Shown: positions 1 through 42,601 of the stretch, piece after piece
How positions within the stretch are numbered: the stretch's first letter is position 1
Layout of the letters: every line of letters starts with the position of its first letter
Source of the DNA: an uncultured Dehalococcoidales bacterium
GTDB taxonomy: Bacteria > Chloroflexota > Dehalococcoidia > GIF9 > AB-539-J10
Assembly (NCBI GenBank): GCA_964429285.1
Contig: CAYSBO010000002.1
Coordinates: 1 to 42,601 of the forward strand
DNA: 42,601 nucleotides
Reading direction: 5' to 3'
Made by a program: the position numbers and the translations under genes
The notes under the pieces: generated by a model
What the model was told of the DNA's origin: nothing
The model's database searches: none
The model's input: the letters and a program-made list of their open reading frames with translations, nothing else

Positions 1-699
1 TGCGTCGTTAGCCTGTTTTCTGTCCTTCTTTCTTTCTTCGGTTAACTCATTTACTTTGGCTTCCCAACCAGATACATCCTCTTCGGGCGAAAGGTCCAGT
101 TTGTTCAGAATATTTTCACCTTTGGAGCTATTGGGAATAAGGAGGATACTGCCGCTCTTTGTGCCCAGCGTTCCTATATGCAAATCTTGGCCACCGGTGG
201 CAGAAAACTTATCACATATCCGGCACACCGGCCGCATCGGCTTACCGTTCCAATTCTGCGAGGCATCCTCAAACGCTTTATCACCCTGCTTTGGATCCTT
301 GAAATAGTCTGCCAACGGCATCACGCCAGGACAGTCCATAGTGATAAGGATTATATTCTCGACGTCTACTTGCGCAAGCTTAGCTAGCTCAATTGTTGCC
401 TGCGCCTCACAGGGCCGTACGATAGCAGCTATTCTTTTGTTCCCCTTTCCACGTCTTGTAAGGCCGGAAATAACTCTAGCTCCCTGGACTGGCATAATTG
501 GAGGCAACATAGAAGATCCTTCAAGAAATGCCTCATCTCGAACTAAGAAGTAGGCAAACGAATCGCCAGTCGGCGCTCTGGCAGGAATAAGGATAGCATC
601 AAAGCAATCCTGACTAAGCGCCTGCCTTACAAGGTTGAGGATGCCTTTTTCCACACCCTCTTTTGCCTCCAGAATTGCCCCTTTTCGAGTAACAGCCAT
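1..699 (-). CDS. FrhB/FdhB-family (coenzyme F420 hydrogenase/dehydrogenase beta-subunit-like) Fe-S flavoprotein; N-terminal 233 codons, ORF runs off the left edge
   Basis: Absent from the ORF track because there is no stop in the window. Manual minus-strand translation from ATG 697-699 (SD aaGGAGttg at 701-710) is open for all 233 codons: MAVTRKGAILEAKEGVEKGILNLVRQALSQDCFDAILIPARAPTGDSFAYFLVRDE...AAIVRPCEAQATIELAKL...MRPVCRICDKFSATGGQDLHIGTLG. The RPCE and CxxCxD..(a)DhxxG segments resemble FrhB_FdhB N and C domains. Confidence 0.55.
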   Translation of the reverse strand, partial: MAVTRKGAILEAKEGVEKGILNLVRQALSQDCFDAILIPARAPTGDSFAYFLVRDEAFLEGSSMLPPIMPVQGARVISGLTRRGKGNKRIAAIVRPCEAQATIELAKLAQVDVENIILITMDCPGVMPLADYFKDPKQGDKAFEDASQNWNGKPMRPVCRICDKFSATGGQDLHIGTLGTKSGSILLIPNSSKGENILNKLDLSPEEDVSGWEAKVNELTEERKKDRKQANDA

Positions 700-877
700 A
701 TCAACTCCTTATCAATCTTACAAGCTCCCGCTGTGAAATCGCTAAGCCATATATTTCTTGAGGACGACGAGCACAGGTTACCCTGGCCAGAGCCTCAGCT
801 CTGCCCAGCTACTTGTCTCCTCAAGCTAGCAATATCTCAGCTGGTCTTTACTTATCCTATCTGCCTGTAGAACTCCC

Positions 878-1921
878 TTACAAATTCTGCATGGGTCGGA
901 CGAACCAGAAGTAGGCTAATGTCCAGCATCCGAATACGATAAAGGCACCATTCAGTATAGAACTGAGGGCAAGCTGGGGTACTCCAGTAAGAATATGGGT
1001 TATGTTACAACCGCCACCAAGGGCTGCTCCAAACCCCATAATACAGCCACCGAAGAATGTCTGGATTAATACTTTGGGCGCTGGCGCTCGCAGCGTAGCT
1101 TCACCAGCTATTTTAGCTCCTATAAAAGCCCCGAGGATGGTGAAGAGTAGCGTTACAGATAGCCACCCGATGAGGTTTTGGCCCAGTAGCAAGCTCTGCA
1201 TAGTTGTCCAGTACCCACCGCAAATAGCTAGGCCGTAGCTCCTGCCAGCAGCAGTCGAGGCGATGAAAGCAAGTATTCCTATAATAGCAATAACGATCGC
1301 AGTTGCCTGCCATCCCCAACCCCGCTTGAATATCTTGGTACCTATGGAAGCATTTTCCTCTTTCCTGGATGACCCCTCACCGCGTTTGGAACGGATAGCC
1401 CAGATAATAAGAGCGACCCCTGCAATCCCAAAGGCCAGCATATGATGAGGTATGCCGAACACATTAGCCAGCGTGAGGTTCGCTCCATCCGCCAATGTGA
1501 CTGTTGTTGCGCCTCTAAGCCACGCAACAAAAGGCTGGAAGACACCCATTGTAGTCATAAGCCCCACGAGTATTAAACCAAGGACCGCTGACATTGCGCC
1601 TACCATACCCTCTCCAAAGCGGTATGTGATCCCACTCGCACATCCACCTGCCACCACCATGCCGATGCCAAAAATGAAGCCACCCAATATATTAGCACCC
1701 CAAAAGAACGTGATGGGACTTATAGTAATCACCCCTGCCATATCCAGGGCTGCGAATGCCACCATCTGGATAAGAATGGCAAGCCCCACCGCCTTCAGGA
1801 GCGCATACTCCTTAAGTACGATGATGTCCCTAAAGGCAGAGTTCATGCAGAACCTGCCCCTCTGCAAGGCAAACCCAAAGGCTAAGCCAACGGGAATGCC
1901 GAGGAAGATCAATGGGCTCAT
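878..1921 (-). CDS. yeeE: YeeE/YedE-family sulfur (thiosulfate) transporter
   Basis: 347-aa polytopic hydrophobic ORF with three Cys motifs (GRFCMNSAF, AGGCASGITY, GGGCNITH) typical of YeeE/YedE. ATG 1919-1921 is preceded by aaGGGGGGa. There is a 2-nt gap to the upstream TusA-like gene. Confidence 0.85.
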   Translation of the reverse strand: MSPLIFLGIPVGLAFGFALQRGRFCMNSAFRDIIVLKEYALLKAVGLAILIQMVAFAALDMAGVITISPITFFWGANILGGFIFGIGMVVAGGCASGITYRFGEGMVGAMSAVLGLILVGLMTTMGVFQPFVAWLRGATTVTLADGANLTLANVFGIPHHMLAFGIAGVALIIWAIRSKRGEGSSRKEENASIGTKIFKRGWGWQATAIVIAIIGILAFIASTAAGRSYGLAICGGYWTTMQSLLLGQNLIGWLSVTLLFTILGAFIGAKIAGEATLRAPAPKVLIQTFFGGCIMGFGAALGGGCNITHILTGVPQLALSSILNGAFIVFGCWTLAYFWFVRPMQNL

Positions 1922-1923
1922 TT

Positions 1924-2172
1924 CTATCCCCCCTTCGCCTCGATGAATATTTTGTGGTTGGGGCCATCAAGTCGCTCTACTTTCAGCACCTTGTGCCCGT
2001 TCTTTTCAGCGTTACCGGGGATACGTTCTACTGAGAGCGGATAATCAACCAGCACCTCCAGTATTTTGCCCTGTTCCATCTTTTTGAGCTTTACCATAGT
2101 CTTAACATCGGGATTGGGACAGATTTCTCCTCTCACATCCAGAGTCTCGTCGGCTTTGATCTCTTCTGCCAT
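1924..2172 (-). CDS. TusA/SirA-family sulfur carrier (YeeD/TsuB-like partner of YeeE)
   Basis: 82 aa. LDVRGEICPNPDVKT carries the CPxP persulfide-carrier motif. SD aAAGGAGaagg lies before ATG 2170-2172. The gene sits immediately upstream of yeeE, as in yeeD-yeeE pairs. Confidence 0.8.
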   Translation of the reverse strand: MAEEIKADETLDVRGEICPNPDVKTMVKLKKMEQGKILEVLVDYPLSVERIPGNAEKNGHKVLKVERLDGPNHKIFIEAKGG

Positions 2173-2252
2173 GTTCCTTCTCCTTTCTTAAGTACTTACT
2201 AATGAACTATACCTTAGCCTGGCTAAAGCAAAGTCAAGCCAGTTATCTGTCT

Positions 2253-3293
2253 TTAGCCACAGGCGCCATCACCTCCATCTGGCGGTGTTGGCACTGCCTC
2301 ACCAGCACCGGTCTCGAACGGATAATCCAAGCTCGTGTCTGGATTGAACCCACCAGGGGCAATATCCGTATCCTTCGTCCAGGAAGTCATGCCCCAATGC
2401 AGGTTGACTGCATTGTAGCCAAGTACATTTAGGATAGCCGTGGCCTGGCTTCCGGTACGGCCGGTGTAGCAGTAGACAACGATCTGCCTACTGGGGTCAA
2501 GTTTTTGCAGATTTTCCCTTTTCGCTATGCCAGTGAGGGCTATATTAACTGCTCCGGGAATATGGCCTTTGGCGTACTGTTCAGCAGTACGAACACTGAT
2601 GATTATGGGGTCGTTAGCTGGGTCGCCACCGGTGATCAGAGCATAGACGTCTGTAGCCGATATATCTTTATGTGAGCCACTAGCATAGTTGTAGCAGGCA
2701 GTTCGAATAATCTCTGTCGGGCTTGTCGAGGCTGTGTTCTCAATCGTAGGCAGAGGGTAGGTCTCATTAAACGTGTTAGCCGTCATCTCAATGGGGTAGT
2801 CCATGGCACTCTCCGGGTCGAAACGATAAGGAGCTACCTCGGTATCCTTTGTCCAGCCAGTCATTCCCCATTTAAGGTTGGTGGCATTATAGCCACACAG
2901 ATTGAGAAGTGCAGCTACCCTACTCCCAGTGTGCCCGGTGTAACAGTAGACCACGATTTCCTTGTCTTGAGGCAGCCTGGTCAGGTTCCCTGTCTTGAAG
3001 ACTCCCGCCATGGGTATGTTGACTGCTCCCGGGATATGGCCTAGCTCGTAGATATCGGGTGCCCGGATGCTGAGTATGAAGGGATCGTTATCCAGGTTAC
3101 GGTCGAGGAGGTTGGAGCACAGGTCTTTTTCCGCCATGTTCCATACGGTGGTGGGCGCATTCAGGTACCCGTCTGCTGCCTCGCGGATGACTTCAAACTC
3201 CGATACGGCTGGTGCCTCTGGGGTAGCTCCTGCTAACACTGGTACAAGTACAAGTAGAATGATTCCCAGAACGAATAGGGCAATCCTTTTCAT
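2253..3293 (-). CDS. Secreted tandem rhodanese-domain sulfurtransferase
   Basis: 346 aa. The N-terminal Sec-type signal is MKRIALFVLGIILLVLVPVLAGA. Two rhodanese modules each carry an active-site loop (VVYCYTGHTGS and VVYCYTGRTGS) and the context GHIPGAVNI. The C-terminus ends in ...PPDGGDGACG. Confidence 0.8.
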   Translation of the reverse strand: MKRIALFVLGIILLVLVPVLAGATPEAPAVSEFEVIREAADGYLNAPTTVWNMAEKDLCSNLLDRNLDNDPFILSIRAPDIYELGHIPGAVNIPMAGVFKTGNLTRLPQDKEIVVYCYTGHTGSRVAALLNLCGYNATNLKWGMTGWTKDTEVAPYRFDPESAMDYPIEMTANTFNETYPLPTIENTASTSPTEIIRTACYNYASGSHKDISATDVYALITGGDPANDPIIISVRTAEQYAKGHIPGAVNIALTGIAKRENLQKLDPSRQIVVYCYTGRTGSQATAILNVLGYNAVNLHWGMTSWTKDTDIAPGGFNPDTSLDYPFETGAGEAVPTPPDGGDGACG

Positions 3294-3333
3294 TTTTTAT
3301 CCTCTCTTCTTGGCATTTTGTGTCTTCCTTCGT

Positions 3334-5031
3334 TTATTTTAGTAGTGCTTCGACCTCTTGATAGATCTCTGTAAAGGTGAAATGCTTCAATTTCGCCGCG
3401 CCGGAAGGACATGCAGCGGCACAGTTTCCGCAACCGTGGCACAGGACCTCGTTTGCAACTGAGATTTTCCTGTATTCGTCGAAGGTAATGGCCCCAAAGG
3501 GACAGACATCAATGCAGGTTTTACATCCAGCACAGAAGGTCTCAGATATCTCGCATACTCTCACCTCCAGTTCTAACTTTCTACCTGGAACCAGTGCCGA
3601 CAGTATCTTGCCTGCTGCCGCCTCTGCCTGAACCATTGACTCAGCAATGCTTTTGGGCCCTTGAGCACAACCAACGACGAATATCCCCTCCACGGCGGAT
3701 GCTACCGGTGAGAGGAGCTCATGCTCTTCAGCATAAAAGCCCCTTTCGTCTTGCTGGAGCTTAAACATCTCAGCAAACTTGTGGGCATCGCCGCTCGGTT
3801 CCATCGCCGGCAGCAGAATTACCATATCTGCCTGTAAGTTCCCTTTTTGAGCGGTTTCCGTTTCATATTTGATGGCTAGACCTCTTTCGCTGCCAGTAAC
3901 CTCAGTCCTGGCAGAGCGGACAAACTCAGCTCCGAGCTTCTTCGTGTCTTCGTAGAACTTCTGATACGCCTTGCCCGGAATGCATAGATCAGAGTAGAGA
4001 TGAGATATTTTGACCTTGGGAAGCTGCGATTTCAGCACCCGGTCAAATTTCAGGGAGTACAGGCAGCATACCTTGGAGCAGTAACCCTTCTCTTCTCGGC
4101 CTACACAATGAATAATAGCTACTGATTCGGGGGGCTTGCCATTGTTGAGCAGGATTTTGCCACCGCCAGGCGCGTCAGCTAGGTTCATTTCCTCGAATTC
4201 CATGCTCGTATAAACATCATCGAGCTTTCCGTATCCATACTGGGCCAGTTTACTGACATCAAACGGCTCAAACCCGGTTGCCAGGACCACGGCTCCAACA
4301 TTGAATTTCGATTGGTCGTCCTGTGCCTTCGTTCTCAGTGTTACTTCGAAGTTTCCGAGGAACCCTAGAACTTGCTCAACCTCGGTCTCGGTGAGCACCT
4401 CAACATTTCCGTTTTCCCCAAGGCTTTTTACTTCCTCTTCAACAAGCTTTGAGCCAGATTCCATGTTGGTGAATAGCGTGCTAAAGCTCTTTACTTTGCC
4501 TCCAAGGGAAGCATCTTTCTCAACAAGGTATACCTTCCTATCGGGAGCAGCAAGGACATTGGCGGCTTTGATCCCGGCAATACCGCCACCAATCACCAGC
4601 ACGTCCGGATTGCAGTCTACCTCTGTCTTTTCCAGGGCTTCCTGGTAATGTACCCTGTTGACGCCGGCCGTTATCAGCCTTATTGCCTTCTCCGTGGCTT
4701 CCGTTCCGTCCGGCGTAACCCAGGCACACTGCTCCCGTATGTTGACAAGCTGACAGAGCTGGGGATTGAGACCTGCCTGTTCGCATACATTCATGAAGGT
4801 CACCTCATGCTGCCTCGGCGAGCAAGCGGCAATCACCACATGCGTCAAGCCATGCTCTTCAATGCTTTGCTTCAGGTATTCTTGTCCGTCCCCGGAACAC
4901 AGAAGCTTATACCTGTCAACAACTGCCACGTCTTTAAGAGGCGAGAGTGCAGCGATCACCCTGTCGATATCTATTTTCTCGGCTATGTTAGTGCCGCACT
5001 CACATACATATACACCTATTTTCTTCGCCAT
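3334..5031 (-). CDS. hdrA: HdrA-like FAD/Fe-S oxidoreductase with N-terminal Cys domain and C-terminal 2x[4Fe-4S] domain but no inserted ferredoxin domain
   Basis: 565 aa. Motifs: N-terminal IGVYVCECGTNIA, Rossmann VLVIGGGIAGIKAA, HCVGREEKGYCSKVCC (HdrA cluster motif), C-terminal CAGCKTCIDVCPFGAI and CHGCGNCAAACPSGA. SD GAGGAA lies before ATG 5029-5031. Confidence 0.85.
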   Translation of the reverse strand: MAKKIGVYVCECGTNIAEKIDIDRVIAALSPLKDVAVVDRYKLLCSGDGQEYLKQSIEEHGLTHVVIAACSPRQHEVTFMNVCEQAGLNPQLCQLVNIREQCAWVTPDGTEATEKAIRLITAGVNRVHYQEALEKTEVDCNPDVLVIGGGIAGIKAANVLAAPDRKVYLVEKDASLGGKVKSFSTLFTNMESGSKLVEEEVKSLGENGNVEVLTETEVEQVLGFLGNFEVTLRTKAQDDQSKFNVGAVVLATGFEPFDVSKLAQYGYGKLDDVYTSMEFEEMNLADAPGGGKILLNNGKPPESVAIIHCVGREEKGYCSKVCCLYSLKFDRVLKSQLPKVKISHLYSDLCIPGKAYQKFYEDTKKLGAEFVRSARTEVTGSERGLAIKYETETAQKGNLQADMVILLPAMEPSGDAHKFAEMFKLQQDERGFYAEEHELLSPVASAVEGIFVVGCAQGPKSIAESMVQAEAAAGKILSALVPGRKLELEVRVCEISETFCAGCKTCIDVCPFGAITFDEYRKISVANEVLCHGCGNCAAACPSGAAKLKHFTFTEIYQEVEALLK

Positions 5032-5042
5032 GTGCTATTCCT

Positions 5043-6323
5043 CTACCTTCTTAGTGCCAGTACTCTTCCAGCTGCTGCCTCTGCATCAGCTATCGTCTCA
5101 GCAATATCTTTAGGGTTTTGGGCACACCCGGCAATAAATATGCCATCTCGTGGGGTAACTACGGAAGTAAGATCCGGTTCCTTCTCACTGAAAAAGCCGT
5201 CCTGCCCCTGGGAAATACCTAGAATCTGTGCCAGTTCTGCTGAATCCGCCGCCGGTTCGAGCGCTGGGTTGAGTATAACCATATCCACGGTCAGTGTATT
5301 ATCCTTGCCATCTTCCGATTTGTATTTGATGTCCAGTCCCTTACCTGACTGTGAGACTTCAGTTACCGTAGCCCTGATGAAATCAACCCCGCCTTCCTTT
5401 ACCTCCTGGTAAAACTTCTGATAGGTTTTGCCAGGGATAGAGAGGTCGGTGTAAAACTGGGTTATTTTGACTTTGGGTAGTTTGTGCTTAACAAAGTGCG
5501 CGATTTTGAGAGAAGCCATACAGCAGACTGAAGAGCAGTAGCCCTTCTCCTCTCGCCCTACACAATGAATAATGGCCATTGATTTCGGCTGTTGTCCGTT
5601 CTTGAGGACTATTTGTCCCTGAGTAGGTCCGTTAGAGGCGCATACCCTCTCAAATTCCATGGCAGAATAGACGTTGTCCAACTTCTTGTATCCAAACTGG
5701 CTGATTCCACTGGGGTCAAATGACTTGAAACCGGTGGCCACAACAATGGCGCCAACCTCAATTTCGAGCTCTTCATCCTGCTGGTTGAAGTCAATTGCTT
5801 CGAATACGCAGGCTTCCTGACAGGCCTGGCACTCTTGCCCTTTAAAACGCAGGCAATTCTCTGTGTCAACAACGGGAATGGCGGGCAAAGACCCGGCACA
5901 CGGGACATATATTGCCTTTCTCTTTGAGAGCCCCTCCTCAAATTCGTTGTCTACCTCTACCGGGCAGGGATCGAAGCAGGCACCGCAACTGATGCAGCTT
6001 TCCATGTCAACGTAGCCCGCCCTTTTCTTGATTTTCACCGAAAAACTGCCCGGAGAGCCGCTGACAGCTTCTACCTGGCTGAGCCTCAGAAGTTCAATAT
6101 TCTTATTGTCCAGTACCTCTTCCAACTTCGGTGCCATGATACAGCCTACGCACTCCATGCTGGGGAATGCATCTTCGAGCTTAATTACATTGCCACCGAT
6201 ATATGAGTTCTTTTCAACGAGGTATACCTGTCTCCCTGACTTAGCCAGCAGTGAGCTTGCCTCAACGCCAGCAATCCCGGCACCGATAACGAGTATCGAG
6301 TTGTTTTGTCCGCTGTTGTTCAT
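5043..6323 (-). CDS. hdrA: HdrA-like FAD/Fe-S oxidoreductase, core plus inserted ferredoxin domain only (no N-terminal or C-terminal Fe-S domains)
   Basis: 426 aa, starting directly at the Rossmann fold ILVIGAGIAGVEAS. Other motifs: FPSMECVGCIMAPKL, inserted CISCGACFDPCP and CQACQEACVFEAI, HCVGREEKGYCSSVCC. It ends after IFIAGCAQNPKDI...AAAGRVLALRR. Confidence 0.85.
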   Translation of the reverse strand: MNNSGQNNSILVIGAGIAGVEASSLLAKSGRQVYLVEKNSYIGGNVIKLEDAFPSMECVGCIMAPKLEEVLDNKNIELLRLSQVEAVSGSPGSFSVKIKKRAGYVDMESCISCGACFDPCPVEVDNEFEEGLSKRKAIYVPCAGSLPAIPVVDTENCLRFKGQECQACQEACVFEAIDFNQQDEELEIEVGAIVVATGFKSFDPSGISQFGYKKLDNVYSAMEFERVCASNGPTQGQIVLKNGQQPKSMAIIHCVGREEKGYCSSVCCMASLKIAHFVKHKLPKVKITQFYTDLSIPGKTYQKFYQEVKEGGVDFIRATVTEVSQSGKGLDIKYKSEDGKDNTLTVDMVILNPALEPAADSAELAQILGISQGQDGFFSEKEPDLTSVVTPRDGIFIAGCAQNPKDIAETIADAEAAAGRVLALRR

Positions 6324-6336
6324 TTCATCTCCATCG

Positions 6337-6762
6337 CTATATCACAACCTTTTGCTTCGTAGGGTTGGGCCCCATTTGCCTGACTTTGTTGGCAAATTCG
6401 TTGGTTACCTCGGCGAACCTTTGCCCTTCAGTGGCTGATATCCACGCTAGCATGAGCCTGTCTGACTCCAGGCCTAATGTTTCAAGGGTTTGCTTAAGAA
6501 GGGCAAATCTTCGGCGGGCATAATAGTTCCCTTCCCTATAGTGACAGTCTCCCGGATGGCACCCAGCAATGAGCACGCCGTCTGCACCACGCAGCAGAGC
6601 TGTAGCCGCAAGAACCGGGTCAACCCTGCCAGAACACATCACCCGGATAACCGAGAGAAACGAGGGGATTTCTAGCTTCGCCGTCCCGGCAAGGTCAGCA
6701 GCAGCGTAAGTACACCAGTTGCACAGGAAACCAACTATTCGAGGTGTAAATTCTTTCGCCAT
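6337..6762 (-). CDS. mvhD: MvhD/FlpD-like [2Fe-2S] electron-transfer protein (methyl-viologen-reducing hydrogenase delta-subunit family)
   Basis: 141 aa with FLCNWCTYAAADLAGT, VMCSGRVDP and GADGVLIAGCHPGDCHY, the classical MvhD signature. There is a 13-nt gap to the downstream hdrA-like gene. Confidence 0.85.
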   Translation of the reverse strand: MAKEFTPRIVGFLCNWCTYAAADLAGTAKLEIPSFLSVIRVMCSGRVDPVLAATALLRGADGVLIAGCHPGDCHYREGNYYARRRFALLKQTLETLGLESDRLMLAWISATEGQRFAEVTNEFANKVRQMGPNPTKQKVVI

Positions 6763-6774
6763 GAATATCCCTGC

Positions 6775-7002
6775 TCAGAACTGGACCTGGGCCTTGAAAT
6801 TTCCACCTCCCTCATCCACGCACATAAGCAGCGTCTTGCCCGCCTTCTTGCACCAACCTTCCATGCTGTGGGGGAAGGTGTCGCAGTCAGAGAGCACCTC
6901 TACAGTGTCTCCCGGCTGGACATTTTGTTTGGCATAGACAGCCAACTTGAGCACCGGCTCGGGGCATTTGAGTCCCTTGTAGTCTAGATTATGTGTTGCC
7001 AT
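6775..7002 (-). CDS. TusA-family sulfur carrier protein
   Basis: 75 aa. LDYKGLKCPEPVLKL carries the CPxP motif. SD AAGGAGG lies before ATG 7000-7002. Confidence 0.75.
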   Translation of the reverse strand: MATHNLDYKGLKCPEPVLKLAVYAKQNVQPGDTVEVLSDCDTFPHSMEGWCKKAGKTLLMCVDEGGGNFKAQVQF

Positions 7003-7069
7003 CTGAACCTCCTTTAAATGTTATTTATGCTAATTCTTTATTTCTGCCTTTTTCAATAATCCTTGACCC

Positions 7070-7429
7070 TTAGAAAGAGAAAGTCAGCTGGGCATCCCTG
7101 GCTTCATCGAGAAACGTAGGAGCGTCCACGACTTCCACTCCTTCTCTTAAATCTTCTCGCTTAATACCCTTGACTCCGAATGCCAGCTCACAGAGCAGCA
7201 CCCTGCCTCCCAGAATCTGAAAGCCTTCAAGCAGTCCCATTAGGTCAGACCAGCCCTTGGCTTTCGAATTAATATTCTCCAGTGCTCCCTTCACCAGGGC
7301 CGGTGCTCCATCGGGCTCGAAAAACAGCACCACATCGTCGCCACCCGCCACTGCCGCGGAGCCGAGAACAAAAGTAGGGAAGATACTCCGTTCATCTGCC
7401 CCGTTAACCGTAATCGCTACTTTAGCCAT
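7070..7429 (-). CDS. DsrE/DsrF-like (DrsE_2-type) sulfur-relay family protein
   Basis: 119 aa. MAKVAITVNGADERSIFPTFVLGSAAVAGGDDVVLFFEPDGAPALVKG has the DsrE-like Rossmann-type beginning, and there is a single Cys in LLCELAFG. SD GGAGG lies before ATG 7427-7429. The gene is adjacent to a TusA gene, a frequent DsrE-TusA pairing. Confidence 0.6.
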   Translation of the reverse strand: MAKVAITVNGADERSIFPTFVLGSAAVAGGDDVVLFFEPDGAPALVKGALENINSKAKGWSDLMGLLEGFQILGGRVLLCELAFGVKGIKREDLREGVEVVDAPTFLDEARDAQLTFSF

Positions 7430-7462
7430 ATTGTGCCTCCTTTACTTTTTGCTCTTCTGCTT

Positions 7463-7486
7463 CTGTGATGTCCTCAGAGATCACAG
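7463..7486. promoter_or_regulatory. Perfect inverted repeat CTGTGAT-N10-ATCACAG in the mvhD/dsrE-like intergenic gap
   Basis: Read directly: ctgtgat (7463-7469) and atcacag (7480-7486). It lies 34 nt upstream of the dsrE-like start on the transcribed strand. It could be an operator or an RNA hairpin; there is no U-tract. Confidence 0.25.
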
Positions 7487-7520
7487 AGCCTAGTTATCTG
7501 GCTCACCTCAATCGTGAAGA

Positions 7521-7946
7521 CTAATTTGCCTGGGCTCTCCGTCTGAACTGGCTTGGTCCAAGCTGCTTTATTTCTTCCGTGAAGCTCTTGACGGTCTCAG
7601 CCACCTTATGCCCCTCAGATGCTGAGATCCATTCCAGCTTGAGCCTGTCGGGTTCAATTCCCATGGCTCCAAGGAAAGGCTTCATAGCTCTGATTCTTCT
7701 CATGGCGTTCAAGTTGCCCTTCAGGTAATGACAGTCTCCTGGATGGCAGCCAGAGACCAGGACGCCATCAGCACCAGCGGTAATTGCCCTAAGTGTCAGC
7801 AGTTCATTTACCCTGCCGCTACACATCACCCTGATTATCCTTACATTGGGAGGATACTGCACTCTTGAAGTGCCAGCCAGGTCAGCACCGGCGTAAGAGC
7901 ACCAGTTACAGAAAAAAGCTACTATTGTTGGTTCGAAGTCCTCCAT
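7521..7946 (-). CDS. mvhD: MvhD/FlpD-like [2Fe-2S] electron-transfer protein (second copy)
   Basis: 141 aa with FFCNWCSYAGADLAGTS, VMCSGRVNE and GADGVLVSGCHPGDCHY. Confidence 0.85.
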   Translation of the reverse strand: MEDFEPTIVAFFCNWCSYAGADLAGTSRVQYPPNVRIIRVMCSGRVNELLTLRAITAGADGVLVSGCHPGDCHYLKGNLNAMRRIRAMKPFLGAMGIEPDRLKLEWISASEGHKVAETVKSFTEEIKQLGPSQFRRRAQAN

Positions 7947-8041
7947 CTATTCTCTCAATTGAGCAGAGGGAGCAGTTCAAGTCCGCCTCTACTTCTCAGG
8001 TCAACAAAACTGATAACTGATAGCATACTTGTCGAAGAATG

Positions 8042-9448
8042 TCAATTTTCTCTCAAATACTCATCAACATCTGCGGCTGCCCGTTTACCGGCCCCCATGG
8101 CGCTTATGACAGTAGCAGCGCCAGTCACTATGTCCCCACCAGCCCAGACTCCTGTCCTGGAGGTTCTGCCTCTCTCATCAGCGACGACAGTGCCATGCCT
8201 GGTCATCTCTAACCCTGGTGTGCGCCTGGGCAGAAGGGGGTTAGGCCGTGTTCCCAATGCTGGGACGAAAGTATCAATGTCCATAGAAAATTCACTCCCC
8301 GGCTTTTCTACCGGACGTCTCCTGCCACTATCATCCGGTTCGCCCAGCTCCATCTCAACACACTCCATAGCTTTCACCGAGCCGTGGGCATCAGGGACTA
8401 TCCGCACAGGCAGGGTTAGTAGTTTGAAGACGACCCCTTCCTCCTTGGCATTCTCCCTTTCTTCCAGCCTGGCTGGCATTTCAGCTTCAGTGCGACGATA
8501 GACAATGTAGACGTCGTCGGCGCCCATTCTCAACGCCCACCTGGCCGCGTCCATGGCGACATTACCGGCGCCAACGACAGCGACCTTCTTGCCGACCTTC
8601 ACAGGCGTGTCATATTCGGGGAAGAGGTAGGCTTTCATGAGGTTAAGTCGGACCAGAAACTCATTTGCCGAGTAAACCATCTTTGAGTTCTCACCCGGTA
8701 TATTGAGGAACATTGGTGCACCGGAGCCAATGCCAAGAAATGCTGCATGGTAGCCATCGGCCAATAGCTCATCAAGAGTCGCTGACCTTCCGATTACCTG
8801 GTTGAGCTTCAGTTCCACACCCAGTATGCTGGTCAAGTAGTCGACCTCCGCCTGGACAATGTTCTTGGGCAGCCTGAATTCCGGTATTCCATAAATAGTC
8901 ACACCTCCCGGGAGGTGCAGAGCCTCATACATGACGACCTTATGTCCGGCTTTAGCTAAATCAGCCGCGCAGGTGAGCCCGGCTGGCCCTGACCCAATAA
9001 TGGCCACCTTCTTGCCCGTAGCTTTGGGCAGGTCAATCTTGAATACACCCGATTCCTCCTGGTTCTCTCGTGCCCAGTCAGAGATAAACCTTTCTAGCCT
9101 ACCTATGGATACGGGCTCCCCCTTCTTCCCCAGGGCACAGTTTTTTTCACACTGTGTCTCCTGCGGGCAAACCCGACCACAGATGGCAGGAAGGCTGTTG
9201 GTGTTATAGACAATTTTAGCCGCCGTGGGCAAGTCCCCCTCGGCTATAGCTTTAACAAAACTCGGGATATCTACGTTAACAGGGCAGTCAGGGACACACC
9301 CGGGCTTCTTACATTGAATGCAACGTTTTGCTTCCTCAACCGCCTGTTCATAGGTGTAACCGTGTGCCACTTCGTGAGGATTTCGCCTGCGAACCTCCGG
9401 AGGTTGCTTACTCATAGGAGTACGGTTCAACTTTAGTTTCTCAGCCAT
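8042..9448 (-). CDS. NfnB/SudA/GltD-family NAD(P)H-dependent FAD, 2x[4Fe-4S] oxidoreductase large subunit (copy 1)
   Basis: 468 aa. N-terminal Fe-S motifs are CIQCKKPGCVPDCPV and CGRVCPQETQCEKNC. Dinucleotide folds are VAIIGSGPAGL and VAVVGAGNVAMD. The C-terminus reads GVWAGGDIVTGAATVISAMGAGKRAA. Confidence 0.85.
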   Translation of the reverse strand: MAEKLKLNRTPMSKQPPEVRRRNPHEVAHGYTYEQAVEEAKRCIQCKKPGCVPDCPVNVDIPSFVKAIAEGDLPTAAKIVYNTNSLPAICGRVCPQETQCEKNCALGKKGEPVSIGRLERFISDWARENQEESGVFKIDLPKATGKKVAIIGSGPAGLTCAADLAKAGHKVVMYEALHLPGGVTIYGIPEFRLPKNIVQAEVDYLTSILGVELKLNQVIGRSATLDELLADGYHAAFLGIGSGAPMFLNIPGENSKMVYSANEFLVRLNLMKAYLFPEYDTPVKVGKKVAVVGAGNVAMDAARWALRMGADDVYIVYRRTEAEMPARLEERENAKEEGVVFKLLTLPVRIVPDAHGSVKAMECVEMELGEPDDSGRRRPVEKPGSEFSMDIDTFVPALGTRPNPLLPRRTPGLEMTRHGTVVADERGRTSRTGVWAGGDIVTGAATVISAMGAGKRAAADVDEYLREN

Positions 9449-9456
9449 GGCTATTT

Positions 9457-10308
9457 TTACTTCCTGCCTGAAAGTGAGACGAAATCCTTTCCGACATGTT
9501 CATCACAAAGGGCGGCGACTCTCTCTTCGTGGGAATAGGCTCTTTTTCGTGATTCGAGTTCATCCCAGTCTACCAGATGTCCATCAAACTCTGGCCCATC
9601 GACACAGGTGAACTTGGTCTCTCCGCCTACGGAGGCCCGGCAAACACCACACATCCCGGTCCCGTCCAGCATAATGGGGGTTAGAGATACAATTGTTTTT
9701 ATGCCATATGTTTTGGTGAGTTCGCATAGAGTTCTCAGTGTAGCAGTGGCCACACTCATGGCAATCACACGGTCAATCTTCTCCCTCTCAAAGATCTCTC
9801 GGAGAAAGTCCAGTCCTGTGTATCCCTCTGAGCCATCATCTGTGGAAATGTAAAAATCGTCGCTTAGAGCTTTCATCTCAGCTTTGAGAATGAGAAGTTC
9901 CTTGTTTCTAGCACCAATCACAGTGATTAATCTGTTGCCTGCCTCCTTGAAGGCAGCTACCTCGTAGGCCATGGGGCCAATCAGTACTCCACCTCCCAGG
10001 CAGAGAACAGTACCAAACTTCTCAATCTCCGTTGGGTTTCCCAGTGGACCAGTTACGTTGTCGATGTCTTCCCCCTCGCTGAGTGTTCCCAGTCTTCGCG
10101 AACTCTTACCTACTTCATTGAATATCAGTCTCACCGTACCCTTGCCCGGGTCGGTACCGCTGATGGTAAGAGGGAATCTCTCCCCTTTCTCGCCCATCTG
10201 TATGACGACGAATTGCCCTGGCCTGGCCCTAAGGGCAATATCGGGATTCTCGAACTCCATGAGTTTTATCTTGGGCGCTAGTTCTTTTTTTACTACTATC
10301 CTGTTCAT
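9457..10308 (-). CDS. NfnA/SudB/PyrK-like FAD, [2Fe-2S] small subunit (copy 1)
   Basis: 283 aa. Motifs: RPGQFVVIQMGEKGERFPLTI (FNR-like FAD barrel), LCLGGGVLIGP, and the C-terminal cluster DGTGMCGVCRA...KFTCVDGPEF. Confidence 0.8.
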   Translation of the reverse strand: MNRIVVKKELAPKIKLMEFENPDIALRARPGQFVVIQMGEKGERFPLTISGTDPGKGTVRLIFNEVGKSSRRLGTLSEGEDIDNVTGPLGNPTEIEKFGTVLCLGGGVLIGPMAYEVAAFKEAGNRLITVIGARNKELLILKAEMKALSDDFYISTDDGSEGYTGLDFLREIFEREKIDRVIAMSVATATLRTLCELTKTYGIKTIVSLTPIMLDGTGMCGVCRASVGGETKFTCVDGPEFDGHLVDWDELESRKRAYSHEERVAALCDEHVGKDFVSLSGRK

Positions 10309-10318
10309 GGCTGAGTTT

Positions 10319-11494
10319 CTACTCTCCTTTCAACGCCGAGACTGCATTGGTGAAGGAATCGAGTTGATCGTTGAAGTCTCCCAAGTGCTTGGGTGAGGTC
10401 TTATGTACTTTGAACCTGTTCTCAACTCCCATCATCCTCAGGCCAGTCGTAAGGACTTTGATATTGTCCTCGGCTGTTCCCCTTGACTCTTTGGACTTAC
10501 AATAGTCATCAGAGCAAGCAACAACAAGCACGCCGTCAAAACCATAGTGGAAGGCCTGGAAGACATTTATCGGGTCGAGCTTGCTGAAACAGGGTATTTC
10601 GAGGAGGGCAACGTTAGGTCTAATGAAGCCAGTCTCGTTTTTGTCAAGGTTGGTAAATTCTGCCCACTGGCAGCAAAATACCAGTATCGCCGGCGACCCC
10701 GCCCCCGTCTTTCTTATGCGGTCGCGATAGCTCGTAATTAGCTCTGCCACGCGTACGCATTCATAACCATCTATCTCGAGTGCCAGATGGGGGCAGACAA
10801 CAGCGCAGGCACCGCAACCGGTACACTTTTCATAGTCTATCTCGGGTGTAGCCAGTGGCTGTGCTTCCAGCGCCTCGTAAGAGCATGTATAGAGACACTT
10901 GTCACAGCCAACACACTTCGCCGTGTCGTATCCTATTTGGTTGGTCTTTTCGATAATGGTGATGGTGTCATTCCCGTAACCAAAGGAGTTGAATAGACTT
11001 CGCAACATGGCTACACGACGCTGGTTCATCGTACTGCCTTTATTGAAGCGGCAGAAGTCCTGGCTGCACTGAATAGCGACAATTCGCTTAATGCCCCTAG
11101 ATAGGGCAGCAAGATAAAACTCCGAAGGCAAGCGTCCGACGCAGGGGACTCTGATTAATATTGGGCTGTCCACGTTTAGCTCGTCAAGGGTCTCAAGCAG
11201 TTGATAATCAGGGCTAGTGCTACCACGGCAGGCCACCACGAGGCTTGCAGTATCTGATGTCTTCTTCGCCTCAACCTCCTCAATCAGTGTATTGTAGCCG
11301 TAGTAATATGGCGTTATGGCACCCGAGGGACAGACACTGGCGCAGATCCCACATAGTGTGCACTTCTCCATGTCTATGACCACCTGGTCTTGATTTAGAG
11401 AAATAGCCTCAAAAGGGCAGGCTGATGAACAGATCAAACATCGGGAGCATAACTCATTGCATATGGTTATCGGAGATACCTCTCTTATTATCAT
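10319..11494 (-). CDS. Fusion protein with two repeats of (2x[4Fe-4S] ferredoxin domain + MvhD-like domain)
   Basis: 391 aa. Repeat 1: CSRCLICSSACPFEAI, CTLCGICASVCPSGAI, then LVVACRGS..VPCVGRL..VAIQCSQDFCRF. Repeat 2: CVGCDKCLYTCSYEAL, CTGCGACAVVCPHLAL, then ILVFCCQWAEFTN..IPCFSKLDP..FDGVLVVACSDDYC. SD GGAGGG lies before ATG 11492-11494. Confidence 0.75.
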   Translation of the reverse strand: MIIREVSPITICNELCSRCLICSSACPFEAISLNQDQVVIDMEKCTLCGICASVCPSGAITPYYYGYNTLIEEVEAKKTSDTASLVVACRGSTSPDYQLLETLDELNVDSPILIRVPCVGRLPSEFYLAALSRGIKRIVAIQCSQDFCRFNKGSTMNQRRVAMLRSLFNSFGYGNDTITIIEKTNQIGYDTAKCVGCDKCLYTCSYEALEAQPLATPEIDYEKCTGCGACAVVCPHLALEIDGYECVRVAELITSYRDRIRKTGAGSPAILVFCCQWAEFTNLDKNETGFIRPNVALLEIPCFSKLDPINVFQAFHYGFDGVLVVACSDDYCKSKESRGTAEDNIKVLTTGLRMMGVENRFKVHKTSPKHLGDFNDQLDSFTNAVSALKGE

Positions 11495-11574
11495 TCATTC
11501 CCTCCACATGCTATTGCCGCACTAGGAGCCGGGGAATATCAGTTCGCTATCATAGTACCAGACATTCAATAGCC

Positions 11575-11719
11575 TCAACCCCAAATCTTTTGCCCAAGTG
11601 AAGCTTCTACTTGAGCGAAAATTTGCTCAGCAGTGGAGTGGTGCATGGAAACAGGTCCCGAAGGGAAGGCAGCACCAGTTCCAGCAAAAAGCTACTATTT
11701 CTGGTTGAAAGTTGTCCAT
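11575..11719 (-). pseudogene. Deletion scar: mvhD 5' end (RBS + 16 codons) fused to a decayed hdrA 3' end
   Basis: 11672-11730 matches the 5' end of mvhD at 7890-7950 at about 80% nt identity by eye, including the RBS and ATG (MDNFQPEIVAFCWNWC vs MEDFEPTIVAFFCNWC). 11575-11670 in another frame reads ...AFPSGPVSMHHSTAEQIFAQVEASLG*, compared with the HdrA (14122-16092) C-terminus ACPSGAITARQFTNEQIFAQVEGVLV*. The Cys ligand is replaced, so it is non-functional. A residual 30-codon ORF spans 11627-11719. Confidence 0.7.
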
Positions 11720-11827
11720 CTATCCTCCCGAAAGGGCCAGCTCACCCTTATTTGTTATGTCAATCATATGGATAGACTATGCGATCCAGCAGTGTCTGCA
11801 AATGACTATAGCAACTTATACGGTAGA

Positions 11828-13234
11828 CTACTCAACACTAGCCCCCAAGTACTCGTCCATATCCCTTGCTGCGCGGCGGGCAGCCCCCATGGCGCTTATT
11901 ACCGTAGCGGCGCCGGTAACTATGTCCCCACCGGCCCAGACTTTGTCCTTCATCGTCCTGCCGGTGGTCTCATCAGCCACTACTGTACCCCACTTGCTTG
12001 TCTTCAAATCAGGAGTAGCGTGAGCAATAAGGGGGTTAGGACGGGTGCCCAAGGCAGCCACCACCATATCCACATCCATGACAAACTCACTTCCCTCTTT
12101 GGCAATGGGGCGCCTCCGACCGCTCTCATCAGGCTCCCCCAACTCCATCTCGTAGCACTCTATACCGACTACCCAGTTCGACTCATTGCCAATGTATCTC
12201 TTGGGGTTTGTCAGCAGCTTGAACTGGATTCCCTCCTCCATGGCATTGTCAACTTCCTCACGGCGGGCGGGCATCTCTGCCTCTGAGCGACGGTAGATGA
12301 TGTACACTTCTTCGGCACCAAGCCGGAGAGAACACCGGGCCGAGTCCATAGCCACATTACCGCCGCCAATCACGGCCACCCTCTTGCTCACCAACACCGG
12401 CGTATCATACTCAGGAAACTTGTATGCCTTCATCAGATTGACCCGCGTCAGGAACTCGTTGGCTGAATAGATGCCGTTCAGGTTCTCGCCGGGAATGTCC
12501 ATGAACATGGGTGCTCCGGCACCGGTACCCAGGAAGATGGCATCGTAGCCGTTCGCCAGCAGTTCGTCGAGGGTCATCACCTTACCCACTACCGAATCCA
12601 GCTCGATCTTTACTCCGAGTGAAGCAACGTAGGCAACCTCAGCCTGCACAATTTCTTTGGGCAGCCTGAACTCAGGGATGCCGTACATAAGCACCCCGCC
12701 AGCCACATGCAAAGCCTCGAAGAGGCTAACGTCATGGCCGAGCTTGGCCAAATCGGCAGCAGCGACCAGTCCGGCTGGTCCAGAGCCGATCACCGCCACC
12801 CGCTTACCGCTTGGGCTAGGTGACCCAGCCCCGGGGTTGAGTGTCCCACTGTTGGCCCGTTCCCAATCAGCCACGTAGCGCTCCAAGCGTCCGATGGCAA
12901 TAGGCGCTCCTTTCTTGGCCAGCGAGCATACTTCTTCACATTGTGTCTCTTGCGGGCAGACCCGCCCGCAGATACCAGGCAGGCTATTCTTATCCTTGAG
13001 TATCCTTACCGCTTCGGGCATATTGTCATCAAGGATAGCCTGGATAAAACCGGGAATATCTATTTCCACCGGGCAGCCATCTATGCAGGGATGTTTGGGA
13101 CACTGCAGGCAGCGGCTTGCCTCGGCTTTAGCTTGCTCGGCGGCGTAGCCCAAGGCAACCTGGTTGAAGTTCCTACCCCGGATCTTGGGGTCCTGCTTTG
13201 CCATCGGTTCCCTGTTAAGATTCACCTTAGCCAT
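11828..13234 (-). CDS. NfnB/SudA/GltD-family NAD(P)H-dependent oxidoreductase large subunit (copy 2)
   Basis: 468 aa, colinear with copy 1. Motifs: CLQCPKHPCIDGCPV, CGRVCPQETQCEEVC, VAVIGSGPAGL, VAVIGGGNVAMD, VWAGGDIVTGAATVISAMGAARRAA. Confidence 0.85.
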   Translation of the reverse strand: MAKVNLNREPMAKQDPKIRGRNFNQVALGYAAEQAKAEASRCLQCPKHPCIDGCPVEIDIPGFIQAILDDNMPEAVRILKDKNSLPGICGRVCPQETQCEEVCSLAKKGAPIAIGRLERYVADWERANSGTLNPGAGSPSPSGKRVAVIGSGPAGLVAAADLAKLGHDVSLFEALHVAGGVLMYGIPEFRLPKEIVQAEVAYVASLGVKIELDSVVGKVMTLDELLANGYDAIFLGTGAGAPMFMDIPGENLNGIYSANEFLTRVNLMKAYKFPEYDTPVLVSKRVAVIGGGNVAMDSARCSLRLGAEEVYIIYRRSEAEMPARREEVDNAMEEGIQFKLLTNPKRYIGNESNWVVGIECYEMELGEPDESGRRRPIAKEGSEFVMDVDMVVAALGTRPNPLIAHATPDLKTSKWGTVVADETTGRTMKDKVWAGGDIVTGAATVISAMGAARRAARDMDEYLGASVE

Positions 13235-13255
13235 ATATGGTGATTAGACCTCCCA

Positions 13256-14095
13256 TCAAGAATGCTTGGCCATCTCGGCCTGGCAACGCTGAAAGGAGCG
13301 TTTTTCCTCATCAAGATAAATACGCTGCCGAGCCGCCAGCAAGTCCCAGTCTACCTGGTGTCCGTCAAAATCAGGACCATCCACGCAGGCAAACTTGGTT
13401 GCCCCACCAACCGATACCCGGCAGCAACCGCACATGCCGGTACCATCGACCATTATCGGATTCAGGCTCACAATGGTCTTCACCCCAAAAGGCTCGGTGG
13501 TTTTGGCGCAGAACTTCATCATCACGGTAGGGCCAATGGCGATAACCCGGTCAACCTTCTCCCCGCTCTCCAGCACCTCCTTCAGAGGCTCAGTTACTAC
13601 CCCTTTGCGACCATACGTCCCGTCATCCGTAGTGACTATTAGCTGATGGCTGGCGTCACGCAGCTTGTCTTCCCAGAAGAGCAAGTCCTTGCTTCGCGCC
13701 CCCAAGATGGAGATAATATTGTTTCCCTTCTCTTTCAGCGCCTTGGCAATAGGCGCTATTACTGCAACACCAACCCCTCCCGCTACACAGACAATAGTGC
13801 CAAATTTCTCAATTTCCGAAGGTACGCCGAGGGGACCAACAAAGTCAGCAATAAAGTCTCCCGCATTGAGCTGGCCCAGCCTGAAGGTTGTCGCTCCTAC
13901 TTCCATGAACACCATGCTGACGCTGCCTTCCTTTTCATCCCAGTCAGCAATTGTCAGAGGGATACGCTCACCCTTTTCATCAACCCTGACCACAACGAAC
14001 TGTCCTGGCTGTGCTTTCCTGGCAACCGCCGGCGCTTCGATTTTGAACAGGTGAATCTTGTTGGCTAAAGTCTCTTTGTCAATGATTCCAAACAT
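13256..14095 (-). CDS. NfnA/SudB/PyrK-like FAD, [2Fe-2S] small subunit (copy 2)
   Basis: 279 aa. Motifs: QPGQFVVVRVDEKGERIPLTI, VCVAGGVGVA, DGTGMCGCCRV...KFACVDGPDF. Confidence 0.8.
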   Translation of the reverse strand: MFGIIDKETLANKIHLFKIEAPAVARKAQPGQFVVVRVDEKGERIPLTIADWDEKEGSVSMVFMEVGATTFRLGQLNAGDFIADFVGPLGVPSEIEKFGTIVCVAGGVGVAVIAPIAKALKEKGNNIISILGARSKDLLFWEDKLRDASHQLIVTTDDGTYGRKGVVTEPLKEVLESGEKVDRVIAIGPTVMMKFCAKTTEPFGVKTIVSLNPIMVDGTGMCGCCRVSVGGATKFACVDGPDFDGHQVDWDLLAARQRIYLDEEKRSFQRCQAEMAKHS

Positions 14096-14121
14096 TTGGC
14101 AAGCTCCATCCTAATTCACCC

Positions 14122-16092
14122 TCATACCAGTACTCCTTCTACCTGAGCGAAAATCTGCTCATTAGTGAACTGTCTTGCAGTTATTGCTCCGCTGGGACAT
14201 GCACCGGCACAGACGCCGCAGCCTTTGCACAAGGCCTCGTTGATTCGGCAGACTTCCTTTTCTTCGTCATAAGAAATGGCGCCAAAGGGACAAAGCGCGA
14301 GGCATGTCTTACAACCGGCGCATTTCTCTTCATCAATTGCTGATACCGCGGCCTCGAGCGTAATTCTACCTTGGCTTATCATTGCTAGAACCCTTGCCGC
14401 CGCTGCTGAAGCTTGGGCTACGGTATCGGGAATATCCTTGGGACTCTGGCAACAACCAGCAACGAAAATCCCCTCAGTAGGCGTAGCTACCGGATCCAGT
14501 TTGGGATGCCTCTCCAGGAAGAAACCGGTCGCCTTCTGGTTTATGGTAAATAGACTCGCTAGCTCTACAGCATCGGGTTGAGGCTCTAGGGCATTACACA
14601 GAATAACCATGTCTACTGGAATACGGATCATACTTCCTAGAAGCGTGTCCTCGGCAACCACGATGAGTTTGTCTTTTTCCTCGTCAGTTATGGCCTGATC
14701 GGTGACCTTGGCTACCTTGCCCCGAACAAAGTTGACTCCTTCTTCGGAGAGACGCGCGTAGAATTCCTCATATCCGTCTCCGAAGCACCGCATGTCGATA
14801 TACAACTGGTAGACGTCTGTGTTTGGCAGCTCTTCCTTAATGTAATTTGCCTGTTTAAGGGCGTACATACAGCAAACCCGGGAGCAATACTCATGATAAT
14901 TCTTGTCTCGGCTGCCAACACAATGGACTATGGCCACGCTCTCCGGCTCTCTGCCGTCCTTAAGGTGAATCTTCCCTTCGGTGGGTCCTGTAGGGCTCAC
15001 CATCCGCTCGAACTCCAGCCCAGTCATGACGCCATCGTATTTCCCGTAACCATACTGAGGAATGCGTTTGGGATCCATAAGGCTATAGCCGGTGGCCAGA
15101 ATAACTGACCCCACCTCTACTTCAATGAATTCGTCTTTCTGGTCAAAATCTATGGCTTCTGCCTCGCAGAGCTTAATGCAAGCTCCGCATTTCTTCCCTT
15201 CTGATTTGATGTAGATGCAGAGATCCGGATCAATGGTGGCAACGTTAGGGATAGCTTGAGGAAACGGAATATAGGCAGCCTTTCTCTTTGCCAGGCCCAG
15301 TTCGAATTCACTATCTGTCTTATAAGGGCATTTCTGCATGCACATACCACAGCCGGTACACTTGTCCTCGTCCACATACCTGGCTTTTTTCCTTATTTTG
15401 GCCTTGAAATTTCCTACGAAGCCGGAAACCTCCTCCACCTCGCTATAGGCCAACAGCTCGATATGGGGATGCGAACCTGCCTCGCTCATCTTGGGAGTAA
15501 GAATACATTGAGAACAGTCCAGGGTCGGGAAGGTCTTGTCAAGCTGGATCATGTGCCCGCCGATGGAGGGATCCCTCTCCACTAGATAGACCTTGTGCTC
15601 AGAGTTGGCAATCTCCAGAGCAGCTTGAATTCCGGCAATTCCCCCACCTACGACCAGAGTATTCGGATTATAGGGAGCCTCCTTGACTTCTAAGGCCTCC
15701 TGGTAGTGAACACGCCTCACCGCGGCGCCGATCAAAGCCTTGGCCTTCTCCGTATTCGCCTTCTTGTCTGAATTGACCCAGGAACATTGCTCTCTTATGT
15801 TTACCATTTCGAATAGATAACGATTTAGCCCGGCGCTTTCACAAACCCGTCGGAAAGTCACCTCGTGTAACCTGGGGGAGCAAGAAGCGACTATAACACG
15901 ATTGAGGTTATGTTCCTTAATGTCTTTTCTAATGAGGTCTTGCCCCGGGTCGGAACACATGAATACGTAATCACGGGACAGCACCACTTCGGGTAGCGTA
16001 CCCGCATATTTTGCTACCTCTTCCACATCGAGTGTCGCTGCAATATTCACTCCGCAGTGACAAACGTAAACGCCGATCCTTATATCTTCCAT
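14122..16092 (-). CDS. hdrA: Full-length heterodisulfide reductase subunit A-like flavoprotein (all four HdrA domains)
   Basis: Motifs: IGVYVCHCGVNIA, LVVGGGIAGIQAA, FPTLDCSQCILTPKM, inserted CTGCGMCMQKCP and CGACIKLCEAEAI, HCVGSRDKNYHEYCSRVCC, C-terminal CAGCKTCLALCPFGAI and CKGCGVCAGACPSGAI. I prefer ATG 16090-16092 (GGAGG 6 nt upstream, TGAAATG junction with hdrBC) over the track's TTG at 16119. Confidence 0.9.
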   Translation of the reverse strand: MEDIRIGVYVCHCGVNIAATLDVEEVAKYAGTLPEVVLSRDYVFMCSDPGQDLIRKDIKEHNLNRVIVASCSPRLHEVTFRRVCESAGLNRYLFEMVNIREQCSWVNSDKKANTEKAKALIGAAVRRVHYQEALEVKEAPYNPNTLVVGGGIAGIQAALEIANSEHKVYLVERDPSIGGHMIQLDKTFPTLDCSQCILTPKMSEAGSHPHIELLAYSEVEEVSGFVGNFKAKIRKKARYVDEDKCTGCGMCMQKCPYKTDSEFELGLAKRKAAYIPFPQAIPNVATIDPDLCIYIKSEGKKCGACIKLCEAEAIDFDQKDEFIEVEVGSVILATGYSLMDPKRIPQYGYGKYDGVMTGLEFERMVSPTGPTEGKIHLKDGREPESVAIVHCVGSRDKNYHEYCSRVCCMYALKQANYIKEELPNTDVYQLYIDMRCFGDGYEEFYARLSEEGVNFVRGKVAKVTDQAITDEEKDKLIVVAEDTLLGSMIRIPVDMVILCNALEPQPDAVELASLFTINQKATGFFLERHPKLDPVATPTEGIFVAGCCQSPKDIPDTVAQASAAAARVLAMISQGRITLEAAVSAIDEEKCAGCKTCLALCPFGAISYDEEKEVCRINEALCKGCGVCAGACPSGAITARQFTNEQIFAQVEGVLV

Positions 16093-16093
16093 T

Positions 16094-17251
16094 TCATTCC
16101 TCCGACATTGCCTCAGCAACTAGCTCAATTATGTCTTTAACCTGCATGGTCTCCGCCTTGCCCATAGAGAGCACGCTATCCCTGTAGTTGAGGAAACAGT
16201 AAGGACAGGCCACTGCTATGATTTCAGCACCTTTTTCGGCAGCTTGCTCCACTCTTATGTCAGAGAACCTTTCCCCTTTCGGGGTATCCATCCAGATTCT
16301 GCCGCCCCCACCCCCACAGCAAAGTGCGTCCTCGCGAAAGTCGGGAAACTCCATCAATTCCACCCCGGGGATACTCTCTAACACTTTTCTGGGCTCATCA
16401 TATATGTCGCTGTGCCTTCCCAAATAGCAGGGGTCAGAATAGATTACCTTCTTCTTTACTTCTTTGGAGAATTTTAGTTTCCCCTGGTCTAGGAGCGAAG
16501 CCAAATATTGGGTGACGTGAATTGCCTCAAATTGGCCCCCGAGCTCGGGGTATTCGTACTTGAAAGTGTAGTAGCAGTGGGGTGAAGAAGCCACCACGGT
16601 CTTGACGTCGTTATTGTTGAAAAGTTGAATATTGCTTTGGGCCAGACTGAGAAATGTATCTTCATGCCCAGCTTTTCTAATAGACTCGCCGCAGCATTTT
16701 GCCTCAGTGCCTATCAGGCCGTAGTCAAGCCCCAGCTTGTTGAACACCGTAGCAGTGGACCGGGCCACTGTCTTTGCATCAGGGTCGTAGGAAGGAATAC
16801 AGCACGGGAAATACAGCAGGTCAGTGCCGGAAGCAAAGTCCTTCACGTTGAGTTCTTTCGCCCAGTCGTTCCGTTTTTCTGGTGCCTCCCCAAGGGGGTT
16901 TCCTACCCCGGCGATGTTTTTGGCCGAAATCCTCAGAGCATCGGGGACGACCCCAATACCTAGGCTAGCTACAGCCCGGCGTATAGCTCTCATGATATCG
17001 ATTATCTCCACACCCCGGGGGCAGCGTTGAACACAGGCCCCACAGGTGACGCAGGTCCAGACATCCTCGCTGCCAAAATCAATTGCCCCGAGCTGAGACT
17101 CATGCATGATACGACGAACGACGAAACTGCGTACCTGGTTCCAGGGACAAATTCCGGTGCAAAGGCCGCATTGGTAGCACAATTTGAGAGGTTCGCCACC
17201 AGCCTCCAGTATCACATCTGTAGCTTCTTTGTAAGGACTTAATACTTCCAT
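16094..17251 (-). CDS. HdrC-HdrB fusion (HdrD/GlpC-like) Fe-S protein with two CCG domains
   Basis: N-terminal CYQCGLCTGICPW and CVTCGACVQRCPRG (2x[4Fe-4S]), followed by CCG-type motifs FPCCIPSYD..KCCGESI and DPCYLGRH..LCCGGGGG..CPYC. ATG 17249-17251 with GAGGTGA 7 nt upstream is preferred over the TTG at 17287, which lies inside a hairpin/A-tract. Confidence 0.85.
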   Translation of the reverse strand: MEVLSPYKEATDVILEAGGEPLKLCYQCGLCTGICPWNQVRSFVVRRIMHESQLGAIDFGSEDVWTCVTCGACVQRCPRGVEIIDIMRAIRRAVASLGIGVVPDALRISAKNIAGVGNPLGEAPEKRNDWAKELNVKDFASGTDLLYFPCCIPSYDPDAKTVARSTATVFNKLGLDYGLIGTEAKCCGESIRKAGHEDTFLSLAQSNIQLFNNNDVKTVVASSPHCYYTFKYEYPELGGQFEAIHVTQYLASLLDQGKLKFSKEVKKKVIYSDPCYLGRHSDIYDEPRKVLESIPGVELMEFPDFREDALCCGGGGGRIWMDTPKGERFSDIRVEQAAEKGAEIIAVACPYCFLNYRDSVLSMGKAETMQVKDIIELVAEAMSEE

Positions 17252-17285
17252 CTTTGTTTCACCTCGGCCTTTCAGAATTGGCCAC

Positions 17286-17328
17286 AAAAAAAGGTGGCCC
17301 CCACAAGAGTACTACGGTCACCTTTTTT
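17286..17328 (-). terminator. Hairpin flanked by A7 and T6 tracts (bidirectional-terminator-like or attenuator-like element) in the leader of the hdr cluster
   Basis: Minus strand reads AAAAAAGGTGACC-gtagtactcttgtggg-GGCCACCTTTTTTT: a 7-bp stem with one A:C mismatch, a 16-nt loop and a U7 tail. The 3' stem arm can alternatively pair with the downstream GTGGCC (GGCCAC-N8-GTGGCC). Confidence 0.4.
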
Positions 17329-17358
17329 GCTTCAACCCAGCTTCGAACACAGCGGGAA

Positions 17359-17387
17359 AGTATAACAAAGGCTCTAAGAAAAGGCAA
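17359..17387 (-). promoter_or_regulatory. Sigma70-like promoter TTGCCT-17 nt-TATACT reading toward the hdr cluster
   Basis: Minus strand: TTGCCT (17387-17382), a 17-nt spacer, then TATACT (17364-17359). It lies about 100 nt upstream of the hdrBC start and upstream of the hairpin/U-tract. Confidence 0.4.
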
Positions 17388-17441
17388 GATTTGCGGCAAA
17401 AGGATTGTGTGAACGTGGACGTCACGTGCGCGCTCGAAGGT

Positions 17442-17873
17442 TCACTGTTCTGCGCTACGTTCGGTCGTTACCGATCCCAATACTCCGTTGATCAACCGGG
17501 GGGAAGAATCGGTTCCGAATTCCTTGGCCAGCTCTATAGCCTCATTTATGGCTACCTTGAGCGGAGTCCTGTCAGATGTAGTTGTCTCCTGAAATACGAT
17601 TTCGAAAATAGCTATGCGCAGAATATTCCTATCGATGACGGACATTTGTTCCGTGGGAAAAGAGGAGGCGAATTTCTTGATAAGAGCATCAAGCTGAGAT
17701 TTATTCCGGAGTACTCCTGCCACAAGCACCTTACTGAAACTGAGCACCTGTGGGGGCAACTTTTCCTCTGCAGTCAAGTGGGCTAAGGCATCCTCCACCT
17801 TATGGGTGGTGCAATCCAGCTCGTAGAGAGCCTGGAGAGCAATGATTCGTGCCTTTCGCCTGGGGCTGGCCAT
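17442..17873 (-). CDS. nusB: Transcription antitermination factor NusB
   Basis: The sequence [19 protein letters not shown]...[14 protein letters not shown]...[24 protein letters not shown] is classic NusB. ATG 17871-17873 overlaps the fabD stop (TAATG). The track's GTG at 17897 is an alternative start. Confidence 0.9.
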
Positions 17874-18820
17874 TAGTTGTTTGGCCTCTCTCTGCACGCT
17901 AGCTGTGCTATATCCTCGTTCCCTGATATATTGCAGGTCTGGAGTTCTGAGTTGATTCGCCTGATCAGACCACTAAGCACTCGCCCCGGACCTATCTCAC
18001 AGAAGGTAGTCACGCCATTGTGCATCATGTATTCCACTGACCTCTGCCACTGGATGCAATTGCGAAGTTGCTGTACCAGTTCGTCACTTATGGAGTCGGC
18101 ATCGGCTAGCGGCCTGGCGGTCACATTGGATACTATGGGAATGACTGGCGGCTCAAGCCTGAAGCTGGAGACGATTCTGCTGAATTCTGCCAGGACCGGC
18201 TCCATCAGGACAGAGTGAAAAGCCCCGCTGACCCTCAAAGGAATAACCCGAGCGCCTTGCTCTCTGGCTAGTTTATTAGCCTGAGCCAGAGCCTGGGCGA
18301 CGCCACTGAGCACGATCTGCCCGGGACAGTTTATGTTGGAGATTTCAGTCCCACTCTCAGAACTTATGCCTTTGACCGTTTCTTCGTCCAGACCCAGTAC
18401 TGCCAGCATGCCTCCGGGTTGTCTTAGCCCGGCTTCATACATTAATCTGCCTCTCTCTCTGACAAGTGAAATGGCGTCGGCCAGGCCCAAGACCCCGGCA
18501 GCAACCAGGGCGGTGTATTCACCTAAACTGTGGCCAGCAACAAAAGTGGGACGAGGAAAGTTCAGTATGGCAGCCTCTTCCAGGGCTCTGAGGCATGCAA
18601 TGCTGACCACCAGTATCGCCGGCTGGACGTTATGCGTCTTTCTTAATTCGTCTTCGGGACCTTCAAAGCACAGGCGAGAGAGAGAAAAGCCCAGACAGGC
18701 ATCTGCTTCACGAAAGACTGCCCTGGCCGAGGGATAGGTGTCATACAGGTCCGATCCCATACCGGTGCTTTGGGAGCCCTGCCCCGGGAAAACATAAGCT
18801 ACCCTGGAGAACTCGGCCAT
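17873..18820 (-). CDS. fabD: Malonyl CoA-ACP transacylase
   Basis: 315 aa with [12 protein letters not shown], the GHSLGEY active-site Ser motif, and VSGAFHS. Confidence 0.9.
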
Positions 18821-18826
18821 GCTGAT

Positions 18827-19018
18827 CTATTTTTTCTTGGAGGGCTTAACCTCGAGCGCCTCTCTGTCACCGTACCAGCCGCAGTTGGGACAAACACGGT
18901 GGGGTGACTTGGGACTGTGGCAATGGGGGCATTCATCCATGGCAGGCGGACTCAGTTTGAGATGACTACGCCGTTTTCCCTGGCGTGATTTGGAGTATTT
19001 CTTCTTAGGTAGTGCCAT
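18827..19018 (-). CDS. rpmF: 50S ribosomal protein L32
   Basis: 63 aa. MALPKKKYSKSRQGKRRSH plus the CPHC...CPNC zinc ribbon. Confidence 0.9.
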   Translation of the reverse strand: MALPKKKYSKSRQGKRRSHLKLSPPAMDECPHCHSPKSPHRVCPNCGWYGDREALEVKPSKKK

Positions 19019-19469
19019 ATGAATCGGTCTCCTTTATTCCCGGACAGTCGGGACGACATAGTGGTTTCATGGGCAAATTCAGCAATGTATACTGGCGTAT
19101 TAGCTCGCTCAGGTCAAGTATATTCTTCTCATCGATGGTGAACTCATCTGGTTCCTCTGCCAGAGAGAGGGGTACACCGCTAGATACGTCGGTGGTGGTC
19201 AGGAATTCTTCCTCTACGGGGAAAGCCAGATGGCACCAGAAACTATCCAGGCAGCGGCTACATATCAGCCTTACGTCGACATCTAGTTCGCCCTGGGCCA
19301 GGACTCCCCGGTTGGTATGAATCAGCTTTACGGTCCCTTTTATAGGGCCTTTGACCTCCTCATCAATTACCCCGTCGATAGTGTAACTTCGGCTGGATCC
19401 GACAGGCTCTTTCAGTAACTGGGCCACGTTTATCGGAGCACTCGTAAGCTGCCCTAGGATCTTTTCCAT
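19005..19469 (-). CDS. yceD: YceD/DUF177 family protein (23S rRNA accumulation protein)
   Basis: 154 aa. It has the conserved position directly upstream of rpmF with a 14-nt overlap, an acidic protein with CSRCL...CRPDCPG motifs. Confidence 0.75.
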   Translation of the reverse strand: MEKILGQLTSAPINVAQLLKEPVGSSRSYTIDGVIDEEVKGPIKGTVKLIHTNRGVLAQGELDVDVRLICSRCLDSFWCHLAFPVEEEFLTTTDVSSGVPLSLAEEPDEFTIDEKNILDLSELIRQYTLLNLPMKPLCRPDCPGIKETDSYGTT

Positions 19470-19534
19470 CTGTCATCGCCTAGAAATTTGGATCAACTAC
19501 ACAGTATAATGGCTATCGGCAAGAGGTTCAAGTA

Positions 19535-20695
19535 TTGGAGATGGAAAAGGCAAAGGTGAGGGAGGCTGTTGAACTGCAAAGGCAGCAGCTTATCCAGCTG
19601 AGCCTGAACATTCATGATAACCCTGAGTTGGGGCTGGAAGAAGAGAAAGCATCTGCCTGGCTTACCGGCTATCTTGAAGACAGTGGATTCAGCGTAGAAC
19701 GAGGCATTGCTGGCCTGGCCACGGCCTTTCGAGCAACGTATGGCCGTGGGAGCCCAAGAATTGCCCTGCTTGCGGAATATGATGCTTTGCCAGGAATAGG
19801 ACATGCCTGCGGGCATAACATAATTGGTACTTCGGCAACGGGGGCTGGTGTGGCTAGTAGGCCTATCATTGACCAGTTAGGGGGTAGTGTGGTGGTTCTG
19901 GGCACTCCTGCGGAGGAAGGTCTTGGGGGCAAGATAGACATGGCCAAAGCGGGGGTCTTTCAAGGGATAGACGCGGCCATGATAGTTCACCCCGATGTAC
20001 GAAACATAATAACCATACAGGCGCTTGCCTGCAGCACCCTGGATGTGGAGTTTTTCGGCAAATCGGCTCATGCTGCTGCTCAGCCTTACGAGGGCATAAA
20101 TGCCCTTGAAGCTATGATTCTGGCCTTCACTTCAATAAACTCGTTGCGTCAGCACATGAGAGAAGGGGGACGGGTCCACGGCATAATCACCGACGGGGGT
20201 GAAGCACCCAACATAGTGCCTGCCCACAGCGCTGGCGTATTTTTGGTACGTGCCCCGGATAACGACTATCTCGACGAGTTGAAGAGCAAGGTCTTGAACT
20301 GCTTTGCGGGGGCGTCTACAGCCAGTGGAGCGAGATTGGAATACAGGTGGAGAGACAAGGCTTACGCCCCGATGAAAAACAACGCGACTCTGGCGCAGCT
20401 ATTTAGCCAGAACTTGGAATCGCTGGGACGCAATGTAGAAGCTTTCCAGCCCGAATTTGGCTTTGGTAGCACGGACATGGGAAATGTCAGTCAGTTGGTG
20501 CCGAGCATACATCCAACGATAGCTATAGCCTCCCCCGAAGTGTTCATACACACCCCGGAGTTTGCTGCGGCAGCCGCCTCGGAAGCGGGGCACGAAGGGC
20601 TAATGGACGCAGCCAAGGCAATGGCTATGACTGTAGTGGATGTCCTCCAGCCGGGCATGCTGGACAAGATCAAGCAGGATTTCTGCCAGGGCTAG
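19535..20695 (+). CDS. M20-family metallo-amidohydrolase/peptidase (AbgB/YxeP-like)
   Basis: 386 aa. Motifs: HDNPELGLEE, EYDALPGIGHACGHNIIG, GTPAEEG. A TTG at 19535 follows AAGAGGT by 8 nt; ATG 19541 is the alternative start. Confidence 0.75.
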   Translation: MEMEKAKVREAVELQRQQLIQLSLNIHDNPELGLEEEKASAWLTGYLEDSGFSVERGIAGLATAFRATYGRGSPRIALLAEYDALPGIGHACGHNIIGTSATGAGVASRPIIDQLGGSVVVLGTPAEEGLGGKIDMAKAGVFQGIDAAMIVHPDVRNIITIQALACSTLDVEFFGKSAHAAAQPYEGINALEAMILAFTSINSLRQHMREGGRVHGIITDGGEAPNIVPAHSAGVFLVRAPDNDYLDELKSKVLNCFAGASTASGARLEYRWRDKAYAPMKNNATLAQLFSQNLESLGRNVEAFQPEFGFGSTDMGNVSQLVPSIHPTIAIASPEVFIHTPEFAAAAASEAGHEGLMDAAKAMAMTVVDVLQPGMLDKIKQDFCQG

Positions 20696-20864
20696 GTTAG
20701 TCCCTGCCAGTATATGGGCAGTAACCAATGGCGCGATTATGGTGATTGGCTTCATCCGGCATGTTGTAGCAACCCGAATTGAAGCCGATGGCGAGTCAAG
20801 TGAGTTGACCCGGAAAATTGAGGAAATGCTAAAATACCGGTATTAGGTGGAAGAGAGGAGTCTT

Positions 20865-21317
20865 ATGAAAGTTGTTTTACTGGAAAACATCCCGGGAAAG
20901 GGAAGAGCGGGGGAGATAAGGGAAGTTAGCCAAGGCTTTGCCAGGAACTTCCTTCTGCCCCGCGGTTTGGCTCTGGTAGCCACCCCCGCGATCATCAGAG
21001 AAACGGAGGCCAAGCTGCAGAAGGAACAGAGGGAAGAAATGATGGACCGGGACAAACTGGCTGAACTAGCTCAGCAGATCGAGGGAACGGTGGTTCATTT
21101 CAAGGCCCGCGCCGGCGCCGGAGACCGCCTGTTCGGCTCGGTCACCGCCGCTGACATAGCCGAAGAAGTGGGTCGAGTCACGGGCTCCGTTATCGACAAG
21201 AAAAAGATAGACATAGAAAAACCTCTGCGCCAGGCAGGGAGCCACGAAGTGACCGTCCGGTTGGCTGGCGACATTAAGCCGCAAATTACCGTGGTTGTCG
21301 AGGAGGAGCAGGATTAG
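20865..21317 (+). CDS. rplI: 50S ribosomal protein L9
   Basis: MKVVLLENIPGKGRAGEIREVSQGFARNFLLPRGLA. ATG 20865 is preceded by GAGAGGAG; the track's GTG at 20847 is rejected. Confidence 0.9.
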   Translation: MKVVLLENIPGKGRAGEIREVSQGFARNFLLPRGLALVATPAIIRETEAKLQKEQREEMMDRDKLAELAQQIEGTVVHFKARAGAGDRLFGSVTAADIAEEVGRVTGSVIDKKKIDIEKPLRQAGSHEVTVRLAGDIKPQITVVVEEEQD

Positions 21318-21319
21318 GT

Positions 21320-22696
21320 ATGGCAGAAGACAAAGCCCCGCCTCATGATATTGAAGCTGAGGAAGCACTGATCGGGTCTCTGCTGATTGACCCTGATGCG
21401 GTATTGAAGGTTGCGCCTTCGCTCAAGGCGGAGGATTTCTTCTCGGAGACAAATCGAACGATTTACCAGGCCTGTTCTTCCCTGTATCAACGCAATGAAG
21501 TCATAAACCAGATTACAGTGGGTCACGAGCTAATGCGTCAGAACAAGCTGGAGCAAATCGGCGGTGCTGCCTTTCTCAGTCATCTGATAAGCAATGTCCC
21601 TACGTCTCTGCACGCTGAATACTATGCGCAGATAGTATCCAATGCAGCGGTGATGCGGCGGCTGATCGCGGCTGCCGGGCAGATTGAAGCCCTTGGCTAC
21701 GAAGCCAGCCCGAATATTGAAGCTAGCCTTAACAAAGCTGAAGATATACTTTTTCAGGTTCGAATGAGGCGGGACCTTCGTGATTTCGTTCCAATTCGTG
21801 ATGCTTTGGGCCAGTACTTTGAGGAGGCCGGATCACCTGCTGCGCTCCAGGCAGGAGAAATCCCTCATGTTCTGACGGGTTTTGCGGCCTTGGATAATTT
21901 CCTGGGAGGATTACAAAGGTCTGACTTGATTGTCCTGGCGGCCAGGCCCAGCCTGGGCAAAACGAGTTTGGCTCTGAATATTGCCAGAAATGCTGCTGTT
22001 GACCAGAAGGCTTGTGTCGCTTTGTGCAGTCTAGAGATGTCCCGGGAGGCGGTGGTGCAGAGGCTGCTGGCCAGCGAGTCCGGGGTGGAGTCTAGAAAAG
22101 TCCGCCTCGGGCGGTTCGGTGAGCAGGATGAGGTAAAGGTCATGGAAGCCAGCGGAGTTCTATCTGAGGCGCCGATATATGTTGACGATTCCCCTCAACT
22201 CCGCGTTCTGGACATAAGAAGCAAGGTGCGGCGCCTTCATTTTGAGCGCAATATCGACCTGATTATCGTAGACTATCTGCAACTGATACAAGGCGAAGGC
22301 AAGAATGAAACCCGGGTCCAGGAGATTAGCAAGATAACCCGTGCCTTGAAAACCCTGGCCAGGGAGCTCAATGTGCCGGTACTGGCAGTGTCACAACTCA
22401 GTCGTGCTGTGGAATGGCGGGCGTCTCATATACCTCAGCTTGCTGACTTGCGGGAAAGTGGTAGTATTGAGCAGGATGCCGACGTGGTCCTTTTTATCTA
22501 TCGAGATGACATGTACTTTTCGGCTGAGGATTGGAGCAAGGTGCACGACATTGAAAAAGAACCTTATCCCCGCGGCATCGCGGATGTCATAGTATCCAAA
22601 CATCGCAACGGTCCTCTAGGACAGCTAAAGCTGCGCTTCGCGGGCAGCATCGCCAAGTTTGCAAATCTGGAGGCCGCGACGATCCCGGCTTCGTAA
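21320..22696 (+). CDS. dnaB: Replicative DNA helicase DnaB
   Basis: 458 aa. PPHDIEAEEALIGSLL, Walker A ARPSLGKTSLALN, IVDYLQL, and the RESGSIEQDADVV motifs. Confidence 0.95.
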   Translation: MAEDKAPPHDIEAEEALIGSLLIDPDAVLKVAPSLKAEDFFSETNRTIYQACSSLYQRNEVINQITVGHELMRQNKLEQIGGAAFLSHLISNVPTSLHAEYYAQIVSNAAVMRRLIAAAGQIEALGYEASPNIEASLNKAEDILFQVRMRRDLRDFVPIRDALGQYFEEAGSPAALQAGEIPHVLTGFAALDNFLGGLQRSDLIVLAARPSLGKTSLALNIARNAAVDQKACVALCSLEMSREAVVQRLLASESGVESRKVRLGRFGEQDEVKVMEASGVLSEAPIYVDDSPQLRVLDIRSKVRRLHFERNIDLIIVDYLQLIQGEGKNETRVQEISKITRALKTLARELNVPVLAVSQLSRAVEWRASHIPQLADLRESGSIEQDADVVLFIYRDDMYFSAEDWSKVHDIEKEPYPRGIADVIVSKHRNGPLGQLKLRFAGSIAKFANLEAATIPAS

Positions 22697-22706
22697 GGGT
22701 GAAGAG

Positions 22707-23399
22707 ATGCCAGACCTGCAAATATCAGGTTCTCAGAAGAAAACAGATTCTGTCTCTCTGCCAGGGTCCTTCTTTACCGGGACAATGCCGGAAATCCAGG
22801 ACCTGGCCGAACTTAAAGCTATACTGTACGTAGCTTATCTTATCCTGCGAAAGCAAGAGCATGAGTTGGTTTCCCGTCATTCTGGGGCTATGGTCGGCCG
22901 AGCATTTTCTGAAGCTGAGAACATGCCTCGTTCTGTCACTTACAGGGAGTTGTTATCCCATGAACCTATGGCGGCAATAGGGGATGAACCGCTCCGCCGA
23001 GCCTTGAACTTGGCTGTGGAGGATGGGGCTCTTTTGCACTCGACTTCTGATGTGAACGGAGTGCAGGAGGATTTATATTTTCTGACTGCTCCCATGTATG
23101 AGGGGCGTGAGTGGGCAAAGGTCAGCATTTATGCTCTGTACGAACAGAATATCGGCATGATAACGCCCATAGTTGCTGAAGAGCTTCAGGAGGCAGAGAG
23201 GCTTTATCCGCCGGGGTGGATTGAAGAAGCCTTCAAGGAAGCAGTTGTGCTCAACAAGCGCAGTTGGAAATATATCGCCCGCATACTTGAAAGATGGGCT
23301 AGCGAAGGCAAGGACAGTGGAGAGCATAAAGGAAACACTAAAAAAGGTGGCCCAGACAAATTCATCAAGGGCAAATACGGACACCTCGTCAAAAGGTGA
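22707..23399 (+). CDS. DnaD-domain (DnaB_2) replication initiation/primosome protein
   Basis: The C-terminal sequence YALYEQNIGMITPIVAEELQEAERLYPPGWIEEAFKEAVVLNKRSWKYIARILERWASEG is a typical DnaD C-terminal domain. ATG 22707 lies 10 nt after the dnaB stop. Confidence 0.75.
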   Translation: MPDLQISGSQKKTDSVSLPGSFFTGTMPEIQDLAELKAILYVAYLILRKQEHELVSRHSGAMVGRAFSEAENMPRSVTYRELLSHEPMAAIGDEPLRRALNLAVEDGALLHSTSDVNGVQEDLYFLTAPMYEGREWAKVSIYALYEQNIGMITPIVAEELQEAERLYPPGWIEEAFKEAVVLNKRSWKYIARILERWASEGKDSGEHKGNTKKGGPDKFIKGKYGHLVKR

Positions 23400-24708
23400 T
23401 GCTGCCCTCCCCTCCACAGAAGAAGATGGAGGCGATGCTTGCTCTATTTGCAGAGGGGCCGGCTTCGTTCATCCTGTTCTGGATTCAGGGCAGGTCGATT
23501 TCAGCCGGGTGGTACCCTGCCGCTGCAGCAAGGGAGAGCTGAAAAGGAAGAAGACAGAATATCTTGAGAAGTACAGCAATCTGGGTTCTCTGTCACAGCT
23601 GACGTTTGATAATTTGTCTCCGGAAGGAAGGGTGGGGGATGCCGCTTCCCAGGAGCGCTTTGCCCTGATTTACCAGGCTGCCAGAGCCTTTGCTGATAAC
23701 CCCAGGGGCTGGCTGGTATTCTCAGGCCCTGGTGGCTCCGGCAAAACACACCTGGCCTGTGCCGTGGCCAATCACCGTCTGGGCTTGGGAGAGCCCGTGT
23801 TCTATATCGGCGCTGCCGACCTCCTGGACCATCTCCGCTCGGCTTTCGGTCCCACAAGCGATATCACTTACGACGATCTATTCGAGCAAGTCAAGAATGT
23901 GCCTCTATTGGTGCTCGATGACCTTTCTGTGGGAAGCGCTACTACCTGGGCCAAGGAAAAGCTGGAGCAACTCCTGAACCATCGTTTCAACACCAGGTTG
24001 GCTACGGTGATCACCACCGATATGCCCGTGGATAGAATGACTGAACGATTGCGCGGCCAGCTTGCCGATAGTGAATTCTGCCAGGTATGGACGATCGAAC
24101 AGAAGTCATCCCTCGAATACCGGGGTAGCCTCGGACTAGAGCTGTTGCGAAAGATGACCTTCGATAACTTTGACCACAAGAGGCTGGAGCTCCCCACAGA
24201 ACAGCGTCAAAACCTGCGCCAGGCTTTCCATTTAGCCGAAGGATTCGCTCGCTCACCTGAGGGTTGGCTGATATTCCAGGGCGTCAATGGCTGTGGTAAG
24301 ACGCACTTGGCGGCAGCCATCGCCAACCACCGGCTGGCGCAAGGAGAGCCGGTCTTCTTCGTAGTTGTAGCCGATCTTCTTGACCATTTGCGCTCTACGT
24401 TCAGTCCGGATAGCAAGATATCCTATGACGAGTTTTCGGAGAAGATCAAAGAAATCCCCTTGCTGATACTTGACGACTTCGGCGAGCAATCGGCTACACC
24501 CTGGGCCCAGGAAAAGCTGTATCAGTTGATAAATTACCGTTACAACGCCAGGTTGCCCATGGTGGTCACCACGTGTCTCTCCTTAGACGAAATTGAAACC
24601 CGGATCAGTTCGCGAATGGTCGACCCCAGGATAAGTCTGGTGTTCAATATCACAGCTCCTGATTATCGAGGCAATGTGAAGCCCTTCCGACAAGCCAGGC
24701 GCTACTGA
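23347..24708 (+). CDS. Tandem-duplicated DnaC/DnaI-like AAA+ helicase-loader protein with an N-terminal 4-Cys module (start uncertain)
   Basis: There are two colinear modules offset by 185 aa. Module 1: TFDNL..WLVFSGPGGSGKTHLACAVANHRL..LLVLDDLS..NHRFNTRLATVITTD. Module 2: TFDNF..WLIFQGVNGCGKTHLAAAIANHRL..LLILDDFG..NYRYNARLPMVVTT. The N-terminus carries CSIC-x22-CRC. No canonical start exists between the dnaD stop (23399) and the first Cys (23440). Candidate in-frame starts are GTG 23347 or GTG 23317; the ATG at 23173 is unlikely. Confidence 0.75.
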   Translation: MAQTNSSRANTDTSSKGDAALPSTEEDGGDACSICRGAGFVHPVLDSGQVDFSRVVPCRCSKGELKRKKTEYLEKYSNLGSLSQLTFDNLSPEGRVGDAASQERFALIYQAARAFADNPRGWLVFSGPGGSGKTHLACAVANHRLGLGEPVFYIGAADLLDHLRSAFGPTSDITYDDLFEQVKNVPLLVLDDLSVGSATTWAKEKLEQLLNHRFNTRLATVITTDMPVDRMTERLRGQLADSEFCQVWTIEQKSSLEYRGSLGLELLRKMTFDNFDHKRLELPTEQRQNLRQAFHLAEGFARSPEGWLIFQGVNGCGKTHLAAAIANHRLAQGEPVFFVVVADLLDHLRSTFSPDSKISYDEFSEKIKEIPLLILDDFGEQSATPWAQEKLYQLINYRYNARLPMVVTTCLSLDEIETRISSRMVDPRISLVFNITAPDYRGNVKPFRQARRY

Positions 24709-24752
24709 TCTGGCTACAGGAGAGCCGTCCCACCCCACTGGTGATTACTTTG

Positions 24753-25388
24753 TCAGGGCCGAACCTGTGTTCCCCGTCTCAATGACAACCGCAACAGATG
24801 CACGGCAGCTACTTCCACCCAGACGATGGCGTTCGCCACTATGATTCGCTCATACAAACCAAACCAGCCTGTTTGATCGACAAAGAGAGCCCCCAGTATC
24901 AAAGCCAGACCCAGGATACCCGCGACAAGCGTGTAGGTGAAGAGGTTTCTCCAATTGGGGTCGCCCTTGAGGCTGGGTGCCAGTGACAGAATAGAGACAG
25001 GGAATAGCAAGCCAAGGCCATAAGATGCCGCTGTGTGGATTATGCCTTCATTGGGCAGAGCTCCGGGGTGGTCCGTTCGGAAAGCAGCAATCAGCAGCAA
25101 CGCGAAACCACACAAGGCGAGCAGGGCGATACCCGAATGAAACCCTCGTGCCCTACGAATGTTGAAAAAGAGCCCGGCTACAAGCATTACCTCCAGCAAG
25201 CCCATGGCCAGAAAACCAATCGATTGCAGCCAGCCTATGGGAGTCAACGCCAGACTGCTGATTGAATCCCTGACTATGCTGTAGCCTGGAGTAGACAGAG
25301 ACGCTGCCAGGTCGCCGACAACAACCATGATGGCCCCCACGATACCGGCGAGAGCCGGGATACTGTTGATATTCACACGTTTAGCCAC
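24753..25388 (-). CDS. Polytopic membrane protein, probably DUF998 family
   Basis: 211 aa with about 6 hydrophobic segments and a GTG start. The family assignment is from memory of the DUF998 pattern (..YSIVRDSISSLA.., ..GLYERI..) and is tentative. Confidence 0.6.
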   Translation of the reverse strand: MAKRVNINSIPALAGIVGAIMVVVGDLAASLSTPGYSIVRDSISSLALTPIGWLQSIGFLAMGLLEVMLVAGLFFNIRRARGFHSGIALLALCGFALLLIAAFRTDHPGALPNEGIIHTAASYGLGLLFPVSILSLAPSLKGDPNWRNLFTYTLVAGILGLALILGALFVDQTGWFGLYERIIVANAIVWVEVAAVHLLRLSLRRGTQVRP

Positions 25389-25668
25389 GGACCTTGGTCC
25401 TGATGCTCGCAGCGGAATCCCTGTTAGCTATTCTCTGTCTGTAGCAGGTGATTCCTCTGATAAGCAAGTCCATGCATAATACCCGGTCGTGGTATCGTAG
25501 TCAAACATACTCAGATACATTGGGTTCGGTCATTAACTCCCTTCTCATGCTTCGCCTAATAACCTATAATGTCGCCAGGCGAATCGTGCAGGTGCGCTAA
25601 CTGGAAATCAAGGTGGCGAACCCATCCCGTGGTCATTCGCCTAACAGGACAGATTAAGGAGTCGCGAG

Positions 25669-26235
25669 GTGAAAGTCGTAGGTATAGTGGGCAGTCCCAG
25701 AGTGAACGGCAACACGGAACTATTAACCAGGCACACTCTTAAGGCGATTTCTGATGAAGGAATAGATACTGAGCTTATTCGCTTAGCTGGCCTGGAAATA
25801 AAACCATGCACCGCATGTATGGCATGCAAGGAAGAGGAGATTTGCTCTATCCAGGATGACATGTTTCCGATATACCTCAGAATGAAAGAAGCCGATGGCA
25901 TAATTCTAGCCTCGCCGGTATATTACGGCTCCGCTACGGCGTTGATTAAGGCACTCATGGAGCGCGTTGGCTACATCGCACGCTGGAACGGCGAACCCTT
26001 CCAGCATAAGGTTGGCGGGCCTCTGGCAGTGGCCCGCCGGGCCGGCAAGAACTTCACAATCGCCCAGCTTACCCAGTGGTTTCAAATTCTGGGGTTCTTT
26101 GTTCCCGGTTCCACGTACTGGAACGTTGCTATCGCCCGGAAGGAAGGCGAAGTGAAACAGGATGAAGAAGGGCTGGAGACAGCCTGGAACTTCGGGAAGA
26201 ATACGGCCTTTCTAATCAAGAAGTTGAATGCATAG
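25669..26235 (+). CDS. Iron-sulfur flavoprotein (Isf-like NADPH-dependent FMN reductase family)
   Basis: 188 aa. MKVVGIVGSPRVNGNTELL is the flavodoxin-like FMN_red beginning. The compact motif CTACMACKEEEIC matches CX2CX2CX5C of Isf proteins. The GTG start follows AAGGAG. Confidence 0.75.
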   Translation: MKVVGIVGSPRVNGNTELLTRHTLKAISDEGIDTELIRLAGLEIKPCTACMACKEEEICSIQDDMFPIYLRMKEADGIILASPVYYGSATALIKALMERVGYIARWNGEPFQHKVGGPLAVARRAGKNFTIAQLTQWFQILGFFVPGSTYWNVAIARKEGEVKQDEEGLETAWNFGKNTAFLIKKLNA

Positions 26236-26297
26236 CCGGGCGAGCCTTCCACCTCATGCAGCTTTTTCGTACGAGGTCAAGGCTTCGCACATTCCAC

Positions 26298-27092
26298 CTA
26301 ATCAGCTTCCATTCTGGAGAAGAAGTAAGAGCCCAGTGTAGCCAGGCCTATGCATAATATGATAAGAACCGTGAAATCCAGCCATAGTGGAAAGGCAGAA
26401 ACGCCAATAAGAGTACCCCTCAACCCATCAACCCCATAGGTCAAAGGGTCAATGTACATTACGTATCTCAGCCAGGACGGCATAGATTGTATTGGGAACA
26501 GGGCACCGGAAAGGAAGAATATGGGAAACACTATTAAGTTCATTATAGCCATGAAGCCTTCCAGATTACCTAGTCTGGTGGCAATAATTAACCCAAATCC
26601 GGTGAACGCTGCGCAGGTAAGAATCATAACTACTATGGCTAGAAAGAATCCCGATACACTGGCTAATTCGACTCCTATGGCTACGGCTATTCCTACTATG
26701 ACCAGGGCTTGAATTGTGGCTGTGGTCATGCCACCCAGGCTTCTGCCCAATATGACGGAAAACCGATTGACCGGTGCTACCAGGACCTCTTTCAGAAAGC
26801 CAAATTCTTTATCCCAGATAACTGACGCGCCCGACATGGTACCGGCAAATAGTAAGGTCATGCCCACTATCCCGGGAGCGAGGAAGTTAAGGTAACTTGT
26901 CCCTTCCAGACCCGGTATTTGCCTGGCAGGCATGAAGCTCATGGGCAATCCCAGAAAGGCAAGAAAGAAGAGTGGCATCAATATCGAACCAACTATTCTG
27001 GCCTTCACTCTCAAAAACCTTTTCATCTCCCGCAGCCACATAGTGTAGATCGGCAGCGGGTCTATAATTCGCCGGACCTCAATCACTCGCAT
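26298..27092 (-). CDS. ABC-2 type transporter permease
   Basis: 264 aa with 6 predicted TM segments and an ABC-2 (DrrB/YadH-like) layout. There is a 1-nt gap to the upstream ATPase gene. Confidence 0.8.
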   Translation of the reverse strand: MRVIEVRRIIDPLPIYTMWLREMKRFLRVKARIVGSILMPLFFLAFLGLPMSFMPARQIPGLEGTSYLNFLAPGIVGMTLLFAGTMSGASVIWDKEFGFLKEVLVAPVNRFSVILGRSLGGMTTATIQALVIVGIAVAIGVELASVSGFFLAIVVMILTCAAFTGFGLIIATRLGNLEGFMAIMNLIVFPIFFLSGALFPIQSMPSWLRYVMYIDPLTYGVDGLRGTLIGVSAFPLWLDFTVLIILCIGLATLGSYFFSRMEAD

Positions 27093-27093
27093 G

Positions 27094-28101
27094 TTATCTC
27101 CTAACTCCAGTCCTTCTCATCCATGCTTTCCATATTTCCTTTACGCTTCCCTCCTCCTCCCTTATAGTCTTGCCCGTATAGTGCAAAAAGGTATCCTCCA
27201 GACTTGGCTTATACAGCCTTATGGATGATATGACAAGTCCACGATCGTCGGCAAAATCAATGAGCTCAGGTATTCTTTCCTCGGCACCGTCGATACTGAG
27301 TTCTAACGAACCGTCGCGTGCTTCAATCTTCTTTATCCAGCTCAACTGCTTCAGTGAATCAACGATGCCGCTACTATTCTGGGCTATCTGCAGTGAAATC
27401 AAATTCAGGCCCATCACCTGCTTGAGCTTTTCAGGCGTACCCATTGCTGCGATCTTGCCTTCATCTATGATGGCCACCCGGTGGCAGAGATAATCTGCCT
27501 CTTCCATATAGTGTGTAGTCAGGATTATGGTTATCCCCTCCCTCTTATTGAGGAGCTTGACATAATCCCAGAGATTTCTTCTTGCCTGGACATCCAGTCC
27601 TAAGGTCGGCTCGTCCAGGAATAGGACTTTGGGATGATTAAGAAACCCACGGGCAACCTCAAACCTGCGCTGTGTGCCGCCTGAGCATTCGCTAATCCTC
27701 ATATGTTCCCTTCCCCTCAAATCCATCAGATCCAGCACCTCTGCGACCCTCTCTTGCCTGGTCTTCCTATCCATATGATACATCCGGGCGTGAAAATCAA
27801 GGTTTTCCTTGCCGGTCAAGAATGTGTCAATGGCTCGATCTTGAAACACAATCCCTATGCACTGCCTGACCTCATTTCTTTGCCTCAGGATGTCATACCC
27901 GCAAACCTGGGCCGAACCCGAAGTAGGGTTCAGTATAGTACACAGCATCTTCACAGCCGTTGTCTTCCCGGCGCCGTTGGGACCGAGAAAGCCGAATATC
28001 TCTCCCCTTCCAACATTCAATGTAATATGGTCTACGGCTACCAGGCCGTCGAATTCTTTGGTCAGGTTTTCAATTTCTATTACGCTATCCATGCTCCTCA
28101 T
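27094..28101 (-). CDS. ABC transporter ATP-binding protein (DrrA-like), copy B
   Basis: 335 aa with Walker A GPNGAGKTT, signature CSGGTQRR and Walker B VLFLDEPTLGLD. ATG 28092 is an alternative start. Confidence 0.9.
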   Translation of the reverse strand: MRSMDSVIEIENLTKEFDGLVAVDHITLNVGRGEIFGFLGPNGAGKTTAVKMLCTILNPTSGSAQVCGYDILRQRNEVRQCIGIVFQDRAIDTFLTGKENLDFHARMYHMDRKTRQERVAEVLDLMDLRGREHMRISECSGGTQRRFEVARGFLNHPKVLFLDEPTLGLDVQARRNLWDYVKLLNKREGITIILTTHYMEEADYLCHRVAIIDEGKIAAMGTPEKLKQVMGLNLISLQIAQNSSGIVDSLKQLSWIKKIEARDGSLELSIDGAEERIPELIDFADDRGLVISSIRLYKPSLEDTFLHYTGKTIREEEGSVKEIWKAWMRRTGVRR

Positions 28102-29038
28102 CCCGCAACTTCTTTCCGATATAGTGGAGGAAAACGTCTTCCAGGCTTGGCTTGTGTTCGCCGATCGAGGAAATAGCGAACCCGTGCTTCCGTGCCAATC
28201 TCACTACTTCGGGTATCTTCATCCCCTGGTTTCCTACGCTCAACTGTAGTTGAGTATCATGCTGGTGAATGTTGTTGACCCAGTCAACTCCGTTCAGCAA
28301 ATCGGCAAACTCATTGGCCACGGCCTCTTGGGAGAATCTAATAGAAAGCACGCTGCTGCCCAGCGACTCTTTCAATGCTTTGGGAGTATCCACCTCCGCA
28401 ATCCTCCCGTGCTCAAGGATAGCTACTCTATCGCACAGGTAATCTGCTTCCTCGACATAATGGGTATTTAGCAATATGGTGGTTCCTGATTCCTTGTTCA
28501 ACCTCTTAGCATAATCCCATAGCAGTCTTCTCGTTTGTACGTCCAAACCCAAAGTTGGCTCGTCAAGGAAAAGGACCCTGGGAGCATTTAGCATGCCCCT
28601 GGCTATCTCCAGCCTGCGCTGCATACCCCCGGAGTAGTATTTTACCAGTATGTTTTGCCTGTCTGTTAACTCTACAAGGTCGAGGGCTTGCGATATCCGC
28701 TCATCCCTCACCTTTTGGGGAAGGTGATACAATCTGGCATGAAAGTCCAGGTTTTCTCTGGCCGTTAGATTGATATCCAGGCTTAGCTCTTCAAAGACTA
28801 TGCCTATTGATTCCCTGACCTTGTCCCGCTCTCTGACGATATCATAGCCGGATACAGTGGCTGTCCCGGAGCTGGGGTTCAGCGCCGTGGCCAGCATCAT
28901 GATGGTGCTGGTCTTACCAGCTCCGTTGGCCCCAAGAAAACCGAAGACCTCCCCCTCTTCGACTTCAAAACAGATGTGGTCTACGGCAACAAGATGCCCA
29001 AACATCTTGGTTAGATTATCGGCTACGATCGTCTTCAT
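28085..29038 (-). CDS. ABC transporter ATP-binding protein (DrrA-like), copy A
   Basis: 317 aa with Walker A GANGAGKTS, signature YSGGMQRR and Walker B VLFLDEPTLGLD. It has an ATGA overlap with the upstream flavoprotein gene. Confidence 0.9.
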   Translation of the reverse strand: MKTIVADNLTKMFGHLVAVDHICFEVEEGEVFGFLGANGAGKTSTIMMLATALNPSSGTATVSGYDIVRERDKVRESIGIVFEELSLDINLTARENLDFHARLYHLPQKVRDERISQALDLVELTDRQNILVKYYSGGMQRRLEIARGMLNAPRVLFLDEPTLGLDVQTRRLLWDYAKRLNKESGTTILLNTHYVEEADYLCDRVAILEHGRIAEVDTPKALKESLGSSVLSIRFSQEAVANEFADLLNGVDWVNNIHQHDTQLQLSVGNQGMKIPEVVRLARKHGFAISSIGEHKPSLEDVFLHYIGKKLRDEEHG

Positions 29039-29619
29039 TCTCCGTGTGCACTGCCGCGAACCAGCTCTTGTCCAAGGCGAAATGCATCGTCCAGAGCTGC
29101 AGGATGCTCCTGAATCTGACCCTTGTTATCAACTCCCCTGACCAGCAAGTCGCCGGAGTATTTCACGCCGATGGCATCAAAGAAATACTTCACTGTGAGC
29201 ACCGCACCGTCAAACAGTCTCTTGCCCTTGGTGGCGCCAACGGAAATAAAGGCGCCTCTACGTACTCTGGCATCGTCCTTGCCCTTGTTCAGGACATGTG
29301 TTCTTACCCAGAGGGCCTGGCATCTATCTATTATTGCCTTCGCCTGGCTGGAAACGCCATAGAAGAATATGGGTGAAGCAAGAATAACGTGGTCAGCTTC
29401 TACAAGCTTCTCGTAAAGCAGTTGCATGTCATCCATAATGGCACAGTTGCCATCCTTGAGACAGGCATATATTTCCAGACAGGGCGAGATTTTGAGGTTT
29501 GAGACCGGCACCTTTTCGACCTCGGCTCCCGCTTCTGCGGCACCCTCCAGCGCCCTGTCAAGAAGGAGCTCGGTATTGCTTCGCCTTCTGGGGCTGCCCA
29601 TAATCCCTAGTACTTTCAT
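29035..29619 (-). CDS. Flavodoxin-like NAD(P)H-dependent FMN reductase family protein (no compact Isf Cys motif)
   Basis: 194 aa. MKVLGIMGSPRRRSNTELLL. The Cys spacing PCLEIYACLKDGNC differs from CX2CX2CX5C. SD GGAGGA lies before ATG 29617-29619. Confidence 0.75.
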   Translation of the reverse strand: MKVLGIMGSPRRRSNTELLLDRALEGAAEAGAEVEKVPVSNLKISPCLEIYACLKDGNCAIMDDMQLLYEKLVEADHVILASPIFFYGVSSQAKAIIDRCQALWVRTHVLNKGKDDARVRRGAFISVGATKGKRLFDGAVLTVKYFFDAIGVKYSGDLLVRGVDNKGQIQEHPAALDDAFRLGQELVRGSAHGE

Positions 29620-29846
29620 AATCGTCCTCCTCGTAATGTCCCCAATAGTTGGGCCTCAATCTTTTGAGCTGATGCTTCAGGCCAAAGCCTTGAATAGGAG
29701 ATCTTGAACCAGTAGTACCGACTGACGATATGAAATCCTTACTTTCTTCACGTCGGTTCCCCCTTCTGCCAATGTCTGCTTGCTAGTTTACGGAGTCTAT
29801 TATACAGCTATACAGCGCACTGGTTCGTTGCCTTCTGACGTCAGGC

Positions 29847-30488
29847 TCAGTAGGCGACGGTGAATCGTTCCCGAATGTGCTGCGGAGACTCAAGTTCATC
29901 GAGCATGGCAACGGCATAGTCCTGCGTAGAGATTTTGCTTTCGCCTTGTTTGTTCTTAAGAAGCTGGTCTTTCCCGGCCTGATAATGTCCCGTCCGTTTT
30001 CCGGGGGTGATCGAGGCTGGCGGACTCAAGAATGTCCAATCGAGGTGCTGCTCTTTCTTCAGCATTTGCAGCGTCTCACCAGTTGCCAGCACTCCGCCTT
30101 TAACATTCTCGGGGAAAGTGACTGTGTCCATAAGCCGGACACCAGGGGCCACTTCCAAAGTTCCGGCCCCGCCTACAACCAGCAATCTCTTGACTCCAGA
30201 TTTCTTGACGCCCTCGATAATCGCCTTAGCGCCCTTGATCTGCTCATTGTAGATATCTGGACTGCTCCAGCCAGGGTTGTAAGCGCTTATGACCGCATCA
30301 TGGCCTTTCACCAGTTCGTCCACCTTGTCCTTAACTATGTCCGCTTTCAAAAAGGTTAGATGCGGGTTTCGTTTGGTTACCTTCTCAGGATTGCGCACGA
30401 TCGCCGTTACCTGGTGCCCGCGGGCCAGGGCCTCATCGCGAATGAATGATCCGATCTGGCCGCTTGCTCCGATGACTGCTATTTTCAC
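29847..30488 (-). CDS. NAD(P)H-binding atypical SDR (NmrA/YwnB-like) protein
   Basis: 213 aa. MKIAVIGASGQIGS is a Rossmann fold. The GTG start sits 9 nt after AGGAGGG. Confidence 0.75.
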   Translation of the reverse strand: MKIAVIGASGQIGSFIRDEALARGHQVTAIVRNPEKVTKRNPHLTFLKADIVKDKVDELVKGHDAVISAYNPGWSSPDIYNEQIKGAKAIIEGVKKSGVKRLLVVGGAGTLEVAPGVRLMDTVTFPENVKGGVLATGETLQMLKKEQHLDWTFLSPPASITPGKRTGHYQAGKDQLLKNKQGESKISTQDYAVAMLDELESPQHIRERFTVAY

Positions 30489-30761
30489 AGACGCAGCCCT
30501 CCTGTCCAGCTCTCGAAGTTTTCTCTCACCTCTCGCTTCTGGTAACTCCTACTGGCATCGGTTTCGCCATGCTGGACCTGCTGGTCGGTATTATACAACA
30601 ATTGGATTCATTGCTCCGTTGGCGTTTGGTACCTACCCAGGCCTGTTGGCCGGCATCATACCAGCTTGGAGATCCGGCCTCTGGCTGGAAGCGCAAGCGC
30701 AACCAGACGGCGATGCCCGCTGGGGAGCCGGGGAAATTTTGATAAGAGGAAAATCCCTCCT

Positions 30762-30789
30762 TTGGGGCTCTTAGTCGAACTGCTATAAT
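30762..30789 (+). promoter_or_regulatory. Putative promoter TTGGGG-16 nt-TATAAT placed for a leaderless dnaE transcript
   Basis: TATAAT at 30784-30789 ends 7 nt before the dnaE ATG (30797). No Shine-Dalgarno sequence is visible in between. Confidence 0.4.
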
Positions 30790-30796
30790 TTAACTG

Positions 30797-33700
30797 ATGC
30801 CGCGGAAGTTTGCCCATCTTCACGTCCACACGGAATACAGCCTGCTCGATGGTATGTGCCGCATCCCTCACCTAGTTGCCCGCGCTAAAGAGTTGGGCAT
30901 GGACAGCCTTGCGATCACTGATCATGGTGCTATGTATGGCGTTATAGATTTCTATACGGCAGCTAAGGAAGCAGGTATAAAGCCAATCATTGGCTGCGAA
31001 GTGTACGTCGCTGACACCGACCGCCGTAGTCGAGAACCGGCCCGCAAAAGCCCCTATCACCTTACTCTGCTGGCCAAGAGTGAGAAGGGCTACCGCAATT
31101 TGCTTCAACTGGTTACCAAAAGCCACCTCGAGGGATTCTACTACAAGCCACGGGTAGACAAAGAGCTTCTAGAGCTTCATCATGATGGGCTTATCGCGCT
31201 TTCTGGATGCGCTCACGGGGAACTGGCTCGGCTTATTCTGGAGGGGCGCGGTGACGACCTTGCCAAAGCGGCTTTGTGGTACAAAGAGGTCTTCGGGGAT
31301 TACTACCTGGAGATTCAAAGACACCCCATTCCCGAACTGGAGCAAATAAATCAAGAGCTCATTTCTCTATCCACTAAACTGGATATACCGCCAGTGGCTA
31401 CGTTTGATGTGCATTACGTTGACAAGAAAGACGCCCCGGCCCATGAGCTTCTTCTGTGTATACAGACCAACACCTCGGTATATGATGAGAAAAGGCTGAA
31501 GATGGCCGGCGATTTCTTCTATCTGAAAAGTCCCGGAGAGGTGGAAGAACTATTTGCTGACTTACCTCAGGCAGTAGAGAACACCCAGGTTGTGGCTGAC
31601 ATGTGCCGGTTGGAGCTGGATTTTACCAAACTCCGTCTGCCCCAGGTAGAGCTTCCCGCAGGAAAGACAGCTGACGATTTCCTGGCTGAGCTGTGTTGGC
31701 AAGGCCTGGAGAAACGTTACCCGGCCGGATTGCATCGTGAAGAGGTCAAGGCCCAGTTCAGCCACGAGCTTGATGTCATCCAGAAAACAAAGTTTGCCCC
31801 CTACTTCCTGGTTGTTTGGGACATAATCAGCTTTACCAGAAAACGGGGCATCTATTTTGGTGTTCGGGGAAGTGCTGCTGCGAGCGTGGCCCTGTACTGT
31901 CTGGAAATCACCGATATAGACCCCCTGAGCCATGGCCTGGTTTTTGAACGGTTCCTCAATGTCGAGCGCCGTGAGCTGCCTGATATTGACCTTGATTTTC
32001 AGGATGATCGTCGCGACGAAGTCCTTGCCTACGTCAACGAGAAATACGGCCACGACCACGTGGCCCAAATAATTACCTTCGGCACCCTGGGAGCCAGAGC
32101 GGCGATACGCGATACCGGAAGGGCTCTGGGTATGCCTTATGCTCAGGTTGACCGGGTGGCCCGACTTATTCCTATTGAGCTGACCATAACGCTGGACAGG
32201 GCTTTGGAACAGAGCAGGGAGCTTTATGAAATCTACCACCAGGACGAGGCAATACGTAACCTGGTTGACTCGGCCAGAAAACTAGAGGGCATGGTCAGGC
32301 ACGTTAGCACTCATGCCGCCGGGGTGGTGATCGCGCATGAGTCCCTGATTGAATACGTGCCACTACAACCATTGGGAAGGGGCGAATCCCGACAGGTTGG
32401 AATCATGACTCAGTTCCACATGTGGAACATCGCCCGCCTGGGGCTGCTGAAGATGGACTTTCTGGGGTTGTCCAATTTGACCATTCTGGCCAGAGTCAAA
32501 GAAATCATAGCCCAGAATTATGGAATCTCTTTGGATCTGCAGCATATCCCTGTGGATGATGCCAAGACTTTTGAGTTGCTTGCCTCGGGAGAAACCAGAG
32601 GCATCTTCCAACTGGAAGGCGCAGGGATGCGTCGTTACATCAAGGAACTCAAACCCACTAGCTTCAGCGATATCGCAGCCATGGTGGCACTCTACCGTCC
32701 CGGCCCCATGGAGCAGCTTCCCACTTTTATTAGAGCAAAGCAGGGTGCCGTCCCTGTCCATTATCCCCATCCGATTCTAAGAGAAGTCCTGGAAGAAACC
32801 TACGGGGTTATCGTTTATCAGGAGCAGGTAATATTCATCGCCCAGGCTCTAGCCGGCTATAGCTTGGGCCAGGCTGACATCTTTCGCAAAGCTATGGGCA
32901 AGAAGATACCTGCGGTGATGAAAAAAGAGGAGCGCAACTTCATCGCTGGCGCACAGAAAAGAGGCATATCAACGGAACTGGCCAGGGAGGTATTCTCCCT
33001 GATCGAGCCTTTCGCTGGCTACGCTTTCAACAAAGCCCATAGTGTCAGTTATGCTCTGATTGCCTACCGCACCGCCTATCTTAAGGCGAATTATCCCACT
33101 GAGTACATGGTTGCCTTACTTGACACCTATTCGGACAATATGGATAAGGTTCGTTCGGCAATTGCTGAATGTCGCCGACTCGGCATCAAGGTGCTTCCGC
33201 CGGACGTAAACAAGAGCCGTGCTAGCTTTACCATTGAAAAGCAAGATGACAAGGACACGGCTATTCGTTTCGGCCTGGCTTCTATCAAGAATGTTGGCTC
33301 CTCCCCGATTGACCATATGTTGTCTGACCGGGACTCAGGGGGCGACTTTATGTCCATAGAGGATTTCTGCTATCGAATTGACCTTCATAATATCAACAAG
33401 AAAGCGTTGGAAAGCTTGATCAAAGTTGGTGCCTTTGACTCCCTGGGCAGCCGTAAGACACTACTGGAGTCCCTGAACAGGAATATCTCTCTGGCTCAAA
33501 TGAAACGAAGAGCAAAGGAATCGGGACAGGTGAGCATGTTTGATTCGTTGACTCCGGACTCTTCTATCCCACGTGTCGATAACGGACATGCGGAGGAAGA
33601 AGTATCGATGCAGCAGAAGCTTATCTGGGAAAGAGAGCTGTCAGGCGTCTACTTTTCCCGCCCCCTTGATTCGCTCGCTGGAGAGTTGTCTTCATCAGGA

Positions 33701-34255
33701 GCCGTTTCGTGCGGTGAGATAAACGCGGACATGGCCGGTGAAACGGTGACCGTTTCCGGGATAGTGGTCTCGGTGCGGCAAGCTTACACTCGAGATAAAC
33801 GCACGTTTGTGGTTGCCTCGATCGAAAACCTGGACGGCACTATCGAGGTCATCGCCTGGCCGAGGCTCTACGAGAGCACTCAGGGACTCTGGCAGGAGGG
33901 CAACGTCGTCACAGCGAAGGGCATAGTGAAGGTCAGGGACGGGGAAATACAACTGAACTGCCAAGATGCGACGCTTTTGCCCGCGCGCCAAGAAGTGCTG
34001 AGAGAACCCAAGCCTCACCATGTCATTGTAGATATTAACCAGTCGGACGACGCGCAAAAGGACATTGAGTGCCTGCACAGAATAGTGAGTATCCTCAAGA
34101 GTTATCCCGGGCAGGACAAGGTCTCTCTGGCTATTGTCACCAACGGAGAGAGAACTAACCTGGAAATACCAGACATAACAGTAGACTATTGCCCTGAATT
34201 AGCCACACAATTAAGCAGTATAGTAGGCGACGGTAACTTAAGGCTGGGGTCGTAA
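30797..34255 (+). CDS. dnaE: DNA polymerase III alpha subunit
   Basis: 1152 aa with the PHP domain FAHLHVHTEYSLLDG and the polymerase core motifs LPDIDLDF, GLLKMDFLGL and ALYRPGP, plus a C-terminal OB-like region. Confidence 0.95.
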   Translation: MPRKFAHLHVHTEYSLLDGMCRIPHLVARAKELGMDSLAITDHGAMYGVIDFYTAAKEAGIKPIIGCEVYVADTDRRSREPARKSPYHLTLLAKSEKGYRNLLQLVTKSHLEGFYYKPRVDKELLELHHDGLIALSGCAHGELARLILEGRGDDLAKAALWYKEVFGDYYLEIQRHPIPELEQINQELISLSTKLDIPPVATFDVHYVDKKDAPAHELLLCIQTNTSVYDEKRLKMAGDFFYLKSPGEVEELFADLPQAVENTQVVADMCRLELDFTKLRLPQVELPAGKTADDFLAELCWQGLEKRYPAGLHREEVKAQFSHELDVIQKTKFAPYFLVVWDIISFTRKRGIYFGVRGSAAASVALYCLEITDIDPLSHGLVFERFLNVERRELPDIDLDFQDDRRDEVLAYVNEKYGHDHVAQIITFGTLGARAAIRDTGRALGMPYAQVDRVARLIPIELTITLDRALEQSRELYEIYHQDEAIRNLVDSARKLEGMVRHVSTHAAGVVIAHESLIEYVPLQPLGRGESRQVGIMTQFHMWNIARLGLLKMDFLGLSNLTILARVKEIIAQNYGISLDLQHIPVDDAKTFELLASGETRGIFQLEGAGMRRYIKELKPTSFSDIAAMVALYRPGPMEQLPTFIRAKQGAVPVHYPHPILREVLEETYGVIVYQEQVIFIAQALAGYSLGQADIFRKAMGKKIPAVMKKEERNFIAGAQKRGISTELAREVFSLIEPFAGYAFNKAHSVSYALIAYRTAYLKANYPTEYMVALLDTYSDNMDKVRSAIAECRRLGIKVLPPDVNKSRASFTIEKQDDKDTAIRFGLASIKNVGSSPIDHMLSDRDSGGDFMSIEDFCYRIDLHNINKKALESLIKVGAFDSLGSRKTLLESLNRNISLAQMKRRAKESGQVSMFDSLTPDSSIPRVDNGHAEEEVSMQQKLIWERELSGVYFSRPLDSLAGELSSSGAVSCGEINADMAGETVTVSGIVVSVRQAYTRDKRTFVVASIENLDGTIEVIAWPRLYESTQGLWQEGNVVTAKGIVKVRDGEIQLNCQDATLLPARQEVLREPKPHHVIVDINQSDDAQKDIECLHRIVSILKSYPGQDKVSLAIVTNGERTNLEIPDITVDYCPELATQLSSIVGDGNLRLGS

Positions 34256-34312
34256 GCCGAGCCTGAACCACGAAGCAATCCTGGAAAAGAATCCGCTGGG
34301 CTGGAAGTCGCT

Positions 34313-34338
34313 GGGAATAGACGCTATTCCCTTTTCTT
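34313..34338 (+). terminator. Rho-independent terminator after dnaE
   Basis: GGGAATA-gacgc-TATTCCC (7-bp perfect stem, 5-nt loop) followed by TTTTCTT. Confidence 0.6.
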
Positions 34339-34354
34339 GGTATATTTGAGTTTT

Positions 34355-35554
34355 ATGTTCCACGAGATTCCCTCGGGCGGTGTTACCTCGGCTTCAGGAT
34401 TTCTGGCCGGGGCAATACATGCTGGAATAAAAAGCGGAAATGAGCTTGATCTGGCTATTCTCTGCTCTGGAGCACCCTGCACAGTCGCTGGCGTTTTCAC
34501 TGCCAACCAGGTCAAATCTGCTCCCGTTGTCCTATCCCAGAGGCACGTAGGGAAGAGGCAGTCGCAAGCCATAGTAGTGAATTCGGGTTGTGCCAATGCT
34601 TGCATGGGCCCCCAAGGACTGGCGGATGCCCTGGAAATGGCAAACCTGGCCGCAGCAAATCTGCACATCTCTGTCGAGGATGTCCTCGTTGCCAGCACCG
34701 GCATCATCGGAGTGCCTTTGCCCATGGCCACAATCAGGACCGCAATGCCCGATATCAAACCAACCAAAGGGGGAGGTCACGATTTCTGCCGGGCAATAAT
34801 GACCACGGATACCATGCCCAAGGAAACGGCAGTCCGCGTAGTCTCAGGAGGAGTGAAATTCACCATCGGAGGAGCGGCCAAAGGGATAGGCATGGTTCAT
34901 CCCAACCTTGCTACCATGCTATGTTTCTTGGCCACCGACGCTGCGGTGAGCAGTGGTTTTCTACAAGCGGCGTTACAAAAGGCGGTGGACTGCTCTTTCA
35001 ACATGGTAAGCATTGACGGCGATACCAGCCCTAACGATTGCGCATTCTTATTGGCCAATGGCCTGGCTGGTAACGAACCCATTGACTTCGATAGCGGCGA
35101 GGCTTTTCAAGGAGCTCTGAATGCAGTTTGCGTTCATCTGGCTAAGAGTATGGCCCGGGATGGAGAGGGAGCCACAAAGCTTATTGAAGTCATAGTAGAA
35201 GGGGCGGAAGATCAGGCTGACGCTCGGCAGGCAGCCAGGACCGTCGCCAGTTCATCGCTGGTGAAGGCAGCCATCCATGGCAGCGACCCCAACTGGGGGC
35301 GTATGGTCGCTGCCATGGGACGAAGTGGGGCCAGGGTGAGCGAAGACAGGCTCGATGTCTATTTGAACGACGTGTGTGTCATGAAGCAGGGTTGCCCCGC
35401 CCACTTCAACAAAGAAGAAACGAAACTAGTTTTGAGCAACAGCCAGAATGTACTGATCAGGCTATGCCTCCATTTGGGAGATGGCCAAGCCACCGCCTGG
35501 GGCTGCGACCTCTCTGAGGAATATGTTAGGATAAACAGTACTCATACTACATAA
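34355..35554 (+). CDS. argJ: Bifunctional ornithine acetyltransferase / N-acetylglutamate synthase ArgJ
   Basis: It has the PNLATMLCFLATDA autoprocessing site (ATML) and a GVTSASGF N-terminus. ATG 34355 is preferred because the track's TTG at 34337 lies inside the terminator U-tract. Confidence 0.9.
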   Translation: MFHEIPSGGVTSASGFLAGAIHAGIKSGNELDLAILCSGAPCTVAGVFTANQVKSAPVVLSQRHVGKRQSQAIVVNSGCANACMGPQGLADALEMANLAAANLHISVEDVLVASTGIIGVPLPMATIRTAMPDIKPTKGGGHDFCRAIMTTDTMPKETAVRVVSGGVKFTIGGAAKGIGMVHPNLATMLCFLATDAAVSSGFLQAALQKAVDCSFNMVSIDGDTSPNDCAFLLANGLAGNEPIDFDSGEAFQGALNAVCVHLAKSMARDGEGATKLIEVIVEGAEDQADARQAARTVASSSLVKAAIHGSDPNWGRMVAAMGRSGARVSEDRLDVYLNDVCVMKQGCPAHFNKEETKLVLSNSQNVLIRLCLHLGDGQATAWGCDLSEEYVRINSTHTT

Positions 35555-36345
35555 TGCGGAAAGAAATCATTGTAGTCAAGATTGGTGGCAGTACTCTGGG
35601 GAGCCATGACACCACGTTAGAGGACCTGGTGGAGCTTCAGAAAAGGGACAAATTCCTGGTCGTGGTTCATGGTGGTGGCAAGGTCACTTCTGAGTGGTTG
35701 GGCCGGCTGGGCATCCCCAGCAGCTTTGTGAACGGGCTGAGGGTCACCGATGATGAGGTGCTGAAGGTGGTGGCTGCGGCGTTGGGGGGCCTGGTTAACA
35801 AGGAGCTGGTGGTGGCCATACAGGCTCTAGGCGGAAAGGCAGTGGGTCTGAGCGGCTGCGACGGTAAACTGCTCTGGGCCAGCGTCAAGGGTCCGGGGCT
35901 GGGTTATGTCGGGGAAGTTGTAGCGGTGGACCCCACTCCGTTGAAGCTATTACTAGGGGCTGGCTATATGCCAGTGGTTGCACCAATAAGTTTCGGGTTG
36001 GTCGAAGGCCGGACGAAACTCCTCAATGTGAACGGGGACACTGCAGCGGGAGAAATTGCCGCGGCGTTGGGGGCAAAGAGACTTGTGTTCCTTACTGATG
36101 TCGACGGTATTCACGATGGGTCGAGGAAGGTGGTTCACAGGCTCAGCGTGGCTGATGCCAGAGATTTGCTGGCCTCCGGCGTAGCTTCCGGGGGGATGAT
36201 CCCCAAACTGGAAGCCAGTCTCAGGGCCCTGACCGCTACACAGGAGGTACACATCATAGACGGCAGAATTGCCCATGCCCTGCTCCGTGACACTGCCGGG
36301 CCGCCTCAGCAAACTGAACGAAGAGGTACAGTAATTGTCGACTAG
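35554..36345 (+). CDS. argB: Acetylglutamate kinase
   Basis: 263 aa with IVVKIGGS, VVVHGGG and NVNGDTAAGEIA. It has a TAATG overlap with argJ. Confidence 0.9.
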   Translation: MRKEIIVVKIGGSTLGSHDTTLEDLVELQKRDKFLVVVHGGGKVTSEWLGRLGIPSSFVNGLRVTDDEVLKVVAAALGGLVNKELVVAIQALGGKAVGLSGCDGKLLWASVKGPGLGYVGEVVAVDPTPLKLLLGAGYMPVVAPISFGLVEGRTKLLNVNGDTAAGEIAAALGAKRLVFLTDVDGIHDGSRKVVHRLSVADARDLLASGVASGGMIPKLEASLRALTATQEVHIIDGRIAHALLRDTAGPPQQTERRGTVIVD

Positions 36346-37546
36346 TAAGTGGCAAGAACTGGAACAGAGGTTGTTCCTCAGAACAGTGAATAGAGTCCCT
36401 GTTACTCTTGTTCGCGGTCAAGGGGCTCTGGTCTGGGACGACGAGGGCAAAGAATACCTGGACTTCGTTGGTGGTTGGGCGGTGAATAGCCTCGGGCATT
36501 GCCCTCCTGTTGTAGTCGAGGCCCTGGAAAAGCAAGCCAGAACCTTGATTCAGGCTTCCAACCAGTTTTATACCATTCCGCAAATAGAGCTGGCACAACT
36601 ACTCGTCGAGCATAGTTGTCTTGATAGGGTATTCTTCTGCAACAGTGGGGTCGAAGCGAACGAAGGGGCATTGAAGCTGGCTCGCAGATATGGAAAACTT
36701 CGACTCAATGGTGCCTATGAGGTTGTTACGACCCACAGTTCTTTCCATGGCCGGAGTCTGGCTATGACTGCCGCTACAGGGCAGAGCAAATTTCAGGAGC
36801 CTTACATACCTCTACCTAACGGCTTCGTCAACGTTGAATACGACAACGTCGACGCCGTAAAGCAAGCGACCAGTGAACAGACCTGCGCTGTAATTCTGGA
36901 GCCTATCCAGGGAGAAGGAGGAGTGAACGTACCGAACGACGACTACCTCAGAAGGGTGCAAGGCTGGTGTCGGGAAAAGGGAATACTCTTCATTCTGGAT
37001 GAAATCCAGACGGGGATTGGAAGGACAGGAACCCTGTTCGCCTATGAGCGATATGGAGTTGAGCCAGATATAATGACCCTGGCCAAAGGCCTGGGCAGCG
37101 GCGTGCCCATCGGTGCTCTCTTAGCCAGAGAGCATGTCTCCCTGTTTTCCCCAGGTGAGCATGGCTCCACATTCGGTGGCAACCCTCTGGTTTGTGCCGC
37201 CGCTTATGCCGGCCTTAACTACATCATTGACAACGACATACCGGCAAAGGTTGAGCGGGTGGGGAATTACTTCATGACCAGACTGGAAGAACTGAAGCAC
37301 CAGTTTGATGCCGCTACTGAGGTTAGGGGTCGAGGATTGCTGATCGCTCTGGAATTCAGCCAGGAAATCGCAGATGAGTTGGTACTGGCTTGTGTGGATA
37401 GGGGTCTACTGGTTAACAAGGTGAGGCCCAACGCTCTGCGCTTCATGCCTCCTCTTATAGTCACCGAGAAAGAGGTAGACAGGGCAATAGACATCCTGGT
37501 CGATGCGCTAATGGAGAAATTACAGGCTCCAGGTGCGAAATCGTAA
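36335..37546 (+). CDS. argD: Acetylornithine aminotransferase
   Basis: 403 aa. The class-III aminotransferase motifs are FCNSGVEANEGALKLAR, LDEIQTGIGRTG and TLAKGLGSG (PLP Lys). It has a TTG start. Confidence 0.85.
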   Translation: MSTSKWQELEQRLFLRTVNRVPVTLVRGQGALVWDDEGKEYLDFVGGWAVNSLGHCPPVVVEALEKQARTLIQASNQFYTIPQIELAQLLVEHSCLDRVFFCNSGVEANEGALKLARRYGKLRLNGAYEVVTTHSSFHGRSLAMTAATGQSKFQEPYIPLPNGFVNVEYDNVDAVKQATSEQTCAVILEPIQGEGGVNVPNDDYLRRVQGWCREKGILFILDEIQTGIGRTGTLFAYERYGVEPDIMTLAKGLGSGVPIGALLAREHVSLFSPGEHGSTFGGNPLVCAAAYAGLNYIIDNDIPAKVERVGNYFMTRLEELKHQFDAATEVRGRGLLIALEFSQEIADELVLACVDRGLLVNKVRPNALRFMPPLIVTEKEVDRAIDILVDALMEKLQAPGAKS

Positions 37547-37652
37547 ATGGTAGGGTTGGCCAGAGTTTGGAATACGGCACGCGTTTTGAGCATTTCAATT
37601 CTGAGTGTGTTCAAGATTCAGAGCCTGATCTAGTGAAAAGGGAGGCTAGGAA

Positions 37653-38855
37653 ATGTCAGATAAGATAGTATTGGCCTACAGTGGTGGTCTGGACACCTCG
37701 GTAGCCATCAAATGGCTGGAAGAAAGATATGGCTTGAAGGTGATCACCTTCACCCTGGACATAGGCAGTGTACCCGACCTTGAGTCTATACGACAGAAAG
37801 CGCTGAGAGTTGGAGCGCTAAGAGCACTCGTGTTCGACGGTAGGGAATCCTTTGTCCGGTCATTTGTTTTTCCTGCCCTCCAGGCCGACGCCGTCTACGA
37901 AGGGCAGTATCCCTTAGCTACCGCTTTGGGGCGACCCCTCATTGCTCAACTTCTGGTGGAAACAGCCAGAAAAGAAGGGGCGACAGTGGTAGCCCACGGC
38001 TGCACCGGCAAGGGCAATGACCAGGTAAGGATTGACGTAGGCGTGGCAGCTCTGGCCCCTGAGCTCAAGGTAATTGCTCCAGCTCGGGAATGGAATATGA
38101 CCCGGGAGCAAACAATAGAATATGCCGAGGCTCACCATATTCCTGTTCCTATCACCAGGGCCAGTCCCTATTCCATCGATGAAAACCTGTGGGGTAGAAG
38201 CATCGAATGTGGCGTACTTGAAGATACATGGAATGAACCTCCCGACGATGTATTCCTGTGGACAAAACCTCCTGGCGAGACGCCGGCCCGGCCTGCTTAC
38301 CTGGAGATTGGTTTTGATCAAGGGATACCGGTGAGTCTTGATCAGCGTAAACTGGACGGAGTTACGCTGGTTCAGAAAGTACATGACCTGGCCGCTCAGC
38401 ATGGGGTGGGCAGGATAGACCACGTCGAAAATAGGCTGGTGGGCATAAAATCGCGAGAGGTTTATGAGGCGCCAGCTGCCACAGTGCTTCTGAAAGCTCA
38501 CCAGGCCTTGGAAGACCTGGTGCTGGCAAAGGAACAAATCCGCTTCAAGGCGAAGGTAGCTGCTGAGTATGCCGATCTCATCTACAACGGGCTGTGGTTT
38601 ACGGGTCTGCGCCAGGACCTGGCGGCCTATGTAGAAAGCACACAGAGGTATGTCACGGGAACTGTGAGGTTGAAGCTTTTGAAGGGCAACTGCCAGATAG
38701 TGGGCAGGAAGTCACCTTATTCCTTGTACGACTACAGCCTGGCTACTTACGACAAGGGCGACGCCTTTGACCAGAGTGCCGCCCCTGGCTTCATCCACAT
38801 CTGGGGTCTGCCGGCCAGGACCCAGGCCAGGGTGCAGCCTCCGAAGGCATCCTGA
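37653..38855 (+). CDS. argG: Argininosuccinate synthase
   Basis: 400 aa with KIVLAYSGGLDTS, AHGCTGKGNDQVR and ENRLVGIKSREVYE. SD AAGGGAGG lies upstream. Confidence 0.95.
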   Translation: MSDKIVLAYSGGLDTSVAIKWLEERYGLKVITFTLDIGSVPDLESIRQKALRVGALRALVFDGRESFVRSFVFPALQADAVYEGQYPLATALGRPLIAQLLVETARKEGATVVAHGCTGKGNDQVRIDVGVAALAPELKVIAPAREWNMTREQTIEYAEAHHIPVPITRASPYSIDENLWGRSIECGVLEDTWNEPPDDVFLWTKPPGETPARPAYLEIGFDQGIPVSLDQRKLDGVTLVQKVHDLAAQHGVGRIDHVENRLVGIKSREVYEAPAATVLLKAHQALEDLVLAKEQIRFKAKVAAEYADLIYNGLWFTGLRQDLAAYVESTQRYVTGTVRLKLLKGNCQIVGRKSPYSLYDYSLATYDKGDAFDQSAAPGFIHIWGLPARTQARVQPPKAS

Positions 38856-39100
38856 TCCGGGATTGTCTGACACTTCGGTTGCCTTACTAGGTGGGGGAGG
38901 CTTATTCCAAGTGCTAAACCCGGTAATGCAACCTTCTCCGCCTTTCTGCATTATAGTAATCGATGGGCGAGCACCTGATAAGAGCTGAGGAGAGCCGTGT
39001 TTTGGCATGGAACGACGGTCTTGGTATGAGTCTATGATAGCTCTCTGCCATGGATGCAGATGACCTGGCTTACCAGAGTACTGTCGAGAGGAGTTAGGAA

Positions 39101-39847
39101 TTGAGAAGGAGACTACTTATTGCAGCGGCAGTGGTGATAGCGGCTGGTCTGATTACCTATGGGGTCCTTGCAGCGATATCATCTCCGGTACATCTTGAGT
39201 TCGATTTTTGTCAGGGCGCCCAGGGCTGGGAAGCTGGCTTTGCCGAGTACGCTCCGGACATGGAAGACACCATGCAGCTTGAGGCTGGGATAAGTCCACT
39301 GCCATCGGAGCTTGAAAGTGAATGCACCGGTTACTATTTGCAGGGGATGAATAGCCCGGATGACCTCTTCATGTTCCTCAAGCGCCGACTGGGGACCGAT
39401 GATGGTATAGAGCCTGGCCAGAAGTACCGCGTAACATACACCATAGTGTTTGCTTCGAATGCACCCAGCGGGGCTGCTGGCATCGGTGGCCCTCCGGGCG
39501 AATCTGTGTTCCTGAAAGCAGGTGCCTCCGCGGTGGAGCCTGAGGTTTATCTTGATTCTGCTACTGACTATTATGTTATGAATGTTGATAAGGGATTGGG
39601 CAATAGCGGCGAAGGAAAGGCGGCGTCGGTAGTCGGGCACATCGCTAATGGCCTTTCCGCCGATGAAATTGACATAACAGACCCGCCATACGTCTCCCTC
39701 GTTCGAGAGCACACGCACAGATATAAGGTCACCGCCAGTCCGGATGGCGAACTCTGGTTGCTGGTAGGCACCGATTCTGGCTTTGAGGGACTTACCGGCA
39801 TCTACTATCAGCGCATAGAGGTTACGCTGAGCCCTTCGATATTGTAG
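39101..39847 (+). CDS. Hypothetical N-terminally membrane-anchored or secreted protein, no recognisable domain
   Basis: 248 aa. The TTG start sits 7 nt after GAGAGGAG. The N-terminal RRRLLIAAAVVIAAGLITYGVLAAI is a TM segment or signal. The remainder is acidic and Gly/Ser-rich with no motif I recognise. Confidence 0.55.
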   Translation: MRRRLLIAAAVVIAAGLITYGVLAAISSPVHLEFDFCQGAQGWEAGFAEYAPDMEDTMQLEAGISPLPSELESECTGYYLQGMNSPDDLFMFLKRRLGTDDGIEPGQKYRVTYTIVFASNAPSGAAGIGGPPGESVFLKAGASAVEPEVYLDSATDYYVMNVDKGLGNSGEGKAASVVGHIANGLSADEIDITDPPYVSLVREHTHRYKVTASPDGELWLLVGTDSGFEGLTGIYYQRIEVTLSPSIL

Positions 39848-39985
39848 TCCTTGGCATTGGTCCTCCACTGTGGCCGGTGCTGGATAGTCGCCCCAAGATA
39901 TCACGGAACCAGGGAGCCAGGAATCTGGCCCCGTAAGTCTAGGCGGTTGGCAGAAAAGCGTGCTCAGGGCGGGAAGCGGGCGATG

Positions 39986-40693
39986 CTAACCGGTGTTCTC
40001 AGAAATCGCGTTGACGGCTACAATTATCTCTGCGAGCAACCCGAATATTTTAGCCTTCTCTTTACTCTGTATGTGAAATCCGGCCTGAATCAGGCTTTTC
40101 TCTGCGTAGATCGGTCTGGAACCGACATATTTTGGGCATTTATTGTGTACCCACTCATAGAGCCTCAGGAATATGGATTCCCCGTTTTCCTTTGACATAC
40201 AGGCCACTCCCAGCCTTGCCCCCGGCTTCAGCACTCTCCTTATCTCGCCCAGCACCCTGGGAATCTCGGGTGTATCCACGACCTCCAAGGTGAAGCTCAT
40301 GAAAACGGCATCGTAGACCTGGTCAGCAAAGGGCAGGCAGGTTGCATCGCCACAATATAGCTCAGCTCTGTTAGCCAGTCCCGCATTCTCCAGTCTTTTC
40401 CTGGTTATCTGCATCATGCGAGGGGCAATATCGATACCACAAACCCTTCCCGTTCGGCCGATGGATTCTGTGACGAGCTTCAGGCAGTGCCCTGTGCCGA
40501 ACCCAATTTCCAGAACCGTTTCCCCTTCTGCAATTGACAGGCGTTGCAGCGCCAGCCTTCCGTACTTTTGCCCCACCGCTCCTATCGTGTAGCCGTAGTA
40601 TCTGCTGAGCGAGTCGTAGGCTTGCCTGGCTTCCTCCTTGGTTCTGGGGACCGGAAGTATGTCCGACACCTTTGACTCGTTTTCTCGGTTCAC
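39986..40693 (-). CDS. Class I SAM-dependent methyltransferase
   Basis: 235 aa with motif I VLEIGFGTGH, and DAVFMSFTLE and LKPGARL. The GTG start has no clear SD, so the start is uncertain. Confidence 0.75.
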   Translation of the reverse strand: MNRENESKVSDILPVPRTKEEARQAYDSLSRYYGYTIGAVGQKYGRLALQRLSIAEGETVLEIGFGTGHCLKLVTESIGRTGRVCGIDIAPRMMQITRKRLENAGLANRAELYCGDATCLPFADQVYDAVFMSFTLEVVDTPEIPRVLGEIRRVLKPGARLGVACMSKENGESIFLRLYEWVHNKCPKYVGSRPIYAEKSLIQAGFHIQSKEKAKIFGLLAEIIVAVNAISENTG

Positions 40694-40846
40694 GTTTCTG
40701 AGCGCAGCGTAGCATATTCCAGCACGGGCATAAAACGTTTGTGAGCATCTGCAGAGTGGAGCGGCAACCAGTCATAGTGGCATGATAGGCATACCTCCAA
40801 TGATAAGACTAGCGGTTCCAGGAATGCGGCACACACCTTAGATCTG

Positions 40847-40855
40847 TGCTAGAAT
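40847..40855 (+). promoter_or_regulatory. Extended -10 element TGcTAGAAT upstream of the thioesterase gene
   Basis: tgctagaat at 40847-40855 is followed by the GGAGGAA SD and ATG 40877. No good -35 is present. Confidence 0.3.
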
Positions 40856-40876
40856 GTCGCGACGGAGGAAATCAAG

Positions 40877-41305
40877 ATGGAAAAGCAGAAACGGGAAGCC
40901 CCGGGACATAATCTAGCGGAGCTACAGGAAAAAGCGAAAAATGAGCGGATTGCCGATTTTCTCGGTATCAGGTTGGTTGAACTGTCCGAGGGTTATGCCA
41001 AGGTGGCAATGAGACTGCGACCTGAATACACTAATTTCAATGGCCTCGTGTTTGGGGGCATCGTCATGTCGGTGGCCGACGAGGCCTTTGCCTATGGCAC
41101 CAATTCGGTCATTACTCCTAATGTGGCCTCTCAGTTCAACATACATTTTGTAGCCGGGGCTGGTCTGGAAGACGAGCTAATTGGGGAGTGCCGGGTAGTG
41201 AGAGCGGGCAAGCGCGTCTGTATCTCCGAAATGAAGGTTACCAACCAGGATGGGAAACTCATAGCCAGCGCGACCGGGACGACCATTCCGTTAATTAACC
41301 GTTGA
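40877..41305 (+). CDS. PaaI/hotdog-fold acyl-CoA thioesterase
   Basis: 142 aa. Motifs: NGLVFGGIVMSVADEAFAY and ..GKRVCISEMKVTNQDGKLIASATGT.. (PaaI/YbgC-like hotdog pattern). Confidence 0.75.
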   Translation: MEKQKREAPGHNLAELQEKAKNERIADFLGIRLVELSEGYAKVAMRLRPEYTNFNGLVFGGIVMSVADEAFAYGTNSVITPNVASQFNIHFVAGAGLEDELIGECRVVRAGKRVCISEMKVTNQDGKLIASATGTTIPLINR

Positions 41306-41589
41306 GCCTGATTCAGCTTAGGGTTGGGATATGGAGAGGGTCTCTAGTGACCAACAATACACAAACACCCACAACTTTGCCCAAATCATCCTAGAATGCA
41401 CCTGAGAGGCCCGAGAAAGGCGGTTACGTCTTTGATGGTAGTAATTCCTAATGACAGATCTGACAAGGCCTGTTCTGTGCATACCGGGTTGGTGGAAGAT
41501 GCCGTGGGATGGCCTTGTCAGTTTTGGGATCCTATTACGTTGTTGGTCAGTGGTGAGAGATGCAAGGGTGATCGAGTGCCCTTTTCGGT

Positions 41590-41928
41590 TCAATGCTTAG
41601 ACCTGAATAGCCTTTGCCACCATCTTTGCTTAGGGGTATGCTTAGGGCTCTCCAGAAGCAATATTCGTTCCTGAAGCCATTGGGCTCGAGCTTTCCAATA
41701 GCCAACTTCTTGAGATAACTGCTCTATTCTATTGATAAGGGGCGGAGTGGATAAGGCATTATCTGCTAGGGGCTTGTTGACCAGGGGTAATTCGTCGATG
41801 ATGTATGACTGACCGAACTTGGAGGGGGCCAATGTAGCCTTTAGCTTGCCGGACTTGATATAGCGGCGTACGGTTATGGTGGAGACTCCTAGAGCGTCGG
41901 CAGCCTCTCTTAGTGTGTATGCAGCCAT
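41590..41928 (-). CDS. Excisionase/MerR-superfamily helix-turn-helix DNA-binding protein
   Basis: 112 aa. The N-terminal YTLREAADALGVSTITVRRYIKSGKL is an HTH_17-type motif. The C-terminus looks coiled-coil-like and basic. Confidence 0.65.
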   Translation of the reverse strand: MAAYTLREAADALGVSTITVRRYIKSGKLKATLAPSKFGQSYIIDELPLVNKPLADNALSTPPLINRIEQLSQEVGYWKARAQWLQERILLLESPKHTPKQRWWQRLFRSKH

Positions 41929-42244
41929 TGAAGGAATTGTAGCACGTCGGGTGGTGGGGAGAAAAGAGGGTCGGTGATTTGGGGAATGGAGGGGATGTTC
42001 AGGTTGAGCAGGGATGAACAGGGGTGAAGAACCCCTATTAGTTTTCCCGGCTTAGGCTTGCTTGGGTATGGCAGAAGCGTGGCCTACTAGGGGAGGTGGG
42101 GTATTCGCCATTCGGGGAAGCGTGCGTGACTCGTTGACTGTTCATAGAAGAGTCTAATCGGCTGTTTGTGCTCCTGTACCTGGAGTCGCTGGACTCCGGC
42201 TATTCGGTGGTCTGGGTTGCGGGTTCATGGCAGTGGTCGGTGCG

Positions 42245-42601
42245 CTACACTGTGTGTCTGTACTTCTGCTTTCGTTGCCTCCAGAGCCTGATAATTCCGA
42301 GGAGAAAGTTCATTCTAGGCACTCTTTGCATATAGGAACGATACTCGTTACCAAAGCGTTGTATGAGGAGTTTATCTTCCTCCTTTGTGCTCCAATATAG
42401 GATGACGGTTCCAAGAGTACCGAGGATCGCAAATAGCCAATGCGGATAGAACAACAACGTGGTAAGGAATATTGACAGGATTCCGCCCAAATATTGGGGA
42501 TGGCTGACAGCGGCATAGATACCTGTGTCCACCACGCGGGTGGTATGGACAAATGATTTCCCTTTAGGGACACCTCCCTTTCTTGGGAACGTGATTATTG
42601 G
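42245..42601 (-). CDS. Isoprenylcysteine carboxyl / phospholipid methyltransferase (ICMT/PEMT)-family membrane protein; C-terminal part, ORF continues past the right edge
   Basis: The track starts it at GTG 42535, but the frame stays open to 42601 (...PIITFPRKGGVPKGKSFVHTTRVVDTGIYAAVSHPQYLGG...). The RHPxYxG-like motif SHPQYLGG and EEDKLLIQRFGNEYRSYMQRVPR match the family C-terminus. Confidence 0.6.
   Translation of the reverse strand, partial: PIITFPRKGGVPKGKSFVHTTRVVDTGIYAAVSHPQYLGGILSIFLTTLLFYPHWLFAILGTLGTVILYWSTKEEDKLLIQRFGNEYRSYMQRVPRMNFLLGIIRLWRQRKQKYRHTV

What the first reader, a model, noticed from the sequence alone, without database searches (positions are those of the whole stretch)
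1..17251. Sulfur-carrier genes (YeeE, 2x TusA, DsrE-like, secreted rhodanese) embedded in a duplicated HdrA-MvhD-NfnAB-like electron-bifurcation supercluster
Seen in sequence: 17 co-oriented genes run from 17251 to 878, with gaps mostly 30 nt or less, and probably continue to the FrhB-like gene at 699. The order is hdrCB-fusion, full-length hdrA, nfnA/nfnB-like pair, an mvhD'-hdrA' scar, (Fd-MvhD)x2, a second nfnA/nfnB-like pair, mvhD, dsrE-like, tusA-like, mvhD, two complementary hdrA-like genes, rhodanese, tusA-like, yeeE. All diagnostic Cys motifs are intact. Established knowledge: HdrA(-MvhD) modules carry out flavin-based electron bifurcation. NfnAB/SudAB-type pairs link NAD(P)H and ferredoxin. 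HdrB-type CCG domains reduce disulfides. YeeE/TusA/DsrE/rhodanese move thiosulfate- or persulfide-sulfur. As far as I recall, YedE-TusA-DsrE sets have also been proposed as markers of sulfur disproportionation. Inference: the window has no hydrogenase, formate dehydrogenase, MetF/MetV, DsrAB/AprAB/Sat/Qmo or lipoate-binding LbpA. That makes the layout fit none of classical Mvh-Hdr, Flx-Hdr, Hdr-MetFV or the sulfur-oxidising sHdr-LbpA system. It may be a NAD(P)H/ferredoxin-coupled Hdr whose disulfide substrate is carrier-bound persulfide or polysulfide sulfur imported via YeeE. I cannot verify novelty without database searches.
Basis: partly seen in the sequence, partly recalled or inferred. 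Interest (0 to 1): 0.85.

Follow-up and report, generated by a model that had tools for sequence, protein, structure and literature searches.

The report
Sulfur-carrier-linked Hdr electron-bifurcation gene island
An uncultured sediment bacterium carries a real 17-kb gene island whose core, sulfur-carrier proteins joined to an unusual two-part HdrA electron-splitting enzyme, recurs as one operon in many uncultured bacterial and archaeal phyla, which hints at an undescribed way for anaerobes to gain energy from sulfur.

Summary
The minus-strand gene run is real.

Comparative genomics moves the centre of interest. The conserved unit is dsrE-like–tusA–mvhD–hdrA(426 aa)–hdrA(565 aa)–fdhB-like–fdhB-like, often followed by mvhD or (Fd-MvhD)x2.
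- It is co-linear in 44 of 51 species-level genomes with enough flank. These include Dehalococcoidia, Aminicenantes, WOR-3, KSB1, Latescibacterota, Eisenbacteria, Krumholzibacteriota and Thermoplasmatota.
- It appears in 26 of 26 metagenome contigs anchored the other way, on the FdhB-like gene.

The two HdrAs are exactly complementary in domains and in the Cys197 ligand. This is the asymmetric heterodimer proposed for ANME archaea.

The rhodanese–tusA–yeeE cassette is a mobile insertion. The HdrCB–HdrA–NfnAB–(Fd-MvhD)x2–NfnAB half is a lineage-specific fusion of two Nfn–Hdr units. Candidate persulfide-sensing repressors (CstR-like, ArsR-like) sit upstream of the operon in relatives.

Best reading: a flavin-based electron-bifurcating system that uses TusA/DsrE-bound sulfane sulfur, or the disulfide it leaves, as high-potential acceptor. 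The function is inferred, not shown. I found no description of this operon in the searchable literature.

Verdict: new variant of a known kind, interest about 0.7.

The parts
16094..17287 (-). hdrC/hdrB fusion (HdrD-like soluble disulfide-reductase subunit). The likely start is the ATG at 17251. The longest ORF starts at the TTG at 17287.
   Evidence: It carries Fer4_8/9 plus 2x CCG. The best PDB match is 9ojn_A, an HdrD-like protein. The N-terminal part matches HdrC of 5odc/8rvu. The second CCG is canonical; the first has SPHC instead of CPHC.
14122..16119 (-). Full-length four-domain hdrA (665 aa), of the homodimer type that keeps the Cys197-site CxxC.
   Evidence: It matches the NCBIfam HdrA2 model over positions 1-640 at 850 bits. 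The motif FPTLDCSQCIL is present.
13256..14095 (-). nfnA-like 1 (FAD/NAD and [2Fe-2S] subunit).
   Evidence: PRK06222, 432 bits against a cut-off of 220. DHODB_Fe-S_bind domain.
11828..13234 (-). nfnB-like 1.
   Evidence: TIGR01316, 574 bits against a cut-off of 472. Fer4_20 plus Pyr_redox_2.
11596..11719 (-). Deletion scar. An mvhD' start (11672-11719) is joined to an hdrA' C-terminal end (11596-11676) in another frame.
   Evidence: blastx: MvhD_b residues 1-16 at 62%, and HdrA665 residues 638-664 at 52%. The intact unit HdrA-X-NfnA2-NfnB2-MvhD occurs in L095.
10319..11494 (-). (2x[4Fe-4S] ferredoxin + MvhD-like) x2 protein, here called 'X'.
   Evidence: FlpD with two stretches plus Fer4 with three stretches. 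Paralogues 35-37% identical follow the second fdhB-like gene in relatives. An orthologue 70% identical lies in the Nfn unit of L095.
9457..10308 (-). nfnA-like 2.
   Evidence: PRK06222, 342 bits. Matches P. furiosus NfnI small subunit 5jca_S at 272 bits.
8042..9448 (-). nfnB-like 2.
   Evidence: Matches T. maritima NfnB 4ylf_B at 583 bits over the full length.
7521..7946 (-). mvhD_b.
   Evidence: FlpD, 6e-55. An MvhD sits directly upstream of DsrE in most Dehalococcoidia-like loci.
7070..7429 (-). dsrE-like sulfur-carrier gene (DsrE2/DsrE3-like) with a single invariant Cys80.
   Evidence: PF13686, 34.8 bits. Profile against PDB: DsrE2B 2qs7 at 3.5e-10 and DsrE3A 3mc3 at 7e-8, with the active-site Cys aligned. 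Cys80 is present in 53 of 53 homologues.
6775..7002 (-). tusA_b, a multi-cysteine TusA: CPEP Cys13, invariant Cys40, and Cys61.
   Evidence: PF01206. Cys13 in 53/53, Cys40 in 53/53 and Cys61 in 50/53 homologues. The subfamily is also found next to other HdrA systems.
6337..6762 (-). mvhD_a.
   Evidence: FlpD, 3e-52. Five invariant Cys.
5043..6323 (-). hdrA' (426 aa). It has the thioredoxin-reductase domain and the inserted ferredoxin domain and keeps the Cys197-site CxxC. It lacks the N-terminal and C-terminal ferredoxin domains.
   Evidence: PDB alignment to 8rvv_A residues 141-557. CxxC present in 52 of 53 homologues; domain occupancy measured.
3334..5031 (-). hdrA'' (565 aa). [quoted passage not shown] It lacks the inserted ferredoxin domain and the Cys197 site.
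   Evidence: PDB alignment to 8rvu_a residues 12-245 and 323-653. None of 49 homologues has Cys at the CxxC site.
2253..3293 (-). Two-domain rhodanese with an N-terminal signal-like segment. Both catalytic Cys loops (CYTGHTG and CYTGRTG) are present.
   Evidence: PF00581 with two stretches. Sequence.
1924..2172 (-). tusA_a (YeeD/YedF-like, one Cys), paired with yeeE across a 2-nt gap.
   Evidence: PF01206, 8e-20. NCBIfam YedF, 68.8 bits against a cut-off of 79.
878..1921 (-). yeeE/tsuA-like sulfur (thiosulfate) transporter.
   Evidence: PF04143, 2e-72. NCBIfam TsuA, 262 bits against a cut-off of 400. Three Cys motifs are present: FCMN, GGCASG, GGGCN.
1..699 (-). fdhB-like gene F1, cut by the window edge. 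The full protein is 386 aa and is followed by paralogue F2.
   Evidence: L086 is 100% identical over 3518 bp. Profile against PDB: FdhB of the Fdh-Hdr supercomplexes, 9t1s_M at 5e-46, then 8rvu_E and 7bkb_E. Fifteen invariant Cys.
17359..17387 (-). Promoter-like site in the nusB-hdrCB spacer. Weak evidence only.
   Evidence: TTGCCT-17-TATACT with an upstream TG. The total count of such sites does not exceed that in shuffled sequence.

Best explanation
The stretch is a sulfur-linked Hdr island of an uncultured Dehalococcoidia bacterium. It is built from three units.

**Unit A, the widely conserved core.** Gene order: MvhD_b, DsrE-like, TusA_b, MvhD_a, HdrA426, HdrA565, [insertion], FdhB-like F1, F2. 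It runs past the window edge.
- HdrA426 and HdrA565 form an obligate asymmetric heterodimer. It has one N-terminal cluster (completed by Cys197 of the partner), one inserted ferredoxin domain and one C-terminal ferredoxin domain. That gives a single bifurcation path.
- MvhD proteins and two FdhB-type Fe-S flavoproteins wire the heterodimer to a two-electron carrier. This could be F420H2-like or NAD(P)H-like; which one is unknown.
- DsrE-like (one Cys) and the multi-cysteine TusA_b carry sulfane sulfur.
- I propose that a second thiol resolves the persulfide. This releases H2S and leaves a protein disulfide. The high-potential branch re-reduces that disulfide, while the low-potential branch reduces ferredoxin.

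**Unit B, a mobile insertion.** A secreted rhodanese, TusA_a (YeeD-like) and YeeE bring thiosulfate or polysulfide sulfur into the cell and onto the carriers.

**Unit C, lineage-specific.** Gene order: HdrCB, HdrA665, NfnA1B1, scar, (Fd-MvhD)x2, NfnA2B2. These are two NAD(P)H-linked Nfn-Hdr units fused by a deletion. They supply a CCG-type disulfide-reducing site and an NAD(P)H entry, probably acting on the same carriers.

**Shown:** gene content, cofactor motifs, domain complementarity, conservation and modularity.
**Inferred:** complex composition, direction of electron flow, identity of the donor, and that sulfane sulfur or a carrier disulfide is the acceptor.
For: **Conservation of the core**
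- Of 80 species-level loci, 72 have HdrA/MvhD near the DsrE-like gene.
- 47 of 56 loci with enough flank show DsrE-TusA-MvhD-A426-A565. 44 of 51 also show both FdhB-like genes.
- With the anchor reversed onto F1, 43 of 43 contigs have A565 directly upstream, or separated from F1 only by the rhodanese/TusA/YeeE cassette. 26 of 26 show the full upstream order.

**Asymmetric heterodimer**
- 0 of 49 A565 proteins, against 52 of 53 A426 proteins, carry the Cys197-site CxxC.
- Accessory-domain occupancy is 1.00/0.03/1.00 against 0.01/0.98/0.01.
- This matches the ANME model (PMC9012536).

**FdhB-type partners:**

**The carrier pair is the constant partner while the donor modules vary**
- FdhB-like pair in the majority of loci.
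- MvhGA hydrogenase in 11 loci.
- HdrA::MvhD-HdrC-HdrB with fumarate-reductase-like genes in L048/L065.
- NfnAB here and in L007; an Nfn-Hdr unit also lies downstream of the module in L095.

**Link to sulfur supply**
- YeeE/TusA/rhodanese cassettes are inserted at three different positions and in three gene orders.

**Candidate sulfane-sulfur regulation**
- A CsoR/CstR-like gene lies divergently upstream in 27 loci.
- A 2-Cys ArsR-like gene lies upstream in about 25 loci.
- This parallels the ArsR-type regulators, YeeE-like importers and TusA/DsrE/rhodanese sets of sHdr systems (PMC11094781; titles and abstracts of PMC11582611 and PMC10451225).

**Carrier chemistry**
- The DsrE-like protein aligns with DsrE2B/DsrE3A, including the active Cys.
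- TusA_b has invariant Cys13 and Cys40.
Against: - There is no biochemical or expression evidence.
- The core operon has no HdrB/CCG protein in most phyla, so the site that would reduce a disulfide or persulfide is unidentified.
- Only 15 of 80 loci carry a YeeE-like gene nearby, so sulfur import is not an obligatory neighbour.
- These genomes hold many clustered hdrA/mvhD paralogues ('Hdr islands'). Some of the adjacency may therefore be indirect.
- The redox potential of persulfide/H2S is only favourable for bifurcation at low sulfide. This rests on my own estimate, not on a test.
- The cofactor of the FdhB-like proteins is unknown, and F420 is not established for these lineages.
- The CsoR and ArsR families also include metal sensors.
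Confidence: 0.45

Rival explanations
1. TusA_b and the DsrE-like protein act as pure protein dithiol/disulfide redox carriers, in a DsrC- or CoM/CoB-like role. They would shuttle electrons between thiol-oxidising enzymes and Hdr. No net sulfur compound would be reduced, and the YeeE cassette would be an unrelated neighbour.
For: - In L048/L065, DsrE-TusA sit beside HdrA::MvhD-HdrC-HdrB. Fumarate-reductase-like FrdAB, fumarase and malic enzyme are adjacent. This is reminiscent of thiol:fumarate reductase plus Hdr.
- TusA_b has two or three conserved Cys.
- Most loci lack a YeeE nearby.
Against: - YeeE/TusA/rhodanese cassettes have been inserted independently at three positions around or inside the operon.
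- CstR-like and ArsR-like regulators lie upstream.
- The families involved are sulfane-sulfur transferases in every characterised case (PMC4175335, PMC11094781).
Confidence: 0.2
2. The system runs in the oxidative direction, as an anaerobic analogue of sHdr. Carrier-bound sulfane sulfur would be oxidised, and the electrons confurcated or bifurcated onto NAD(P)+/F420 and ferredoxin.
For: - The accessory set (TusA, DsrE2/3-like, rhodanese, YeeE-like importer, ArsR-type regulator) is the same as for sHdr (abstracts).
- DsrE2B and DsrE3A are the closest solved relatives.
Against: - There is no LbpA and no hdrC1B1A-hyp-hdrC2B2 core.
- There are no sulfite-handling genes in the window.
- The HdrAs are of the bifurcating archaeal type with MvhD, not the short sHdrA.
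- The hosts are fermentative sediment lineages, judging from the record names.
Confidence: 0.12
3. The genes are neighbouring but functionally separate systems. These would be an Nfn-type transhydrogenase, generic Hdr-type redox balancing, and a thiosulfate-assimilation or persulfide-detoxification set (YeeE/TusA/rhodanese/DsrE). They would be co-located in a redox island without forming one pathway.
For: - The upstream Nfn/HdrCB half is not conserved with the core and moves between relatives.
- The genomes show dense clustering of hdrA paralogues.
- DsrE-TusA_a-YeeE-Rhd also occurs alone (L008, L009, L053).
- DsrE4-type proteins have been proposed to act in detoxification.
Against: - Order is strict and gaps are short (11-13 nt for tusA_b-mvhD_a-hdrA'-hdrA'', 67 nt for dsrE-tusA_b) in the window.
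- The same order holds across at least 8 phyla and both domains.
- The reciprocal anchor gives 26 of 26.
- TusA_b is a distinct subfamily found with HdrA systems.
Confidence: 0.15
4. The carriers handle selenium rather than sulfur. YedE/YedF-type proteins would deliver selenium, for example for selenoprotein or cofactor synthesis linked to Hdr/Mvh proteins.
For: - The best NCBIfam hit of TusA_a is YedF (68.8 bits).
- YeeE also hits YedE/FdhT (96 bits).
- From my own knowledge, not tested here: Sec-containing forms are known for the HdrA, MvhD and DsrE-like families. The selenoprotein reviews listed were not read.
Against: - Both hits fall below their cut-offs.
- TsuA (thiosulfate) models score far higher: 262 against 96 bits.
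- No in-frame TGA or Sec machinery was seen in the window.
Confidence: 0.04

Closest known systems
Asymmetric tandem-HdrA gene clusters of ANME archaea (HdrA5/6, HdrA12/13; FdhB-only and HdrA::NfnB variants), Chadwick et al. 2022, PMC9012536
   Same: - Two adjacent hdrA genes. One has the N-terminal domain and no Cys197. The other has no N-terminal domain and keeps Cys197.
- MvhD is present.
- FdhB/FrhB homologues occur without FdhA.
- NfnB-type modules are associated with HdrA.
   Different: - Here the hosts are bacteria (Dehalococcoidia, Aminicenantes and others) and Thermoplasmatota, with no indication of CoM/CoB metabolism.
- The operon always starts with DsrE-like and TusA, which that paper does not mention.
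- NfnAB are separate subunits here, not an insertion in HdrA.
Methanogen Mvh/Fdh-HdrABC(-Fmd) electron-bifurcating supercomplexes (PDB 5odc, 7bkb, 8rvu, 9t1s)
   Same: - HdrA fold and clusters.
- MvhD as connector.
- FdhB-type subunit with the same C-terminal Cys-rich dicluster region.
- HdrC/HdrB-type CCG protein present in the window.
   Different: - No MvhAG or FdhA catalytic subunit in the window.
- HdrA is split into a heterodimer.
- The core operon lacks HdrBC.
- The thiol substrate cannot be assumed to be CoM-S-S-CoB.
sHdr-LbpA sulfur-oxidising system with its TusA/DsrE3/rhodanese relay (PMC11094781, PMC4175335)
   Same: - Hdr-like genes are tied to TusA, DsrE2/3-like and rhodanese sulfur transferases.
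- YeeE-like importers and ArsR-type sulfane-sulfur repressors are found nearby.
   Different: - No LbpA.
- No duplicated HdrB/HdrC core.
- HdrA here is the long bifurcating type with ferredoxin domains and MvhD.
- The hosts are anaerobic.
YTD cluster / DsrEFH type II (YeeE-TusA-DsrE-like + 2 CHPs), PMC8528874, PMC13293266
   Same: [quoted passage not shown] YTD-like cassettes with a porin lie next to the operon in some phyla.
   Different: - No two CHP (DsrF/H type II) genes lie beside the DsrE-like gene.
- DsrE and YeeE are separated by the hdrA genes.
- No dsrAB context is present in the window.
TsuA/TsuB (YeeE/YeeD) thiosulfate uptake pair
   Same: YeeE with three conserved Cys motifs sits directly next to a one-Cys TusA-like protein, 2 nt apart.
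   Different: - It scores below the NCBIfam TsuA equivalog cut-offs.
- It is accompanied by a secreted two-domain rhodanese.
- It is embedded in an hdr operon.
NfnAB / P. furiosus NfnI (SuDH) transhydrogenase (PDB 4ylf, 5jca); HdrL and FlxABCD-HdrABC as NAD(P)H-linked Hdr systems
   Same: Both pairs are full-length NfnA/NfnB homologues that score above the family cut-offs. NAD(P)H-linked Hdr systems are an established theme.
   Different: - The pairs here are embedded between hdrA, mvhD and (Fd-MvhD)x2 genes. They do not stand alone.
- There are two diverged copies (50-63% identical).
- They are not fused into HdrA as in HdrL or ANME-1.

Membership tests
Methanogen-type bifurcating Hdr (Mvh/Fdh-HdrABC) | Four-domain HdrA with the Cys197-site CxxC | tested here: met
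   HdrA665 covers HdrA2 model positions 1-640 and carries the motif LDCSQC.
Methanogen-type bifurcating Hdr (Mvh/Fdh-HdrABC) | MvhD [2Fe-2S] connector subunit | tested here: met
   Two FlpD proteins with five invariant Cys.
Methanogen-type bifurcating Hdr (Mvh/Fdh-HdrABC) | HdrC plus HdrB with two CCG domains | tested here: met
   Present as one fused protein. The second CCG is canonical. The first is a variant (SPHC) that still has 5 Cys.
Methanogen-type bifurcating Hdr (Mvh/Fdh-HdrABC) | Catalytic donor module MvhAG or FdhA | tested here: not met
   No NiFe-hydrogenase or molybdopterin subunit was found in the window. Only FdhB-type proteins are present.
Methanogen-type bifurcating Hdr (Mvh/Fdh-HdrABC) | CoM-S-S-CoB as substrate | not testable with these tools
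   This needs biochemistry or whole-genome CoM/CoB biosynthesis data.
ANME-type asymmetric tandem HdrA cluster | Adjacent hdrA genes that are complementary in N-terminal domain and Cys197 | tested here: met
   0 of 49 against 52 of 53 carry the Cys. Domain occupancy is complementary.
ANME-type asymmetric tandem HdrA cluster | FdhB/FrhB homologue without FdhA, plus MvhD | tested here: met
ANME-type asymmetric tandem HdrA cluster | Host is a methane- or alkane-metabolising archaeon | tested here: not met
   The nearest named proteins and contigs are Dehalococcoidia MAGs. Other hosts are bacterial candidate phyla and Thermoplasmatota.
sHdr-LbpA sulfur oxidation | hdrC1-hdrB1-hdrA-hyp-hdrC2-hdrB2 core with a short sHdrA | tested here: not met
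   There is a single fused HdrCB. The HdrAs carry ferredoxin domains and are accompanied by MvhD.
sHdr-LbpA sulfur oxidation | Lipoate-binding LbpA nearby | tested here: not met
   No GcvH-like protein was found among the window ORFs scanned. The rest of the genome was not seen.
sHdr-LbpA sulfur oxidation | Accompanying TusA/DsrE/rhodanese set | tested here: met
YTD cluster / DsrEFH type II | yeeE, tusA and dsrE-like plus two conserved hypothetical genes (DsrF/H type II) in one cluster | tested here: not met
   The DsrE-like gene is flanked by mvhD_b (91 nt) and tusA_b (67 nt). There are no CHP genes, and yeeE lies 5 kb away. Definition taken from PMC13293266.
TsuA/TsuB thiosulfate uptake | YeeE-family protein with conserved Cys motifs next to a TusA-like partner | tested here: met
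   The gap is 2 nt.
TsuA/TsuB thiosulfate uptake | Score above the NCBIfam TsuA equivalog cut-off | tested here: not met
   262 bits against a cut-off of 400, and 165 against 645.
NfnAB | NfnB (GltD-like, 2x[4Fe-4S] plus FAD) and NfnA (FNR-like, [2Fe-2S]) above family cut-offs | tested here: met
NfnAB | NADH-dependent Fd:NADP+ oxidoreductase activity as a free heterodimer | not testable with these tools
   The gene context (mvhD, (Fd-MvhD)x2, hdrA) suggests incorporation into a larger complex.
DsrE superfamily (DsrE2/DsrE3-like) | DsrE_2 fold signature with the active-site Cys aligned | tested here: met
   PF13686 above its cut-off. The Cys aligns with 2qs7/3mc3.
DsrE superfamily (DsrE2/DsrE3-like) | Cys-X7-Cys motif of DsrE3A | tested here: not met
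   There is a single conserved Cys80. The motif definition is from PMC4175335.

The most novel reading that the evidence does not exclude
A previously unrecognised and widespread class of HdrBC-less, asymmetric HdrA-MvhD-FdhB-like electron-bifurcating complexes. It would be found in at least eight uncultured bacterial phyla and in Thermoplasmatota. It would use protein-bound sulfane sulfur, as TusA/DsrE persulfide or the disulfide it leaves, as the high-potential acceptor. Fermentative sediment microbes would then have a cytoplasmic, ferredoxin-generating way to conserve energy from polysulfide or thiosulfate. TusA/DsrE would be identified as the long-sought 'heterodisulfide' of non-methanogen Hdr systems.
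Probability: 0.3. Interest if true: 0.85.

Novelty: new variant of a known kind. Interest (0 to 1): 0.7.

Why it matters
The physiological thiol/disulfide substrate of HdrA-type bifurcating enzymes outside methanogens, and apart from DsrC in sulfate reducers, is a long-standing open question.

This operon ties a defined pair of small cysteine proteins to such enzymes. The link holds across many abundant, uncultured sediment lineages: Dehalococcoidia, Aminicenantes, Thermoprofundales-like archaea and others. The donor modules are interchangeable: FdhB-like, Mvh hydrogenase, NfnAB.

That gives a concrete and testable candidate substrate. It also suggests a cytoplasmic route by which fermenters in sulfidic sediments could turn zero-valent sulfur or thiosulfate into reduced ferredoxin. 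This would bear on cryptic sulfur cycling and on energy budgets in the deep biosphere.

The operon is compact, 7-8 genes, and so is suited to heterologous expression and cryo-EM.

Tried and rejected
- **RNA genes:** the Rfam gathering-threshold scan and the tRNA scan of the whole window found nothing.
- **Promoters and terminators:** the scan did not exceed shuffled expectation, 14 against 15.2 and 21 against 16.8. It therefore defines no operon boundaries.
- **sHdr membership:** rejected. No LbpA, and the wrong HdrA/HdrBC architecture.
- **Canonical YTD / DsrEFH type II:** rejected. The two CHP genes are missing.
- **Selenium reading:** weak. The YedE/YedF hits fall below their cut-offs and TsuA scores higher.
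- **Recent tandem duplication:** rejected. The paralogues are 50-63% identical.
- **Whole 17-gene layout conserved?** No. It occurs only in L006 (~95% identical) and in part in L007.
- **Appel et al. 2021 review on HdrA(BC) modules (BBA):** could not be read. It may already show bacterial HdrA clusters with TusA/DsrE, so the novelty claim carries that caveat.
- **Cultured host:** none was found among the named homologues. Every named hit is a MAG.
- **Not used:** structure prediction and fold search. The sequence profiles already placed the proteins, and the tools return no inter-residue distances. The single-job representative-library search was not needed.

Full report
**1. Observation**

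Pfam and NCBIfam confirm every assignment:
- YeeE (878-1921), TusA_a (1924-2172) and a two-domain rhodanese (2253-3293).
- An HdrA-like protein of 565 aa (3334-5031) and one of 426 aa (5043-6323).
- MvhD_a (6337-6762), TusA_b (6775-7002), a DsrE_2-family protein (7070-7429) and MvhD_b (7521-7946).
- NfnB-like and NfnA-like pair 2 (8042-9448, 9457-10308).
- A 391-aa protein with two ferredoxin+MvhD repeats (10319-11494).
- NfnB-like and NfnA-like pair 1 (11828-13234, 13256-14095).
- A full-length HdrA of 665 aa (14122-16119).
- A fused HdrC/HdrB with two CCG domains (16094-17251/17287).

The 333-nt gap at 11495-11827 holds two remnants. One is the first 16 codons of an mvhD. The other, in a different frame, is the last 27 codons of an hdrA. 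The 'scar' is therefore real, though supported only by short matches.

The paralogue pairs are old: NfnB 63%, NfnA 50%, MvhD 51%.

The rest of the window is housekeeping (NusB, FabD, YceD, L9, DnaB, DnaE, ArgJ/B/D/G, an ABC exporter). It contains no hydrogenase, FdhA, MetFV, Dsr/Apr/Sat/Qmo or LbpA, and no RNA genes.

The nearest named relatives are Dehalococcoidia MAGs.

**2. The window edge**

A metagenome contig, L086, is 100% identical to window 1-3518. It shows that the truncated gene at 1-699 encodes a 386-aa protein followed by a second paralogue of at least 367 aa.

A profile of these proteins matches the FdhB subunits of the methanogen Fdh-Hdr(-Fmd) supercomplexes: 9t1s_M at E=5e-46, then 8rvu_E and 7bkb_E. 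The match includes the C-terminal Cys-rich dicluster region. Fifteen Cys are invariant. No FdhA is present anywhere nearby.

**3. What is conserved**

I anchored a scan of species-representative genomes on the DsrE-like protein. It gave 161 relatives, of which 80 loci were fetched. tblastn with the window proteins gave these counts:
- 72 of 80 loci have HdrA or MvhD in the flanks.
- 47 of 56 loci with at least 4.5 kb downstream show DsrE-TusA_b-MvhD-HdrA426-HdrA565.
- 44 of 51 loci with at least 7.3 kb downstream also show both FdhB-like genes.
- 39 of those are followed by MvhD or by the (Fd-MvhD)x2 protein.

The record names span Dehalococcoidia, Aminicenantes/Acidobacteriota, WOR-3, KSB1, Latescibacterota, Eisenbacteria, Krumholzibacteriota, Firmicutes-labelled bins and Thermoplasmatota, including SM1-50.

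I then reversed the anchor to the FdhB-like protein and scanned JGI metagenome contigs:
- 43 of 43 contigs have HdrA565 directly upstream, or separated only by rhodanese/TusA/YeeE.
- 26 of 26 contigs with enough sequence show the full DsrE-to-FdhB-like order.

So the conserved entity is a 7-8-gene operon.

**4. The two HdrAs**

Alignment to solved HdrA structures and to 100 homologues shows exact complementarity.

| Feature | 565-aa protein | 426-aa protein |
|---|---|---|
| N-terminal cluster domain (occupancy) | 1.00 | 0.01 |
| Inserted ferredoxin domain (occupancy) | 0.03 | 0.98 |
| C-terminal ferredoxin domain (occupancy) | 1.00 | 0.01 |
| Cys at the CxxC that supplies Cys197 | 0 of 49 | 52 of 53 |

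This is exactly the pattern from which Chadwick et al. (PMC9012536) inferred obligate HdrA heterodimers in ANME archaea. They also describe HdrA::NfnB fusions and FdhB-only Hdr clusters. That paper does not mention TusA or DsrE.

**5. Modularity around a constant carrier pair**

DsrE-like and TusA_b-type genes also head other HdrA systems:
- HdrA(full)-MvhD-MvhG-MvhA [NiFe]-hydrogenase clusters. Hydrogenase genes lie next to the module in 11 loci.
- HdrA::MvhD-HdrC-HdrB next to fumarate-reductase-like genes, fumarase and malic enzyme (L048/L065).
- NfnAB-containing units (the window and L007).

TusA_b is a distinct subfamily. It has the CPxP Cys13 and an invariant Cys40, and usually Cys61 as well. 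From my own recollection of E. coli TusA, Cys40 sits where that protein has its DDP loop. The DsrE-like protein has a single invariant Cys80, which aligns with the active-site Cys of DsrE2B and DsrE3A.

**6. The other two units**

*The rhodanese-TusA_a-YeeE cassette is mobile.*
- It is inserted between HdrA565 and the FdhB-like gene in this window and in about a third of the Dehalococcoidia-like contigs. The gene orders are RTY, TY or TYR.
- It lies upstream of DsrE in other phyla, often with a porin.
- In L014 it lies between DsrE and TusA_b.
- With its own DsrE it also stands alone (L008, L009, L053).

*The upstream half is lineage-specific.*
- A relative with an 86%-identical HdrA426 has no Nfn or HdrCB there (L087).
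- L089, L090 and L103 have (HdrCB-)HdrA-MvhD directly upstream of DsrE, without Nfn.
- L095 has an intact HdrA-(Fd-MvhD)x2-NfnA2-NfnB2-MvhD unit downstream of the operon.
- The window therefore holds two Nfn-Hdr units fused by the deletion that left the scar.
- Both Nfn pairs are bona fide NfnAB homologues.

**7. Regulators in relatives**

A CsoR/CstR-like gene (PF02583 on L087) is divergently encoded just upstream of (MvhD-)DsrE in 27 Dehalococcoidia-like loci. It has two conserved Cys and no His at the copper-ligand position.

A two-Cys ArsR-type gene sits 60-120 bp upstream of DsrE in about 25 loci of other phyla.

From established knowledge, both families contain persulfide sensors (CstR; SqrR/BigR; sHdrR/SoxR). 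Both also contain metal sensors, so this is a hint and not proof. The window itself has neither gene.

**8. Mechanism (inferred)**

By analogy with the solved Mvh/Fdh-Hdr complexes, the HdrA426/565 heterodimer offers one bifurcating path:
- Electrons enter or leave through MvhD and the FdhB-type flavoproteins.
- One branch reaches ferredoxin through the N-terminal cluster and the inserted ferredoxin domain.
- The other branch needs a high-potential acceptor.

The only conserved candidates for that acceptor are TusA_b and the DsrE-like protein. I propose that sulfane sulfur arrives as a persulfide. In this organism it would be supplied by the secreted rhodanese, YeeE and TusA_a. A second thiol would resolve it to H2S plus a protein disulfide, and the complex would re-reduce the disulfide. 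In this lineage the HdrCB/HdrA665/NfnAB unit would provide a CCG-type reducing site and an NAD(P)H entry.

Weak points:
- The core operon has no CCG protein in most phyla.
- The cofactor of the FdhB-like proteins is unknown.
- The thermodynamics is favourable only at low sulfide (my estimate).
- There are no expression or biochemical data.

**9. Comparison and novelty**

The parts are known kinds: HdrA/MvhD bifurcation modules, asymmetric tandem HdrAs, NfnAB, and TusA/DsrE/rhodanese/YeeE relays as in sHdr and YTD systems. Membership in sHdr, YTD/DsrEFH type II and classical Mvh/Fdh-Hdr fails on defining features (see the membership table).

What appears new is the fixed operon that joins DsrE-like and TusA to an HdrBC-less asymmetric HdrA-MvhD-FdhB-like enzyme, and its breadth across phyla. 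Full-text searches found no paper that combines TusA, FrhB and heterodisulfide reductase. Only four papers hold both TusA and MvhD, and none of them, as judged from titles, abstracts and the text of two, concerns this operon. Work on marine Chloroflexi describes other Hdr clusters, MetVF- and FdhBA-linked (PMC5736913).

Caveat: the main review of HdrA modules (Appel et al. 2021) could not be read.

**10. Verdict**

The sulfur-Hdr link is real and conserved. Its centre of gravity is the asymmetric HdrA/FdhB-like operon, not the Nfn/HdrCB half. The function remains inferred.
- New variant of a known kind; interest about 0.7.

Noticed in passing
L089 2736-3023 (minus strand); also L018, L085, L087, L090, L094, L103, L106, L109, L111, L113, L117, L119, L120, L129, L133, L136-L138, L145, L149, L153, L155, L157, L158: A 93-95-aa CsoR/CstR-family regulator is divergently encoded immediately upstream of (MvhD-)DsrE in 27 Dehalococcoidia-like loci. 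It has two conserved Cys (GR[DE]CE ... [IL]CF) and no His at the Cu-ligand position. It is absent from the window.
   Followed up: partly
L025 9645-9932 and about 24 other loci (e.g. L022, L026, L029, L032, L034, L036, L047, L051, L070, L071): An ArsR-family regulator with two conserved Cys (GEKCVNDI ... NLRCYYL) sits 60-120 bp upstream of the DsrE-like gene on the same strand. The loci are from Aminicenantes and other phyla.
   Followed up: partly
L048 and L065, about 7700-18500: DsrE-like and TusA head a different cluster: HdrA::MvhD fusion (800 aa), HdrC, HdrB, FrdB-like and FrdA-like. It is flanked by fumarase alpha/beta and malic enzyme. The layout is reminiscent of thiol:fumarate reductase plus Hdr.
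   Followed up: partly
L014, L019, L023, L027, L052, L058, L060, L073, L076, L079, L084: Mvh-type [NiFe]-hydrogenase small and large subunit genes lie next to the module or next to DsrE-TusA-HdrA-MvhD. The donor module therefore varies while the carrier pair stays.
   Followed up: partly
L088 8368-8679 and 19175-19534: Phage-integrase gene fragments flank the whole DsrE-to-FdhB-like operon on a 160-kb contig. This suggests that the operon moves as an island.
   Followed up: no
L086 3940-5040 (continuation of the window's left edge): The second FdhB-like protein of this organism has Asp where 45 of 47 homologues have the fourth Cys of the FdhB-type cluster.
   Followed up: no
L087 9741-12175: A MetV-like protein (PF12225, 122 bits) without MetF follows the (Fd-MvhD)x2 gene. 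After it comes a class-I pyridine-nucleotide disulfide oxidoreductase with a dimerisation domain (441 aa).
   Followed up: no
window 12001-14000: The nfnA1/nfnB1 region has GC 0.553 against about 0.50 for its neighbours in the cluster. This is consistent with a separate origin for that unit.
   Followed up: no
window 25669-29619: Two NADPH-dependent FMN-reductase-type flavoproteins (25669-26235 on the + strand, 29035-29619 on the - strand) bracket an ABC-2 exporter with two ATPase genes.
   Followed up: no
window 39101-39847 (+), 30289-30774 (+), 19493-19816 (-): These ORFs of 107-248 aa have no Pfam match. The ORFs 22659-23399 (DnaD-like) and 23173-24708 (IstB/DnaC-like ATPase) overlap by 227 nt as listed, so the true start of the second probably lies further downstream.
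   Followed up: no

What the first reader, a model, noticed from the sequence alone, without database searches (positions are those of the whole stretch)
3334..6323. Two adjacent HdrA paralogues with complementary domain losses, suggesting an asymmetric HdrA heterodimer
Seen in sequence: the 665-aa HdrA at 14122-16092 has all four parts: the N-terminal Cys domain, the FAD core with a CxxC, the inserted 2x[4Fe-4S] domain and the C-terminal 2x[4Fe-4S] domain. The 565-aa copy keeps the N-terminal and C-terminal Fe-S domains. It lacks the FPxxxCxxC segment and the inserted ferredoxin domain. The 426-aa copy starts at the Rossmann fold, keeps FPSMECVGC and the inserted ferredoxin domain, and lacks both terminal domains. 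Both share the same variant cluster motif, HCVGREEKGYCS(K/S)VCC, versus CVGSRD...YCSRVCC in the full-length copy. The two genes are 11 nt apart. Established knowledge: structurally characterised HdrA works as a homodimer in which the Fe-S domains of both protomers build the two electron branches. Inference: the pair may form a heterodimer with only one copy of each branch, making it a structurally polarised bifurcating core.
Basis: partly seen in the sequence, partly recalled or inferred. Interest (0 to 1): 0.6.

Follow-up and report, generated by a model that had tools for sequence, protein, structure and literature searches.

The report
Split HdrA pair, lopsided heterodimer
Two neighbouring copies of the electron-splitting flavoprotein HdrA in an uncultured Dehalococcoidia bacterium have each kept exactly the iron-sulfur parts the other lost and very probably work as one lopsided pair; the design is already known from archaeal tandem HdrAs and from the fused BamE protein, so this is a well-conserved new example, unusual mainly for the sulfur-carrier genes around it.

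Summary
The 426-aa protein (5043-6323, minus strand; "S") has the FAD core, the Cys194/Cys197-type CxxC and the inserted 2x[4Fe-4S] domain. The 565-aa protein (3334-5031; "L") has the N-terminal Cys domain, an FAD core without the CxxC or the insert, and the C-terminal 2x[4Fe-4S] domain. An 11-nt spacer with a ribosome-binding site separates them.

The pattern is identical in all 20 S-type and 19 L-type orthologues examined, and S is followed by L in every locus whose contig continues.

The heterodimer reading is supported, but only by inference. It is also not new. Chadwick et al. 2022 proposed it for tandem and fused HdrA in ANME archaea. A 2026 cryo-EM preprint shows that BamE is such a fused HdrA dimer with only one bifurcating flavin.

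The losses fit current structures. L keeps the mobile arm, and S keeps the core that the arm serves in trans. One trans unit survives, with a predicted 7 [4Fe-4S] + 2 FAD, the same set as BamE.

Three things differ here. L keeps the flavin Lys/Glu. The genes stay separate. The conserved cassette (MvhD, DsrE-like, TusA-like, MvhD, S, L, two FdhB-like proteins) has no HdrBC.

This scan has flagged the same cassette before in other genomes.

The parts
5043..6323 (-). HdrA-S (426 aa): TrxR-like FAD core with the Cys58/Cys61 pair (= Cys194/197), inserted 2x[4Fe-4S] ferredoxin domain and TrxR-domain [4Fe-4S] motif; E356 and K409 equivalents present; no N-terminal or C-terminal domain
3334..5031 (-). 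HdrA-L (565 aa): N-terminal Cys domain (six conserved Cys), FAD core without the Cys pair and without the inserted ferredoxin domain, TrxR-domain [4Fe-4S] motif, C-terminal 2x[4Fe-4S] domain; E356 and K409 equivalents present
5032..5042 (-). 11-nt spacer between the TAG stop of HdrA-S and the ATG of HdrA-L; a GAGGA ribosome-binding site spans the stop codon
6337..6762 (-). MvhD_a (141 aa), [2Fe-2S] adaptor with five invariant Cys, directly upstream of HdrA-S; conserved cassette member
6775..7002 (-). TusA-like protein (75 aa) with a CPxP cysteine plus three more conserved Cys; conserved cassette member
7070..7429 (-). DsrE-like protein (119 aa) with one invariant Cys80; conserved cassette member
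7521..7946 (-). MvhD_b (141 aa), second MvhD at the head of the cassette
2253..3293 (-). Tandem-rhodanese protein (346 aa); variable accessory inserted between HdrA-L and the FdhB-like genes
1924..2172 (-). TusA/YedF/YeeD-like protein (82 aa); variable accessory
878..1921 (-). YeeE/TsuA-like sulfur (thiosulfate) transporter (347 aa); variable accessory
1..699 (-). First of two FdhB/FrhB-like flavin/Fe-S proteins of the cassette, cut by the contig end; complete (about 386 aa) and followed by a second paralogue (about 366 aa) in related loci
14122..16092 (-).
16094..17287 (-). HdrC-HdrB fusion (CCG domains plus 2x[4Fe-4S]) beside the full-length HdrA; the nearest CCG protein to the S-L pair, about 10 kb upstream

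Best explanation
HdrA-S and HdrA-L are two subunits of one obligate, asymmetric HdrA heterodimer.

In canonical (HdrA)2, each working unit spans both protomers. The mobile arm of one protomer (N-terminal cluster domain, C-terminal ferredoxin domain and bound MvhD with its donor module) delivers electrons to the FAD of the other protomer, next to that protomer's Cys194/Cys197 pair. The arm then carries the low-potential electron back to that protomer's inserted ferredoxin domain.

In this pair L supplies the only arm. S supplies the only complete core: FAD, Cys pair, inserted ferredoxin exit and TrxR-domain cluster. One trans unit is kept, and every part of the reciprocal unit is deleted. The predicted cofactor set is 2 FAD + 7 [4Fe-4S], the same as the fused relative BamE.

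MvhD_a and the two FdhB-like proteins encoded around the pair most likely form the electron-donor arm, as in the Fdh-Hdr and Elp-Hdr complexes.

Shown: the domain and ligand content, its conservation, the gene linkage and the existence of fusions. Inferred: the physical heterodimer, which flavin bifurcates, and the donor. The high-potential acceptor is unknown.
For: Complementary content.

Conservation: 20/20 S-type proteins have C-C at 194/197, eight insert Cys, and no N- or C-terminal domains. 19/19 L-type proteins have six N-terminal Cys, eight C-terminal Cys, no insert, and variable non-Cys residues at 194/197.

Linkage: S is immediately followed by L in every related locus whose contig continues, including MAGs labelled Deltaproteobacteria and WOR-3. 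The 11-nt spacer carries an SD.

Fusions: the same genome has a 1033-aa S-then-L fusion and a second split pair. In 69 fused homologues the S half has invariant Cys pair, E356 and K409. The fusion folds as one body with pLDDT 91.6 and pTM 0.92 and matches HdrA chains.

Structures: the mobile arm acts on Cys202'/Cys205' and FAD' of the partner (Sci Adv 2026). BamE is a fused HdrA dimer with B-FAD, Cys59-Cys62 and the inserted Fd in TrxR1, and clusters E1-E7 (bioRxiv 10.64898/2026.04.10.717634).

The pair position is functionally important: related full-length HdrAs carry an in-frame TGA (probable Sec) exactly there.

Donor: the FrhB-like partners best match FdhB of the Fdh-Hdr structures.

RNA-library contigs from two studies bridge the S-L junction (weak).
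Against: There are no interaction data for these proteins. No heterodimer model could be computed here, because the tool folds single natural chains only.

No natural fusion belongs to this cassette's own S/L clade; the best long hits are at most 49% identical. The Rosetta-stone evidence therefore comes from paralogues.

L keeps E356 and K409 in 19/19 orthologues. In the fused family the L half has lost the Lys in 27/69, and BamE has Gln there. 'Only the S flavin works' may therefore be wrong for this pair.

The cassette has two MvhD and two FdhB-like genes but, on this model, only one canonical docking arm.
Confidence: 0.72

Rival explanations
1. S and L do form a heterodimer, but it is a plain (non-bifurcating) electron-transfer module of the QmoAB kind: two HdrA paralogues that pass electrons between a donor and a sulfur-related acceptor without splitting electron pairs.
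For: QmoA and QmoB are also adjacent HdrA paralogues working in one complex (PMC10504309). The cassette has no HdrBC. Sulfur-carrier genes sit inside it.
Against: Both subunits keep the Glu/Lys pair proposed to mark bifurcating HdrA flavins. S keeps the Cys pair and the low-potential exit domain, and L keeps the shuttle-cluster domain. NCBIfam places both nearest HdrA/HdrA2, with no Qmo model among the 25 hits shown for each protein. No AprA, DsrAB-type sulfite reductase or DsrC was found in the 86%-complete genome. No QmoC-like membrane gene was seen in the cassette.
Confidence: 0.15
2. The two proteins work apart, each as a homodimer with a reduced cofactor set (as sHdrA does), and their adjacency reflects only a shared operon.
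For: A minimal HdrA-like homodimer exists (sHdrA, 6tjr; it matches both proteins). Both proteins keep FAD-site residues and the TrxR-domain cluster.
Against: An L2 dimer would carry two arms with no Cys pair and no ferredoxin exit to serve. An S2 dimer would carry two Cys pairs and exits with no arm or shuttle cluster. Strict conservation of exactly complementary sets in 20 lineages, constant adjacency and recurrent natural fusion of S-type with L-type modules are hard to explain this way.
Confidence: 0.06
3. The pair is a recently split or decaying copy of a fused BamE/HdrL-type gene (frameshift, assembly error or pseudogene), not a stable two-gene design.
For: Fused S-then-L proteins of about 1000 aa are common and occur in the same genome.
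Against: Two intact ORFs with their own SD and start are kept in 20 loci. Cassette S and L form their own well-supported clades, separate from the fused group. No long near-identical DNA lies between the two genes; the best is 73% over 110 nt. Independent RNA and DNA runs reproduce the junction without indels.
Confidence: 0.02

Closest known systems
Tandem HdrA5/6 and HdrA12/13 (and fused HdrA3/4) of ANME archaea, proposed heterodimers (Chadwick et al. 2022, PLoS Biol, PMC9012536)
   Same: Adjacent HdrA paralogues. [quoted passage not shown] The same inference was drawn: a symmetry-breaking heterodimer. Clusters often hold MvhD and FdhB/FrhB-like genes.
   Different: Those are archaeal, in methane metabolism. 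That paper mentions no TusA or DsrE. The fused forms described there run in the opposite order (N-terminal-domain half first). Orthology to this bacterial pair was not tested.
BamE of class II benzoyl-CoA reductase, Geobacter metallireducens (cryo-EM preprint, bioRxiv 10.64898/2026.04.10.717634)
   Same: One S-type module (Cys59-Cys62 pair, inserted Fd domain, bifurcating FAD with Lys280) plus one L-type module (N- and C-terminal regions, second FAD). It has seven [4Fe-4S] clusters, E1-E7, an MvhD-type adaptor (BamF) and a mobile arm with two states. The window's genome has a Bam-like cluster with such a fusion on contig C14.
   Different: BamE is a single polypeptide. Its second flavin has Gln in place of the Lys and is judged structural, whereas L keeps Lys and Glu. 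In BamE the high-potential branch ends in the HdrBC-like BamD and the low-potential branch in BamBC; this cassette has neither.
Fdh-Hdr and Elp-Hdr complexes of methanogens (PDB 7bkb, 8rvu/8rvy, 9t1s; PMC12350162)
   Same: An FdhB-type flavin/Fe-S subunit plus MvhD forms the donor arm on HdrA. The cassette's two FrhB-like proteins match FdhB of these entries best (E 1e-19 to 1e-29).
   Different: There HdrA is a symmetric four-domain homodimer with HdrBC and two arms. No F420 biosynthesis gene (cofH) was found in this genome, so the donor cofactor may differ.
sHdr-LbpA sulfur-oxidising system with its TusA/DsrE3/rhodanese sulfur relay (PMC11094781; sHdrA structure 6tjr)
   Same: An HdrA-family flavoprotein encoded with DsrE-type, TusA and rhodanese sulfur transferases.
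   Different: sHdrA is a minimal homodimer without the N-terminal, inserted or C-terminal domains. sHdr needs HdrB/C-type subunits and LbpA, none of which are in this cassette.
QmoAB of the QmoABC complex of sulfate reducers
   Same: Two adjacent HdrA paralogues of unequal size act in one complex linked to sulfur metabolism.
   Different: Qmo has the membrane subunit QmoC and works with AprAB. AprA was not found here, and S and L score as HdrA/HdrA2 rather than Qmo.

Membership tests
HdrA family (FAD/Fe-S subunit of heterodisulfide reductase) | TrxR-like FAD fold with GxGxxG | tested here: met
   Both proteins match Pyr_redox_2/FAD_oxidored and align to solved HdrA at E 1e-94 to 1e-115.
HdrA family (FAD/Fe-S subunit of heterodisulfide reductase) | TrxR-domain [4Fe-4S] motif C...CSxVCC | tested here: met
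   All four Cys are present in S, L and every orthologue, in a loop three residues shorter than in the full-length copy.
HdrA family (FAD/Fe-S subunit of heterodisulfide reductase) | Flavin-site Glu356 and Lys409 proposed to mark bifurcating HdrA | tested here: met
   Both residues are present in S and in L, and in 20/20 and 19/19 orthologues.
Asymmetric S+L HdrA unit (tandem or fused; ANME HdrA5/6, BamE, type II HdrA) | One module with the Cys194/197 pair and inserted ferredoxin domain but no N-terminal domain | tested here: met
   HdrA-S.
Asymmetric S+L HdrA unit (tandem or fused; ANME HdrA5/6, BamE, type II HdrA) | A partner module with N-terminal cluster domain and C-terminal ferredoxin domain but no Cys pair | tested here: met
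   HdrA-L.
Asymmetric S+L HdrA unit (tandem or fused; ANME HdrA5/6, BamE, type II HdrA) | The two modules are encoded together (adjacent or fused) | tested here: met
   11-nt spacer. S is followed by L in all related loci that continue.
Asymmetric S+L HdrA unit (tandem or fused; ANME HdrA5/6, BamE, type II HdrA) | The two modules share the HdrA dimer interface in one complex | not testable with these tools
   Only single natural chains can be folded. The paralogous natural fusion gives pTM 0.92, and BamE is solved as a fused dimer.
Asymmetric S+L HdrA unit (tandem or fused; ANME HdrA5/6, BamE, type II HdrA) | Second (L-side) flavin degenerate, as in BamE (Gln for Lys). This is a property of BamE, not a requirement of the class. 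| tested here: not met
   L keeps Lys and Glu in 19/19. The fused family keeps Lys in only 42/69.
HdrABC heterodisulfide reductase | HdrB/HdrC (CCG-domain) subunit encoded with HdrA | tested here: not met
   No CCG protein lies in the conserved cassette. The nearest is the hdrCB fusion beside the full-length HdrA, about 10 kb upstream. The genome has four CCG proteins in all.
sHdr-LbpA sulfur-oxidising system | Minimal sHdrA with sHdrB1B2C1C2 and lipoate-binding LbpA | tested here: not met
   S and L carry extra Fe-S domains. No CCG or LbpA-type gene was seen among the cassette genes annotated. LbpA was not searched genome-wide.
QmoABC | QmoC membrane subunit and linkage to AprAB | tested here: not met
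   No such gene is in the cassette. aprA was not found in the 86%-complete genome.

The most novel reading that the evidence does not exclude
The S-L heterodimer is the core of an HdrBC-less electron-bifurcating (or confurcating) enzyme. Its high-potential partner would be sulfane sulfur carried on the cassette's own DsrE-like and four-cysteine TusA-like proteins. L's flavin, which keeps Lys and Glu unlike BamE's second flavin, would be a working second redox site serving that branch. This would be a bacterial 'protein-persulfide' counterpart of the methanogen heterodisulfide.
Probability: 0.2. Interest if true: 0.75.

Novelty: new member of a known kind. Interest (0 to 1): 0.4.

Why it matters
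HdrA is the best-studied flavin-based electron-bifurcating module, and how its two-fold symmetric dimer gates electrons is still debated. A natural, stably split version would help. One gene carries only the arm and the other only the served core, so the parts could be mutated and expressed separately. Examples are the Cys pair on S and the Lys on L. In the homodimer or in fused BamE every mutation hits both roles or one long chain.

The pair also anchors a conserved cassette that lacks the usual disulfide-reducing subunit and includes sulfur-carrier proteins. RNA-library contigs suggest, weakly, that it is expressed in situ. It therefore bears on the open question of what non-methanogens use as the 'heterodisulfide'.

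The heterodimer idea itself is already in the literature.

Tried and rejected
Gene context was taken from the search for related loci and the genome search instead.
- A search for a natural fusion of this cassette's own S and L found none; the best long hits are 35-49% identical and belong to the paralogous fused group.
- Independent origin of the S/L split: the best tree makes cassette S and L sisters (support 100) and the fused-group S and L sisters elsewhere. The AU test does not reject one clade of all L types (p 0.27) and rejects one clade of all S types only post hoc (p 0.009). This is left unresolved.
- Gene conversion as the cause of the shared motif: no long near-identical DNA; the maximum is 73% over 110 nt.
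- Dissimilatory sulfite or sulfate reduction context: no NIR_SIR, DsrC or AprA was found. The genome is only 86% complete, so this does not show absence.
- F420 as donor: cofH was not found. Other cof genes were not searched.
- Fold search of the fusion model only re-finds HdrA chains. No coordinates are returned, so the Cys-pair to shuttle-cluster geometry could not be measured.
- RNA-run contigs cover the cassette, but DNA carry-over in those libraries cannot be excluded, and contigs cannot prove a single transcript.
- The second structure job and the representative-library search were not used, because they would not discriminate between the readings.
Full report
**What is there.** On the minus strand the window encodes a 426-aa protein (5043-6323, here S) and, 11 nt downstream, a 565-aa protein (3334-5031, here L). 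The junction reads ...AGA AGG TAG AGGAATAGCAC ATG, with a GAGGA ribosome-binding site spanning the stop codon. Both are HdrA-family flavoproteins. They match solved HdrA chains at E 1e-94 to 1e-115. The third copy in the window (14122-16092, 656 aa from its ATG) matches at 1e-222 and has all four domains.

**Checking the observation.**
- L aligns to the HdrA N-terminal domain and the first part of the core. It then lacks about 80 residues (the inserted 2x[4Fe-4S] domain) and aligns again to the C-terminal ferredoxin domain.
- Where HdrA reads FPTLDCSxC, L reads FTNMESGSK.
- S starts at the Rossmann fold and ends right after the core. It keeps FPSMECVGC and the eight Cys of the insert. From the alignment offset to 5odc_A, S Cys58 and Cys61 are Cys194 and Cys197.
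- There is no spare sequence that could hide a divergent copy of the missing domains.
- The shared shortened motif HCVGREEKGYCS(K/S)VCC is real.
- The only slip is that 14122-16092 gives 656 aa, not 665.

**Organism and conservation.** Close homologues are named Dehalococcoidia or Chloroflexota MAGs. The genome is a 1.47-Mb, 86%-complete bin, and the window begins at a contig end.

From one genome per species I fetched 25 related loci. In every locus that has an S orthologue and continues, the order is MvhD, DsrE-like, TusA-like, MvhD, S, L, then two FdhB/FrhB-like genes. A TusA/YeeD-like gene, a YeeE-like transporter and a rhodanese are sometimes inserted after L, as in the window. The loci include MAGs labelled Deltaproteobacteria, WOR-3 and Acidobacteriota.

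A column-by-column table shows the following.
- All 20 S-type proteins have Cys-Cys at 194/197 and eight insert Cys, with no terminal domains.
- All 19 L-type proteins have six N-terminal Cys and eight C-terminal Cys, no insert, and variable non-Cys residues at 194/197.
- Both types always keep the four Cys of the TrxR-domain cluster, together with Glu356 and Lys409. These two residues are proposed to mark bifurcating HdrA flavins (PMC12054007).

The cassette is patchy. An S orthologue was found in only 4 of 401 sampled genomes of the class. At least 120 protein clusters of 68-96% identity exist in metagenomes.

**Prior art.** Chadwick et al. 2022 (PMC9012536) described tandem HdrA5/6 and 12/13 and fused HdrA3/4 in ANME archaea. 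These show the same complementarity of N-terminal domain, Cys197 and C-terminal ferredoxin domain, and the authors proposed symmetry-breaking heterodimers. They noted the same for the fused HdrA of the Moorella MetFV-HdrABC-MvhD complex.

A 2025 survey calls the fused form type II and the GltD-insert form type III (PMC12054007).

- The N-terminal TrxR1 flavin is the bifurcating one. It has Lys280, a Cys59-Cys62 pair and the inserted Fd domain with clusters E5/E6.
- The TrxR2 flavin has Gln768 and is judged structural.
- There are seven clusters, E1-E7.

**How the losses map onto the mechanism.** Recent cryo-EM papers (Sci Adv 2026, PMC13580544; Nature 2026, PMC13518236; Nature 2025, PMC12350162) describe a mobile arm. 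It consists of the HdrA N- and C-terminal domains with MvhD and the donor module.
- In one state, the MvhD cluster approaches Cys202'/Cys205' (= Cys194/197) and FAD' of the partner protomer.
- In the other state, the N-terminal 'shuttle' cluster HA3 takes the low-potential electron from FAD' and hands it to the inserted ferredoxin domain.
- HA4' takes the high-potential electron towards HdrCB.

Each working unit therefore spans both protomers. Read this way, L is an arm on a stripped core and S is a complete core without an arm. One trans unit (arm of L, core of S) is kept, and every part of the reciprocal unit is gone.

Counting conserved Cys sets gives 3 clusters in S and 4 in L. That is 7 [4Fe-4S] + 2 FAD, the complement seen in BamE. 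This step is inference.

The importance of position 197 is underlined by four related Dehalococcoidia genomes. Their full-length HdrA has an in-frame TGA exactly there (FPTLDCSA*IL), as in the Sec197 of M. maripaludis.

**Rosetta-stone and modelling evidence.**
- Contig C14 of the same genome carries a Bam-like cluster: AOR, a small protein, a CCG protein, a 1033-aa S-then-L fusion, a long MvhD, NuoE, NuoF and a Fer2/Fer4 protein.
- C14 also carries a second split pair, in which the S-type partner bears an NfnB/GltD-like insert.
- Fused S-L proteins of about 1000 aa are widespread. In 69 of them the S half has invariant Cys pair, Glu and Lys. The L half keeps the Lys in only 42.
- With that alignment the C14 fusion folds with mean pLDDT 91.6 and pTM 0.92, so the two halves have a confidently predicted mutual arrangement. 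It matches HdrA chains.
- No fusion belongs to the cassette's own clade, so this evidence is from paralogues.

**Evolution.** On a 334-column core alignment the cassette's S and L clades are sisters (support 100), next to the full-length HdrAs. The S and L modules of the fused and insert-bearing group are sisters elsewhere. That would mean complementary loss happened at least twice. The AU test, however, does not reject a single L clade (p 0.27) and rejects a single S clade only post hoc (p 0.009). I leave this open.

S and L are 51% identical over the second half of the core, without gaps. They share no long near-identical DNA, so recent gene conversion is unlikely.

**Surroundings and function.**
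- The two FrhB-like proteins best match FdhB of the Fdh-Hdr structures 9t1s, 8rvu and 7bkb. With MvhD_a they probably form the donor arm.
- cofH was not found, so the hydride carrier may not be F420.
- The cassette has no CCG/HdrB-type protein. The nearest is the hdrCB fusion beside the full-length HdrA.
- The DsrE-like protein has one invariant Cys. The TusA-like protein has four conserved Cys.
- A CsoR/RcnR-family repressor with a Cys...Cys and no His lies divergently upstream in 9 of 16 related loci.
- No DsrAB-type sulfite reductase, DsrC or AprA was found.
- The high-potential acceptor is thus unknown. Carrier-bound sulfane sulfur is an attractive but untested candidate, and an HdrCB encoded elsewhere is the conservative alternative.
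- RNA-library contigs from four salt-lake metatranscriptome runs (two studies) cover the cassette and bridge the S-L junction. This is a weak sign of expression.

**Verdict.** The heterodimer interpretation is supported by strong indirect evidence but is not demonstrated. The principle is already published and, for the fused relative, structurally shown. This is a new, well-conserved bacterial member of a known kind.

Its particular points of interest are three. The genes stay split. L retains the flavin Lys/Glu. The cassette is HdrBC-less and linked to sulfur carriers. The same cassette has been flagged several times in other genomes by this scan.

Noticed in passing
L003, L004, L007, L008 (genomes G035, G036, G029, G039): The full-length HdrA of four related Dehalococcoidia genomes has a single in-frame TGA exactly at the Cys197-equivalent (FPTLDCSA*IL). 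This is a probable selenocysteine, as at position 197 of M. maripaludis HdrA.
   Followed up: partly
L013:1687-12563 (own genome, contig C14): Gene cluster arranged like class II benzoyl-CoA reductase bamBCDEFGHI: AOR-family protein, 174-aa protein, CCG protein, 1033-aa fused S-L HdrA, 255-aa MvhD, NuoE-like, NuoF-like and Fer2/Fer4 protein. The L half of the fusion has Thr at the K409 position.
   Followed up: partly
L013:12868-18697 (own genome, contig C14): A second split S/L pair. A 908-aa S-type HdrA with an NfnB/GltD-like NAD(P)H module inserted in its ferredoxin domain is followed by a 566-aa L-type HdrA, an MvhD and an FrhB-like protein. It looks like a two-gene version of the ~1480-aa fused proteins seen.
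   Followed up: partly
window 6775-7002 (-): The cassette's TusA-like protein has four cysteines conserved in 21-22 of 22 orthologues (C13 in CPxP, C40, C51, C61), which is unusual for TusA. They could bind a metal or cluster, or form internal disulfides.
   Followed up: no
L015:5544-5837 (-) and equivalents in 9 of 16 related loci: A ~97-aa CsoR/RcnR-family repressor (Cys...Cys spaced as in CsoR but with Tyr in place of the His, so perhaps CstR-like persulfide sensing) is divergently transcribed upstream of the cassette. In the window's genome the only copy is elsewhere (C1:44754-44978).
   Followed up: partly
L023, L029, L030, L031, downstream of the FdhB-like genes: MvhD, a NiFe-hydrogenase small subunit and a large subunit follow the cassette in four related genomes. 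L029 additionally has a MetF-C-terminal-like protein and an ArsR-type regulator.
   Followed up: no
window 1-8100: Contigs of four salt-lake metatranscriptome runs from two studies cover the whole cassette at 97-100% identity. DNA runs from freshwater and other sediments hold it too.
   Followed up: partly
window 14122-16119 (-): The longest ORF of the full-length hdrA starts at a TTG that overlaps the end of hdrCB. The ATG at 16092 (MEDIRIGVYVCHCG) is the likelier start and gives 656 aa.
   Followed up: no

What the first reader, a model, noticed from the sequence alone, without database searches (positions are those of the whole stretch)
23347..24708. Helicase-loader gene encoding two complete DnaC/DnaI-like AAA+ modules in one polypeptide
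Seen in sequence: downstream of rplI-dnaB-dnaD, one ORF contains two colinear modules of about 185 aa. Module 1 spans about 23602-24096 and module 2 about 24157-24660. Each has the TFDN(L/F) lead-in, Walker A (GPGGSGKT at 23725-23748; GVNGCGKT at 24280-24303), the shared HLA.A.ANHRL..GEPVF....ADLLDHLRS.F.P stretch, Walker B (LLVLDD / LLILDD) and a N.R(F/Y)N.RL....TT sensor region. They are preceded by a CxxC-x22-CxC module. Established knowledge: DnaC/DnaI/IstB-type loaders are single-AAA+ proteins that oligomerise on DnaB. Inference: a covalent dimer would fix the stoichiometry and allow the two ATP sites to specialise. Module 1 has DDLSVGS where module 2 has the more canonical DDFGEQS.
Basis: partly seen in the sequence, partly recalled or inferred. 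Interest (0 to 1): 0.65.

Follow-up and report, generated by a model that had tools for sequence, protein, structure and literature searches.

The report
Helicase loader with two ATPase modules
The gene next to the replicative helicase encodes a DNA-helicase loader with two copies of its ATPase engine in one chain instead of the usual one; this old duplication is conserved in hundreds of Dehalococcoidia genomes and appears not to have been described, so it offers a natural system for asking how many loader ATP sites a helicase needs.

Summary
One uninterrupted ORF (best start GTG 23317, not 23347; stop at 24708; 463 aa) encodes an invariant Cys4 zinc module followed by two colinear DnaC/DnaI-type AAA+ modules. 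The modules are 45% identical over 184 aa (BLASTP E=1e-58).

It is not an assembly artefact. At least 517 species-level genomes encode a relative. The best 80 are all Dehalococcoidia/Chloroflexota, and all carry both modules in one ORF inside a conserved rplI-dnaB-dnaD-loader operon. 106 of the 150 best 50%-identity cluster representatives have two modules.

The duplication is old: identity between the two modules of one protein has a median of 43%. Both modules model as initiator-clade AAA+ folds.

The two ATP sites have specialised. Both keep the Walker A lysine, the first Walker B aspartate and the ssDNA-binding tetrad. Only module 2 keeps the arginine finger and sensor II across the family. 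Module 1 has lost sensor II, and in this genome it has Gln at the finger position.

Natural variants with one and four modules sit in the same operon context. Viral relatives have one module.

How the modules pack and the loader:DnaB stoichiometry remain inferred. No paper describing a tandem loader was found. Verdict: a new variant of a known kind, moderately interesting.

The parts
20847..21317 (+). rplI (ribosomal protein L9), first gene of the conserved rplI-dnaB-dnaD-loader block
   Evidence: ORF. Homologues lie at the same relative position in all related loci with enough flank. Ribosomal_L9 Pfam labels in L081 and L084.
21320..22696 (+). dnaB, replicative helicase (458 aa), the presumed client of the loader
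   Evidence: Pfam DnaB (1.7e-31) and DnaB_C (2e-97). Syntenic in all loci.
22659..23399 (+). DnaD-domain gene (DnaD/DnaB_2, DDBH2-type). The real start may be the ATG at 22707. Its 3' end overlaps the loader gene by 83 nt.
   Evidence: Pfam DnaB_2 4.7e-10, TIGR01446 DnaD_dom 2.3e-11, PHROG 'DnaD-like helicase loader'. The overlap with the loader start is conserved in related loci.
23317..24708 (+). Loader gene (463 aa, stop codon included): N-terminal helix, Cys4 zinc module, AAA+ module 1, short linker, AAA+ module 2
   Evidence: ORF. Start-codon conservation. Closest database protein P0001 is 463 aa and 97% identical. AlphaFold model mean pLDDT 80.
23440..23526 (+). Cys4 zinc module C42-x2-C45-x22-C68-x-C70 (463-aa numbering), the presumed helicase-binding element
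   Evidence: All four Cys are 81/81 in the Dehalococcoidales set and 65-66/66 in the diverse set. No Pfam or PDB sequence match. pLDDT 62-78.
23581..24132 (+). AAA+ module 1 (residues 89-272), the degenerate module. Walker A K143/T144, Walker B D201 D202, Asp235 at the sensor-I position, R244 (coupler position), Gln248 at the arginine-finger position, R269 at the sensor-II position (not conserved in the family). ssDNA tetrad R174/F177/T209/W211.
   Evidence: Self-alignment. Column counts. Module 1 alone: AlphaFold pLDDT 84.8, pTM 0.83. Best folds: E. coli DnaC 6qem_G TMq 0.75, Aquifex DnaC, DnaA domain III.
23725..23748 (+). Module 1 Walker A, GPGGSGKT
   Evidence: Sequence. Lys 224/224 in two-module relatives.
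23905..23922 (+). Module 1 Walker B, LLVLDD
   Evidence: Sequence. First Asp D 223/224 (1 Glu). Second position Asp/Glu in 192/224, Gly in 27.
24058..24060 (+). Module 1 arginine-finger position: CAG = Gln in this genome
   Evidence: Sequence. Column R39/H36/Q2/K2 among 81 Dehalococcoidales. R165/H39/K11/Q4 among 224.
24136..24681 (+). AAA+ module 2 (residues 274-455), the conserved module. Walker A K328/T329, Walker B D386 D387, Cys420 at the sensor-I position, arginine coupler R429, arginine finger R433, sensor II R451. ssDNA tetrad R359/F362/T394/W396.
   Evidence: Core pLDDT 88-97.
24280..24303 (+). Module 2 Walker A, GVNGCGKT
   Evidence: Sequence. Lys 223/224.
24460..24477 (+). Module 2 Walker B, LLILDD
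   Evidence: Sequence. First Asp D 222/224 (2 Glu). Second position Asp/Glu in 213/224.
24613..24615 (+). Module 2 arginine finger R433, in the R-x3-R motif TRISSR that matches E. coli DnaC R216/R220
   Evidence: Sequence. R 218/224. Motif definitions from PMC8213410.
24667..24669 (+). Module 2 sensor II R451, in APDYRG
   Evidence: Sequence. R 81/81 and 192/224.

Best explanation
This is the chromosomal DnaC/DnaI-type loader of the replicative DnaB helicase in a Dehalococcoidia bacterium. It is made as one 463-aa chain: a Cys4 zinc module plus two tandem initiator-clade AAA+ modules that arose by an old internal duplication.

Shown:
- The single ORF.
- The duplication and its age.
- The AAA+ fold of both modules.
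- The conserved rplI-dnaB-dnaD-loader operon.
- The unequal conservation of ATPase motifs in the two modules.

Inferred mechanism:
- The zinc module and the helix after it dock the protein on DnaB, as the N-terminal domains of DnaI and DnaC do.
- With ATP, the AAA+ modules assemble DnaC-style and grip single-stranded DNA. Both modules keep the DnaC ssDNA-binding tetrad.
- Module 2 has Walker A and B, the arginine coupler, the arginine finger and sensor II. It provides the hydrolysing 'timer' site.
- Module 1 keeps Walker A, the first Walker B Asp and the ssDNA contacts, but has lost sensor II family-wide and, in this genome, the arginine finger. It is an ATP- and ssDNA-binding module that hydrolyses slowly or not at all, and it extends or stabilises the assembly.
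- Each polypeptide is therefore a pre-formed, functionally asymmetric AAA+ pair.

Whether three chains give one six-module spiral, or six chains give twelve modules, is not decided by my data.
For: Reality and spread:
- One ORF.
- Self-alignment 45% identity, E=1e-58.
- More than 8000 database relatives. The top 120 are 446-476 aa at 98-100% coverage.
- At least 517 species-level genomes. The best 80 are all Dehalococcoidia/Chloroflexota, each with one ORF spanning both modules.
- 106 of the 150 best representatives have two modules.

Loader identity:
- The match is to DnaC/IstB-type families, in two stretches.
- PDB sequence hits: E. coli DnaC 6qel, Aquifex DnaC, IstB, DnaI.
- Fold hits per module: DnaC, DnaI, DnaA domain III.
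- The operon with dnaB and a DnaD-domain gene is conserved down to 41% identity.
- Brezellec et al. 2016 list exactly one dna[CI] gene and no dciA in Dehalococcoides genomes.

Old duplication:
- Module 2 of relatives is closer to window module 2 than to window module 1 in 217 of 223 proteins.
- Identity between the two modules of one protein has a median of 43%, range 25-57%.

Asymmetry (224 two-module relatives):
- Arginine-finger Arg: module 1 165, module 2 218.
- Sensor II Arg: module 1 11, module 2 192.
- Walker A Lys: 224 and 223.
- ssDNA-tetrad Trp: 222 and 220.
- In E. coli DnaC, loss of any one of the five AAA+ motifs abolishes ATPase, while several such mutants still load DnaB (PMC8213410).

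Module 2 is sufficient on its own: a 278-aa zinc-plus-module-2-like protein occupies the same operon slot on a 532-kb contig.
Against: - There is no biochemical evidence for anything here.
- The sensor-I Asn is replaced in both modules (Asp235, Cys420), so even module 2 may be a poor ATPase.
- In a simple head-to-tail spiral, module 2's canonical ATP site would be completed by module 1's degenerate finger (Gln here), and module 1's degenerate site by module 2's invariant finger. That fits a clean 'active versus dead site' picture poorly.
- In a minority of distant relatives the pattern is partly reversed. About 30 proteins have lost sensor II in module 2 while module 1 keeps Asn, Arg and Arg.
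- The inter-module geometry of the model is not trustworthy (pTM 0.51, linker pLDDT below 50), and no coordinates were available to me.
- The zinc module has no detectable similarity to DnaI-N, so its role in binding DnaB is assumed by analogy.
Confidence: 0.65

Rival explanations
1. Trimer of covalent dimers. The two modules alternate in a single DnaC-like six-module spiral, so three loader chains (three zinc modules) serve one DnaB hexamer. The fusion fixes a 3:6 stoichiometry and gives alternating strong and weak ATP sites.
For: - Two modules of DnaC size and fold sit in tandem with a short connection.
- The ssDNA tetrad is invariant in both modules, as expected if all six line one ssDNA path.
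- E. coli DnaC forms a six-protomer cracked spiral on DnaB (PMC8213410).
Against: - Motif conservation is mismatched for alternating interfaces: module 2's invariant finger would feed module 1's degenerate site, and module 1's Arg/His/Gln finger would feed module 2's canonical site.
- A four-module variant (P0121) does not divide evenly into six.
- The single-module variant must use module 2 to module 2 contacts.
- AlphaFold gives no confident inter-module packing.
Confidence: 0.3
2. Six chains per hexamer with homotypic contacts. The module 2 domains form the DnaC-like catalytic spiral, as in single-module relatives. The module 1 domains form a second tier or a filament extension that binds further ssDNA, or contacts DnaD or DnaA. 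This would be analogous to the active and inactive tiers of type II AAA+ proteins.
For: - Module 2 keeps a self-consistent full motif set, cis and trans. Module 1's cis elements (sensor II, second Walker B residue) and its trans element (the finger) have degenerated together.
- A zinc-plus-module-2 protein exists alone in the same operon slot.
- One zinc module per chain would preserve the 6:6 docking known for DnaC and DnaI.
Against: - Whole-length fold matches to p97/Cdc48-type tandem AAA+ proteins are poor (rmsd 15-18 A, TMq 0.23-0.35).
- There is no direct evidence for a second tier.
- The link from strand 5 of module 1 to helix 0 of module 2 is about 34 residues, which does not discriminate between the models.
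Confidence: 0.3
3. Module 1 is an evolutionary leftover with no specific role. It is tolerated, not needed, and the protein works as an ordinary single-module loader.
For: - A close lineage has lost module 1. The junction fuses the module 1 lead-in to the module 2 core; the cluster has 44 members, on contigs up to 532 kb.
- Module 1 has lost sensor II, and here the arginine finger too.
Against: - Module 1 is under clear purifying selection: Walker A Lys 224/224, first Walker B residue D 223/224, ssDNA-tetrad Arg 219 and Trp 222 of 224.
- Mean pairwise identity is 55% for module 1 versus 57% for module 2.
- Module 1 is retained in at least 80 of 80 sampled species, and over divergence down to about 33% identity.
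Confidence: 0.1
4. It is not the chromosomal loader but part of a mobile element: an IS21 IstB-type transposition helper or a prophage replication module.
For: - The best Pfam family is IstB_IS21.
- PHROG phrog_50 matches.
- Single-module homologues with the same zinc module occur on viral contigs.
Against: - There is no transposase or phage gene nearby.
- The rplI-dnaB-dnaD-loader synteny is invariant across all loci, with dnaE 6 kb downstream.
- The IS21_help_AAA score of 131.8 is below the cutoff of 200.
- None of the 80 best IMG/VR loci or the 12 phage records listed has a match longer than one module, at most about 830 nt.
Confidence: 0.03
5. Assembly or sequencing artefact: two adjacent genes merged, or a repeat collapsed or expanded.
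For: Some odd multi-module database entries look suspicious. P0122 and P0129 have near-identical adjacent modules.
Against: - 80 independent genomes and thousands of metagenomic proteins have the same uninterrupted 446-476-aa architecture.
- The two modules are only 45% identical, so a repeat collapse is not plausible.
Confidence: 0.01

Closest known systems
E. coli DnaC / Aquifex aeolicus DnaC (AAA+ helicase loaders; PDB 6QEL/6QEM, 3EC2/3ECC)
   Same: - Initiator-clade AAA+ fold for each module. The whole-protein model matches 6qem_G at rmsd 2.3 A over 183 columns. Module 1 alone matches 6qem_G at TMq 0.75 and 3ecc at TM about 0.7.
- Walker A and B, and the R-x3-R arginine coupler/finger in module 2.
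- The C-terminal DYR sensor II.
- An ssDNA tetrad equivalent to K143/F146/S177/Y179 in both modules.
- A gene linked functionally to dnaB.
   Different: - Two AAA+ modules per chain instead of one.
- A Cys4 zinc module instead of DnaC's helical hairpin helicase-binding domain.
- Sensor-I Asn replaced (Asp in module 1, Cys in module 2).
- Module 1 lacks a conserved sensor II, and here lacks the arginine finger.
- NCBIfam DnaC equivalog score 136.6, below the cutoff of 357.
Bacillus subtilis DnaI with its partners DnaD and DnaB (Firmicute loading system)
   Same: - An N-terminal zinc-binding domain followed by AAA+. DnaI-N binds the helicase through a Zn module (PMC1636449 and PMC2673437).
- The loader gene lies directly downstream of a DnaD/DnaB_2-domain gene.
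- AAA+ fold match to DnaI 2W58, TMt 0.73.
   Different: - No detectable sequence similarity between the zinc modules.
- Cys4 ligands spaced CxxC-x22-CxC, whereas C67, C70 and H84 are implicated in Zn coordination in DnaI (PMC1636449 abstract).
- Tandem AAA+ modules.
- DnaI equivalog score 91.5, below the cutoff of 228.
Phage DnaC-like helicase loaders (PHROG phrog_50; IMG/VR contigs L085 and L086)
   Same: - The same layout of N-terminal helix, Cys4 module and AAA+ in 259-263-aa viral proteins, 42-45% identical.
- They are plausible ancestors, in line with the phage-domestication scenario for Chloroflexi (PMC5109545).
   Different: - Viral versions have one module with canonical TSN/TTN sensor I, the R..SR motif and sensor II.
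- No tandem form was seen among the 80 best viral loci or the 12 phage records listed.
IstB (IS21 transposition helper; PDB 5BQ5, 8Q3W)
   Same: Top Pfam family. AAA+ fold and C-terminal 'G.SYR'-like sensor II segment.
   Different: No IstA partner. Chromosomal replication operon. Score below the NCBIfam cutoff. Tandem modules and a zinc module.
Type II AAA+ proteins with two ATPase modules per chain (p97/Cdc48, NSF, ClpB)
   Same: Two AAA+ modules in one polypeptide, one of them with degenerate catalytic motifs. This is a resemblance in concept only.
   Different: Different AAA+ clade. Whole-length superpositions are poor (rmsd 15-18 A, TMq 0.23-0.35). There is no evidence here for stacked closed rings.

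Membership tests
DnaC/DnaI-type AAA+ replicative helicase loader | Initiator-clade AAA+ fold | tested here: met
   Both modules have the same b1-a-b2-a-a-b3-a-b4-a-b5 order, with core pLDDT 88-97. Module 1 alone has pTM 0.83, and its best folds are DnaC 6qem_G, 3ecc, DnaA domain III and DnaI. The whole-protein model also hits 2w58, 3ecc and 6qem.
DnaC/DnaI-type AAA+ replicative helicase loader | Walker A GxxGxGK[TS] and Walker B hhhhD[DE] | tested here: met
   GPGGSGKT / LLVLDD and GVNGCGKT / LLILDD. Lys 224 and 223 of 224.
DnaC/DnaI-type AAA+ replicative helicase loader | Sensor I polar residue (Asn203 in E. coli DnaC) | tested here: not met
   Asp235 in module 1 and Cys420 in module 2. The columns are variable across the family. 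Asp occupies this place in DnaA (my own knowledge), so function is not excluded.
DnaC/DnaI-type AAA+ replicative helicase loader | Arginine finger, with an arginine coupler four residues upstream (R216/R220 in E. coli DnaC) | tested here: inconclusive
   Module 2: met (R429, R433; finger Arg in 218/224). Module 1: the coupler R244 is present, but the finger position is Gln248 in the window. In the family it is Arg 165, His 39, Lys 11, Gln 4.
DnaC/DnaI-type AAA+ replicative helicase loader | Sensor II arginine near the C-terminus (R237 in E. coli DnaC) | tested here: inconclusive
   Module 2: R451, 81/81 and 192/224. Module 1: the window has R269, but the column is Leu/Ile/Val/Gln in the family, with Arg in only 11/224.
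DnaC/DnaI-type AAA+ replicative helicase loader | ssDNA-binding tetrad (K143, F146, S177, Y179 in E. coli DnaC) | tested here: met
   R174/F177/T209/W211 and R359/F362/T394/W396. These are nearly invariant in both modules.
DnaC/DnaI-type AAA+ replicative helicase loader | N-terminal helicase-binding domain | tested here: inconclusive
   An invariant Cys4 module precedes the AAA+ region. It has no Pfam DnaI_N match and no PDB sequence match. Binding to DnaB was not tested.
DnaC/DnaI-type AAA+ replicative helicase loader | One AAA+ module per polypeptide (true of all characterised members) | tested here: not met
   There are two modules in one ORF. This is the point of departure from the family.
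DnaC/DnaI-type AAA+ replicative helicase loader | Genomic or functional association with the replicative helicase | tested here: met
   rplI-dnaB-dnaD-loader in every locus with enough flank, down to 41% identity. Dehalococcoides genomes have one dna[CI] gene and no dciA.
DnaC/DnaI-type AAA+ replicative helicase loader | Loads DnaB onto ssDNA in an ATP-dependent manner | not testable with these tools
   Needs biochemistry.
NCBIfam curated models (DnaC NF005931, DnaI NF006505, IstB NF038214, PRK08116 NF005992) | Score above the curated cutoff | tested here: inconclusive
   DnaC 136.6 against a cutoff of 357, DnaI 91.5 against 228, IstB 131.8 against 200: all below. PRK08116 ('hypothetical protein' subfamily) scores 213.4 against 189, but that score sums two stretches.
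IstB / IS21 transposition helper | Encoded next to an IstA transposase within an IS element | tested here: not met
   The neighbours are rplI, dnaB, dnaD and a DUF998 gene. No transposase is present in the window or in related loci.
Type II (double-ring) AAA+ ATPases | Two AAA+ modules arranged as stacked D1/D2 tiers of the classic clade | tested here: not met
   There are two modules, but whole-length Foldseek matches to p97/Cdc48/ATAD2 have rmsd 15-18 A and TMq 0.23-0.35. Each module is closest to the initiator clade. Quaternary structure was not testable.

The most novel reading that the evidence does not exclude
A bacterial helicase loader has evolved by intragenic duplication into a covalent, functionally asymmetric AAA+ pair. 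It works at a loader:helicase chain ratio different from the textbook 6:6, for example three chains per DnaB hexamer, with alternating hydrolysing and non-hydrolysing ATP sites. This would be a bacterial counterpart of the built-in asymmetry of ORC/Cdc6 and clamp loaders. Natural one-, two- and four-module versions in the same operon slot would show that the number of loader ATPase modules per chain is evolutionarily adjustable.
Probability: 0.3. Interest if true: 0.75.

Novelty: new variant of a known kind. Interest (0 to 1): 0.55.

Why it matters
Loading of the replicative helicase is the committed step of bacterial replication. Its mechanism has been worked out on single-module loaders that form six-subunit spirals, where every ATP site is identical and mutations hit all six at once.

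A natural loader in which two sites are covalently linked and have diverged allows the sites to be mutated one at a time. That permits direct questions:
- How many ATP sites are needed to open DnaB?
- How many arginine fingers and ssDNA contacts are needed?
- Which steps need hydrolysis?

Natural one-module and four-module relatives in the same operon give built-in controls.

It also shows that the whole class Dehalococcoidia, including the organohalide-respiring Dehalococcoides used in bioremediation, uses a loader architecture that databases label only as 'ATP-binding protein' or 'DnaC'.

If the stoichiometry turned out to be 3:6, it would change the assumed symmetry of loader-helicase complexes.

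Tried and rejected
1. Artefact or two genes: rejected. All 80 related genomes have one ORF spanning both modules.

2. IstB or prophage module: rejected by synteny and sub-cutoff scores.

3. Similarity of the zinc module to DnaI-N or any solved structure: nothing found by Pfam (E up to 10) or by phmmer against the PDB.

4. Inter-module packing from AlphaFold: not usable. pTM is 0.51, the linker pLDDT is below 50, and no coordinates were exposed to scripts. I therefore could not say which arginine finger faces which ATP site.

5. Correlating loss of module 1's second Walker B residue with loss of either finger, to infer interfaces: uninformative. Module 2's finger is almost invariant, and the two module 1 losses are not associated: (kept, kept) 136, (kept, lost) 56, (lost, kept) 29, (lost, lost) 3.

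6. Neighbour-joining tree of modules: long branches and noisy, so used only qualitatively. The simpler closest-module test supports one old duplication for module 2. Window module 1 is the faster-evolving copy, so distant module 1 copies look slightly nearer to window module 2.

7. Finer taxonomy of distant two-module relatives: source names say only 'Chloroflexi/Chloroflexota/Dehalococcoidia bacterium'. I could not check whether Anaerolineae or Chloroflexia loaders are also tandem.

8. Promoter and terminator scan of 20500-25000: no promoter-like sites, and no more terminator-like sites than in shuffled sequence.

9. Literature: five full-text searches found no description of a tandem-AAA+ helicase loader. 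Brezellec et al. 2016 list the Dehalococcoides orthologue as dna[CI] without comment on its architecture.

Full report
**1. Checking the observation**

The window has a single open reading frame from 23173 to 24708 on the + strand. Splitting its product in two and aligning the halves gives 82 identities over 184 positions: 45% identity, 63% positives, three gapped positions, BLASTP E=1e-58. The internal repeat is therefore real and far beyond chance.

- GPGGSGKT at 23725-23748 and GVNGCGKT at 24280-24303.
- LLVLDD at 23905-23922 and LLILDD at 24460-24477.
- The shared HLA.A.ANHRL..GEPVF....ADLLDHLRS.F.P stretch.
- CxxC-x22-CxC at 23440-23526.

Pfam IstB_IS21, NCBIfam PRK08116 and PHROG phrog_50 ('DnaC-like helicase loader', E=6e-85) each match in two separate stretches. 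Upstream lie rplI (20847-21317), dnaB (21320-22696; DnaB and DnaB_C domains) and a DnaD-domain gene (22659-23399).

One correction concerns the start codon. It is most likely GTG 23317, not 23347.
- The equivalent codon is GTG or ATG in 47 of 80 related loci. The 22 loci with GAA at that codon appear, in the examples printed, to have an ATG one codon upstream.
- It follows a conserved GAAGG(T/C)AA.
- It opens the family-wide N-terminus ME(S)(I/L)G.ILKR.
- The codon equivalent to 23347 is not conserved as a start.

The gene is thus 23317-24708, encoding 463 aa, and it overlaps the DnaD-domain gene by 83 nt. Residue numbers below use the 463-aa numbering.

**2. It is not an artefact, and not a rarity**

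- A search of 5.8 billion proteins returned the maximum of 8000 hits. The best 120 are 446-476 aa, 81-97% identical, at 98-100% coverage. They are named 'DNA replication protein DnaC' or 'ATP-binding protein [Dehalococcoidia bacterium]'.
- A scan of one genome per species found at least 517 species encoding a relative. The best 80 (57-85% identity) are all Dehalococcoidia, Dehalococcoidales or Chloroflexota assemblies, including one labelled Dehalococcoides mccartyi.
- In all 80, the two modules sit in one uninterrupted ORF.
- Among representatives of clusters at 50% identity, 606 score below 1e-30. Of the best 150, 106 have two modules, one has three and one has four. The remaining 42 have one complete module or none, and part of them are gene fragments.
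- The gene order rplI-dnaB-dnaD-loader is kept in every locus with enough flanking DNA. It is still there at 41% identity on a 3.3-Mb contig.

**3. Age and origin of the duplication**

- Across 223 two-module relatives, module 2 is closer to the window's module 2 than to its module 1 in 217 cases.
- Identity between the two modules of one protein has a median of 43%, range 25-57%.
- The duplication is therefore old, and the copies are not being homogenised. The window's module 1 is the faster-diverging copy.
- Viral relatives are single-module. None of the 80 best IMG/VR loci or the 12 phage records listed (of 699 matching) has a match longer than about 830 nt.
- Two viral contigs encode 259- and 263-aa proteins with the same N-terminal helix and Cys4 module, and one canonical AAA+ module with TSN/TTN, R..SR and a C-terminal Arg.
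- This fits Brezellec et al. (PMC5109545). They inferred one domestication of a phage dna[CI] gene in Chloroflexi, and their supplement lists exactly one dna[CI] and no dciA for each Dehalococcoides genome. They do not mention the tandem architecture.

**4. Structure**

- An AlphaFold2 model built on a 66-sequence alignment has mean pLDDT 80. Both modules show the same strand and helix order, with core pLDDT of 88-97.
- The linker (residues 270-272) has pLDDT below 50 and pTM is only 0.51, so the relative orientation of the modules is not reliable.
- Single-module fold matches are DnaI 2W58 (TMt 0.73), Aquifex DnaC 3EC2/3ECC (TMt 0.79-0.80), E. coli DnaC 6QEM_G (rmsd 2.3 A over 183 columns) and DnaA domain III.
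- Whole-length matches to p97/Cdc48-type tandem ATPases are poor, at rmsd 15-18 A.
- Module 1 is the more degenerate copy, so I modelled it alone. It gives pLDDT 84.8 and pTM 0.83. Its best matches are E. coli DnaC in the DnaB-DnaC-ssDNA complex (TMq 0.75), Aquifex DnaC, DnaA and DnaI.

**5. The two ATP sites are not equivalent**

I used the motif definitions for E. coli DnaC from PMC8213410:
- Walker A K112.
- Walker B E170.
- Sensor I N203.
- Arginine coupler R216.
- Arginine finger R220.
- Sensor II R237.
- ssDNA tetrad K143/F146/S177/Y179.

I combined them with the HMMER alignment to 6QEL and counted columns in 81 Dehalococcoidales sequences, 66 diverse sequences and 224 two-module proteins.

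Counts in the 224 two-module proteins:

| Motif | Module 1 | Module 2 |
|---|---|---|
| Walker A Lys | 224 | 223 |
| First Walker B residue Asp | 223 | 222 |
| ssDNA-tetrad Arg | 219 | 216 |
| ssDNA-tetrad Trp | 222 | 220 |
| Second Walker B residue acidic | 192 (Gly in 27) | 213 |
| Arginine finger Arg | 165 (His 39, Lys 11, Gln 4) | 218 |
| Sensor II Arg | 11 | 192 |

In the window itself:
- Module 1 has Q248 at the finger position and R269 at the sensor-II position. Its relatives have Leu, Ile, Val or Gln at the latter.
- Module 2 has R429, R433 and R451.
- The sensor-I Asn is replaced in both modules: Asp235 in module 1 and Cys420 in module 2.
- The loss of sensor II in module 1 makes sense. 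The C-terminal tail that carries it in DnaC has become the linker to module 2.
- Both modules are under purifying selection, with mean pairwise identity of 55% and 57%.

**6. Natural variants**

- A cluster of 44 proteins of 267-278 aa has the zinc module fused to a module-2-like domain that is 74% identical to the window's module 2. The junction joins the module 1 lead-in (YSNLGSL) to the module 2 lead-in (MTFDNFD). One member occupies the same rplI-dnaB-dnaD slot on a 532-kb contig. Module 1 can therefore be lost, and module 2 with the zinc module suffices in that lineage.
- An 827-aa protein has one zinc module and four AAA+ modules. It follows an intein-containing dnaB and a DnaD-domain gene on a 64-kb contig.

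**7. How it most likely works**

Shown: this is the DnaC/DnaI-type loader gene of the replicative-helicase operon, made as a single chain with two AAA+ modules whose catalytic motifs have diverged.

Inferred:
- The zinc module docks on DnaB, by analogy with DnaI-N (PMC1636449, PMC2673437). No sequence similarity supports this.
- Both modules bind ATP and ssDNA.
- Module 2 supplies the hydrolysing site.
- Module 1 is an assembly and ssDNA-binding module that hydrolyses slowly or not at all.

Two packing models remain open:
- Model (a): three chains form one alternating six-module spiral.
- Model (b): six chains form a module-2 spiral plus a module-1 tier or extension.

The pattern of motif conservation leans slightly towards (b). 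Module 1's cis and trans elements have degenerated together, while module 2's are all kept, and a module-2-only relative exists. I could not test this, because the model's inter-module geometry is unreliable and no coordinates or complex prediction were available.

**8. Comparison with what is known, and novelty**

- Each module is a member of the DnaC/DnaI/IstB/DnaA initiator clade by fold and motifs.
- The protein fails the curated equivalog cutoffs for DnaC, DnaI and IstB.
- It departs from every characterised loader in having two AAA+ modules, and from DnaI and DnaC in its N-terminal domain.
- Five full-text searches found no description of a tandem-AAA+ helicase loader.
- The sequences are public but generically annotated.
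- I rate it a new variant of a known kind: a real, conserved and apparently undescribed architecture of a well-known machine.
- Interest is moderate (0.55). It would rise if the stoichiometry or the division of labour proved unusual.

Noticed in passing
window 22659-23399 / 23317-24708: The DnaD-domain gene and the loader gene overlap by 83 nt in different frames. The overlap and both reading frames are conserved in related loci, which suggests translational coupling. The DnaD-domain gene's own start may be the ATG at 22707 instead of TTG 22659, which overlaps dnaB.
   Followed up: partly
L084 6001-6837 (also L083 120-956): A close relative has a 278-aa single-module loader (zinc module plus a module-2-like domain) in the same rplI-dnaB-dnaD slot. 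It looks like a clean deletion of module 1 between the two TFDN lead-ins. An HNH endonuclease gene lies directly downstream in both loci.
   Followed up: partly
L082 2433-7484: An 827-aa loader has one zinc module and four AAA+ modules. Modules 1-3 are most similar to each other, which suggests further, later duplications. It follows a dnaB that carries an intein, and a DnaD-domain gene.
   Followed up: partly
L085 3911-4690; L086 694-1485: IMG/VR viral contigs encode single-module proteins of 259 and 263 aa with the same Cys4 module and canonical sensor I, arginine finger and sensor II. They are candidate phage ancestors of the cellular tandem loader.
   Followed up: partly
window 30797-34255 (+): dnaE (DNA polymerase III alpha subunit: PHP, DNA_pol3_alpha, finger, HHH and OB domains) lies about 6 kb downstream of the loader, so several replisome genes are clustered.
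   Followed up: no
window 8042-17287 (-): There is a tandemly duplicated pair of genes: an NfnB/GltD-like Fer4_20 + Pyr_redox_2 protein (468 aa, at 8042-9448 and 11828-13234) and a DHODB Fe-S-binding subunit (9457-10308 and 13256-14095). They are interleaved with MvhD/FlpD-ferredoxin, HdrA-like and CCG-domain (HdrB-like) genes. This looks like an electron-bifurcation-type cluster.
   Followed up: no
P0122, P0129 (database proteins, no window coordinates): Some multi-module database entries have adjacent modules that are nearly identical, and odd C-terminal tails. These may be very recent duplications or assembly artefacts, and I did not count them as evidence.
   Followed up: no
about 30 distant two-module relatives listed (e.g. 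P0126, P0150, P0151, P0179): In this subgroup the asymmetry is partly reversed. Module 2 has lost sensor II (and sometimes the second Walker B Asp), while module 1 keeps Asn at sensor I plus both arginines. Which module degenerates may therefore differ between lineages.
   Followed up: partly
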